The translations under genes were made by a program, and so were the position numbers. DNA of 58,483 bases, the filler included, from Piptocephalis cylindrospora (taxonomy: Eukaryota): assembly GCA_003614145.1 (NCBI GenBank). It is 5 parts of 5 records of this genome, joined end to end, with 100 filler letters (N's around TTAATTAATTAA, not from the genome) between each part and the next. Parts side by side here need not be neighbours in the genome. Positions count along the whole stretch, not along the records: positions 1 to 11,778 come from KZ987993.1; positions 11,879 to 23,560 come from KZ987994.1; positions 23,661 to 35,224 come from KZ987996.1; positions 35,325 to 46,866 come from KZ987997.1; positions 46,967 to 58,483 come from KZ987998.1. One strand, written 5' to 3'. Positions within the stretch are counted from its first letter, which is position 1; each line of letters starts with the position of its first letter. Below, piece by piece: positions 1-58,483 of the stretch. The notes under the pieces were generated by a model. The model made no database searches, had not been told where the DNA came from, and worked only from the letters and a program-made list of their open reading frames with translations.

Positions 1-20
1 CCATGTGGATACATCACCCC
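1..20. repeat. 20-bp inverted copy (fold-back) of 619-638 at contig start
   Basis: 1-20 CCATGTGGATACATCACCCC is the exact reverse complement of 619-638 GGGGTGATGTATCCACATGG. Confidence 0.9.
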
Positions 21-1525
21 CGTATCAAACATTCTCTCGGTGGTGAGACGTAAAAGGGATTTGTCCACATGGAAAATACCAGTACCTGGAGTGACGACAA
101 CAATGGAAAGGCCTGTGCGTACAAGATCACGGTCAATGTAATGGCGATCAAAGGTGGTGAGGGCTAGATTAACGGCTTCGAGGATATTGCCCTCCTCGGC
201 GGAGGTATTAGACCCGGTGATGGAGACATACTCCCCTCCACCATCCTGTTGTTCCAGGATGGTCTGTTGAAAGGTAACAAATTCGCGCCGAAGCTGGCCG
301 AGGGATTCTCTCCAGCCTCGACCGTGGGATTCGCAGTCAGCAAGGACCTTGTAGAAATCTCGATACCACTTTCCACTCCATGAGCAGTAAAGTCTATCGG
401 GCCCCTCGGTGGGATAGAGAACACGAGTGAAGAGGATGATGGAGACAACATGGTGGGTGGAGGCATCCTCCCACCGACGAAAGAGTTCAGGGAGAAAGCC
501 AGAGGTGGCCTTTTCAAAATAGACCTCGCCATCCTCGTCAAAGTCCCACATTTCTCGGGACATTTGAAGGAAGAGATGGAATCTTGCGGATTCGGACCGA
601 AAGAGTATTTTTGTATCTGGGGTGATGTATCCACATGGAGTCTATGGGAATAAGAGAGAGGGACTGAGTAAAAGGGTGGTGGGGAAAAAGAAGTGAACAG
701 ACATACCGGCTGACCCTGGCAGTATATTTCCTTGACGGTAGTATGGATACATCCAGCAAAAGTGATGCGTTTCTTGGTGTAGACACAGGTGCCTTGAATG
801 CTACGGTTCAGTCTCCACATGTCGCTTCGGCCCAAATACTGATCCCGAAAGGTAAGGGTGACAAAGTCGGCGGCAACGGATTTAGGATCAACCTATTCTC
901 AAGTAATGGAGAGGACGTTTAGATGAAGGGAGGAGGGAGGTGATGAAGAAAAGGGAAGCCACGTACTCTTTTGACCAGAACATCGGCACGGGATTGAAAG
1001 CCAAAGGCCTGTTGAATCTCTTGGCAAAGGGAAATCTACAAGTGGTAGGAGTGATAAGAGGATGGATGAGGCAGTTCTTATGACGTGAGAGAAGGGGAGA
1101 GAGAGAGAGGGAGAGAGACGGACCTGAAAGGAGGGGCGGGAAATAAGATCCTTATCGGGTTCATGATACATGACAAGGACGCGTCTCTGGCCCTGGGAAG
1201 GCCGTTTCCTACCAGGAGGAGCCAGGTCGGATTTGGATGAGGGGGAGGATGGGGTAGGGGCCTGATAGTGATGGGAGCCGGCTCGGGATTCGTCCCGGGA
1301 AGGCTGATAAATTTGCAGAATATGTCCGTTCTGAAGGTTAGGAAGAGCATCTGGACGGATGAGGGCTTCATGCTCGGAGAAGGAGGGGGGATGGACCCAC
1401 AGGTTTAGGGTCTGCCACTCGCCCACGTTGGCAGGATGGCCAAAGTGGATCGGGCCAGAGCGAGAGGTGGGTGGGGTGGTGACGGGAGTTGTAGGATGGG
1501 ATATGGGTTTTAGTGCGGGCGGCAT
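21..1525 (-). CDS. IML1: IML1/SEA1/DEPDC5 (GATOR1/SEACIT subunit), 5' part; 3' end cut by contig edge
   Basis: Exons 1525-1124, 1035-967, 892-707, 641-~21 with GT..AG introns. Spliced protein has FRDQYLGRSDMWRL, FRSESARFHLFLQMSREMWDFDEDGEVYFEK and GNILEAVNLAL..FDRHYIDRDLVRTG, typical of Iml1/DEPDC5. Confidence 0.93.
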
Positions 1526-2459
1526 CGTGATGGGATGGAGGATAGGATCGCTGGACTAGAGTATAAGGAAGGATGGTGTCAGCATGGGAAAGTAATACGG
1601 AACGGGTGCGATGGAGTGCTCCAGTACTGGCTATCCAGATCAGGAGAAGGGAACACTGTTACCTCGACATACGGTGCTGGACGTCAGCAAGGACAATCCA
1701 AGGTCCGGGATAGTGGAGGACAAGGAGGAAGAGGAGAAAGGAGGGTTGAGGGATCACAGAGTCATATAGTCATCGGGGGGTTGAGCTTGACCCATGCACT
1801 TTATTTCAATAACAGGGTCGATGCGTTGTTCTCGGTGGGAATTTCATTGTCTTCAATGTTGCACTGCTTCTACTAAGAGATCTTGAAGGATGAAAAGGAT
1901 CCCTTTTCAGTATTTGATGGCGAGTGGAAACTATTGATGGTCCCTGCTTACCAAAAGGAACATGGCGTGCCCATTCTTCTAGGTTAGGTGATAATAAAAT
2001 CAGTTTATTTTCCCTCATGGGGAAGGCTATGGAGTATCCGAACGCATTACCCGCCTAGGCCCATCCTTCTAGGCTAGGTGAAGCTAGGTAATTATGTATA
2101 AGCTTGCTTCAATGAGACTGGCTAAAGTATTATAGAAAGAATCAACAGGGATGGGAGGAATGAGTTGACATGAACTTATTCATCGCAAAACTGCTAATTC
2201 TAACGGCATGCTAGGTCAATACTGGCTTATCCGTAGCTGAAAAATGAATGGCTCTTTTATGTTGTATTTACCCCTATAGTGGGGGGATTGCTTATCACGT
2301 CAATTGCCCCCAAGAACGTGTTTTGGGATAACACGTCGTCCTTAGAAAGGTTGCACACATCTCCCGCGGTCCCAAACACCTAGGATCTCGTCACCCCTTT
2401 CTTTATCCTTTCATCTCTCTGGGATCCCATCTTTTCTGCTCAATTCAAGCTAGAAAAAC

Positions 2460-3831
2460 ATGTCATTTGGACAGGGCCTTACTACGCGCTCGAGCTTCCT
2501 CTATGGAACCTTGCTGGGTCTTTTGGGTGGACACGTCATCTTGAGACTCCTTTACCGCCTACTTCCCCGACTTGTTCCAGGCCCTGGCCAGTGGAGGAAG
2601 CCGGAGGGGCATGGCGTGCCTCGGGTCACCCCGACCATTCTGGCCCAGCCGTTGATCGCCGATAGTGTATGCGATCTGGTAGGACACACGCCCCTTGTTC
2701 GGATCCACTCGTTGTCCGAAGCCACTGGCTGTGACATCCTGGTAAGCCTAAAGTATTGTCCCGGGTCAGTACGGTATATCTCACATTGACCCTGACTCGA
2801 CTATGATGTGGGGTGGGTGATAGGCAAAGGCCGAGTTCTTAAACCCTGCAGGAAGTACGAAGGATCGGGTGGCGCTAGCCATGATTCAGGAGGCAGAGAA
2901 GAAGGGGAAATTGGTTCCGGGGACGGCATCGACGATCTTTGAAGGAACGGTGGGGTCGACGGGGATCTCCTTGGCGACCCTAGCAAGATCCCGGGGATAT
3001 GGGTGTCACATTGTCATGCCGGATGACCAAGCCAAGGAAAAGTACGAGTTGCTGGAAAGGCTGGGAGCAACGGTGGAGAGGGTGAGACCCGCGTCGATTG
3101 TGGACAGCAACCATTTCGTGCATGTGGCGAAACGAAGGGCGGAGGAATTCGATGCGACGTCCCTTCAGGCCTACCGGGAGGCCGGAGGCACGGATGGGCA
3201 GTGTGCTCGGGGATACTTTGCGGACCAGTTTGAGAACCTCACGAACCACCGGGCCCATGCTCAGACCACTGGCCCGGAGATCTGGGCGCAGACGTCAGGA
3301 CGGTTGGATGCGTTTGTGGCGGGCTCCGGGACGGGAGGAACGATTGGCGGGGTGGGGAGCCACCTGAAGCGACGAGCCCCGAACGTTCGAGTTATTCTGG
3401 CGGATCCCCAGGGAAGCGGTTTGTATAATCGAGTACGACACGGTATTTTCTACGCCTCTCAGGAGCAGGAGGGGACACGAAAGCGGCATCAAGTGGACAC
3501 TGTGGTGGAGGGCGTGGGGAATAATCGGTTGACGCGGAACTTTTCTCAGGGCGAGGCGCACATTGATCAGGCCATCCGGGTGTCGGATGCTGAGGCGGTG
3601 CGCATGGCCCGGTGGCTCTCCCATCGCGATGGTCTCTTCATTGGGAGTTCAACCGCAGTGAATTGCGTGGCGGCCCTTCGTGTGGCTCGGTCCATGGGTC
3701 CGGGTCATCGGATTGTCACGCTCATGTGCGATTCTGGACATCGACACCTGACCAAGTTTTGGGATGATGCCTACGTCGAGGCCCATGGGCTGGACTCGTC
3801 CATCCCCGAAAGCCTGTCTTTTGTTGCATGA
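2460..3831 (+). CDS. Cysteine synthase-like PLP enzyme (cysteine synthase 2/MCY1 type) with hydrophobic N-terminus
   Basis: Exons 2460-2741 and 2824-3831. Motifs GHTPLVRI, KAEFLNPAGSTKDR (PLP lysine), EGTVGSTG, GSGTGGT, CDSGHRHL. Confidence 0.93.
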
Positions 3832-4983
3832 GTAGCGACGACTCAATAGACATAGTAGCTGCTGTGTGCTTTATCCTGGACGGTCATGACGAGATGGAAA
3901 TTTCCCTGGCAGAGTCCTACAGACATCGGGGTCAATGGCGGAGGTGACACGTCTAGTGAACGGGGCGAGGATCGGCAGAGTGGAGTTGACATGGTCTGCA
4001 ACCGCCATAGAGCCATGACGGAGTTCCTAGGGAGGTGTCCTCCAGATCTTTGCGTTTTAGGTGGTAGGGCAACGAACAAGAGGTAGTGGGCACGTTGCGT
4101 TGTGTTGCATTGGCCCATCCTCCTCCTCCTCCTTCTCCTCCTCCCTCACTGACTGGGGAAAATGGTACTAAGCATGCTCACTCTGTCCTTTTCTTCACTT
4201 AAGGCCCCATTTCCCTACTTTGCAGAGGGACGGTATGTTCACGCTCATATTCATCATTGATAACGGCCCAGTCCCTTATGAGTCCTCACACAGGGGTGAC
4301 GATCTAGGGATATTGTCTGTCAAGTCTCGCATCCCATTCCATTCTCAGATCACTGACCAGACGATGAGTGAGAGGTAAAGGTAAAAATTGGGGATGTGCA
4401 AGCGAGTGAAACCCTCGGGACCAGAACTGTACGATGGATGTTTCCATGCCAGCCCTTCCCCTTGGACCGCCGATTTGGACTCTTCTAATGCCAAGGTCGT
4501 CCTCGTATATATCATCCTTGGATGGGTAGTGATGGATGACCAGCTTAGCCCAAACCCTTAACTCTCTTTGAAATCCTCCGGACATTTTCAATAACCCGGA
4601 TGTAAATGGGACGGATGACTCTCTTGGGTCGTTAGGGGGGTTCTGGCCTCTAGTATCCAGCCAAATCTTCTTTAGAACACTCGACCTTCCTTGGGTCAGT
4701 CAGTCCGGTCATGGCTTCAGTGTGTGAGATACTTGGAGGAATATCTCTTTCCAGCAGGACTTCTTCGCTTCCCCCTTTCCTCTCCCACAAGGTAGTGCCA
4801 TGATTCAAATGGAATGTTCCATCGAAGGTGTGTCTGTGTCTGCTCCTGACTTTCATCGTGCAAGCTAGCCAAGGGATCTGCCTAGCGCCAGGCATTGGTG
4901 CCATTGATCTCCACATCCACACTTTTTGAACCCTTTTTGTACGAGAGCCCATGTGTGTTTGTGTCTGTATGTCTTTGTGTGTA

Positions 4984-5037
<54 letters not shown>
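4984..5037. repeat. Compound (TC)n(GT)n microsatellite
   Basis: Directly visible. Confidence 0.95.
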
Positions 5038-5040
<3 letters not shown>

Positions 5041-5052
5041 ATACCCGGGAAA

Positions 5053-6084
5053 ATGCGCCTATTGTCCTTCGACCCGTCAGTAGAGGGAGACCAAGGGGCA
5101 CACATGCCCTTCCTTCCCCTAACTTACTTGGTGCCACCTTTCCGCGTCTCGCACACTCCTCTCCATCCTCAAGGGACTGCCGGTACTACGGTGGCGCAAA
5201 TTCGCAAGCCAAGGACTGGGTCATAGTGGAGGATGGGACCGGCTTCACCGCCACCATGCCTCATGTCGAATCATCCATCCATGTCTATAAAGGCCTCGCG
5301 TTTCCCTCAGTCCCTTCCCTCGCCCCCAGACCTATCACCCAGCCTGTACTTCATCCCAACTCAGTTAGTCGTATCTCCTCTCTCCTCTCTCCTCTTCACC
5401 ATCCATTCCAGGACACCTGATTAGCCCTGGAGCCACACTGGTTATGCTCATCTCTCCTTCCCATGCCCCAAGGGCAAATCGTGCTAGCTTTGGAAGGATC
5501 TCAGCGGATCTCGCGGTGACCACCATGTCATGGGGTATAAATGGATCGGAAAGCATATTATCTGTCGCTTCCTCCTCCCCCCCCCATCCCTCATTTCTCC
5601 AGGTCATCATGACCGGGGTGGGATGGGGGGGGATATATCCTCTCCCTCATTCTCTTCTTCCTCCAGTTCCTCCAGAACCTACTCCCCCACCACTCCCACC
5701 TCCCATGTCCCTTCTATCCCGTTCAAGGAGCACTCGGTCCTTCTGCATGGCCGGCTTGAAGGGGTTCTCGCTCAGTCAGGTCCCCCAGTCGCTTCAAAGA
5801 ACGTTGACGGTGGGATCCGACTCACGCCAAAAGGACAAGAAATAGCTCCTTCATCTCCTTTTCCCAGACTCATCACTTCTATCCCGCGGACCCATCTCAA
5901 GGCCGAGCCCATCCTATCCACCCCGGTCATCCAAGCCTCCCAACCCACCCATCTATGGACTCGACCCAAGTACTCGGATCTGTGGGCACCCGCCTCCGGA
6001 TCCTGGTCCAAGCCCTCCATCCACCTTGATCATGCACCCGCCATCAGTCCTATACTTATCCCAGGCCCTCCCCATCCCCGGTGA
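5053..6084 (+). CDS. Possible multi-exon hypothetical Ser/Pro-rich protein
   Basis: Phase-consistent intron 5535-5602 leads into the 5530-6084 frame. Upstream exon structure is uncertain and no domain is recognised. Confidence 0.3.
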
Positions 6085-6527
6085 CCTCTCCTCCGTGTTG
6101 CTGTAATGCTCTGTTCCATCATGAGCTGTACAGATATACGGAGTCTCCCCAGCGCACATCTCCCTAATTGTATAGCCCCCTCTCATCTCTACTTCAAAAT
6201 AAATTTTGATCTTCCTAGACCTTTCTTATAGCTTCTTTCTTTGTATTGGTATGGACATCATAGAACTCTGGCACCATTCAACCCACACAATAGTCATCAT
6301 AATCATCGTATTATCAAGACGTCATACTAGTCATCGTGTATGACATGAATGTAAAATCAATAGGCCGTGTTTCATCACCTTTGATCCTGATAGAGCCCCA
6401 GTCATTCCATCTCAATCATTTCTTTACCTATCCTCCATCCCACAGCTCATCTTTCTCTCTATCCACCTTCCCCATTCCCATATCTCATCCCACCTCCCTA
6501 AATACCCAGCCAACCTAGTAACCCAGC

Positions 6528-7625
6528 ATGCGTCGACGCGGTGCTGGTATCGCCGGACTACAGAGACAGGCACAGGCCAAGGTTTCTTATTCATCCTTGC
6601 AACTCCTCCGAGCCCTCCTACTCACACAGCCTTATCCCGCTTGTTCTTTTATAGGAGCAATACAGAGAGGCAGGGTATGCCCTGGCCACAAGCCAATTCG
6701 AACAGGTTGGTACTGCATACTCTGTCTTTATCCTCCAAACCCACCATTTCTCACCTGCCCTGCCCTCCCAGCTCAACGCTCAGCTTGACCTGTTCCGTAC
6801 CCATTTAACTCAATTTTCTCAGAATCACCAGCTGACACTACGAAAGGACCCGGTTGTCCGGGCTCGTTTCCTTCAGCTATGCTCCCTTTTGGATGTCGAT
6901 CCACTGGCTGGTGCGTCACTTCAACAACAGCACCTCATGGCTCCATATTTCCCACTCATCATCATTGCCCCTTGGAGTAGTCGATGCCACCTCCAGTGCG
7001 TCCTTATCCCAAAAATCTCCAAGGCCCCAGTTAATCATGCAGGTCATTGAAGCCGCATCCTCCTCTAGGCACTATGATGGTGGACTCACCCCTTTGGGGA
7101 CCTTGCATGATCGACTTCTCCTCAAGAATCAAGGGGTCACTCCAGATGATATCCTTCGCGCCATTGAGGCTCTCAATGTACTTGGTGCTGGATGGGAGGT
7201 CCTTCATCTCGGTGGGAACCAGTATATCCAGAGCCTTCCTAGTCTTCTCAGTCCCGATACCTCCGAGGCCCTCTCCCTCATCCAGGTATGTATGCGCTCG
7301 TAAGGCTATATTTAGAGAAGCTCCTCTTCAACTCATTCTCATTGATACATGGATAGAGCCTTGGTCAAGGTCATGTCAACGCCGATCAACTGACAAGTCA
7401 TCTGGGCTGGACCAAGGCAAGGGCCATGGCTTGCATGGTGAGTCGGCCTTCCTTGATCTGCTCTCTTTTCTCCCCCTCTTCCTTCCTTCCTTCCTCTAAT
7501 AATAATGCGATTCCGCCATCACGAGATAGGAGGATGCCCTTCGACATGGCATTTGTTGGGTGGACGACGTCGCCTCTCCCCCTCAATATTGGGTCCCAGC
7601 CTTTTCCCTCCAGGGCAAGTACTGA
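6528..7625 (+). CDS. SNF8: ESCRT-II subunit SNF8/VPS22/EAP30, with an internal micro-inversion at 7003-7030
   Basis: Exons start at 6528, 6655, 6772, 6981, ~7356 and 7530. MRRRGAGIAGL, LRKDPVVRARFLQLCSLLDVDPLA, VTPDDILRAIEALNVLGAG, LGWTKARA and GICWVDD..PPQYWVP match the Snf8 family. Confidence 0.92.
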
Positions 7626-7831
7626 TTGCATCGGTTGGTATCCCCTCGGTGCACACGGATCTGTCAGTTTTCCCAACCTTTTGAACTAAACCATCCAATT
7701 TGTGTTATACTCAATAAAGTCAAAGGATAACATTGTTGTTTATTATCATTGGCTCAGCAGCACGAGGGCATAATAGACCCAAAGGGGTATCCGCACTTGC
7801 ACACATAGAGACTGGTCCCATGCGTCTCCCC

Positions 7832-10800
7832 TCAGGGTGGGGACGTTGGAGCGGAAGATACCTCACCACCTCTCATCACCGCTCCCACTGTTGTTTCCTC
7901 CAATGCTTCCTTGCCAGTCTCATCATCATCGCTCAGGATAAGCACACTCTCATTCTGTCTCTCGTTACCTACGGGTGGTACCTCTTTCGTTACATTCTGC
8001 TCATTCAAATGAATTTCGCTAGAGATGTTCTGCACCACAGCCTTATTAAAAGAAAGAGCGATTTTTGTGCTTGAGTGATTCATCTCAAGATCCTGGCCCA
8101 TGGTATCCAAAGTGTTCTTTGTCTGATTCCCCGGCGGATCCTGCGGTTCAAGTCTTACCGAATTTGTCCCACGAGCCACTCGAATGGGCGGGGAATACCA
8201 GATATGAAAGTCGTCCGGATTTAGTGTGTCCATCTTCCGAAAGGGTCTGAGCACCGACAATTTGAGTTCATATACCCCGTCCGGGACCAGCTCCTCGTTT
8301 CGTGAATTCATCAATACCATGTCTTTCCCCTGGGTGATGTTGGCATTGGCATCATTTCCCTGAATCGTATCTAGACCCTCGAATCTGTTAGCTATCGCTG
8401 GATCATCTGATCCGATGGAGTCGGCCTCGGTCGTACTCATCTTGGTCCCCGACCATTGGAGAACGTGCATGGCCGAGCTGGTTCCATTGTTATTACGGGA
8501 GAGCCATCGTTGGTAGCCTTGCGGGATCCACCCATGATTCACTGTCCTGCCTTCCCCCAAAATCTCCACCATCACTAACTTGGCCGGGAAGACGAGGCGG
8601 AAGCCAATACCCACCGGGTCTTCCTCAGGCCCAAACGTAAAGGATCGGCTGGCCAAGCTTGTCTTATTAAACAGCACTATTTGCGCTTCTTGGTACTGGA
8701 AGATGGCCGGGAGGACCTCGGTACTCGGGTCCATCTGATCCATGGAAGAGAGATCTCCAACATACCCCGAATAAGGAATATTCAGGGTGTGTGATTTGCT
8801 CGTGGCAGGATCCATATCCATAGGTCGGAAACGAACATACCCCGAGTAAAGCCAAGTCCCATTGTTGGCCAGAAAAGAAGGCCTCTTCCCAAGCACCCGT
8901 ACCTTCACCGACCCCCAGGGCGGAACGATGACCTGCGTGGTGTTAGTGATGACCTCGGCAAAGTAGTTCGTAGGCTCAGGAGAGCTGGTCAGGGAATTCA
9001 TTTTAGCCGAAAGGGTCTGGGCAGGGACGTGGTCCAAAGAGTATCTCAAGGGGGTATCAGAGTAGCTAAATATCTCCAGGTCTTCCCCAAACTCCCATTC
9101 TCCTAGATGACGCGCATGAACCGTATCATTAAAGGAAAAGCTGGAAGGGACCACCACAGCCTGACCCTCCGTCACCTTCGCCACCCGTAGGATTCCAGAG
9201 CCCTGTTTTACTACCGATGCCAGGGGAAAGTATTTGCCTTCCATATAGTGGAAGCTAGCATTCTTGGGCATCCCATAATTTTGGATCATGGCGTGTTGAT
9301 GCTCGATCGACATGGGTCGCTTCAAGGACCGGGATCGTTCTAGGACAAGAGCCATGGCTCCAGTAATAAATGGGGCTGCCTGGCTGGTACCACTGATGGT
9401 GGCATACGAGCTTAATGCCAACGGATATGTACTGTACACGTATCGGCCGGGGCCACATACACTGGGCTTGACGAATAGCTCGGGGTCTAGGCCCCAGGAG
9501 GAAAAGTATGAAGGGGCGGTTCCCCCCTGGTACTTGTACTCCTTGGCTTCCTTGCGAAAGGTCATTAAAGTAGACTTGCCATCCTGGAACCTTTTGAGTA
9601 ATCTAGACCCCGATCTCGTAGAGATTCCCAGGACCGGAACAGGAAGCACGGTGGTATCAGTCAGATCCGACGCCGACATGGCCGGCATCCCGGCAAGCGT
9701 ACTGGCTAAGAGGATCCCCGCTACCCCGGCTGCCTCAGCTGCTTGAGCCTTTTCACGCACGCTGCATCGGGTCTCGATGACAACCACAAATTTCCCTTTG
9801 GCTTCTGGAGGATACTGGCACCCGTAATAATAATCGATGTTCGAGTTTTGATACAAAACATGAATCTCTCGACCATCAATGAGGCTAGGAAGCTGGTCCA
9901 TCGAGTAGTCCATTCCCCAGAGCATAAAGTTATACTCGTAGCTATCGTCGAGGACGGTAAAATAGTTACTTATGTACGATCCGGCATCAAAGGAGCATGC
10001 TGAAATGACCCCCTTTCCCAGAGACATCACTGAAGTTTGCCACATCCCCTCAACCCCGTCATTCCCAGCGGAGGCAACGACCGTGATGTTACGGACATTC
10101 ACAAGCCAGGAGGTTTTACGGGCCAAAGGGTGCTCAGACCACCCAGTAGTCCCGCCTATACTGAGGTTAATGATGTCCATACCATCATCGGCGGCCATCT
10201 CCATAGCGGCGATGAGGTTCCCAGTGGTGACGGGAATACTTCTGTCGCAGTCCACCACACGGTATATACCTAGGGTGGCGCCAGGGGCAACGGCCGTAAC
10301 ATTAGGATCGTTAGAGGATATCAAGCCTGCAACATGGGTCCCATGTCCATGGCAATTATCCATGGGATCAGTGGAGTTGTTGAGAAAATTGTAGCCATGG
10401 GTAACACGCATTCCAGCTCCCATTTTTCCCCCAAAGGCCGGATGGGTATAATCGATGCCTGAGTCAATGATGCCAATCTTGACACCTTTCCCAGTGAAAG
10501 ATTGATTCCCAATGTCGTACTTTACACCTGTGATCCCGTCCACCATGATTGATGAGATACTACTATCTGGCTTGACCTGGACGGAGGCTGGGACAATCTC
10601 ACTTACGGGAAACTGTCAATGGGATGATTAGACGGAGTGTATAGGTGGACCAGAAGCCACTGATGTTCTCATTCTCCCTTGATCAAATATCACTTACAGG
10701 CTCCCACACATAGACAACACCAGGAGCAGATCGAATAACGATGAGGTCGGTGGGGTTATTGACAGTCACCTCGATGAGGTTCAGTGTCCGGGAAAATTGA

Positions 10801-11234
10801 TGTGTGACTTCCCCTGTGTTATTTTGACCTTGGATATACTTTATAAATACTTCTTGCTGCTTCTTAATCGTTTCCACACTTCCCCCAAACTCTACAGCAG
10901 GAGCTGACAACTCCACAAGGAATTTTCGAGATTTCCATTGGTCTTCGAACACATTGCCCGCATTGGGAGGTAGATGAACCTTCTTCATGGCACCGACCGA
11001 GAGACCGGTGGATTGGGAAAAGTCACTGCGTGGGCCCCGACGATGCAGATGGGATGGGGACCGTTGAAGGGGCGCAAGTATTTTGTGATGATTTTTGATA
11101 TGGCTTTGGCCAGCAGACGGGAGTGGCCGACTGGTTTGAATAGAGATATGGGAAAATATGCTCCAGGCATAAAGGAGGCCCAAGGATAAGAAAAAGGCAG
11201 GCGCCAAGAGCTGCCAGCGTCGAAAAGAAGCCAT
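7832..11234 (-). CDS. S8 subtilisin-like serine protease: N-terminal hydrophobic segment, I9-like prodomain, PA insert, Fn3-like C-terminal region
   Basis: Exons 11234-10698 and 10612-7832, in phase. Catalytic triad IIDSGIDY / HGHGTHVAG / SGTSQAAP, oxyanion AGNDG, and SYFSSWG...KP. Confidence 0.92.
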
Positions 11235-11320
11235 GACGAGGGAGGGCAAGGGGAAGAGAAGAGAGATATTATTACTTTGGAAGGGGAACGGAGAAAGTTC
11301 AAGGGCCTATGACCAGGAAT

Positions 11321-11322
<2 letters not shown>

Positions 11323-11354
<32 letters not shown>
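11323..11354. repeat. (AG)n microsatellite upstream of the subtilisin gene
   Basis: Directly visible. Confidence 0.9.
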
Positions 11355-11357
<3 letters not shown>

Positions 11358-11778
11358 GTTTGACAGCTACTTTACTATCCTCCAGGGATAAAGACAGAGT
11401 CAAGGAAGGATGTGGAGATGGGTAGGGTAAAGGAAGGTGGAAGAGGAACAGGGGGGGGGGAGAAGTGGAGGAAAGGAAGTTGAGGATGGTTAAAGTACCT
11501 TGACTTGGGGGATTGACGGGTCTACTTGAGCTTCATTTACTCAGGATGAATGATATCGTCTGAATGGCCGAAGATCAGTGACAACATTCTAAAGCTGACT
11601 AGACCTGGTGTTTCCCACATCGTCTCCCCCCCCCCCCCCCCCAACAACACCCACTGAGAAAAAGGAAAGCAGGGGAGGAGGTTCAAAGGAAAACGGGCCA
11701 AAAATGAACCTGAATCCCCCTCTTCCCCCCCCCCCCCCCCCCTTGTATCATCCAACCTCTGATAGAGTGAGCTTTCCT

Positions 11779-11878
11779 NNNNNNNNNNNNNNNNNNNNNN
11801 NNNNNNNNNNNNNNNNNNNNNNTTAATTAATTAANNNNNNNNNNNNNNNNNNNNNNNNNNNNNNNNNNNNNNNNNNNN
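11779..11878. other. Artificial contig linker N44-TTAATTAATTAA-N44
   Basis: Identical 100-nt spacer occurs four times; the 12-mer gives stops in all six frames. Confidence 0.97.
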
Positions 11879-12677
11879 GGGGGAAAGGGATGGGTAAAGG
11901 CAGGCAGGAGGGGGAGGAAGTGATGGAAAAGGAGTGTCACGGTCTATGATGCAAGCTTCTTTATATGAGGAGGGGGCTGGTTGCTCGTCTTGAAGCCAGC
12001 TCTCCTGACTTAGTGTGGCCTTGATATGAGAGAGATATAGAGGGCGCGGGGGTATAGGTAGAGACGCAGTGCTGTGACCCTTACACACGCTGTAAAGCCA
12101 AGGATGATATGATGACGGGGGTTCAGAGGCCTGGGGTCGGGAGAAAGGGACATATACACACCTACATAGTATGAAGAGAGAGAGGCCCCTTGTTGTGGGT
12201 CTGTCTCACAAAGGCTCCTTGCACTGCGGCAAGCCCTAAAGCGGATCATTAGAAAACAAGTGGGGGGCCTGATGAAGGTGGTACCACTTTCAATTTCCCT
12301 TAGTGCGTAGGGAAGGAGGAAAGTCCATTGGCGGAGAAGGCCAAAGGTGACCTTGCCCTCCTGATATATACCCAATCCAAGCAATAATAACTACCTCCAC
12401 TACCGTTACACTCCGCGACACTATGATCCATCATGTGAGAACAGAGGAAAGGCCAATAAGCCCAGATCATGCAGTACATCTCAAGAGTAATTCCGCCCAT
12501 GGTGCATACTGATACCAGGAAGAGAGATGACTCTTCGTACTCAATTCCCCTAAGCACGTATAATTCGTATGCTAAATGATTTTCTCTCTAAAGATGAAAA
12601 GAAGAAATATGGATCATCTTCCCTGATTAAAGCAGATTAGTCTCTCTGGGAATAGAAGGGAAGAATCGTCCATGGAA

Positions 12678-15600
12678 TTATTCCAGTAGTTCGATAAGTT
12701 CCTTGAGGGTAAAACCTCCGGACTGTACGACGTCCGTTCCCTTTAGGGCACCCTCGGCCAAGGAACGCTACCCTCCGCAGTAACGAGAAAGGAGGTATGG
12801 ATGAGACAGATGGGGATGGAGGGGTGGAGGAGCAAGAGAACAAGTTCAACGTAGATAAAGTACCATACCTTTTTCTTTTGCATCCAGATAATACGATCCT
12901 CCACTGAACAAGGGACCAATAAATGAGAAGAGATGAATCAATAGGGCGAATTAGAACAAGGGTAAGATGATGATAGGGGATAAGATACGACCCTACCAGA
13001 ATCACGAATGGTGATCTTGGTCACGAACACTGGCTTCGTCTGGCCTATCCGATGAACCCGATCAATGGCTTGTTCTGACATTGGGATGGTGTGGTAGGTT
13101 GGTAGGTTAAGGATTAGGGTAGGCGGTTTAAACGGAAAAAGACGTCCTGAATCACTCTTACCTTCAACAGCTGTGGGTCCCAAAGGGGAAAAGGGCAAAT
13201 GAGTAGAAGTGAGAAGTGTAAAAAGATAACGATAGAATAACACGACATTTTCCCCGTCATGATATACCAGGATTAAACCTACAAGAAACCATGAGAAATA
13301 AGATATTCCAACACATCAACATGATCTCCTCCCTCTTACCAAATATCCAGAAGGATTACATGGTTAGCGCTAGTTAGATTGAGCCCGACAGACCCGGACA
13401 TGAGGGAGATAAGAAGGACCTTTTTGGAAGGATCAGTACGGAAACTTTCTAGGGCCTGCTCCCTCTTCACACTGGACATGGATCCATCATCTTCGGGATA
13501 GAGGAGGTTTAGTATGGGTTGTCACAAGGGCCTATTTAAAAAAAGTATGAACCTACAACGTTCAAAGGAAAACCCGGCCTTCCTGACTGGACCCTCCACC
13601 AAATCCAGCAGGCTAGTCCACTAAAGGTTTCATGATATACGGAAAGTCAGAAGGAAAAGGGTTGGGGGGAACATATCACCACTAGCACACATGCTCGAAT
13701 TTTCTCGAATACAGACGCACCTGGGAAAAGATAATACATTTGTCCTTGGGATATGTCTCACGCATGGATTCAAGAACTTGGAGCATCTTCTTGATCTTGG
13801 TGCTCCTCTGACATGTCTCCGTAGAGGGTTCATCCATGGTGAGTCCAATGATATGTATGCACTCCTCGCACAAGGTGCCGTCAATGTAGTCGGAGAGCTC
13901 AGAAGCACACACACTGCACGTGCGACTTCGTCGAGCCTTTCCCACCGAAAGCATCTCCATGCGCAAGGCCAAGTCATCCTCTTTCCAGGATTCATCACGC
14001 GCTTTCTCCCCCACCTCCTCCTTACCCTGCTCATTTTTATATCCTAGGGCTTCGGCAATGTCCTTTATTCCTACAAAATTCTTGCAAAGAAGGACATGGC
14101 AGCAGGCCTGACGAAGTCGAATGAGCATGGCAAGGACATTGGTCACCCGAGGACCAGTTCTTGAGTTGCTAAACATAACCTTCAGGGAGCACCTCATTTG
14201 TTCTTTTAGCCCATCGTAAAAAGTACGTTCGAATGGGGAAAGAGGAATGGAAAGATGATTAATGGTCCGAGCGGGCAATTGGATAAGCATTTTCCCATTG
14301 ATTCGCGTGGTCTTTTTCCGTCGAAGAAGTATAAATTTCAGGATAGCCTGCAGTCGTCTTATAGCCTCATGTGGTCGATTACGGACAATAGGAATAAGGA
14401 TCTCAGCATTGAAAGTGGTAAAGTCAGAGATTTCGGGGACGTGGAGAAACTTGAACAGAGGGTACATGTCCCCCACTCCATTCTACAAGATCATATAGGG
14501 AGCTAGATAAGGGATATGAACCCCCTTCCCCCCAAAGGAGTCTCCCTATCCTCTTACCTGAATGGGAGTTCCAGATAAACACCACCGATACTTGGCCTCC
14601 AGGTGGCAGCAAGCGATGGAGACGCGTGTTTCATGATTCTTGATCATCTGAGACTCATCGAGGATAACACGGCCCCATTTATAACGGAAGAGGGGTCCAG
14701 TGGAATCTGACTTCCTTAGAATACTTTCTTTAACGTCAGAAGGGGTGGAATTATTGATGCTCGATGGGAACTCCGAGGCCACGAGGTTGTAAGTGGTGAT
14801 GACCACATCATAACCTTCCAGATCTTCTGAGCTCTTCCCACGTTTTGGCCCATGATGCACACAGACACGTAAAGTACCCTTAACTGTCTTCTCCTCCAAT
14901 TCTGTGACCCACTGGTGAACCAAAGCTAGAGGAGCGACAATGAGAGTGGAAAGAATGGGGGCACCCTGTTCTCGCCCCGCCTCCTCAACTCCCCCCAGGA
15001 TGAGGGCCATGGCCTGGATTGTCTTTCCCAGCCCCATCTAGATCAGAGACGTCATATAAAGTAAATAGGTTATAAAAGATTATCCTGCCCCCTCTCTCAT
15101 CTCTCAACTTACATCATCGGCAAGAATTCCACCACGATGCATTCCTCTCTCCTGATTCCTCATCCAGGAAAGACCAATGGATTGATGCTCTAAGAGAGTG
15201 ACCTTAAGAGACGTTGGTATTTTCCGGGAGGCTTCTTCTTTGATCCCCGCATCCACGTCCTCTGGCATGCTGTAGAAGAAGGATTGAACTATACTTTGGA
15301 TAGCCAGTTTTCCTTTTCCCTTTCTCTGGAGGTGAGAAAGGGATGTAGATCCTGAAACGAGGTCCGGTCTCATTGTTCCATCCCTTGTAGGAATGGACCC
15401 AGCTTGGCCTGGATGATGGAAGGGTCGAGGAGGTGCATTGGTCGCAGATTGGAATATTGGTGAGGAGGGCCGATGAAGGGCCAAAGGATCATTGGCTAAT
15501 GAGGGATAGTCTTGCTTAGCATCCGATCGAGGGCTTTCAGCACATGCTCTTTCAATCGGTAGAGATATTGGGGTCGGACGAGAGGCAATGTGAGCCGTGG

Positions 15601-15859
15601 AGTCTGTGTGGCCAGATATGGACGATGAATTAACCCCCGTGCTCCTGGGTTCCAATGAGGTAGGTGGAGAACGGGACACAATTGGCTCGGAGGGTCCAGT
15701 ACTGCTTGACAAGGACGGCCGAGTGTCAACTCTGGGCTTGAGCGGGGTCGGAGGCTGGCGAGATGACGTAGCTGGCGATGGGTGTGCCGAGACATTGGGA
15801 ATGTGGGGAGGCTCGGTATCCTTGTTTCCTGAGGAAGAGGTAGGATTTAGCTGGCTCAT
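12678..15859 (-). CDS. SNF2-family ATPase of the Rad5/Rad16/Lodestar(TTF2) group, multi-exon
   Basis: GGILADD|MGLGKTIQ, TLIVAP, VVITTY, RVILDESQMIKN, CLSGTPIQ|N, RLRQAC, IIFSQ|W, GLNLTSANHVILLDIW|FNP|AVE|EQAIDRVHRIGQ, VEDRI; ends FTLKELIELLE*. Confidence 0.92.
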
Positions 15860-16491
15860 CTCTGACTAGGATATGGCAGTAAGGAGCAAGGTAAGAGAGA
15901 CAAAAGGAGAGGAGAAATAGAGACAAAAGGAGAGGAGAAATAGAGACAAAACGAAAGGAAAAAGAGACAAGGGGTAAGATTCTGAAAAAAGGGATAAAGG
16001 AGAGATGCATGAGAAAGGAAATGGGGTTTGATGTGAGACGATGGACTTATTATAAACCTGCCATCTCCGCGGTGTAATCACTCCCCATCTTATTGCTCTA
16101 CTTTGTCTATCTTGATCGACGAGGAAATCTCATTATATAAGAGCAGAAGAGGATATGCATGCTCGCATGTCTAAAAGTTAGACGCAGCGCCCTACAACTC
16201 GAGGATGACGTTTACTCCCCCCCACTAATCTGCCCCAAATTTACCGATAGTATTTGTTTACTTGTACCGGAGTATCTGGTGTACTTTTTGTCACGCCTAT
16301 CATGACCTGGGCTATCATTTAGTAAAGTTCATTAATAAGGAGTTAGTCGTACTCTCTTGACTACATTTACGTCCAGTGCTTGTAATTGATATTGTTATAT
16401 AAGGCTGCATTATTCAGCTGGTTAGACAATAGGTACTAGTTCTGCAGTAAGTGAATAATGATATATAAATATTAAAAATTCAGAAGACATC

Positions 16492-16565
16492 GCTCGCTTA
16501 GCTCAGTTGGTTAGAGCGTCGTGCTAATAACGCGAATGTCACAGGTTCGACCCCTGTAGTGAGCA
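16492..16565 (+). tRNA. tRNA-Ile (AAT), intronless
   Basis: Acceptor stem GCTCGCT/AGTGAGC, D arm TAGCTCAGTTGGTTAGAGC, anticodon arm TCGTG-CTAATAA-CGCGA, T loop GGTTCGA, followed by TTTT. Confidence 0.97.
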
Positions 16566-16909
16566 TTTTCTGTTTTGCCCCACTTGGCTGTGTTCTTTTG
16601 TACTCGCCACACCATACTTAAACAATACACCACATTGGTCACGGCAGTTCCAAAACTCTGGCGCGTTATCCCTTCCTTTCTTTCCTCTTCACGCCACAAT
16701 CAGAACACGCACACACACAAAGAGTATCTTTACCAGTTGCCTCACACACTAGGATTACGCTCTCCCCTTTACCCGGTACTTTCCGCCGCTTCCCCTACCT
16801 CTGCTGAAGCCCTCCCCTTTCTTTCTCCTTTCAACAACATTGCCCCCTTTTCTTTGTTCCTTCTGCAACCAAGCCCCCCCCCCCCCTTTTTCCCATCCTA
16901 AGCCCCATC

Positions 16910-17370
16910 ATGTTCCGTACTACTTTTGCCCTTCGCCGTCAGGCTCTTGCTCCCCTCCGCCGTACCTACTCGGCCGCCACTGCTTCCTCCCCTGCTGAGG
17001 CCGAGGCCCTCAAGCAGCACGCTTTGTGTAAGTCCTAGCTATGTATGAGGAGACGTGGTGGGCTGAGCTTGTACATTGTTTACCTTTTCCGACATCTACC
17101 CTATATTCACCATTACCTCTCCCCCCCTTGCCTGAATTAGCTGCTGCGGAAAAGTGGAAGAAGATTTCCATCTTCTTCTGTCTTCCTGCCATTGTCTTCG
17201 CCACCTATAATGCCTACTCCCTGTACGAGCATCACCAGGAGCACCTCAAGGTTCATCCCCGGGACGAGAAGATGTACCCTTACATTGATATGCACCCTCG
17301 TGACCTTCCCTACGGCGATGGCAAGCACACTGCCTTTTACAACCCCAAGGTCAATCGCACCCGCGAGTAG
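16910..17370 (+). CDS. COX13: Cytochrome c oxidase subunit VIa, mitochondrial
   Basis: Exons 16910-17027 and 17141-17370. Arg-rich presequence, WKKISIFFCLP transmembrane segment, YPY...PYGDGKHTAFYNPKVN. Confidence 0.95.
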
Positions 17371-17620
17371 TAAGGGCGAGGTTGGACCACGAGGTCGTGA
17401 TGTCTGGGGCAATACACTGTCAGGCCCTGTCCATATTGAGGGACTTCTCTTCTCATGAGAAAGTGGACCCCCCCCAGGTGTTTTGATGACCTTTCTTTTT
17501 CCTCAAAAATGAGAATGAATGACGCATGATGCTTTATCCGCTAAGACAAATGAATGACACAAGAGGCTTTATCTCCCACCCTTATTCAATTTCCCATCCA
17601 AAGAGACACAAACAAAAGAT

Positions 17621-18600
17621 TCATTCTTCCTTTGGGGCTAACAAGGCCTTGTTGACCACACCATGGATTTTGGCACACGTGTCCCCACTGACCTCGACAG
17701 CCTGCATAACTAGATCATACTCAACGGATCCAGCATGGTGAATGTGAGTGTAATCGCCCATGGAGGGCATGCGTGAGAGGACCAGTTCACCCTGAGCTGC
17801 CGCAGCCTCCTTGGCCGTGCAATCCACCAAGACTTGGCCATCCACGTATCCAACAGCGCATCCCGTCACCATATCTAGCATCTCAATGCCCGCATCGGCC
17901 AGAGCCGTGCTCGCCACCGTGATGGCCGCTGCTAAGGCCGCGGCGCTCCCATCCTCCTCCAGGATCTGGACGTAGATATCGATGGCCGATTTTGGTAGGA
18001 GGTCCAGATGGATGGCCGGGGCCAGAGCTTGCTGCATAAACTGGGAATATTCCTTTTCCAGGGCATCCTAAGGTGAAGGAGGGCGAGAGATGATGATTAG
18101 GGGGGGGGGCAATCCATGGTCCTCGCCTGACATTGTCCTCCTTCTTACCCGTTGATGGCCACGACGGACGCGACCGGAGAAGGTGGAAAATTTGAATTCA
18201 CAGTACAGTCTCCCGGTCTCTGCCCCGGTAAAATATTGTCTTTTCTCCTGTCTTGGCCCATAGACCGCGGCTACCGCCTTGATTCGACCACATTCTAGGA
18301 AGGCCGAACCGCTTGCCTGAGTGACTAGTCCTGTACGTAGAACTGCATGTGTTGATTGGGGGATTGAGTAAGGGTCTTGATGTGTACGTTGGTATCTCCC
18401 TGCTCTAAACAAACAACAAAGGGATTGAGCTTACACATGGGCCGAGGCGCCTCTGGGAGTCGACCGTCATTCCGTAGTCCGTCCTTCCCAATCACGACTG
18501 GGGCCGAGTCTTGTCCCGGAAGCCCTTGGCTATCCTCCTCCCCCATCCCTAGTGGTGGCACGGACATTTCCGGTCCCTGAATGCGTCTTCTGTCGGTCAT
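17621..18600 (-). CDS. MTR3: Exosome core RNase PH-fold subunit MTR3/EXOSC6
   Basis: MTDRRRIQGP, DGR...RPM|FLRTGLVTQASGSAFLE, VYGPR, PKSAIDIYVQILEEDG, ALADAGIEM; two introns. Confidence 0.88.
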
Positions 18601-19589
18601 GATGCAAGACGGGTAGTTTGCCAATGAACGAGAAGAGGAAAGGTTGGAGGAGGAGAAGTAAGGGCTTTTAGATTCAAGGTACATCCACTGGCACTCATTC
18701 CACTTCTTATTCTCCAGTCTAGGACATCCCTCATCTCTTCTCTCAAAAATGCTTTCCAGTGTGTTGCTTGGGCAGGTGGCGGGGTGAGGGGAGGTGAGTT
18801 GGTCTCTGCAGTTATAATGATAGCAGCGGCTCTCACACCTGGTCAATATTTCCAAAATACGGTCGAAGTATGTGAATTCATAATATTTTCCCCGTTGCTT
18901 ATTCGTATCAACCTCCTGGAGAGAGAGACTGTAATCTGGGGAGATGACTACTCTCAACGCCGCACAAATTCGTGTCTTTTCGCGGGTTGTCAACCGTCCA
19001 TTCCAATGAAGCATTATTCTATATTGTCCGTCTTTCACCCGATCATCACATGTATGGCCTATGAGTATCTCTTTTGCTAATCAAATGATCCAATAACATA
19101 TTTGCTTTTTTCTTTCATCCTACTAATGGTAAATGAAAAAACTGGATAGTTACTCTCGTTAATGCCGCCCTCCCTCCTCTTCCCTGCCTTGTCCCTCCAT
19201 GAGAGGATCAGGATAAACAACGGCCCGTGAAAGGCTAGATTATCACCCATACTGCACATCACGGGGAGTTCGTGTAGGTATGTCATGACACTCGAGTGCA
19301 CTCCCCAGTTCTGATCTGGTCCCAAAAAAACACTCCTCCTCTTCCGCGTGGGTCAGACAGACATCAAGCGGTGATGCTGGATAAGGAGAGGCGCTCACTA
19401 AAGAACAATGTGTGAAGGATCCTCACTGTCTTGTACCGCCCCAATATCCTACCCTTTTCCTCCCTCTCCCCCTTCCCCTTTTCTTTGTTTCCTTCTTTGT
19501 CACCTGTCGGATCCATACTCTTCTGGCCTGCCTGTCCTCTTTCCCCATTCACCTCACCTCATCTCCCCCCCTCTCCTCCCCTTCCACCA

Positions 19590-22500
19590 ATGACCCTGGC
19601 CCCAGAGTTGGTGCAGCTACGAGCCTTGCTCGTATCCTGCCTGTCCGCCAATAACACTGAACGATCCACCGCCGAAGCCACCCTCAACGGCACATACGCC
19701 CTCCAGCAGCCCGATGCTCTCTTGCAGGGTTTGGCCCAGCTCTTGGGTCAGGATGAGGAGCCGAGTATCCGATCCTTGGCCGCTGTTCTCTTCCGTCGCT
19801 CTGCCCTTCGTCCCGTCCAACTCAACTATTCCCAGCAAGAAGGCGAACATCCTACCGCCTCGGAGGGCGAAGAGTCCAATCCGGAGGCTCAAAAGGTCTT
19901 GTGGCACCGTGTCTCCGATGCTACTCGTCAGGGTAGTAAGCACCTCCTTCTCGAGGCCCTACGTGCCGAGCAGGTCGATGCTGTCCGTCGTAAGATTGTC
20001 GATACCTCTGCCGAAGTCTACAAGCATTGTACTGCTCATGCTCGTACGTTCATCTACCTCTTTCTCGATATCATATACCATCATTATTGTTCTATATTAG
20101 CAACAACTCACGTCACTCCTTATAGAACCCTGGCCCCAACTTCAACCTACTCTCTCAGAAATGGCATCTTCCTCTCAGGCCCCACATCGGGACTGTGCAT
20201 TCCGTCTCATCACCTCGGCCCCCGCCCTCTTGGCTCGTCAGACCCCGGATGCCTCGAGGTCCCTCTTTGCTTCCCATCTCGCCGACCCGTCGATCCAAGT
20301 TCGCGTCTCGGTTCTCCGTGCCCTTGTTGCCTTTATCAAGGATGCTGAAAAGCGCGTTCAAAGTGCCTTTTCCGCCATCATTGGCAACATCCCTCAGGTG
20401 AGTCTAGGTCTGGGTTCAGAGTGAATCAAGTTTCCCCTCTTCCTCATCTCTCCTATCCTCTCCTCCTTAGATCTTAGGGGATGTGGCCTCAAGTGGAGAG
20501 GAGGTATCTTTACAAGAGGCCCTGACCTCCATCACCGAGCTGGCCGAGGCTTCCCCAAGACTTTTACGCCCTGCTCTGCCCGGCCTTACGGCCTTTTGTG
20601 TTCAGTGCATGGATGCCGAAGCCCTAGAGGATCAGACCCGTAGCATGGCCGCTGAGGTCCTCCTTACCCTGACGGAGAATGCCCCGGGGATGATGCGTAA
20701 GGAGCCTTCCTTTGTTGTCTCTTTCCTCCCCGCTTGCCTCCGATGGGTGTGTTTGGTGGAGGAGGATGAGGATTGGTACACCACTGCTACCCTGGATAAC
20801 GAAGATAATGAGGCCTTGAATGCCATTGCTGAGCAGGCCTTGGATCGTTTGGCCCGTGGATTGGGCGGTAAGGCCATCCTCCCTACTGCCTTCCAGTACA
20901 TCCCCAAGATGCTCGAGACTCAGGGCCCCGAATCCTGGAATCAGAGGCATGGCGCGCTCATCACTCTCTCCTGTATTGCCGAGGGCTGTGTCCGACCCAT
21001 GGAAAAGGAACTGGGAAGTGTCCTCACTATGGTCCAGCCCGCTTTTGCCGATCCCCATCCCCGCGTCCGGTGGGCTGCCTGCAATTGCTTCGGCCAACTC
21101 TCCACCGATTTTGCTGGTACCATGCAAGCCCAGTATCATCAGATCGTATTGAGTTGCGTCATCCCCATGCTCGGTGACAAAGATTCTCCCAGGGTTCAGG
21201 CTCACGCTGCCGCTTCTCTCGTCAACTTTTGCGAGGAAGCCGATAAGGAGGTCCTTGAACCCTATATGGACTCCCTATTCAAGGGTCTCCTCCCCCTCCT
21301 GAGCACCCAGTATAGGTATCTCCAAGAACAGACCATCACCACCATTGCCACCATTGCCGATAGTGCCGGCGATCGCTTCAGTCGTTATTACGATGTCATT
21401 ATGCCCATGCTCCTCAATGTTCTTCGTCAGACCGTCGGTGTCAAGGAACATCGGCTACTTCGTGGCAAGGCCATGGAGTGTGCTACTTTGATTGGTGAGT
21501 AGGCTTTCGACTGGACGCGCCGGTTAATCACTTGGCTTCATTCACTAACCCTCTCTCCCCCCCGCCTTGTCCATTAGCCTTAGCGGTAGGGAAGGAGACT
21601 GTTGGACCCCAACTCCCGGAGCTCTTGCAACTTCTCACCGACTCTCAGGCTTCCATGACCGATGCGGATGATCCCCAGATCCCTTACCTCTTGGCTGCCT
21701 GGGCCCGTCTTTGCACCGTCATGGGCGAGGACTTTACTCCGTACCTCTCCACTGTCTTGCCCCCTCTGCTGCACTCGGCTAAGCTCAATGCCGAATTTGC
21801 TCTGGTTGAGGCTGGAGAGGATGTGGAGAGCCGGTATTCGGCCGAAGATGGCTGGGAGTTTGTCCCATTGGAGGGACAGCAAGTCGGGATTCGGACCACG
21901 GTCCTGGACGAAAAGTGCACGGCCTTGGAGATGATTGGGTGCTATGCCGATCAGCTTAAGGGCTCCTTTGGCCCTCATGTCCCCGAAGTTCTAGAGATCA
22001 TCCTGCCCCTCCTCAAATTTTACTTTCACGAGGGAGTTCGTCATGCCTCAGCCGTTGCCATCCCCTTCCTTCTGGAATCTTTGAGGCTTTACGGTAAGCT
22101 TGATCTAGAATGTAGAAGATGAAGAGGAATACTGGATCTTTACTTATCCTCTTTTCCCCACCCAAAGATCCCTCATCCTTGCTCAAGACTTGGTCCACCA
22201 TCGCGGTCAGGATCAACGATGTTATCTTCAATGACTGTGATCCAGCTTTCCTGCTTCAGATGGTCTCCACCTACACGGATTGCCTGGCCATTGTAGGGAG
22301 GGAGGGCCTGGATAAGGTCCAAGTGGATGATTTTTGCCGCGGGATGGAGGGCCAACTCATGGAATTTTTCCAGAGACATCGTCGTCGTCAGGAGGAAGCC
22401 GCGGGCGACGGAGAGGGTGGAGAGGGCGGAGAGGGAGTTGGAGAGGATGATGCAGTCCTGGAGGAGCAGGAATCGGATGAGGCCCTGCTTGCTGAGATGA

Positions 22501-23282
22501 ACCGGGCCATCCAGACGGTCCTTAGCCTCGCTGGCTTAGAATTCCTCCCCTCCTTTGAGAACCGACTTCTCCCCATCCTTCGTACCTTCCTCGGGGACAA
22601 GGACGATGCCCTAAGGCAATGGGGGCTCCTCTTTGCCGATGATGTTATTGAGTACACTGGCCCCGCTTCGGTCATGTATTTGGACACTTTTGGCCCGGCC
22701 CTCCTGAATTCCCTGGCCGATTCGAGCGCGGATGCTCGACAGGCTGGGGCTTACGGCGTAGGCCTAGCGGCGCAGAAGGGTGGGGAGGGCTATGTGGAGC
22801 TGTGCGGGGCTGCCGTACCCCATCTTGTTCGGATGATCCAGGATCCTAGCTCCAAGGAGGAAGAGTCGGCCAATGCCACAGACAATGCCGTCTCTGCCCT
22901 CACCAAGATATTTTCTTCCGAAGCTGGGACCGCTTTGGGTAACGGGCCGGATGGGGAAGTAGCCCTTCGGGCCTGGTATCATGGTCTCCCTCTGATTCAC
23001 GATGAGGCCGAGGCTCCGCTCACCTGTGACTTCCTGATGAAGCTTTTGGATGGCCATCATCCTCTTATTCTCGGGGACGCTGGTCCTGGCTTGGGCCGAC
23101 TGGTCTCCATCTTGACCGAGACCCTGGTCCTCTCTATCCTTCCCCAGGACCAAGAGGTCAGGTTGGCTTCGTACCTCAAACAGATTGTGGCCGATACTTC
23201 CTCCCCCGAGGCCCAAGCTAGACTATGGGAGGGAGTGGATCCGGTGAAACGGGCCATGCTCCAGAGTAAGGGATATCTTTGA
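19590..23282 (+). CDS. PSE1: Importin beta-3 / karyopherin PSE1 (KAP121, importin-5)
   Basis: HEAT repeats with AEQALDRLA, DPHPRVRWAACNCFGQLSTDF, PRVQAHAAASLVNFCE, LLRGKAMECATLI, FYFHEGVR; four GT-AG introns. Confidence 0.95.
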
Positions 23283-23423
23283 AAGAGGAATATCAGAAAG
23301 TGATGGGCCAGTGAGCGAGTGAGGGAAAGGGGATGTCTGGGATAACTTGGGATGAAGTAAAGACAATAATCATTTGTGAACATTGATGGGAAAGAGAGAG
23401 AGAGAGAGAGGAAAGGGGCCCAT

Positions 23424-23560
23424 TTATTGAAGTAAGAACATGATAGTCATGAACAAGATTGGGCCGGACGGACCGGGTAGGGGAGCAAGAGGGCCTGAGG
23501 AGGCGCGACTGTGACTGGAAGACCGAGATTTTCGTTTGACGACACGAGTGGTAGTAGCAG
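23424..23560 (-). CDS. 3' fragment of a gene cut by the contig end, with hydrophobic GPI-signal-like C-terminus
   Basis: Open frame ATTTRVVKRKSRSSSHSRASSGPLAPLPGPSGPILFMTIMFLLQ*, convergent with PSE1. Confidence 0.35.
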
Positions 23561-23660
23561 NNNNNNNNNNNNNNNNNNNNNNNNNNNNNNNNNNNNNNNN
23601 NNNNTTAATTAATTAANNNNNNNNNNNNNNNNNNNNNNNNNNNNNNNNNNNNNNNNNNNN
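23561..23660. other. Artificial contig linker
   Basis: N44-TTAATTAATTAA-N44. Confidence 0.97.
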
Positions 23661-24143
23661 AAGGGGGAGGGAGGAGCGAAGAGAAGGAATGAATAGTATT
23701 TCGTATTGTCTGAGCAAAAGACGGTGTTGTTGTTTCTGTCTGCTCTATCCAGACTGCTCTAGCAAAACGACAGCCAAGAGAGTTATCTGATGATTCAAGG
23801 GTCCCGCCCGTGTGCATGCATGTTGCACCGTGCATCATGCCCTGCGGGTCCAGAGACAAGATACTGGAAAGAGAAGAAAACAAAAAGTAGGAGTCGAAAG
23901 GGAAATGCACTCTTAATATATTAGAGGGGATTCATCTCGGAATGGGGATGAGGAGAGGGAAAGAAAGGGGAGGGGGAGGAATATGAAATTCCCACATGAC
24001 CCGATCCTGTCCGACTCGTTCACCGTCCATCCCTACCATTCCTCCTCCCAGGGTACACACACTCATGCATGGCCCAAAAGGATAGGGAAGCATGAAGTGG
24101 GTGAGGGACACTCAGTAAATGAGTAGCAACTGCTCACATCAAC

Positions 24144-25556
24144 TTAGTAACCGTAGCCGGAGGCAGCGGGGGCCTCACCGTAGGAGGGAGCGGTGGGGTA
24201 GGTCTCATCACCAGTGGGCTCGGCACCGGTGGGGTAGGTCTCGTCGGAGGAGGGCTCCTCGGAGGGGTAGGTGACATCGGAGGAGGGCTCAGCACCAGAC
24301 TCGCAGGGAGTGGAGGCCTCGTAGGAGGGCTCCTCACCGGAGGGAGCGGGGCCAGTGGGGTAGGTCTCACCACCGGTGGGCTTCTCGCCAGAGGGGTACT
24401 CCTCATCGGACTCGGTGCAGTCCTCATCGGACTCGGAGTACTCACCCTCGGAGTACTCACCCTCGGTGCAGTCCTCCTCAGACTCGTTGTTGTTCTCCTC
24501 ACCAACGGGGTAAGAGGGGACCTCGGACTCGTGGTCGTTCTCCTCACCAACGGGGTAAGAGGTGACCTCCTCGTGGTCGTTCTCCTCACCGGAGGGGGTG
24601 GGGGTGGGGATCTCCTCGTTGTTGTTCTCGTTACCGACGGTGATGGTGACGGTCTCGGTGACGACATCGGTCTCGGTGGTGTGGTGGACGGAGGTGACAT
24701 CCTCGGTGTTGTAGATCTCCTTGGTGTGGTAGATCTCCTTGGTGTTGTAGATCTCCTTGGTGTTGTAGACGGGGATGGTGGTGTAGAGGGTCTCCTCCTC
24801 GGTGTTGGTGACCTCGTGGACGAGGGTGGTGGCGGCGGTCTGGGTGACGCGGGCAACCTTGGTCTTGGTGACGACGGCGGTCTCGGTCTCGTAAACATCG
24901 TGGACCTTGGTGGTGGTGGCCTGGATGGTGTTGTAGAGGGTCTGGTAGGTGACATCAGTCTCGGACTTGGTGACCTCAGCGGTGTTGGTGACGGTAGCGT
25001 GGTTGACCTTGGTGGTGTAGACGGGGATGGTGGCGTACTCGGTGACCTCGGCGGTGTGGGTGACGACATCGGTCTCGGTGCAAGTGACCTTGACATCCTC
25101 GGTCTTGGTGACGGTGACCTCCTCGGTGTTGTAGACATCCTTGGTGTTGTAGACATCCTTGGTGTTGTAGACATCCTTGGTGTTGGTCACGGTGACAACG
25201 GGGGTGGAGACGGCCTCGTGGTCGTTCTCCTCACCGGAGGGGGACTCGCCACCCTCACAGGGAGTGGAGGCCTCGGAGGCGGGAGCCTCGCTGGAGGGAG
25301 CGGGGACCTCGGGGTAACCGGGGGTGGGGACCTCGGGGTAAGAGGGAACCTCCTCGTTATCGTCCTCCTCACCGGAGGGAGCGGGGGCCTCGGGGTAGCT
25401 GGGGACCTCGGGGTAGCCGGGGGCGGGGACAGAGACCTCAGCGGAGGGCTCCTCGCCAGCGGGGGCGGGGGCCTCGGGGTAGCCGTAGTCACCGGGGAAG
25501 GCGGTGGCGGGGGCGGCGACGAGGGCAGCAAGGACAAGGGCGGTGTAAAGTTGCAT
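24144..25556 (-). CDS. Secreted Thr/Glu/Pro/Tyr-rich repeat protein (cell-wall or mucin-like), 470 aa, intronless
   Basis: Signal peptide MQLYTALVLAALVAAPATA; DVYNTK and EIYNTK hexamer repeats; T/V-alternating core; very strong C/G-ending codon bias. Confidence 0.88.
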   Translation of the reverse strand: MQLYTALVLAALVAAPATAFPGDYGYPEAPAPAGEEPSAEVSVPAPGYPEVPSYPEAPAPSGEEDDNEEVPSYPEVPTPGYPEVPAPSSEAPASEASTPCEGGESPSGEENDHEAVSTPVVTVTNTKDVYNTKDVYNTKDVYNTEEVTVTKTEDVKVTCTETDVVTHTAEVTEYATIPVYTTKVNHATVTNTAEVTKSETDVTYQTLYNTIQATTTKVHDVYETETAVVTKTKVARVTQTAATTLVHEVTNTEEETLYTTIPVYNTKEIYNTKEIYHTKEIYNTEDVTSVHHTTETDVVTETVTITVGNENNNEEIPTPTPSGEENDHEEVTSYPVGEENDHESEVPSYPVGEENNNESEEDCTEGEYSEGEYSESDEDCTESDEEYPSGEKPTGGETYPTGPAPSGEEPSYEASTPCESGAEPSSDVTYPSEEPSSDETYPTGAEPTGDETYPTAPSYGEAPAASGYGY

Positions 25557-26082
25557 ACTGGGTATTTAAGTGTGTGTACTAGGGGGGAGTAAGGGGGGGT
25601 TGATGAGATGAAGGGTTGGGGAGGGTATATTCCGCGATGCTAGCAGGCGAAAGTAGGTATTGGGTGAGGGTGGGTGGATAGGGCTGTCTACCAAATAGAG
25701 TAGATTTGCTTTTGAGGTTGGGTGGAGGAGTACTAAGAGTGCACGAGGTAGGGGATGGGGAGGGGAGGGAGATGTAGGGTAAGGTGAGGAGGAAGGGAAG
25801 GGAAAGGGAGGGGGGGTAGGATGGAGGGAAGGGGCCAAGGACCCTGAGCCTTTTGTACTTGCATCAGCTGGGATAGAGGAGATGCCAAGGAGCCGAAGCA
25901 AGATAAAAATGGGAGTGAGAGATGGGAGTTGAGGGGGGAGAGGCTGGGCATGGGAGATCTGAGTTTGGATGGGAGGAGGGACACACTGTAGTCCCTTCTC
26001 AGTCCTCCCTACCAATGAGTAGGAGGGGCGGACCGATGGATGCGATGGGGAAAGAGGTAAGGGCACGGAGACAACGTGTGGT

Positions 26083-26392
26083 GTCGGAGTTTCATCGGCA
26101 TAGCCGCCTCTAAAAGTCATATGGGGGACAAGAGGCGGGATGAGGAGAGAGAGAGAAAGAGAGGGGAGGGAGATGGAATGTTGACCCTTTTTTTTCCCTG
26201 TCCTTCCTCCATGGATGCAGTGGGGGGGAAAGGAGAAGAAGGAATGGAGGAGAGAAGGGTCATAGAAATGACATTTGCCTGGTTGGTTCATCGGATTAGG
26301 GATGCTCAGTCTGAATGGGTGGGCAGGATGCAGGGTTCGTGGGTGCGTGGAGCGGAGGAGAATAGAGTGAGGTTGTGAGGATGGGCGGAGTT
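26083..26392. promoter_or_regulatory. Two copies of G(T/G)CGGAGTT upstream of the 470-aa repeat gene
   Basis: 26083-26091 GTCGGAGTT and 26384-26392 GGCGGAGTT; the same motif occurs three times upstream of the neighbouring gene. Confidence 0.45.
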
Positions 26393-28035
26393 TCTACAAA
26401 GTAAAGGATTGACCGACTGACAAGTCATGCCAGCGACCAACAACAATGAGGAGACCGGGACGCACCACACAGCGTAAAGTGCTACCTAAGGGGACCCTTC
26501 CTTGACACTCTAGGGCAGGGCAAAAAGGGACGAATGGTGGAACAAGGGCGAGGGAGGGATACGGAGATGGGCAATGAGAGGATGAGGAGGAGGAGGAGGA
26601 GGAGGAGGGAGATGTGCGTCCCCTCTCTCTTCTCTGTGCTGTGACCGACGATCCCCCTCCGGAGCACAAGGATGCTGATTGATGGCAGGAACGTCGATGT
26701 GCACCAGTCCCATACCACTCTCTGGGCCCCTTGCAGATAGGGAGGAGGAAGAAGGGAGAGGGAGAGAGAGGGAGCAAGAGAGGGAGGGAGGGAGGGAGGG
26801 GCCATGTGAAATGAAATCCGCCCTTATCGGGCCCACTGGATCAGTAATGCGATTGGGTGAGAGGGCGGTTTTCAGTCCAAATATAGCTTTTCAGGCGGGT
26901 CTATAGTAGAGACCAAATCTCTTTATTCCGTACGTGTTAAGGGCAGCCGGATGTGATGGGTGAGGGGCGAGATGGGAGAGCGGAGCTCACACACCGATGG
27001 AGAGATGAATAGAGGTGGACACATAGAGGCATGCACACACACACATACACACACACACATACACACACACATATTGAAACCCAGACACACACACACACAC
27101 ATGAGATAATACCATGAGAAACCTCCTTCCAAAGGATCTGCCAATTCCCTCTCAATGGCGACGACAACGACTACTGTTGTGGACCCTGAACTCTCCCTTC
27201 TCCCATTGACTGAGCCAAAGAGTCGGATGTGATGGACCTGTCAGGGACGGGGAGAGAGCATGGCGAGGGAAAAAGAGAACAGGACATAGAAAGGAGAGAT
27301 GATCTGCTCCTCCTCACCCACTTATCTGGCCAAATCTTGGACCTTAAGCCATTCACCTGTCAACTCCGCTCCAAAGATCCGCACCAATCCCCACGGTTGA
27401 GCATCCCAGAATATGGCCGGAAGAATTGGTCATCCTTACCACTCTCCCCCTCTTTCCTGGGGGAAAGAGGGTGGAGGGAAAAGGCCTCGTTCTCCCGCAC
27501 GTACACACATCCGACCCGGTCAATCGTCCTCTCTGCCACCTGAGGGACCAACAGAGGAGGACCCATCCCCCATCACTATCTTCCATCCTTCAACAAAGCC
27601 TCACCATCCAGCTCCTTCTCCCGCCAAACACATTTAGTCTCTGGTCTCTTCCTCCGTCAGCCACTCCCCCCTTTCCTAAAAGAGAAGGTCCCGGTTCCTT
27701 GGCAAAAAAAAAACCACCACGCACCCAATACAACGGCATTTCTGTTCCATTTCCTTTATGGGTTGTGCATGGCCATAGGCGTGTTCCGTCATGTATCCAA
27801 TCGACACGACATTCTCCAGGTCAGCCAGAGAACTCCAGTTGGGCAAAGTCATCAAGGAAGACCCAGCCAGCCGATGGTAATGTGTCTTTCATCTTCTCCC
27901 ACCCAACTAAATATAGCACTTCTAAATGGCATGGGATGCGGACAAATTTGATCATTTCATTGGGTCTTTGATCCCACTTCTTGTCCCCCATCCCTCTCTC
28001 TCTCTCTTTCTCACGACACCTACACATACCCCTCC

Positions 28036-30072
28036 TTAATATCCGGGGTTAAAGCAGGTGATGGAAGAACCCTTCGTACCACACATCAGTGATATGCCAC
28101 AGTTGTATGCCACGTACTTGCCATCGGAGCATCCAAGGTAATCTCCGGTCGTGTTCTCCGACACGCAAACCTGAGCATTACCTTGACAGGTTCCACCAGC
28201 GACGGGAGCATCGGCTGATCCTTCTCCACCGGTGGAGTATCCGGTATCAGCGGAGGGGTATCCATTATCTCCCGCGCCCGCCTCACCTCCAGTCCCGGGG
28301 GAAGGCTCGGTATAGCCATAGCCTTCACCTTCAGGGTAGGCCTCATCGGGAGTCTCCGAGTAAGTCTCCTCGGGAGTCTCAGAGTAAGTCTCCTCGGGAG
28401 TCTCCTCTTCGGTGCAGGGAGCAGGAGAAGAGACGGTCTGAGAATCAGTATCTCCCTCCTCGCCCCCAGGGTAAGTCTGGTCGGGGGTCTCAGAGTAGCT
28501 CTGGTCGGGAGTCTCCGAGTAGGTCTCATCGGGGGTCTCAGAGTAGGTCTCCTCGGGAGTCTCCGAGTAGGTCTCATCGGGGGTCTCCGAGTAGGTCTCA
28601 TCGGGGGTCTCCGAGTAGGTCTCCTCGGGAGTCTCAGAGTAAGTCTCCTCGGGAGTCTCCTCTTCGGTGCAGGGAGCAGGAGAAGAGACGGTCTGAGAAT
28701 CAGTATCTCCCTCCTCGCCTCCAGGGTAAGTCTGGTCGGGGGTCTCAGAGTAGCTCTGGTCGGGGGTCTCAGAGTAGCTCTGGTCGGGAGTCTCCGAGTA
28801 GGTCTCATCGGGGGTCTCAGAGTAGGTCTGGTCGGGAGTCTCCGAATAGGTCTCCTCGGGAGTCTCAGAGTAGGTCTCCTCGGGAGTCTCCGAGTAAGTC
28901 TCCTCAGGAGTTTCCGAGTAGGTCTGCTCGGGAGTCTCCTCTTCGGTGCAGGGAGCAGTCTCGGTCTGGTCTTCGGTATAACCATCCTCACTTTCAACGG
29001 GGGTCTCAGAAGTTTCCTCCTTGGTGCAAGGAGCAGAAGTAGAGGGCTCATCCTGGCTATCAACACTTCCTTCCTCACCACCGGGGTAGGTCTCCACAGG
29101 AGTAGCGTAACTACTATCCTGTCCGTCCGTGGTCGCTTCATCGTCTTCGGGAACGGTGACGACTTCGGTGGTCTGGGCCGTCTCGGTCACCGTCTTGGTC
29201 ACATCGGTGTAGTTGGTGATCTGAGCCGTTTCCGTTAGCGTCTCGTAGTCCGAGAGGACCTTTGTTTTGGTTACCCGATCGGTCTCGGTGAGGACTTGAG
29301 TGAGGACGGCTGTGTCCGTCACGTACTCGGTGGCCGTAGCGGTCTGGTACTCGGTGGTTTGATACAACTCCTCCTTGCGCACAACCACAGTCATAGGCAC
29401 CACTTCGGTGCAGGTCTTGCGCACATCCACCGTCTCGGTGACCTGGTCTGTCTCGGTAAGGTACGCCGTCTGGGTAATGACATCGGTGACCTGTTCCGTG
29501 GTGTAATCCGTGACCTCTGTGGTCTGCGTCACCTCAACATTCTGCGTCTCCGTCACCGTCTCCGTCACGGGCATTGTCTCTGTCACCGTCTCTGTCACCT
29601 GGACAGCTTCGGTGGTAGGAACCGGCACCGAGGGATCCTGTGTATCACTAGCACCTTCCTCTCCACCAGGATAGGTCTCCTGAGGAGGTTCTGTGGTCTT
29701 GGAATTCCCAGAGTCACCGTAGTTGATCTCTTCGTCATCCGCAGGAGGTGGGGTATTATCGGCGCCGCCGTAACCGATCTCTTCGTCGTCGCCCTCAGGA
29801 TACGCGGGTTGCGTATCAGCGGAGGTAAAGGCCCCATCGACGGAGGCGGGGGCGGGGGCGGGAGCGGAGGAGGCGACAGGAGCGGCGGCGGCAGGAGCGG
29901 GAGCAGGAGCGGGGGAATCGGCAGGGACGCCTTCCGCGTATGAATTGTCCTGAGGAACCCCAGGAGATGCCTCGAGATATCCGGTATCTCCTCCGCCGGC
30001 AGTGTAATCCTGGGCGGAGACCTGGGAGGCCAAGGCCAGGGCAGCTAGAAAAAGAGTGTGTTCAATGTGCAT
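28036..30072 (-). CDS. Secreted Thr/Glu/Pro-rich repeat protein with C-terminal 6-Cys CBM19-like module, 678 aa, intronless
   Basis: Signal peptide MHIEHTLFLAALALASQVSA; T-x-T-x core; TYSETP(E/D)(E/Q) octapeptide array; C-terminal CQGNAQVC...YLGCSDGKYVAYNCGISLMC...C. Confidence 0.88.
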   Translation of the reverse strand: MHIEHTLFLAALALASQVSAQDYTAGGGDTGYLEASPGVPQDNSYAEGVPADSPAPAPAPAAAAPVASSAPAPAPASVDGAFTSADTQPAYPEGDDEEIGYGGADNTPPPADDEEINYGDSGNSKTTEPPQETYPGGEEGASDTQDPSVPVPTTEAVQVTETVTETMPVTETVTETQNVEVTQTTEVTDYTTEQVTDVITQTAYLTETDQVTETVDVRKTCTEVVPMTVVVRKEELYQTTEYQTATATEYVTDTAVLTQVLTETDRVTKTKVLSDYETLTETAQITNYTDVTKTVTETAQTTEVVTVPEDDEATTDGQDSSYATPVETYPGGEEGSVDSQDEPSTSAPCTKEETSETPVESEDGYTEDQTETAPCTEEETPEQTYSETPEETYSETPEETYSETPEETYSETPDQTYSETPDETYSETPDQSYSETPDQSYSETPDQTYPGGEEGDTDSQTVSSPAPCTEEETPEETYSETPEETYSETPDETYSETPDETYSETPEETYSETPDETYSETPDQSYSETPDQTYPGGEEGDTDSQTVSSPAPCTEEETPEETYSETPEETYSETPDEAYPEGEGYGYTEPSPGTGGEAGAGDNGYPSADTGYSTGGEGSADAPVAGGTCQGNAQVCVSENTTGDYLGCSDGKYVAYNCGISLMCGTKGSSITCFNPGY
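28340..28960 (-). repeat. Coding 24-bp minisatellite (TYSETPEE) with a higher-order 255-bp duplication
   Basis: Tandem 24-bp units; the block encoding TYPGGEEGDTDSQTVSSPAPCTEEETPEE recurs at ~28426 and ~28681. Confidence 0.92.
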
Positions 30073-30752
30073 AGTGCTGATTGATCTTAAGGGTTGGAAG
30101 AGTTGGGTTTAGAGGGATTGAGAAAGGAAGGAATAGTACCTCAGGATAAGATCAAAGGAGTATGAATGGGAAGTGTGAGGTTTGGCAAAGGTGCAAGGAA
30201 AGCACGGTAGCTAGTCACTAGGACAGGAAAATGAAACGGAGGGGGGGGGGGGGCAATTGCTTCTCCGGCCGGCGAAAAAGAGCAAAAGGCGAGTGGAAAG
30301 GGGAGGAGTAGGGAGGGGAAAGTTGGAGCAAAAGGAGGCACAGATTGGGACGCACACACAGTGGCTACTGGCACAAAGAATGCGAAGGAAGGAAAGAGTA
30401 GGCAAGGGAAGGAGGAGGGGAAGGGAGAGGGGGAAAGAGGAAAGAAAGGTGAATGAGAGGAAAGGAAAGTATGCCGTTGTGGCAACTTCTCCGACTTTAT
30501 ATCCTTGGCATCGGGGATGGCTGAGGGATTACCCAGCGTGATGAATGGCAGCGGTTGAATGGAAACGACTTGGAGCCAAGAGAAGGGGCGACGCACCACT
30601 CCATCCAGCTGGATGATATTGGTATACCTGACACTCAGAGGGAGAGTGGGAGACCACTGGGGGGGAGTGAGAGGAGGGAAGCTCAAACACACTGCTGGGT
30701 GTTCACACCAAGACAAAGATGAGGCCAGCTGAGGGAGTTTGAGACAAGGGGG

Positions 30753-30822
30753 GGCGGAGTTGGAGCCGTTGGGAAGAAAAGGTCGTGGAAGCACAGTCGG
30801 AGTTCTATGTTTCAACTCCGAC
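30753..30822. promoter_or_regulatory. GGCGGAGTT plus perfect inverted pair GTCGGAGTT-N9-AACTCCGAC upstream of the 678-aa gene
   Basis: Copies at 30753-30761, 30796-30804 and 30814-30822. Confidence 0.5.
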
Positions 30823-31291
30823 CTTGGCGCCTCTTTGTTGAAAAATTCATTGTCTTATGGGGAAATGCACACCTAAGAGATACCCATCTTAGCACCCCTC
30901 TCCTTACACCCACATTTTAGTAGGAGAGGAAAGACCAATCCGATGCCATGACTCAATGGCCAGATACCAAACTTACGCTGGTACGAAGACGACTAATGGC
31001 AATGATGGAAGGTTAGGCCGAGAGAGTATGAATCGAACAGTGTTTCACCATCGGGTTTGATCTGTCTAATCCTCTCACTCTCTTTTACGATAAGCGCGAA
31101 AAGAAAGCAGATACCACGACCACGGCCATATGATTTGACTATTTTTCGACAAGTTTAACTTTAAAAAGAAAAATAGCGTCATCTTTATTCATAGTCATTT
31201 CTCACCACCACCCTAATATTGCCCAAAGACATCTGTGGCATCGGTGTACAGACGCAGGACAAAACTCCATCCAGACATCCTAGGGTTAAGA

Positions 31292-33102
31292 TCATCCCTT
31301 TCGACCAATTCGCGAGATCGGCCAAGGAGACAGCCCCAACACCAGTTCCATCGCTTCAACACCCCCCAGATCCACCACTTCATCCAATTTGGCCACTGGA
31401 AGCACTACCGCAAGACCCCACGGTGTCATCTGGTCTTGCTCCCCGGCTAGGATCAGCTGCGAGAGGGAAAAGAGCCCATGGACCAAGCTTTCCCTATCCC
31501 TTTCCAATCGAAGAAGGTATCGCACCAAGGCCAACTCCTCCGCCTCAGGATACCATTCCACTAATGTGATACAGCCATGATGGTGGATCGTTACATGAGC
31601 CGACAGGATAGGCATCATAAATACACGCCCCATATATCCTACCTTCTTCAGTAGTTTTGGGAAGCAGTTGGTCCACCGCCTCCCTAACCGCCAATGGAAC
31701 CAACGATCCTGGGATACTCCAGATCAGATGTTTGAGGTGTGATGCCGCCAGACGTGGATCCACATAACTTCCCACTTTTCCCATCCGTTCATCTAAAGCC
31801 TCACGATAAAGGGCAAATCCCATCGCATTGATTTCCCGAAGCTGTGCTTGATCCGCACTTTCTCTGAGCCAGTGACTCGCCACCAAGAGGTCTATCCCCA
31901 TACAAATGATCGTCAGTATTGTCCCCCTCCTCTCTCCTCCCTCCCTCCCATCCCTTACCCTTGGATCGAATCTCCGGACCAAGAAGATAGTCCAGCACCA
32001 TTTCCGTATCCTCCCGGACCTTGGGTGGAATAGAAAACTCCTGGTCCAAGTGACCCACCATTTCAAGTACCTTTCCAACAATATCCGGCGCCATTTGTAC
32101 CTTGTGTGGTCTCGTCAAAAACTCAGCCAGATAACATACCGTCCACCTTGATCCTGACGTCCTTTCCATCATCCCTGAATATCCACTGAAACACGCCATT
32201 GTGTCCGCATACCCGCTAAACTCTCCCATCCCTGGAGCCAGCAGTGGAACTCCCGAATACAAACTCCTGCCTGGGCTACACACCCCCTCCATCAAAGAGG
32301 CCACCCCTGATCTTCCCATCGTATCGCCACGGCCAGAGAGCAAGGATGATCGGGTGGATCGGACACTTGTCATCCTCTTTACCCGGCCTTCCTCTCCTCC
32401 CTCGCCCCCCATCGAGCCCTTGAAGTCAAAGGCCGTTACCTTGCCTTGGATGGATCCCCCAGCCTCACCCTCTCCTCCGGTCCGACCACGTAAGGATCCT
32501 CCCATCTCGGAACCTCCCGTAGGCCGTCGTCGAATTGATCCCCCTCCTCCTCCAGGAGTCCTTGGGATGGCGGCGCGACGACGCGAGGCAATGGAAGAGG
32601 TTCTTCCAGGCCGACGATGACCCGTCGTTGACCTTCCCCGCCTTGGCCTTACTCGATGACTATGTCTAGATCGAAGCTGAGTGTGGCCACGGAGAAGTGC
32701 ACCCAGGGTCTCTTCATTCCGCGATCGAAGGGATTGTAATTCTGGAAAGGTGGTGATCAATTCCAACGTCCCACACATGTCATTTTGTATCTATGAAAAA
32801 AGACTGATGAGCATCATCCCTATGTCTCCCTCAACTCATATCCATCCTCAAGCTTACCTGCTGAAGGATAAACACAGAGTAGTTGTAGATGGTGCAAAAT
32901 TGGATCAAAAACCATCGCGTCTCACGTTTAGCCCTCTTCCCTTGAGTCCCGGTCTTGCTATACATCCCCAATCGTTCTGCGGCCGCAAAGCACTCAGACA
33001 CAATAATCCCTAGATGAAGGCGGGCTGGGAGACTTTGACTAGGGATGCGCTCATCCAAGCACTCCTAGAGTAGTGAGGCTTTGAGATGAGCAAACCGTCT
33101 TT

Positions 33103-33133
<31 letters not shown>

Positions 33134-34175
33134 TTACAACACTCACCTTGTCACTATAAGCCTCTGCGGCAAGAAAGTCCTCCAATTGGACATATGGAGC
33201 CTCTTGAGGACGTCGACCACCCCAGGATATGGACTCGGCGGCCGGGCATGGTACTGAACTATCCTCGGGAAGTCCCCAAAATGACTTGGGTGACATATCC
33301 CCAAATATCGTTGCAATAAGCCCTAGGACATACAGGGGCGCTATCATTTACCATCATTGAATAGTGTTATGAGTGAATGCGTACATCATATCCTCCCCTC
33401 TGTCATTCCCCTTACCAAATGCCCGGAGATGATTTGCCTCCTGCTCTCTGGGCCCTCCACGGATGCTTCGCTCGGCAGTAAGCTCCCGAAGGCGCTCGCG
33501 TACCTGCCGAATATCTTTATGAACAGCTCCCTGAATGGAAACCCATGAAGTGAGTAGGATTATGATATCCCAAGATTCCCCACTAGGCACTTATCCCACC
33601 TTTTGTCGGGGTTCCCCACGCTGAAGTAATGTGCTCATCAGCCCTGTTACCCTATTCCACGCCCGTCGCTTCTCTCTCCGGCTTCCCTCAGCCTCCGTCT
33701 CCACCTCCACTGGTGTTTTGACCGCCCCCCCCTCCCCCTCCTTGTTCGATCCCGCACTTTCATCCCCCTCCTCGCTCTCCTCGCTAATCGAGGATTTGGC
33801 TTCTTTGTTTGCCCGCTTCTTCCGACGAAGCTTATCCCCAGTCCATCTTTTCTTTCCTGGGGAAATATCCATGGGCTGTATGGCCGCTTCCATTGAGGAT
33901 CCTGGGAACATCTTACTCCACGCTCGGCCCTCCCGCGCCTCACATCGGGAAAATGCCGTTGACAGTGCCGGCTCGCTTTGCTGCCGGGACAAAGGCGTGG
34001 GTCTGGCCAAGAGCGGGGTGATGGAGCCCTCAAAGTCCTCTGGAGAGTCGGGAGGAGAGTAGCTGGGTAGGGAGGGCCTCATCGACAGCCCCCCAGACTG
34101 TCCCTCTGTCCCCTCATCCGGGGTTGATGCGGATTTAAAGACATGGGAAATGCGCTTTAGCTGCAGTCTCGTCAT
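31292..34175 (-). CDS. Multi-exon hypothetical protein with divergent C-terminal RhoGAP-like domain; start and last-exon frame uncertain
   Basis: Chain of phase-compatible exons. HWLRESAD (arginine-finger position), DPRLAASHLKHLIWSIPGSLVP and QDQMTPWGLAVVLP resemble RhoGAP blocks GIFRxsG, vAsLLKxflreLPePLiP and NkMtxxNLAivf. Confidence 0.6.
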
Positions 34176-35224
34176 CAGCCACAAACCTTTTTTGTCTTGA
34201 TAAATGGAGTCGTTGAGTGCTGACTGATTACACACACAGGTGGAAATTGTGAAGGTGGAGATAGCGAGAGATCGGATGAGCGTCTATACGGGGGATGATG
34301 ATTATCGGTGGGACTGCGTGTATAAAGAACGAATAGAAGAAATGTATCCGGCTGAGAAAAAGGAAGGGAAGAGGAAGGAGGGAGGGGAAAGGAGGGGAGG
34401 AAAGAGAGAGAAATGATGGGACAATGCAGGTGGGATGAGAGAAGGTTTAGGGGAGGTGGGTAGTAGGTATAACAAAGGGATCAGGAGGAGCCGAGGACCA
34501 AGGGGATGGTGGATCAGAGAGATGTTCTTTGTACCCCCGGTATGTCATGATCCATCCTCACTATCCTAAAGTCTATTTCACTGAACACTGTCTCCTTCCT
34601 TGGTCAAGCGGAACCTTTACCTTGACTACACATAGGAGGGCAGAGCATTATGTATTTCTATATCCCAATAACCTTTAATCATCCAATCCAGGCCTTCATC
34701 CCCTGAACGAATATCTCTTCGTAAGTCAAGAGAGCAGAGGGGCGTGGAGAACCTTTCTGCTATGTTTAGTTGTACAGCCTAGCATCTGAGGGGGGATTAT
34801 ATTGTTGGTCTCCTCTCTAGTCATGATAAGATGGGTCATCATAGGTTCAAGTACCCCTTTGGATGATGACTAGCCCCCTTGACTGAGATAATGGGGTCAT
34901 CCGATGGCACAAGAATCAGCTTGAAACTGGAAGTATGGATAGGGAAGATAGATATCCAGCAGGACTCCATCTTCCCCTGGAAATTTCTCCCTGGGGTTCT
35001 AGCCATTTCTCCTGACCTTGCGCCTCTAGTCCAAGACGGAAAAGGGGGACAGTGAACATTAGTTCAAGCAAGGGGCCCCACCCATGCTCAGGAGACCTTT
35101 TCACTACTATCCTTGGCCAAGTCTCATGATATGGCCCTGTAGTGCATATAGTGTGCGCATGCTTTAGATGCTAGGACATTTTGGCCCTTGTGTGCTATTT
35201 ATTAAGTCACAAGTCGTTCTATTC

Positions 35225-35324
35225 NNNNNNNNNNNNNNNNNNNNNNNNNNNNNNNNNNNNNNNNNNNNTTAATTAATTAANNNNNNNNNNNNNNNNNNNN
35301 NNNNNNNNNNNNNNNNNNNNNNNN
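35225..35324. other. Artificial contig linker
   Basis: N44-TTAATTAATTAA-N44. Confidence 0.97.
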
Positions 35325-35427
35325 GTGGTGATCGGTAGGCTGGCTGGCTGGAACAGAGGGGGGGATTCTGGGGGGATGTCTCCTCCTCGTCCAGTCCCCT
35401 CACGGGTCTGTAATCGTTGCCTGGCAT
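35325..35427 (-). CDS. Probable 5' start of a gene truncated by the contig end
   Basis: MPGNDYRPVRGLDEEETSPQNPPLCSSQPAYRSP... stays open to the gap, preceded by a long pyrimidine-rich leader and CCAAT boxes near 35903 and 35924. Confidence 0.4.
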
Positions 35428-36556
35428 GGTGGGTTGAAGGCTGGATTGAGATGTCGGGGGGGATGGAGAGGAAGAAGGAGGGAGGAAAGAGGGAGATGGC
35501 CGTCAGGGAGATCAGGGAAGCAGGTCAAGCAGTAATAAAAGGTTGGGGGAGGGGGAGAGAGGGAGGGGAGGGGAGGAGATGGAAGAAAGAACAAAAGCGG
35601 AAAGAGAACACACAAACACACACGCAGGGAGAGAGAAGAGAAGCCAAGGAGCAAAGGCGGGCTTGATCCTAAACGATGGCCAAGAAGAAGAGCGAGAAGA
35701 GGTCCAGGGTGGAGCGAGAGGGAAGAGGACCAATGTGAGGGAAGACAGGGCGGAAAGATGGGTGGTGGTGATGGTGGTGGCCGGTTAGTAGGAGGAGGAG
35801 GAAGAAGGGAAAGGACTTGTGAGGAGAAGTGGGAGTGAAAGGGAAGCTCTCAAGGACGATGAGTGCCGGGAGGAGGGAGTGGAGCTGTCCCTACACACGC
35901 CCATTGGATCCCACGTTGCGCTTATTGGACGCTCCCCCTATGAACTATTCCTTCCTCCCTGGCTGACCCTGAACCTTTCTATCACGCTGTGTGTATGAGG
36001 AAAGGCCGGGCAGCCGGGCTTGCTTGGATAGCCTTTGTCAGTGTGTATCGTGTGGGCGAGCAATTCTGAGTGTCTAATAATAATAATAATGATGCGATGG
36101 GAAGGGGGATATGAGACGGCGAGGCTGGAGTAGGGGAGAAGTTACCGACCCTGACACCTTTTGACAGGGCTCAATCACCCTTCTAGACTCACCTCGATAT
36201 GCTTGATATTGCTACTCAACATGGTTAGTCTATGTGCGAGACAGGGTAGCTGGGCGATGCTACTAGGGTCGGATAAATCCTTTTTATTTGGCCCGCTTGG
36301 CCAAGAGGATGCTGGTGTAGCTTCCTGGAATGAATAAAGATACAGTAGGATATTGCTACGAATCCAGTATATATATACATATACACACATACGTATACCG
36401 TTGCTCATTATCGCTGTTACAAAACAACCTGCTCTATAAACCTACCCTGACTAGAAATGGTAGACAGGAAAAGAAGAAAAAAATGGTAGCACAAGGTATC
36501 AGTCCGCCACCTTGTCCTTTCCTCCTCCCTACCCACCCCTCCTCCCTCCCCTTCTC

Positions 36557-37710
36557 ATGAGCTTTCTCCGCTACAAGCAGGTCATTGAAGTAGGCGACCT
36601 CGTCGTTGCTTACTTGGTACGTAACCCTTTGCCCCCAATCCGCTTCCTGGCCCTACTCATCATCCTATCCACTTTACTAGACCAGGGAATCGGCCTCGGT
36701 GATCCGGATCGAGGCTGGAGCTAAACTGAATAACCGATACGGAGAGTTTCCCCATGATAGTATGATTGGTAAGGAGTATGGAAGCAAATTGGCTTCGAGG
36801 ACGGGCCGCGGCTTCATCCACCTCCTGTACCCTACCCCTGAGCTATGGACCACGGTTCTGCCCCACCGAACCCAGATCCTCTACCTGCCCGACATTGCCT
36901 TCATCACGGGTCAGCTCGATCTAAAGCCTGGGTCTCGGGTCGTCGAATCCGGAACGGGCAGTGGGTCCTTCTCCCATGCTCTTGCTCGGACTGTCGCTCC
37001 CCATGGTCATCTTTACACCTTTGAGTTTCATCAAGCTCGTGCTGACCAAGCTAGGTACGTGTGGTGTCATTCCTTGTGGTCATCTCGGACACTGACGCAA
37101 TGCCGAAAAACCCCATTATAATAATGATAATAATAGAAAGGAATTCAGTGAACATGGATTGGATGGGATCACCACCCTGGCATGTCGGGATGCCTGCAAG
37201 GAGGGATTTGGCCTGGAGGGCGAGGCGGACGCCGTCTTCCTCGACTTGCCGGCCCCATGGGAGGCGGTAGCATCCGCCAAAAAGGCCCTAGACCCCCGGA
37301 AAATCGGTCGAATTTGCTGCTTCTCCCCATGCATTGAACAGGTGCAGCGGACTCGCCAAGTCTTGAACCAAGAAGGGTTTACTGGTAAGGCTGCTCTGAA
37401 GGGAGACCAACGCCCTGCTTTGCAACATGCACTCACTCTTGCTATTACAGAGATCCGTATGTTTGAAGCTCTTTCCAAGAGTTGCGATGTCAAGGCCACC
37501 AAGACCCTCTCTGTCGACGAAGAATCCTCCAAGACCCGTCGTCATCTCCTGACCCGTCGAGGCATCCCCACTTCCTTGGATGAGGAAGGGGGGGATGGTG
37601 GGCAAGAAAAGGATGATCGTCTTGTCACCAAGTTCCCCGTTGAAGTCCGTGGTCATACGAGTTATCTGACCTTTGCTACCCTCGTCCCTACTGTCGATCC
37701 TTCTCAATAG
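36557..37710 (+). CDS. TRM61: tRNA (adenine58-N1)-methyltransferase catalytic subunit TRM61/GCD14
   Basis: PTPELWTTVLPHRTQILY, ESGTGSGSFSH, FEFHQARA, AVFLDLPAPW, CFSPCIEQV, HTSYLTFA; three introns. Confidence 0.96.
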
Positions 37711-37964
37711 AGCCTATACTTTTTTCCTTGAATCCTGATGGGATGGGCGTGGATTATGGTCAATTTTCTTACTATGATGATATATAAAAGGGGAGGGGAA
37801 GGAAGACATAATCCGATTCATCGTGTTCAAAAGAAATTCCTTTTCATTTCATCCACCTCCTCTTTCTCTTATTCTCTCATGTCCACTGATGTATCCCCTT
37901 CCCCCTCCTATTTCTCTCTCTTCCCCTCCCCCCCCACCCGTATATCTCTCACCATATCCCAGAG

Positions 37965-40900
37965 CTAATCCTTGTTCAGTTGATCCTTCAGATACTGAAG
38001 GAACTGGGGAAAGCTCCAAACCTCACCCGCCCGGTCCTGGACGAGGTGGGAGAGGAACCACATGCGAAGAGCTGGGTCTCCATCCTCCTTGACAATGTGG
38101 ATGTCGGGGAGGACGAGGTCTCGGGATTGGATTCGGCGTAGAGACCGAAGGATAGCCCGAACCCGATGGTTGAACTCATGCTCCCCTTCGGGGAAGTTCC
38201 CATCAGGACACTCCAACTTGCCCCCAGGGAGGGCGGCGTAGGAGGGGACGTTGAAAAGGTCCTGGAGGAGACGGGGAGATACTTCCCTTCCCACCCAGAA
38301 CATGACGTGTTGTCCATCAGAAAGGAGGAAGCATCCGTGCCGTTCGAGCCTTTCACTAGACAGATTCATGCGGGGAGGCAGGACTACATGATCACCCGAG
38401 GCTCCCTCCTCCATGGGTTTCCCGCACTCGGGGCCCATGGTGTGAAGGGCGTAGAGTCGAGGGTGAAGGTACTCGAGCATGAGTTCGGCGGATTGGGAGG
38501 TCAGGAGGTTCTGGGCTTGGGCTCGGAGGTCAGACGGGACGGGGGAGGAGCCTAGACGGAGAGAAACGTGCTTGAGGATGGAAAGAATGTAGAGGGGCAG
38601 GAGGGCAATGGACCTTGGAGCCTGGAGCTGAGCGGTGGCACCGGAGGCGGTGGAGGTCAGTTGGGTCTTGAAGACCCGGAGGATCTGGGCCATCTTGGCT
38701 ACAAGGGCCTCACGGGCATCGTCGATCTTGGCACTAACCGATCTCTCCACACCCTTCTTGGCCAGGAGAGTGGCCATGGTCTGGGCATCGACGGATGCGT
38801 AGATTTGGGAAAGGGAAGAGGTGGTGGGGAGGGCCAGGGTGACCACTCGGATACGGCGTTCCCCATCACAGGATGTATGAAGGACCGCGGTTTGGAAGTA
38901 GGCCAGAGGTCCTGGTACATCCTCTTCCACCACAAACTCCACCCCGTACCCATGACCCGGGGTAACATTGGGCAGGGCCAGAAGATCCATGGACCGGAGG
39001 AAGAAGTGACCATGGAACGCAGTCATGCGGATACCCTTGGAAGCACGAATGCGCATGACAGCCTCCAGACCCGTCCTGGCCCCGAGGAATTGTCGAACTT
39101 CCTCAGTAACCTTGGCCCGGTCTCCGGCACGGGACCCGTTGAATCCAGGGTAAAAGCGATGATCTCCTCCGGTGTACCTAGGGAGGCAAGAGAGGGTGGC
39201 GACATCAGCGTAACCGGATGGGGCAAAGGTTAGGACGTCCAGGGCAATCTGGTGACGGGAGGCCTCGACGGCAAAGTTCTTGTAAAAAGCATCCTGGGGG
39301 CTAAGAAGGGAGGATTCTTTGCCGGAGGACCGTGCCTTGCCCTCATCCCGGGCCTTGAGGGCACCGGGGCCCACGGATGGAAGAGAGGCTTGGATGACGA
39401 TAATCTTTCCACCAATGGACTTGAGTAGTCGGTTGGCCGCATTCAGCGCTGGGCCCAGGGCGCTACCCACGACAGTGGTGTCCCGGAACATGCTGGGGAG
39501 CCTTTCAAGGAGACTCTCAATGCTCTTTCGGGATCCAGGTTGGTTCAGGGGGGTCAGGAGACGATCGGGACGGGGAAGGAAGACCTCATCAATGTCCGAA
39601 ACCACCAGCATCTCCACATCCCTCTCCTCCTCCTCCTCCTCACCCTCCCCACTGGCGGTTTGAGCCCCCGTGGGAAGGGCGTAGAAGTGAAGGGAAGTGT
39701 CGTAGGTGATGATCCCAAACCTGGCTCTGCCTCCTACATCCGGAATGGCGTCGAGGGAGGAGCGGATGGCCGCAGCCATGGTATCCAAAACCCCAGCCTG
39801 GACCGAGGGGAAGGACACATCCAAGAGGAAGAGGTAGACGGGGGGCTGAGGAGGCCTGACCATGTACTCAGACGGAGCAATAAACTCGACGACTGATTGG
39901 GTCAATTCGGCCCGTTCCCATCTCTGGATGGGTTGGTGCGTATGGGGATGGTAATCAAAGTATTGAGGACCTAATGGAGAGGAAGTGAGTCCTGTGAATT
40001 ATGCACTGGAGTAGATATTAAACTCCGAATCCCACTTACAATCGTTGAGGGCAAAGCACATGTTACACTTCCACCGACGCCCAGCCTCCACAAACTGGAC
40101 AAAGGGATTCACGTAGGTTCGGCACCGTCGACACCGGGCAATTTCCCCGACGGTTGGAACAGGCTCCTCCCCAGGGAGTTGGGACTTGTAGGGACAGACC
40201 AAGAGTCCTAGGGGAAGGCCGCTCTTTTTAGCTAGAGCCGGAGTGGCGGGGATAACGTTGACTGAGGCTCTCTTATAAGAGGGATCCGGCAGAGTTTTGG
40301 GGCCGAGTGGGGTGCAGGTAGCGCCATGCGGCAGGACAATAGGCTGGGGAGGTTCATCCAACATCCTCATATCGGGAGGGCCCCCGAGCACAACGGTAGG
40401 AACCTGCTGCTGGGTCTATCAAAAAAAAAAAAGAAGGGTGAGGGGAGGAGGAGGGAAAAGAGGAGGAAAGCGGTCCAGACGTACCTGTTCCATGCCCATC
40501 TGGCCGAATTGTTGAGTCATACCCGAGATATCGCCGGGTTGAGCGGCCCCATATTGCTGTTGGGGAATCTGGTGGCTGGGAGCCTGAGCACCCGGGGTAA
40601 AGGCGTCCCCTGGACCTGAGGGCATACCGTAACCAGGACCTGAGGGCCCCATGGGTCCAGGAGGGGGGGCCAGAGAAGGAGGGGGCAGAGTCGTAGGCTG
40701 TAGCAGCCTCCTGTGGGTAGAGTCTTCGGGACCTTCCACCATGGCTGCCCCCATGGGCCGATCCAGTGGGGGAGCCTGGGCTACGTGGAGGGGCCTGGAA
40801 GCCGCCGACGGGGGAGCGAGGCTGTCCCGGGTGAATGGGCGGGGGGGCGCCTCCCCTTGGCTGGAATTGCTCCTGAACTGGAGGGGGAGGAGAGTGCATC

Positions 40901-41217
40901 GCCTGTTGAGGAGGAAGGCCCTGCTGAGGAGGAAAGCCCTGCTGAGGAGGGAAGCCTTGCTGAGGAGGATGACCTTGCTGAGGGGGGAAGCCCTGCTGAG
41001 GAGGGAAACCCTGTTGAGGAGGGAAGCCTTGCTGAGGAGGATGACCTTGCTGAGGGGGGAAGCCCTGCTGGGGGGGTTGACCCTGCTGAGGAGGGAATCC
41101 AGGCTGAGGAGGCATGCCTTGCTGTGGATGAGGCATACCGTGCTGGCTGCCCTGGGATGGGGGAGGGGAGGAGGCGCCCATGTAAGGCGACCTGGGAGGA
41201 GGAGGGGGTCCTGACAT
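37965..41217 (-). CDS. SEC24: COPII cargo adaptor SEC24, with an apparent +1 homopolymer frameshift at 40663-40669
   Basis: Pro/Gln-rich N-terminus, zinc finger RCRRCRTYVNPF...WKCNMC, VEFIAPSEYMVRPPQPPVYLFLLDVS, EAVMRIRAS, GERRIRV, gelsolin-like C-terminus. Confidence 0.95.
40903..41112 (-). repeat. Coding 18-bp tandem repeat PPQQG(F/H/Q/L) in the SEC24 N-terminus
   Basis: About 11 consecutive hexapeptide units. Confidence 0.9.
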
Positions 41218-41694
41218 GAGGGAGGAGGGGGATGGGTGGGATGTAACGAGTAAGAAGAGATGTGGAGGAAAGGAAGAAAGGGAGGCACGAAAGGCAGAGG
41301 AGTGAGCGCGTCGTGGTGGGAAGGGAAGAAAAGGAGTTGAGTAGGCGCAGAGGGGGGCAAGTCGGAGTAGGAAACACCTGTTCAGCTGTGCATTGAGCCT
41401 GTGTCTGTCTGTGTGTGAAGGGATTTTGGTGGGTCTGCACCCACCGCACATATCCACATCTTTCATAGTGCAGCCGGGATAAGCCATAGTGAGAGTCAGT
41501 AGGTAGTCCTCTCCTCTCACATTCCCTCCCACTCCAAGGCTGGTCAGAGCAAAGTGCTATGTACTAATGTGAGGAGCACTGTTCCTCAGTAGGGCATGAC
41601 TTTAAAAGGCCCTCTCGAATCGGATAGCCAAGAGTGCCCAAGATTTGCACTCAAGCTCCTCCTAAAAACCATCTCTATCCACCTCTTTTCCAAC

Positions 41695-42372
41695 ATGCAC
41701 TTAATTCCCATCCTCCTTGCCCTCTTTCTCCTCCCCGGGACCTGGGCTAATACGGAAAAGGTCATTTTCCACGCCGGTAGCTCTTCCCATGACGTGCCCA
41801 TGTCGCATTATACGTCAAAGACCCCCCTGCCCACGCATCCGACCATATTGTAGGTATTTCTTTATCTTTATCTTTACCCCAAACGTCCTCTCATTTCCCT
41901 TGTCTCGTCCCTTAGAACGCTGGGAACGTCGGGACTGGTGAGCCTGCCCCCACAAGTACTCTCCACCTCACCTTACCAGGTCGTGGCAAGATGGTTCGCC
42001 ATCCGTGGCTTGGATCCCGAGGCCACCTACGAGGCCAGGGTTTCTTATCCAGCCTCCTCCCCCACTGACTTTACCCTCCATGCTCTTCCAGCGTCGGATA
42101 AAGATTCTTCGAACCATTGGCTGTACCTTGAGGCCATTCACACGGGAGTTCGACCCCCTGTTGGTATCATCCCATCCGACAATCATACCGCTTCGGTCCT
42201 CTTCACCCTTGCCGTGGAAAAGCTCATCCTTTATCATTCTATCCCCCGGATGGCCCTGAGCCTGACCATGACCCTGATCCCTTGTCTCCTCCTCACCTTC
42301 TTTTTTGCCATCCCAGCCCTGACTCGACTCTTGTCCCGGTGGGTCCCCTCCACGGCTTATCATCTCGAATGA
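41695..42372 (+). CDS. PGA1-like type I membrane protein (GPI mannosyltransferase II co-activator family)
   Basis: Signal peptide then ANTEKVIF; intron 41850-41915; GLDPEATYEARVSYPASSPTDFTL; C-terminal transmembrane helix. Confidence 0.65.
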
Positions 42373-42523
42373 TTATCCTCTTCTACCCCTATGTACACAC
42401 ATTTTCTGATCCGATCAATTTATTCTTCCTCTTCCCCCGTATTCCCTTCCTCTCTATGGTCCCCCACCCCGTAATAATGCATCAGCACACCCTGGGCACG
42501 TTATATACTTGTTGATCCCTACT

Positions 42524-44937
42524 CTAAGCCACCTTTAGACTCTTGGCAGCGGCCTTTCGACCCCATAGGGTCAGGCCAATGGCCCCAACAGTCAGGATTA
42601 GACCTACCATCAGTTCAAGGATTTGCATCCCCTTGGACGTGACAAGGAATAGCCGGAACACCACTGGGTCCCACAGAGACTCTACCCAGGTTGCCTTGGT
42701 CGGGTCTTCCACGGTGAAGACTCCCGTATTTGCATCCATCTTCAGGCCCATCCCATATGCATCATGTAATCTTGTCATTCCCCATAGACACTGCGACGCC
42801 ACACACTCTTGTCCCTCCCGGCAATCCGCCACGCTCTCACACGACCCTTCCCTCACCGTCGCTGTTAGATTGTACATGTAGGCATAGACGAAGCTTGTGG
42901 TCCAATCCATGGACCGGTGTTGGAAGATGGAGTAATGCGCGGTCTTTCCCACCGGCTCATTGGCTAATGAAAAAGGAGAGAGAGGGCGAATGGATAGAGA
43001 GAGTATATGAGTAAACGGGGGAAAAGATGTCCAGCAAGGCCCATTTCACCTACTCGGAGTAAATTGTCGGACCAACGGACAGGAAAAGTTATTAATCAGA
43101 CAATCCATCAATGTATCCACCTAGATAATGGATGGTCCTTGCATGAGTAGCGACCCTTTTCTCTTCCCTCTCACTTCATCCTCCTCACTTACCAGAGTAC
43201 AATTCACATTGAGAGAGCTGGGAATACCTGTCCCGTTCCCCCCACCAGTTTGAGCAAGGGACCAGGCCGCACGGGCGGTACTATTGGCAATGGAGCAGAC
43301 CGATTCCCAGGACATGGGAACGTACACATCGTCCAGGTCGGCTTGCCATATTGATCGGTCCCCAGGGTTCTCGTAGTCGGTAAGGACTGCATGTCGTATA
43401 TTGGGCCGGGTCCGAAGGATGCTCTGGGCACTAGAGGGGGGAAGGCCCTGAGATGAGCTGGGGATGTTGATGAGGGGACGAAGGCCAGAGGAATTGAGGG
43501 CTTGGGCCAGGGCGGTGTTGGGGGCCGAGGTAGTGTGAGTATGGGCATAGAAACGATTGCTTGTGTTCAAAGGCGGAGGCAGATTCATGTGACCGATGGG
43601 CCCCAGCTCCAGGATGGTGTTGAGGCTATCCGGGTTGATGTGCGTATAATCCAAGTCCCTTCGGCACGGGGAGGCACATGCGGCTTCTTTGTATGGGCAT
43701 CCAGGCGTATTTTTACTGAAAGGCACGTCACATGTAAAGGTTCCACCCGCCTCGACATCCGACCAGAACCGCTGAGACCCTGCGTAGCCCCAGCCCTCAC
43801 TGTGGAAGAAGGTGAAGAGAAGATGGCCGGTGGATGGAGCTGGAGCTCGGGAAAGCGCCTCAGCGATGGCCAGGAGGCCCACTACCCCGGAGATGGCCGC
43901 TTCCGCCCCGATGCTTTCATCATGGAAGAATGTCCGCTCATTCATCCCTGTGCTCATCATGATGATGGGGCGATTGTCTGTCCGGGAGATGGCCGACGAT
44001 GCCGTAGAATAGATTGAGTACCCACCCACTGGAGCGCACCAACCTAAGAGAGGGGATGGGAAATGACTGGTTAGGTATGAAGGGACAACTAAATGGGAAA
44101 AAGTCTCACCTCTCCGTAGACACGTAGGTGCATCGTACGCCGAATACATAAAGGCATCAAACTCCACCGAGTACATGGGGAAGGTTCGGTAGCCTCCCTT
44201 GGAGTTGGATTCGACCGCTCGCATCAGTGCAGAATAGGTTGAATCATGAGAGGGGGAGGTGGCAAATATGGGGATATCATAGGTACGGTAGATTAGCCCA
44301 TTACCATTGGGATTCCACTGAGTCTGCGTATTTTGCCCAGCATACATGCCGAATTCGCAATTAGGACAAGATACGTCAGGAGAGTAACTGGATGGACGAG
44401 TGGCATTGGAGAGGATCACAATAATCCCTGACACCTTTTTCGTCTTCATCAATCGATCTATTGTATCTCTGGGTAGGAGAGTAGATGGGGGCGGTAAGAT
44501 GGGAGATGGGAGATGGGGGATGGGGGATGGAGGAATGGATGAAACAAAGGAGAACCTACGGGACAAAGTACCGGATGGGAAGGAGGAGGGCATGATTTCC
44601 ACCCGAGGGAGGGTTGGCGATGAAGGCCTCCAGATCATTATCACTGGGAACACCGTACACGATGCCAGATACCCCATTCCTTGGAGATTGACATCCAATC
44701 GTTCCCGTGGCGTTGAGGAGACGGGCACAAGGAGAAGCATTTAGGGTAATATAAGTAGAGTTATAAAGAAGCTGGCCGTTGCTTGCTCCGGGGTTAGCAG
44801 CTATCATGGGGCAATGTGAGTAAGCATAGGGTAATGAAGAGCTCCTAGGCTTACGACCTACCATGCACGCCAGGTCCTAGCCATAATACGACAAGGGAGA
44901 AAAGTATGGCCCCCAGGTAAGAGGAAAGGATGGACAT
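42524..44937 (-). CDS. NCSTN: Nicastrin (gamma-secretase subunit)
   Basis: Signal peptide; PCARLLNATGTIGCQS; SPDVSCPN; WNPNGNGL; TCLRRGWCAPVGGYSI; FHSEGWGYAGSQRF (DYIGS equivalent); LPPSS; TWVESLW followed by a transmembrane helix; five introns. Confidence 0.92.
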
Positions 44938-45314
44938 GCCGTGTACTACAGGAAGAAGGGGAGAAATGGGATGGGCGGATGGGAGACAGGAGATGGAGCA
45001 AGGATGGGAGGGGTGGTGGTAAGGAACAAGGGTGAGAGAAATTGCGACAGGGATGAGTCTTGTGTTGGGTGGCAGGGATGGCAGTTTTTAAAGCTGCGAG
45101 CTCTGTGGTAGCCCTTTGCACAGTAAGGCCTTTGGCAGGTGCATAGAGAGAGTGTGTGAGGGAAGGGGGTAGGGAGGTGAATGATCATTGTGCTTATATG
45201 CGCCCTCATGGCCTACACATTTTCCATGGTATTTAGCCTAACACGGCTATCGGTTCAATGTACAGATCCTCCTTCCTCGCCCAACTAAACTGCATTGCCT
45301 CTATCCATCCAAAT

Positions 45315-46109
45315 TCATCCTTGCTTAGTGGACTTGGGGAGGAGGAGGAAGAGGAGGCCCTGGGGCTTAGGCTTCTTCTTCACCACCTCAGCCCCTTCCT
45401 CTCCCTCCATATCAGGTTTATCATCCACCACCCGACCTAGCGTGGCAATATCTTCCGTCTTCGCCAGCATAAATTTTAAGATCTCCTGGCTCCCCTGACG
45501 CACATCCTTGGCCGGCTCTCGCTTCCGACCCTGGATGTTCACGCGAACTCGGTAGCCCTTGCCAAGGAGCTCCCGGATTTTCCGAAGTTTGTGGCCCAGA
45601 TCATGTTCGCTCACCCCAGTTCGGAAGGACATATCCTTTTCTTGACCCCGGTGCGACGCCCGGGCTGCCCTGGTCGCCTTGGCCACTGCCCGTTTCTTAT
45701 CTGCTAATGCCTTCTTGGAGAACACCCTCACTACTGGCGGATCCTCCCGGTTATCGACCATGACAAGCTGGTGAGTTAGCTTATTCAGTCGTGCTAGTGC
45801 TGTTGCGGGTGTAGATAGCCCCTGGTCTACCCCGTCCTCCCCGATGACCCGGACGAGTGGAGCTGTGATTTCCTCATCCTTCGGTGGTCGAGTCACTGGG
45901 ACAGCGGAGGCTGCGGAGGATCCCCGCCCTTTCTGCTGTGGGGATAAGGTCGAGAAGGGCGCGGGGGCGGGGGTGGACCACCGTGCGGGACCACTATGGA
46001 CGACATCAAGTGCCCGGTGAGTTTGCTGCGATCGGCCGACACGGCCTTGGGGTCTTGCCAGTGACCTAGCAAAGACTCTGGATCCTCGAGTTAGGACGGA
46101 AGGAAGCAT
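45315..46109 (-). CDS. Mitochondrial translation initiation factor IF-3
   Basis: Arg-rich presequence; DEEITAPLVRVIGEDG, LVMV...PPVVRV, EHDLGHKLRKIRELLGKGYRVRV. Confidence 0.85.
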   Translation of the reverse strand: MLPSVLTRGSRVFARSLARPQGRVGRSQQTHRALDVVHSGPARWSTPAPAPFSTLSPQQKGRGSSAASAVPVTRPPKDEEITAPLVRVIGEDGVDQGLSTPATALARLNKLTHQLVMVDNREDPPVVRVFSKKALADKKRAVAKATRAARASHRGQEKDMSFRTGVSEHDLGHKLRKIRELLGKGYRVRVNIQGRKREPAKDVRQGSQEILKFMLAKTEDIATLGRVVDDKPDMEGEEGAEVVKKKPKPQGLLFLLLPKSTKQG

Positions 46110-46866
46110 GGAGGGTCTATGGACGTGCGTGTGTAACAGTCAATCGGAAGGATGAGGACAAGTCGTTGGTATGGATTGGTAAGAAGAGGGAGGTAGAGTG
46201 AGGCTGAATGGTGCGTCGGAGCCAGGAGAATGTCTGATAAAGTCCTCTTACCCACATGCAGCATGCTGGGGCTAATAGTGCCTTTGAGCCGCCCTATACG
46301 AGCTACTAGGGATGCGTTCTTTAGTGGGGTAGAAATGAGCTGTATTCGTCCATTTTAAGGTTAGCAATATCCGATGCCAGGGGCACCATGAGAAAATAAT
46401 AAAACCCATACATCTCAAGTATTTATATCCTAGACGATGGGGATGTATTGGTTTCATAATGCGTGGGATGCATTGTCATCCAAGAGGGATATGTGGAAAA
46501 AAGTCTAATTCCGCGCTCTGAGAAATCAAACACGTCTCCATCCTAACAAGCAATCGTTGTAAATAAAAAGCTTAGGGTGAATCCAAAGCATGTCCTGCCC
46601 CCTCCCGCCCTCCTGATCTTTTTTCCCCCAGCGACAAAGATGTAAATAACATGTAAAGCGTATGAATTCATAGATAATGGTCCCTGGAAACACTTTCCTT
46701 TTTCCACTCAGGCTCCTTCAGGTTTCCTCTCCTCTTCCCCTCATATGGATAGCAATAAGACACAAAAGACACGCCCCACCTGACCCCCCCCCGCCAATAA
46801 ACAATACGACGCACAATCTACTAGCATTAGAAGGAAAGAGGAAAGGACGATTATCCCCATCGGCAT

Positions 46867-46966
46867 NNNNNNNNNNNNNNNNNNNNNNNNNNNNNNNNNN
46901 NNNNNNNNNNTTAATTAATTAANNNNNNNNNNNNNNNNNNNNNNNNNNNNNNNNNNNNNNNNNNNN
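46867..46966. other. Artificial contig linker
   Basis: N44-TTAATTAATTAA-N44. Confidence 0.97.
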
Positions 46967-47056
46967 GTGAGACAGCGACCTGTGCAGCACACTCCTTGGG
47001 AAAAATGCGTCTTTGTGGGGGGAAAGGGGACGTGGGGGGTGGGAGTCCCCCTCTTC

Positions 47057-47088
<32 letters not shown>

Positions 47089-47111
47089 AGCTCTCTATTG
47101 AAAGGACATAC

Positions 47112-48140
47112 TCTTTCGGGTCGTCCAGGGCAAGGGACTCTAGCACCTTGACCATGGGTTGGATTTCATTGACCAAAGAGCGTAGACGAACATGCTGAGT
47201 GGTAAAGGATGACTGATGGGAAGCGAAGGGAGAATGAGTGATGGATAGTGGGGATCCATATTTGCCTCCGGGAACACCATATACCTTATCCTTTCCTGCC
47301 CGCCACTCTTCTTCGACCCCTGACCACTGTTGAAGAATATATCGCTGTATGGTGATGGCAGCCTTTCGTTGACACTGGTAAAAACGGCTCTTGTACCTGG
47401 GGGTGTCCAAATACTGAGGCTATATGAACAAGGGAAAGTTGGAAGGTAAGCCAACATGTCATCCATGCAAGCGCCCTCTTCAATCCTACATGGGCATTGA
47501 GAAAGGCAATGGCCTCTTGCACCCGATGGACCATGGGTAGGAAATCCGAATGGGTCACCATGGATGGATCAGGCTGGTCGAAAAGGGCACCAGCCTTTTC
47601 AGCCAGATCAAACCAAGAAATGGTCTCTTCCAATGCCTTGACCAACTCGGAGAGATGGGCCTATGGGTATTTGGGTAGGAGGATGAGTATATGCCTTGTG
47701 GGAGAATAAACGGTATATGGGCCCGACCCTACGCGTACACCTACCTCCTTTTCCATCCAAGGTTCACACGAAGACCTGACCCCACTGGTATGGGTTTCCA
47801 AGACCTGGTACGTGGCCTCTACTTGGGCCAAGGCCTGTTGCAAGACCGCAAGGTCTTGGGTCGTCTGGGCGCACAGGCCCCTTGCCTCTTCCATCTTTTC
47901 GCATTCGCGTCTATACCCATGAGGAGGGATGAGTGGTGTGGTGTGGTGTGGCGTGGTGGAGATGACCGCCAAGATGGGTGAGGGTGAAAAGACCAACCTA
48001 AAAGGCTGCCGAGACCATTGGTGTGCCTCGTCCTCCTCAATACGTAGCCATCGCATGAGTGCATCTGGGCCATCCTTGGTGGTGGCAGGGGCGTCCAATG
48101 TGTCTTTGGGACTGGGAACGGTCTGAGGAGATTCTGACAT
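47112..48140 (-). CDS. COG3: COG3/SEC34 exons 1-5 (N-terminal half)
   Basis: Exons 48140-47998, 47910-47745, 47660-47490, 47419-47285, 47212-47112. SDFLPMVHRVQEAIAFLNAH|PQYLDTPRYKSRFYQCQRKA is the Sec34 signature. Ends in phase 2 (GA|gtatgt). Confidence 0.85.
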
Positions 48141-48578
48141 GGGATGAGCGTTGTTGTTGCTTTCGGAGAAGGATGGTGATTACAAGGGATTCAGTCTGCT
48201 CAACACGACAGCAGCACTACCGCCGATACTTGGACGGATGACCGTCCTTTTATACCGATCCCGACCGCGCCACCAGCTTGTATGTTCCACACTAGCCAGT
48301 GTGAGCCAGGCCATTTCACACACACTCAAGGACAGGGCTACACAGTAAGAAGGGGCAAAAAGATCTCGACTCCTGCTGTACTTGGGAGAGGAGGAGTAGA
48401 GTGTACAAACCCCACATCCTCTTCAGGGTTTTCAAACGCCGCCCGTGTGTCCCAGGCACTATGGAGGCCCACTGATCACCTCTACAAGGCTCATGCCACT
48501 CCCTCCTCCCAGTGTACAAAATAAAAGGCCTCGGCGAGCTGTGAGCATCTCGCCTCCTCTTTTCCCCTTTCCTCCCAG

Positions 48579-49241
48579 ATATGGCGAATTTCTCCAAGAG
48601 TGTGTTCGACAGTATGCTCGTCTTCGACAGCGATTAGGTATCCCCTTGATCAACTCTCATCTTTCCACGCTTCCTCAATCAAGTATCGTTGCTTTTGTAC
48701 GTTGTTCTTGCCTCTGCATCCCAACGTTATATTCATTTCACTTCACCTCACCCATCCAATCTTTACCCTCACAGTGCCAGCAAGTCGCTGCTTACCTAGC
48801 CTCTCTGTGCTTGGAAGAAAGGAGAATATATGGTCTGTTCTTCTTCAAGGATCATAGCAATATTCTTAGGTAGGTCGGTGCTCTAGCATCTCCCCATCTC
48901 CTTCCGAACAGTAATAGTAATCATGGTACTCATACCAACGCCACCCTTTTTCTCTTCGCTTCAGCGATGAAATCCTCGTACCTTTTCTACAGCCCCTGGC
49001 CTATGCTCTAGAACCCCATCTTTCCCCACTCTCCCCATCCTCCTCCATCTTCCAACAATGCCTATCGGCCATCCGTGCCTCCCTTTCCGAGGAACCTGCT
49101 GCATCCATCGCCCTTGGGGATCAGGTAACCTCTTCTGACCAACACCACCCTTCCCCAGTCCAGGAAAGGACAGTGGGGGAGGCGGAAGTGACAGAGGAGC
49201 AGGTCAAATCCGAGATAGAGGCTGGATGCTCCATTCAATAA
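48579..49241 (+). CDS. COG3: COG3/SEC34 exons 6-8 (C-terminal half) on the opposite strand
   Basis: Exons 48579-48696, 48775-48869, 48965-49241. (E)YGEFLQECVRQYARLRQRL...AYLASLCLEERRIYGLFF matches the COG3 EYxxLLxEC...Y...R..L / C.dE..l...FF region; begins in phase 2 after a polypyrimidine tract and CAG. Confidence 0.78.
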
Positions 49242-49374
49242 AGGCTCCAGGGTCATGCACTGGCCGAGCCTCTCTCTCTCTTTTTGTATATGTCTTGGTC
49301 ATTTTATTGGAGCAGTCTTCACGCATCATCCGTTCATCCACCATACAACCCCAACCATCATGACCATGGTATCT

Positions 49375-50003
49375 CTACTCTTGTCCCATCTCCTTGGGCG
49401 TCTTGGTATTCAGGACCAAAGCGTGTAGTCCAGCATCCATTTCCTCCTGCAGGAGCTTATGCACCATTCTATGACGCTGCACAAGGCCCTAAAGAAGTAT
49501 GAACACAAGGGGACGGGAGTACGGAATGAGTACAAAAATGCTGCTATTATTATTACCATTATCACTGTTGTTATTGAATGGCACAGCGCTTTACTTACCT
49601 TTCCCTGGAAGGCCTCCGAGACCACAGTGATGCTAGAGAGCGAGAACAAAGGCTCATTTGAGTTGCTGATACAGCTGGTTTCAGGACTCTTAGAGCAGTC
49701 AACTTACGTAAAGTGAGTCTCTGGACTGGTGTTGCCACGCATGGCATCATGATGCGCATGAGACGCGCTGTCGTTGACAATATCTAGCGAGGTGGGGGCC
49801 AACGAGGCTTGGATCTACCCAAGAAACAGAAATTAGCCGTGGAAGGAAAAGGGAGGAAGGAGTGTGTAGTGTTCAACCTTGCTCTGCATGCCCATTTGCA
49901 TGGGTCCTGGCTGTTCGGTGGATGTGCTCATCTTGAAGGAAATACCGGAAGGGAGGAGGCGGGAGGTGTGTTTTGCAGGACGGAAGAAGAGTCGAGGAAG
50001 CAT
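49375..50003 (-). CDS. Mitochondrial BolA family protein (BOL1/Uvi31 type)
   Basis: PGPMQ..MQSK|IQASLAPTSLDIVNDSASHAHHDAM...ETHF|ITVVSEAFQGK|GLVQRHRMVHKLL...GLHAL.L.TKTP; three introns. Confidence 0.93.
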
Positions 50004-50479
50004 GTGGCAATGCTGGAATGTAAGCACAAGAGCCCAAGGAGTGGGGAGAGGGGTGCGATGGAGGAAGGGGCTCTTGGCCCTTGCTCATCGCCCTCCCTCT
50101 CTCCAAAATTGACTAGGTCTCCCATCCTCCCATCCAGTGAAAAGTGTCCATTTATTTCTGAAAGCCCGACTGAGAAATGGTTTCATGCTGATTTGACTTG
50201 GTGTGCTCAATGAGGATCCTGACAGTGGTCAATACATCACCCCTTCTCTCTCAATGAGGGCCCTGATCTTCAACGCATTTTTGCCGTCTGGGATGTTCAA
50301 GAAGGTCTTTGTAAAGTATAAACGCACACAACAAAGCCAATACACATACAATTTGAATATATCTATCTAAAAAGGGGGGATAAAATGGGCGTGGGTCATG
50401 GGGAGAAGAGAGAGAGGGAGAGGGCTCCCTCTCCCATCTGCGGCGTCTCAAAGAAGAAAAGGATAAGGCTCAAGGCATA

Positions 50480-52345
50480 TCACCAAATTATAGGGTCACG
50501 ATGGAAGGGGTCATTATGATGGAGTGATTTTTCAGGGGGCGATTGGGGCTTGAGGTTTTGGTGGTTTGAATATCCCAAACCTCCCTCGATCTTGTCTTCA
50601 AAGGATGAGGGGATATGCTGCAACTGGGCCGAAAGTGACCTATGGGGGGCGATTTCCATGGAGGCGGGCCGCTGTTGAAAATTACCATCAGAAAGGGGGG
50701 ATGGAGGTATAGGGTCAGAATTTTGGAACCTCTCAAATGAAGGGGATTCCAGGTTAAAATAAGAGTCCGAGGAGGAAGAGGAAGCGGAAGAACCCGAGGA
50801 ATCCCGACGCCAGGGGGAAGTCAGAGCCAGAGCTGTTGTAGATGCAGATCGCAGTAAGTCTCCGGCTCCCTGGCTCACCTTGAACAGCAACGTTTCCTCT
50901 CGCTTGGGGGTAGGCTTGCGGTGCATTGTCGCCAAATTCTCTGAAGCGGATTTGACTATCTTGCTCACTTTCAATGAGGAAGGGCCAGAGCCTCGTCGGA
51001 GGCCGTACCCAAACTCAGTGTACTTGGCCATGTGTTCACCCGAAAAAGTCCTTGAAGGGCTGTACTTCTTCGCCAGGTACTTCATTGTCCCCCGGATCCC
51101 CATCTCACCTGTTCCAGAAAGGGCATTCATCATACTCTGGCGATCCTCGACCCCCAGAGGATTCACGGCCTTAAGAAGGCCTTCGTGGGTCTTTTCGAAT
51201 TTCAGGTGGGTCTCAAGGATAATGGACGCGGCTAAGTTGGATATCCGAACTCGCATGTTCGAATCATACTTATCATCGGATTTTCTCTTTGGACCCAAGG
51301 GCTGGGTGGATGGGGAAAATTTGTACTTGCCTGTGGGCTGCTGGTGGATATTTTGGATCCCAAAGCCCCAGTCCTCCATTTTTAACTTCTTTATATCCTC
51401 CAGATACCCCATATGGTCCTGGAAATCTTGGGAAAACCGGATGATCCTGTCTAGGTGATCTGTACCGCTATTTTGACGCGATTCACCGGCCTGTCCCCTG
51501 TTCTTGTCCCTATTCACAGCGTTTTCTTTAAATTTCTGTTCCAGGGACTGGCCAGCCATTTCGGTAACCAGAAAGGGCGTGTTGTCCATGTACGTGATGT
51601 CCAAGGGACGAAGGAAAATCTCGGGGTTTCTGAAATAGGCGTTGAGATAGGCTGCAATGTTCCTCACCCAAGCATTTCCTTTAGTCGGGAGTGGGACAAG
51701 GGACACTGGACCAATTTCTTTATTCTTGTATTCCCAGCAAGACTGGGTAATGGAGCCGGATGCAGATGAAGTGGCTTCAGTAAATGAACTAGGTTCGTGA
51801 GGCTGCTCGGTACTGTCGACCCAGAAAGCGACCCTTTTTTTCAGGGTGTCAAGCCCCTGGTGGTCATGCTGGTGTTTAAGAAGCAACGATGGAATGTGGT
51901 ACAGGGTATCTTGAATGGCGTAGAAAACGGCTTGCCCATGATGTAGCGCGTCGGGATAGCCCGAGGGATGATTAAGGGGGAGTTGAGGCTCAGAAAGAAG
52001 ACCATTTTTACGGGCATAGGCAACGCAGGACCTGTATTTTTCGGCCTTGGAGGGATCAAGTGGGTTTGTGGACCCTCCTGTACCTAGCCTAGATTTGTGA
52101 TGGGAACCAAAGTGCCTCCGGGAGTAAGAACCAGGCCCTTTCTGAGAGTAGGAGCCAGGGCTCTTCTGGGGATAGTGATCAGGGCTTTTATGAAGGTGAG
52201 TAGTAGGCGACGTGGGTGTGGAGTGGCGAATAATGGATAGGTGGTCGTGAGGATGACGACGATCATTGGCGCTACCCTTGCCCTCAATGATTGGGCTTGC
52301 GTGAAGAAGGGGGAAAGTCAGGGATAATAGAAGGAATATGCGCAT
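50480..52345 (-). CDS. Secreted 621-aa orphan protein with degenerate protein-kinase-like core
   Basis: Intronless ORF, signal peptide MRIFLLLSLTFPLLHA; NPEIFLRPLDITYMDNTPFLVTEMAGQSL...MGYLED...QNIHQQPTGKYKF follows kinase subdomains IV-VII. Confidence 0.75.
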   Translation of the reverse strand: MRIFLLLSLTFPLLHASPIIEGKGSANDRRHPHDHLSIIRHSTPTSPTTHLHKSPDHYPQKSPGSYSQKGPGSYSRRHFGSHHKSRLGTGGSTNPLDPSKAEKYRSCVAYARKNGLLSEPQLPLNHPSGYPDALHHGQAVFYAIQDTLYHIPSLLLKHQHDHQGLDTLKKRVAFWVDSTEQPHEPSSFTEATSSASGSITQSCWEYKNKEIGPVSLVPLPTKGNAWVRNIAAYLNAYFRNPEIFLRPLDITYMDNTPFLVTEMAGQSLEQKFKENAVNRDKNRGQAGESRQNSGTDHLDRIIRFSQDFQDHMGYLEDIKKLKMEDWGFGIQNIHQQPTGKYKFSPSTQPLGPKRKSDDKYDSNMRVRISNLAASIILETHLKFEKTHEGLLKAVNPLGVEDRQSMMNALSGTGEMGIRGTMKYLAKKYSPSRTFSGEHMAKYTEFGYGLRRGSGPSSLKVSKIVKSASENLATMHRKPTPKREETLLFKVSQGAGDLLRSASTTALALTSPWRRDSSGSSASSSSSDSYFNLESPSFERFQNSDPIPPSPLSDGNFQQRPASMEIAPHRSLSAQLQHIPSSFEDKIEGGLGYSNHQNLKPQSPPEKSLHHNDPFHRDPIIW

Positions 52346-53990
52346 CGTGGATTGCTTCAGGCGTAAGGAAGAAGGGTCTGGGCGATGGTGCGGATGGCGA
52401 AAAGTATAGTGCGTACGCGTAGGTCAACTAGGAGTTGTTCGTTACCGTGCAGTGCGGTGCAGTGCAGTGCAATGTGATGAAAGGAAGGGGGAGGGGGAGG
52501 GAATAGGGGAGAAGGAGACCATAAATCACTTACCCTCCTCGACTTGTCCTATTTATCCACGTCAGGAACAATGGGCAGCGGGATCGGGAGGATGATTGGA
52601 CCGAGGGCAAAGCCAAGCTACTTGATCTGCTCCTTCTTCGGCCTTTGATATAAGAATGACGGCTGAGCCATGCCTTGTGTGGAGTATGAGGCCTGAGGGA
52701 GCAAGCTCGGGCGTTGTAAGCCTTGTCTTTATCCCCATCATTGGTGAGATATCTCCGCCAAGATCAATGCCTGCTAGGGCAGTGCAATGGGATTGTGTAG
52801 TGAAGTGGGAGAGAGAGCGTGGAATGAGAAAAAAAAGGGGTGAGTGAGGTAGAGTGTATATTATTAGGGCCCACTTTGTGTTGAAAGCTTGTCCGAATGG
52901 CACCATGACAGGGATGGGCCAAGTGACGACTTTCGGAGAAGGGAGACAGCTTACCAGCTGATGGCCTCATATAACCCCGCCCAGCTTATAGTGGATGGGG
53001 CTTGATTGACATGAGGAAAGCACATTCGAGTACTTGATGGGAAAAAAAGGGGGGAAGGGTGAAAGAAAGGAAGGATATGACAATGACTGTCTTGCCTTCA
53101 TACTCTAACAATATGGCTCTGACCCAGGGGCAGCCCAAGAGGGGTGAATGACTATTACCGATAAGGGATGGCTTGTTGATGTAAAGACCCTTGGAGACGG
53201 AAGGGAGGCCGAAGGGAGGGAGAACATTGTAAAGCTCGTGGATGGCCGCCCCATCTCCGCGATGACAGCACGAGGAAATGAGTCAGGTCACCTCTTTCCA
53301 TCCTTCCACAACACCGCCAGTAGAGAGGCGTGATGATGGCTGCTTGTTCATAATAGAACCTCTATTTAGAGAGAGGGAGGGGGTAATGTATTAGTCAATA
53401 CTCTAGCTATCCCCCATCGAAAACAATCCAAAAAAGATCCACTTTCACACAGTATGCTCTACATTTCAGACTGAACCAAGGCTGGACCCAATTCCATTAT
53501 GGTTGCCCATCTAATCATCTGCACCCATCGCTGTTGGAAACGGCTTCTGACCCGCGTATACGCGCCGTCCTGACCTGAATCGTCAGGCACCTTGATGATG
53601 GGGAGCACTACATCTTGGGAGGGTCAGATGCTTGAGCCAGGAAACAAACGGGCCTTGTATGGGTGATATGAATAGCCTGTAAGGCTATAAGATGTCTTTA
53701 GATCTACGATGGAAGGGATCATCTATTGTCAATCGATTTTGCTTCATATTCATACCTTACTTCTTACTTCTCGGAGTATAGCTATTCGGGAGCCCTTTGG
53801 CTTCTGTTTCCTTGATAACACGCTCTGGATATTCAAAAAGTAGTATATCCACCCTAAAAGATATAGCATTGAACAAGATACTCTCTACCCCAGCTGAATT
53901 GGCCTGAGTGATTAATGTATGGATTTCCATGGTATTCTCTGTGTACAATTTCGTCGTTTATCACTTGCATATCCGCTCGTTTTCTGCACA

Positions 53991-54124
53991 ACGCGTCTTA
54001 CACGCGCACACATATAGCCATACGAACGCGTCTTACCTTTCTCCCCTCACTCCGCTCAACACCGCCCGCTTTTGTTGATCCCTCTCTGCCTAAGGAATGG
54101 CACAGGCTGTTGGAGACGCGTCTT
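53991..54124 (+). promoter_or_regulatory. Three MCB-like elements (ACGCGTCTT) upstream of MCM7
   Basis: ACGCGT at 53991, 54026 and 54116, each followed by CTT; ACGCG also at 54002. Confidence 0.6.
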
Positions 54125-54236
54125 GTCCAATTTGCCACCGCCCGCATTCTTGTCCTCTCCGAATCCCGCCTTTCCCCTTTCCTCTTTGCCCATCTCCTCC
54201 TCCTCCTCCTCCTCCTTCTCCTTCACCACCACCACC

Positions 54237-57037
54237 ATGTCCACTTCATCCTCCCAGCCTTTCTCCCCCTCTAGGACGGCCAGGTCGAGCGCCTCTTCAA
54301 CCAGAGGCTCAGCTCCTGATATCAACAACAGTGCCCAAGCACCCCATATGAGCAACCTTCGATATGACAAGGATGTGGAAAGGATCGTGCGTTTTCTCCA
54401 AGAATTTCATGTTGGTGAAGTGGATGCTGCTGCGGCCAACTTTTCCCACATGGACATGGACGACCAAGAGGACAGGGTAGTCGCACCCCGTGCTCGGGCT
54501 GGGTACAAGTATCAGGAAATGTTGCAAGCCGTCGCTGACCGTCAGCGGGACACGGTTGAAATTGACCTTGGAGATTTTGAACAGGTAAGTCATTTCTCCT
54601 GGCATGGATTTACTTCGCTTCTTTCCTCATTATCATTTCCCCCTCCCCTTCCCATCAGTTCTACAGGGATGACAGGGAAGGTCTATCGACTCTGGCATCG
54701 ATGCTAAGAAATACTCTTCGATACCGAGATCTAGTGGCCCAGGCAGTAGACCGATTAATGCCACCATCATCAGTGGAACTCACCCACACGGATTCGGTGC
54801 TAGATGTGGTGATGACCCAGAGGATGGAGAGAGATGCGGCCTTGCGCGCTGCTGCCGCCCAAACCTCGGGTACTGAGCCTCAGGAGCCCCCTCCCTCAGC
54901 TTTCCCGCCCATCCTGACTCGTCGGTATACTGTATACATGTGTCCCGGGGCACCAGATGAGGCCAAAGGATCCGCCAACGAAATGGGTAAATCCGCACAA
55001 GATCACCGGGCTTCCTCAGCTACAACCTCTAACAGGGGAAGCGGATCCAAGGCCTCCTACTCCTCCACCAGTACCTCTAGGGTGGCCCCTTCTGCCGGGA
55101 CCCCTCTAGCTGTCCGTCAGGTTCGAGCCACAGACATCGGCCGACTACTAACCGTCCGTGGGATCGTCACCCGGGTGACGGACGTCCGCCCCCTACTGTC
55201 GGTGTGCGCATACGCATGTGATGCGTGTGGAGCTGAGGTCTTCCAAGAGATCAAAGCCCGGCAGTACACGCCCATGTCTGAGTGTCCCTCGGATATGTGC
55301 ACGCGGAACCAAGTTCGTGGTCGACTCTTTCTCCAAACCCGAGCTTCTCGATTCTTACGGTACCAAGAGGCTAGGATCCAGGAGATGCCAGACCAAGTGC
55401 CCGTCGGTCACATTCCCCGTACTCTGACCCTGCATCTGACCGAGGGTATGACCCGGGGTTGTGGCCCTGGGGATGTGGTGGAGGTATCAGGAATATTCCT
55501 CCCTGTACCCTTCACTGGATTCCGCGCCCTGAGAGCTGGACTCCTTGCTGATACCTTCCTGGAGGTCCAGAGGATCCGTCGGGTTAAGCGACCCTACGGC
55601 TCCGAGAAGGAGGAGGGTGGGGATGCGGGGGTGATGGAACGAGTGGCCTCACTCCTCAGGCATGTCCGGGAGGGAGGTCCATCTGCCGAGATGGAGGTGT
55701 ATGACCAGTTAACCCGATCTATCGCCCCAGAGATCTACGGACACGAGGATGTCAAGCGATCTCTCCTCCTCCTCCTTGTTGGTGGAGTGGGAAAGCAAGT
55801 GGGAGGGGGTCAGGAGACCAAAGCGGACGGGATGAGGATTCGCGGAGATATCAACGTCTGTCTTATGGGCGATCCCGGAGTGGCCAAGTCGCAGTTACTG
55901 CGATTCGTGTGTCGTGTAGCCCCTCGAGGCGTCTATACCACGGGTAAGGGGTCTAGTGGAGTGGGTCTGACAGCGGCGGTGACCAAGGACCCGGTGACCG
56001 ATGAGATGATCCTCGAGGGAGGGGCTCTTGTCCTGGCCGACCAGGGCATCTGCTGCGTGGATGAGTTTGACAAGATGGATGAGGGAGACCGAGCTGGGAT
56101 TCACGAGGTGATGGAACAGCAAACCTGTTCCATTTCCAAAGCCGGAATCACCACTACCCTCAATGCTCGAACCTCCATCTTGGCCGCGGCCAATCCAGCC
56201 TTTGGTCGATACAATCCTCGAAAGAGTCCAGAGGAAAATATCCAGCTTCCCGCAGCCCTCCTTTCCCGTTTCGACATCATGTACCTCATGCTCGATATCC
56301 CAGATCGGGAGGTGGATGAACATCTGGCCAGGCACGTCACCTCTGTCCACGCCACTGGTAAGGTCCGGGGTGGGGGGATGCAAGGGGAGGACGAGGATGA
56401 CATCCTAAGCGATGGACCCAATGCAAGCCAAAGCGGCCGTGGACAGGACTATGTGGGGGTGGATGTCCTTCGTGCGTTCATCGGTGAGGCCAGGTCCATG
56501 AGACCTACTATCCCCAAGGAAGTAGGGGATTATCTCGTAGGAGTGTATGTGGAGCGACGTGGAAAGGATGATCGAGCCAAGCGATCCTCTGACTCCCGAG
56601 ATAGAGAGAATGGTGGGAGGCATAAGGATGAGGGGGTGTACACCACACCCAGAACCCTCCTTGCTCTTACCCGCCTCGCTCAGGCTAGGGCCCGACTAGG
56701 CCTTCGGTCCCAGGTTCGACTTTCTGACGTGAGCGAGGCCATCCGTCTCATGGACGCCTCGCGTAGCTCCCTTCTCATTGGGCGTGGTGGGGATCGCGAG
56801 ATGGGTGGAGCAGGGCAGGAAGGTGTCAGTGGGCGGATCTATCACGTAATCCTTGGAATGCGTCAAGACGCCATGACGGGTCAGGCCGAAGTCAACGACC
56901 TCTCCTACACTGATGTCCTTGTGCGAGTCCAGGGTCGGGGTTGGACCGAGGATGAGCTCCTTCAGTGTCTCACCGAGTACGAAGAGATTAACGTGCTCAT
57001 GCTCAATGCGTCTCGCACACGCATTTCCTTTCTTTGA
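54237..57037 (+). CDS. MCM7: DNA replication licensing factor MCM7
   Basis: Exons 54237-54584 and 54659-57037. CDACG..CPS..C zinc finger, QVPVGHIPR, RAGLLADTFL, MGDPGVAKSQLL, DEFDKM, SRFD, YTTPRTLL. Confidence 0.96.
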
Positions 57038-58417
57038 ACTGGAATGGGATAGGATAGGATAGGATAGGATGGGATATGGACAGGGTGAAATGATAGGTAT
57101 TTGCTCCTCTCTCTTTTGACATTGTCTTATGATATGGGTTTATGGCCAATCCAGCAGGGATGCAGCACTTCATAAAGACAATTCCGGATTGAAAACTTGA
57201 GGGTAAGCCTATAAATGCCCTATCTATTATTACATACTGCTATTGTTACAATCGGGCCCATAGCCGTTCGCTGCATTTTTATATCGTACTCTGAAGCACA
57301 ACGGTTTGCTCTAAAACAGTACATATTTGCAGTTCTGAAAGACCAAGATAGAAACTAAAGTACCCTTTCCTGAAAATGCGGGTCCCCTCTCATTCTGGAG
57401 GCGAGGCCTAATCGTGTTAGCAAGCAAGATCTATGGTGGTAGTGGTAATGTCATCATCATTTAAAGGACCTCAAGAGGCCAGTAGTATATTGATTTCGGC
57501 TGTTGAGTCCTATCATACAGACCACGTGCTAACTTAATTTAACATGCCAGATCGGTCTAGAAGGGATTATGAGCATGAGGGGCTGGACAAGATGCGCAAA
57601 AGTGGAAGGAAAGATATGACTGCAAGGACAAGATAGTATAGGGGAAGGACAGGGAGGCAATGACATCACAAGGCGTGTATGCAAATAAAGAAGCAGGGAC
57701 CATTACTCATATCGTGCAGGTCCATTCCCGTACTCCTCAAATATTATCCCTTGTATATCTTCTTGCTTCTATCGCCTTCGTAGTATTTACTTGACCTCAT
57801 GCTCTACTGAACACCCCGGTCATTATGCTTTTCTGTTTTTCTTATCCTGTCCAAAACGTTCAGGCAATAATAATAATACAGCATACTTTCGCATACTTTA
57901 TCTCTCTGCGCGAGAATATGAGCAGGACCTTGAAATTACTATATGCTTTTTCCCTTCCTAATATTTACTACTAAGCCAAACAAAGAACTAATTTATTCTC
58001 CGCCATCATAGCAAAGCACATCCCAACAACACCCATAAAGCAAGAACAACCGGTAGTGAGGATAATACTCCCCGGTAAAAAGGAAAAAGGGAGCGCATAT
58101 AGCAAAAAGTATACACCAAACCATGTCCTTACCTCGGATAGGCCTTAGAATAGGAAACGCTTCATGAAAATGTAATGTCTATTATTACAAGAAATACAAT
58201 ATGCCTTGTAAATTGCCTTCATTTCTCCCTTTCCAAATAATCCCTACCGTTACATCTCTTGCCCAAAACATCATCCCCCACAGAATGCATATCCCAATTG
58301 CTAGCGTACCTCTTTATTTAGACACCAACAGCACAAGAAGAGATCATCATCTATGTACACCCATTTATCAGGAAACCTTTACTAGACCCCCTCCCCAACC
58401 GACCCTTAACAATTTCT

Positions 58418-58483
58418 AAAACAAAAGCCAGCCCCGCCTCTCGGCAATACCATCGCCGGGTGCCTTAGGCGGTCGGATTTGTG
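58418..58483 (-). ncRNA. Possible 3' end of a structured Pol III RNA (two-part hairpin plus U tract), cut by the window end
   Basis: Minus strand CCGCCT-AAGGCACC-CGGCGAT-GGT-ATTGCCG-AG-AGGCGG then GGCTGGCTTTTGTTTT; GC-rich island in AT-rich context. Confidence 0.3.

What the first reader, a model, noticed from the sequence alone, without database searches (positions are those of the whole stretch)
1..49241. Recurring inversion-scrambled conserved genes: a system or a systematic artefact
Three inversion-type junctions fall in conserved genes within 58 kb: IML1 fold-back, SNF8 28 bp and COG3 ~1.45 kb. The latter two leave all coding information intact and restorable, and both have CT/AG-containing ends. 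Inference: if present in native DNA this would suggest gene scrambling/unscrambling or a high template-switch rate that I do not know of in fungi. No recombinase gene is visible in the window. Artefact remains at least as likely.
Basis: inference. Interest (0 to 1): 0.7.

Follow-up and report, generated by a model that had tools for sequence, protein, structure and literature searches.

The report
Amplification fold-backs, not gene scrambling
The three 'flipped' genes lie on two unlinked contigs of a fungal draft genome: two are likely laboratory amplification artefacts at contig starts, and the third is normal, expressed sequence shared with a related species, possibly left by an old 20-base inversion.

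Summary
No scrambling system. The window is five unlinked contigs joined by 100-base spacers; its proteins are named Piptocephalis cylindrospora by a source. IML1: the first 20 bases of contig 1 are the exact reverse complement of 619-638, beside an imperfect 11/17 match; none of four runs shows this joint, and cover there is 2-3x or nil. COG3: the strand switch is real; a congener's COG3 is collinear. Only run X2, probably a source library, covers it, and its contig pieces fit one fold-back junction near 48577, not a two-ended AGCT inversion. Both fit inverted chimeras of whole-genome amplification. SNF8 is different: the 28-base stretch is read as written in DNA, in spliced RNA of another strain from another study, and in a congener's protein, so nothing is unscrambled. 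Its opposite strand does resemble the family motif lost here (p about 0.005-0.015), so a fixed ancient 20-22-base micro-inversion is about even odds. CT/AG ends carry no signal.

The parts
1..20 (.). Fold-back remnant at the start of contig 1; exact reverse complement of 619-638
   Evidence: no strand-change joint in 4 of 4 runs laid, nearest contig starts at 18 with depth 2.4
21..37 (-). Imperfect match (11 of 17) to 602-618 next to the junction; likely the priming site of the template switch
   Evidence: 7 of 10900 positions of contig 1 match as well
21..1555 (-). 5' part of IML1/DEPDC5, exons in order, cut off by the fold-back at about profile position 266 of 286
   Evidence: Pfam PF24438, PF12257
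619..638 (+). Template copied after the IML1 switch; normal IML1 exon sequence
   Evidence: spanned without a break by an X2 contig 414-3498
6528..7622 (+). SNF8/VPS22 (ESCRT-II), open frame, five introns, three of them seen spliced in RNA
7003..7030 (+).
7006..7027 (-). Best-fitting candidate ancient micro-inversion (20-22 bases); minus strand resembles the lost family motif
6989..7044 (.). Weak inverted flanks (6989-6995 with 7038-7044, 6 of 7 pairs) centred on the candidate micro-inversion
   Evidence: 66 of 2661 control sites do as well; gapped score not significant (316 of 2661)
11779..11878 (.). Contig spacer (first of four; others 23561-23660, 35225-35324, 46867-46966)
46967..48577 (-). 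Likely fold-back loop at the start of contig 5, written in reverse: rest of the split intron, G26 run at 47063-47088, COG3 5' half and its upstream DNA
   Evidence: extent inferred
47112..48140 (-). COG3 5' half, five exons, residues 1-250 of the congener protein
48548..48581 (.). Branch point in run X2: three contig pieces share 48548-48577; one leaves the window sequence here; likely site of the single COG3 junction
48579..49241 (+). COG3 3' half, residues 251-415 of the congener protein, ending in a stop

Best explanation
The three sites are not one system: the IML1 and COG3 junctions are likely fold-back chimeras made during whole-genome amplification, each at a contig start, while the SNF8 stretch is native, expressed sequence that possibly records an old fixed micro-inversion. 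Inferred mechanism: a displaced 3' end re-primes on a nearby opposite strand through a short imperfect match, giving a molecule with a unique loop between two inverted arms. An assembler keeps one arm and can write the loop either way. At IML1 (loop 21-618) it is written gene-forward and the junction shows as a 20-base tail. At COG3 (loop about 46967-48577) it is written backwards, so the gene looks inverted with nothing lost. Shown: the sequence arrangement, the collinear congener COG3, the native state of SNF8. Inferred: that the libraries were amplified, the exact COG3 junction (about 65% for the one-junction model), and the inversion ancestry of the SNF8 motif (about 50%).
For: Five concatenated contigs. 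Both events begin at base 1 of a contig; 9 of 10 genes with Pfam hits on two or more frames keep one strand and the right order, COG3 being the exception. Spans of 0.6 and 1.6 kb, inverted, with short imperfect matches, as described for amplification chimeras: 85% inverted, mostly under 10 kb, 2-21 nt priming, about one per 22 kb of product (PMC1855051, passages). Depth is patchy: X1 0 to 687 and X2 0 to about 20 within 7.8 kb, leaving aside one repeat bin, each covering a different part. IML1: X2 cover falls to 2-3x at the contig end; no joint in 4 of 4 runs. COG3: in X2 a third piece (10.5x) shares 48548-48577 and then leaves for sequence not in the window; depths 10.5, 35.2, 56.7 fit a fold-back prediction of 59.9 for the doubled arm; the contig start abuts that point, gives a CAG acceptor, and matches the junction side at 4 of the last 5 bases. 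Congener COG3 is one 415-residue model on a 68.7-kb contig. SNF8: X1 contig 5933-7800 with 0 differences; X3 spliced contig 6980-7283 with 0 differences and 0 gaps; congener reads SLSQKEPRPEL.
Against: No library method is on record for X1, X2, X6; amplification is inferred from depth. No independent run covers COG3 (X1 two short spurious hits, X3 and X6 none), and X2 shows only the inverted join, with no piece carrying the un-inverted intron and no cover of 46967-47061; the one-junction model needs that piece to have been clipped at the G26 run. Depths are means over whole contigs of an uneven library, so their fit is rough. The IML1 joint was seen in no run, so its support is unknown. Only contigs, not reads, could be laid.
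Confidence: 0.86

Rival explanations
1. Programmed scrambling: genes are stored with inverted pieces and restored in another nucleus, stage or transcript, using CT/AG ends.
For: COG3 halves join with no coding loss; X2 shows only the inverted join; inverting the SNF8 segment in silico raises the profile score from 241.6 to 256.3 (28 bases) or 259.5 bits (22 bases).
Against: Spliced SNF8 RNA of another strain keeps the written orientation; the congener protein has it too and is 80-83% identical overall; congener COG3 is collinear; end motifs are at chance level; IML1 is cut off, not restorable from the window. The 12 papers listed of 26 that held at least three of four scrambling terms concern ciliates by title (listing only).
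Confidence: 0.02
2. COG3 carries a real inversion in this strain, fixed or switchable, with ends at the AGCT sites (47089, 48540) or nearby.
For: One X2 contig runs across both proposed ends at 35x with no alternative path at either; the restored intron would be 61 nt, near the 66-92 nt range.
Against: X2 is probably a source library (its cover ends where contig 1 ends). Ends offer only a 5-base inverted match, one of 81. It would split a conserved trafficking gene that is whole in the congener. It leaves the third X2 piece and the depth step unexplained.
Confidence: 0.05
3. COG3 is an artefact, but a two-ended one: a double template switch or an assembler misjoin at the G26 run and at about 48540.
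For: G26 run beside the proposed left end; X2 contig stops in it; 61-nt intron.
Against: Needs two switches with no deletion; 46967-47062 is C-rich like introns only when read on the minus strand (C 0.36, G 0.24); does not explain why the contig start abuts the X2 branch point.
Confidence: 0.25
4. The SNF8 resemblance is chance: the motif decayed by ordinary substitutions and the opposite strand fits by coincidence.
For: Per-block p is only 0.005-0.015 (23 of 1500, 17 of 1506, 21 of 1500, 11 of 1506, 13 of 2500) and the block was chosen after the fact among perhaps dozens in the window (my estimate); a count of consensus identities is not significant (138 of 1500 shuffles reach 5); the neighbouring residues 82-87 lost the consensus too with no inversion to explain it; the opposite-strand reading is largely forced by the sense peptide.
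Against: The best inversion fills the seven codons between retained L and Q/E-L anchors; reverse-only and complement-only controls peak at 17.0 and 13.9 against 32.9 bits; weak inverted flanks share the centre (66 of 2661); Syncephalis keeps the motif.
Confidence: 0.48

Closest known systems
Inverted chimeras of multiple displacement amplification (PMC1855051)
   Same: Inverted join of two segments under 10 kb apart, short complementary priming site, patchy depth; fits IML1 and COG3.
   Different: Seen here in assembled contigs, not reads; library method not on record; COG3 looks deletion-free, which I ascribe to how the loop was written by the assembler (inference).
Local inversions in single-cell eukaryote assemblies (Monosiga SAGs, PMC5591225)
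   Same: Strand-switching scaffolds through genes in an amplified assembly: 55 scaffolds, 48 genes, 0.71% of genes (passages).
   Different: Those authors could not tell natural from artefactual inversions; 2 of 14 labelled genes here is a higher share, on a small and selected sample.
Micro-inversions and template-switch spacer inversions (PMC8755829; PMC8604942)
   Same: Human-chimpanzee micro-inversions are 17-33 nt (abstract); template switching inverts spacers inside yeast coding DNA (passages). The SNF8 candidate is 20-22 nt and in frame.
   Different: The yeast coding cases invert 2-5 bp between arms mostly over 9 bp and change up to five residues; the SNF8 candidate changes seven residues of a conserved motif, has only weak flanks, and is shared by two species.
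Scrambled genes of ciliates (Oxytricha, Chilodonella)
   Same: Only the look of an inverted gene piece that can be restored.
   Different: No restoration in RNA at SNF8, no pointer repeats above chance, no sharing of the COG3 arrangement with a congener; separate germline and somatic nuclei are a ciliate trait (recalled; titles and abstract starts).

Membership tests
MDA inverted chimera | Two nearby segments (<10 kb) joined in inverted orientation | tested here: met
   IML1 span 0.6 kb; COG3 1.45-1.6 kb
MDA inverted chimera | Short complementary priming site at the junction | tested here: met
   IML1 11 of 17 beside the junction, 7 of 10900 by chance; COG3 4 of the last 5 bases under the one-junction model, weaker
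MDA inverted chimera | Arises in an amplified library (uneven depth, drop-outs) | tested here: inconclusive
   Depth 0-687 in X1, complementary gaps in X1 and X2; library method not on record
MDA inverted chimera | Junction private to one library, absent from independent DNA | tested here: inconclusive
   IML1 joint in 0 of 4 runs, but only X2 and X3 have any cover; COG3 join in X2 only, the other 3 runs lack cover; congener collinear
Programmed gene unscrambling (ciliate type) | Expressed copy differs in order or orientation from the stored copy | tested here: not met
   SNF8 spliced RNA contig equals the window across 6980-7283; not testable for COG3 or IML1
Programmed gene unscrambling (ciliate type) | Pointer repeats or a shared end motif above chance | tested here: not met
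   81 five-base pairs at COG3; 79 of 1525 two-base ends at SNF8; best SNF8 fit lacks CT/AG ends
Programmed gene unscrambling (ciliate type) | Dedicated machinery and separate germline and somatic genomes | not testable with these tools
   No whole genome held
Site-specific invertible switch | Long inverted recombination sites flanking the segment | tested here: not met
   Contig 5 has no exact inverted match of 16 bases or more
Site-specific invertible switch | Both orientations present in DNA | tested here: inconclusive
   SNF8 one orientation in X1 and X3 contigs; contigs drop rare forms; COG3 covered by X2 only
Fixed micro-inversion by template switching (SNF8) | Reverse complement matches the outgroup in register | tested here: inconclusive
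   Protein level only: p 0.005-0.015 per block; no outgroup DNA found
Fixed micro-inversion by template switching (SNF8) | Flanking perfect or near-perfect inverted repeats | tested here: inconclusive
   6 of 7 pairs at 6989-6995/7038-7044 (66 of 2661 controls), gapped score not significant; old events may have lost them
Fixed micro-inversion by template switching (SNF8) | Native and inherited | tested here: met
   Same orientation in DNA run X1, RNA run X3 of another study, and the congener protein; Syncephalis keeps the family motif

The most novel reading that the evidence does not exclude
One 20-22-base in-frame inversion on the Piptocephalis stem, after the split from Syncephalis, turned the most conserved motif of ESCRT-II subunit Vps22/SNF8 into seven unrelated residues in a single step; it was fixed, is expressed, and is kept in two species, so ESCRT-II in this mycoparasite works without that motif. 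(The bolder reading, programmed scrambling, is at about 2% and is listed as a rival.)
Probability: 0.5. Interest if true: 0.4.

Novelty: not a real feature. Interest (0 to 1): 0.18.

Why it matters
As a system it does not exist, so the main value is a warning: fold-back chimeras in amplified fungal assemblies can look like clean, restorable gene inversions, because the assembler may write the loop backwards, and concatenated contigs make them look clustered. The remnant worth keeping is SNF8: if the micro-inversion is right, it is a larger in-frame coding inversion than the 2-5 bp yeast cases in PMC8604942 and a natural test of whether Vps22 needs its conserved motif.

Tried and rejected
No whole genome is held, so no genome-wide strand-switch survey. 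Pfam scan covered 283 of 333 stop-free frames of 70 residues or more; the 50 left out were mostly alternative frames. A COG3 search with the variable N-terminal frame found nothing; a shorter exon query did. Two scans of metagenome contigs found no relative of COG3 or SNF8 (64 and 117 pattern hits, none confirmed), so no outgroup DNA. The loose end of the third X2 piece is not in the window (first 18 letters searched). Lack of cover in X1, X3, X6 at COG3 and in X1, X6 at IML1 is no proof of absence. For the SNF8 profile, 22 of 151 proteins outside 200-300 residues were dropped, and the two Piptocephalis rows were left out of scoring. One of three diverged SNF8 blocks spans an intron and was skipped; block 225-229 gave 1095 of 2500. 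Earlier-finding look-ups returned nothing. No paper held both 'Piptocephalis' and 'ESCRT'. Rejected: AGCT and CT/AG ends as a signature; a 28-base length; the IML1 tail as a genuine palindrome.
Full report
What the window is. It is not one locus. Four identical 100-base spacers (N44-TTAATTAATTAA-N44) join five pieces of 11778, 11682, 11564, 11542 and 11517 bases, in falling order of length. These are separate contigs. IML1 and SNF8 are on contig 1, COG3 on contig 5. Window proteins are identical or nearly so to proteins that a source names Piptocephalis cylindrospora, on contigs of 11778 and 11517 bases. No whole genome is held. Pfam labels 14 genes among 283 of 333 frames scanned; of the 10 whose hits are spread over two or more frames, 9 keep one strand and the right order, and only COG3 switches.

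IML1. The gene runs on the minus strand towards base 1 and is cut at about position 266 of the 286-position profile. Bases 1-20 are the exact reverse complement of 619-638; no other of the 10 contig ends has an internal match above 9 bases. Next to the junction the two sides agree at 11 of 17 bases, a level reached at 7 of 10900 positions of the contig. Laid on 1-7800, none of four runs shows a strand-change joint. X2 covers 18-205 at 2.4x, 212-380 at 3.3x and 414-3498 at 13.3x; X3 has about 1.5x over 1-520; X1 and X6 have nothing before about 1800. This is a contig dying in a coverage trough, ending in a fold-back.

COG3. A congener's COG3 is one 415-residue model on a 68.7-kb contig. Its residues 1-250 align to the minus strand (48140 to 47112) and 251-415 to the plus strand (48579 to 49238); the break lies in one phase-2 intron, so no coding sequence is lost. 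Only X2 covers the locus. It gives three pieces that share 48548-48577: one from the G26 run to 48577 (35.2x), one from 48548 onwards (10.9 kb, 56.7x), and one of 507 bases (10.5x) that follows the window to 48581 with one other letter and then leaves it for sequence not found in the window. I place the other letter at 48578 from the 30-base overlap; the tool does not give it. My reading (inferred, about 65%): the 10.5x piece is the true upstream DNA, there is one junction at 48577/48578, and the contig is a fold-back loop written backwards. It predicts an arm depth of 10.5 + 2 x (35.2 - 10.5) = 59.9 against 56.7 seen; the contig start then abuts 48577, gives a CAG acceptor and matches the junction side at 4 of the last 5 bases; 46967-47062 is C-rich like the introns only on the minus strand. 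Against it: X2 shows no piece with the un-inverted intron and no cover of 46967-47061, and the intron would be 147 nt where nine measured introns are 66-92 nt; the two-ended model gives 61 nt. X2 is probably a source library, since its cover ends where contig 1 ends, so its support for the join is not independent.

Why amplification. Within 7.8 kb X1 runs from 0 to 687x and X2 from 0 to about 20x outside one repeat bin, each covering what the other lacks. The library method is not on record, so this step is inferred. In PMC1855051 (passages) 85% of 475 amplification chimeras were inverted, most spanned under 10 kb, priming used 2-21 complementary bases, and there was about one junction per 22 kb of product. 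PMC5591225 (passages) found local inversions in 55 scaffolds of an amplified protist assembly, without settling their cause. That an assembler can write a fold-back loop in either orientation is my inference from the graph shape.

SNF8. This site is no artefact and is not unscrambled. An X1 contig matches 5933-7800 with no difference. An RNA contig of X3, another study and, by 13 substitutions elsewhere, another strain, is spliced at three GT..AG introns and matches 6980-7283 with no other letter and no gap. The congener protein reads SLSQKEPRPEL where the window reads SLSQKSPRPQL. Both lack the family motif (consensus GFWAELLGVGDFYYEL), which 76 of 129 aligned proteins carry as G-x-G-[DENS]-[FY] and which Syncephalis and human SNF8 keep.

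Is it an old inversion? Of 39147 within-exon inversions of 6-90 bases, the best are 7007-7026 and 7006-7027 (gain 32.9 bits; the 28-base version 24.0; best elsewhere 10.6; reverse-only 17.0, complement-only 13.9). They fill the seven codons between retained L and Q/E-L. Nulls are less striking: 23 of 1500 and 17 of 1506, 21 of 1500 and 11 of 1506 with a second scoring, and no significance for a plain identity count; 13 of 2500 with fixed anchors. Weak inverted flanks share the centre (66 of 2661 controls; gapped score 316 of 2661). The block was picked after the fact, residues 82-87 also lost the consensus, and no outgroup DNA was found. I put it at about even odds. The known kind is the micro-inversion: 17-33 nt between human and chimpanzee (PMC8755829, abstract) and 2-5 bp spacer inversions in yeast coding DNA (PMC8604942, passages). 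No supplements were read.

Comparison and verdict. The sites do not work like ciliate unscrambling (no restoration in RNA, no pointers) or a recombinase switch (no long inverted sites). The 12 papers listed of 26 in a search on scrambling terms concern ciliates by title; no paper held both 'Piptocephalis' and 'ESCRT'; both are listings of an open-access library only. The proposed system is not a real feature: two likely artefacts and one native variant. Interest 0.18, resting on the SNF8 lead.

Noticed in passing
window 47112-49241; P0162: COG3 is short in both Piptocephalis species (415 residues in the congener; COG3_C profile matched only 7-127 of 303), so most of the C-terminal domain seems lost.
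   Followed up: partly
window 1989-2061: A 73-base stretch hit by several deep contigs under 90% alike in X1, X2 and X6, with shared other letters; no Rfam match. Possibly a dispersed repeat or a sequence shared with another organism.
   Followed up: no
run X3 on window 1-7800: A food metatranscriptome of another study holds spliced RNA of a near-identical strain (40% of words), suggesting this mycoparasite is active in a food sample.
   Followed up: partly
window 6911-6980: RNA uses the acceptor at 6980, not 6977 as in gene model P0001, giving one residue fewer and the congener's spacing.
   Followed up: yes
window 6601-6654: The X3 RNA contig begins inside predicted SNF8 intron 1 (6582-6654), perhaps a retained intron.
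   Followed up: no
window 3351: Window and X3 read G, X1 and X2 contigs read A: a heterozygous site or a further library in the assembly.
   Followed up: no
window 43124-44876 (-): A nicastrin (gamma-secretase subunit) gene; absent from yeasts and moulds of the Dikarya as I recall.
   Followed up: no
window 24123-25589, 28039-30108, 40357-41556: Long repeat-rich frames with 18-, 24-, 45- and 255-base units and no Pfam family above cut-off; those on contig 3 look like Thr/Glu/Pro-rich surface proteins.
   Followed up: no
window 16492-16565 (+): One tRNA gene.
   Followed up: no
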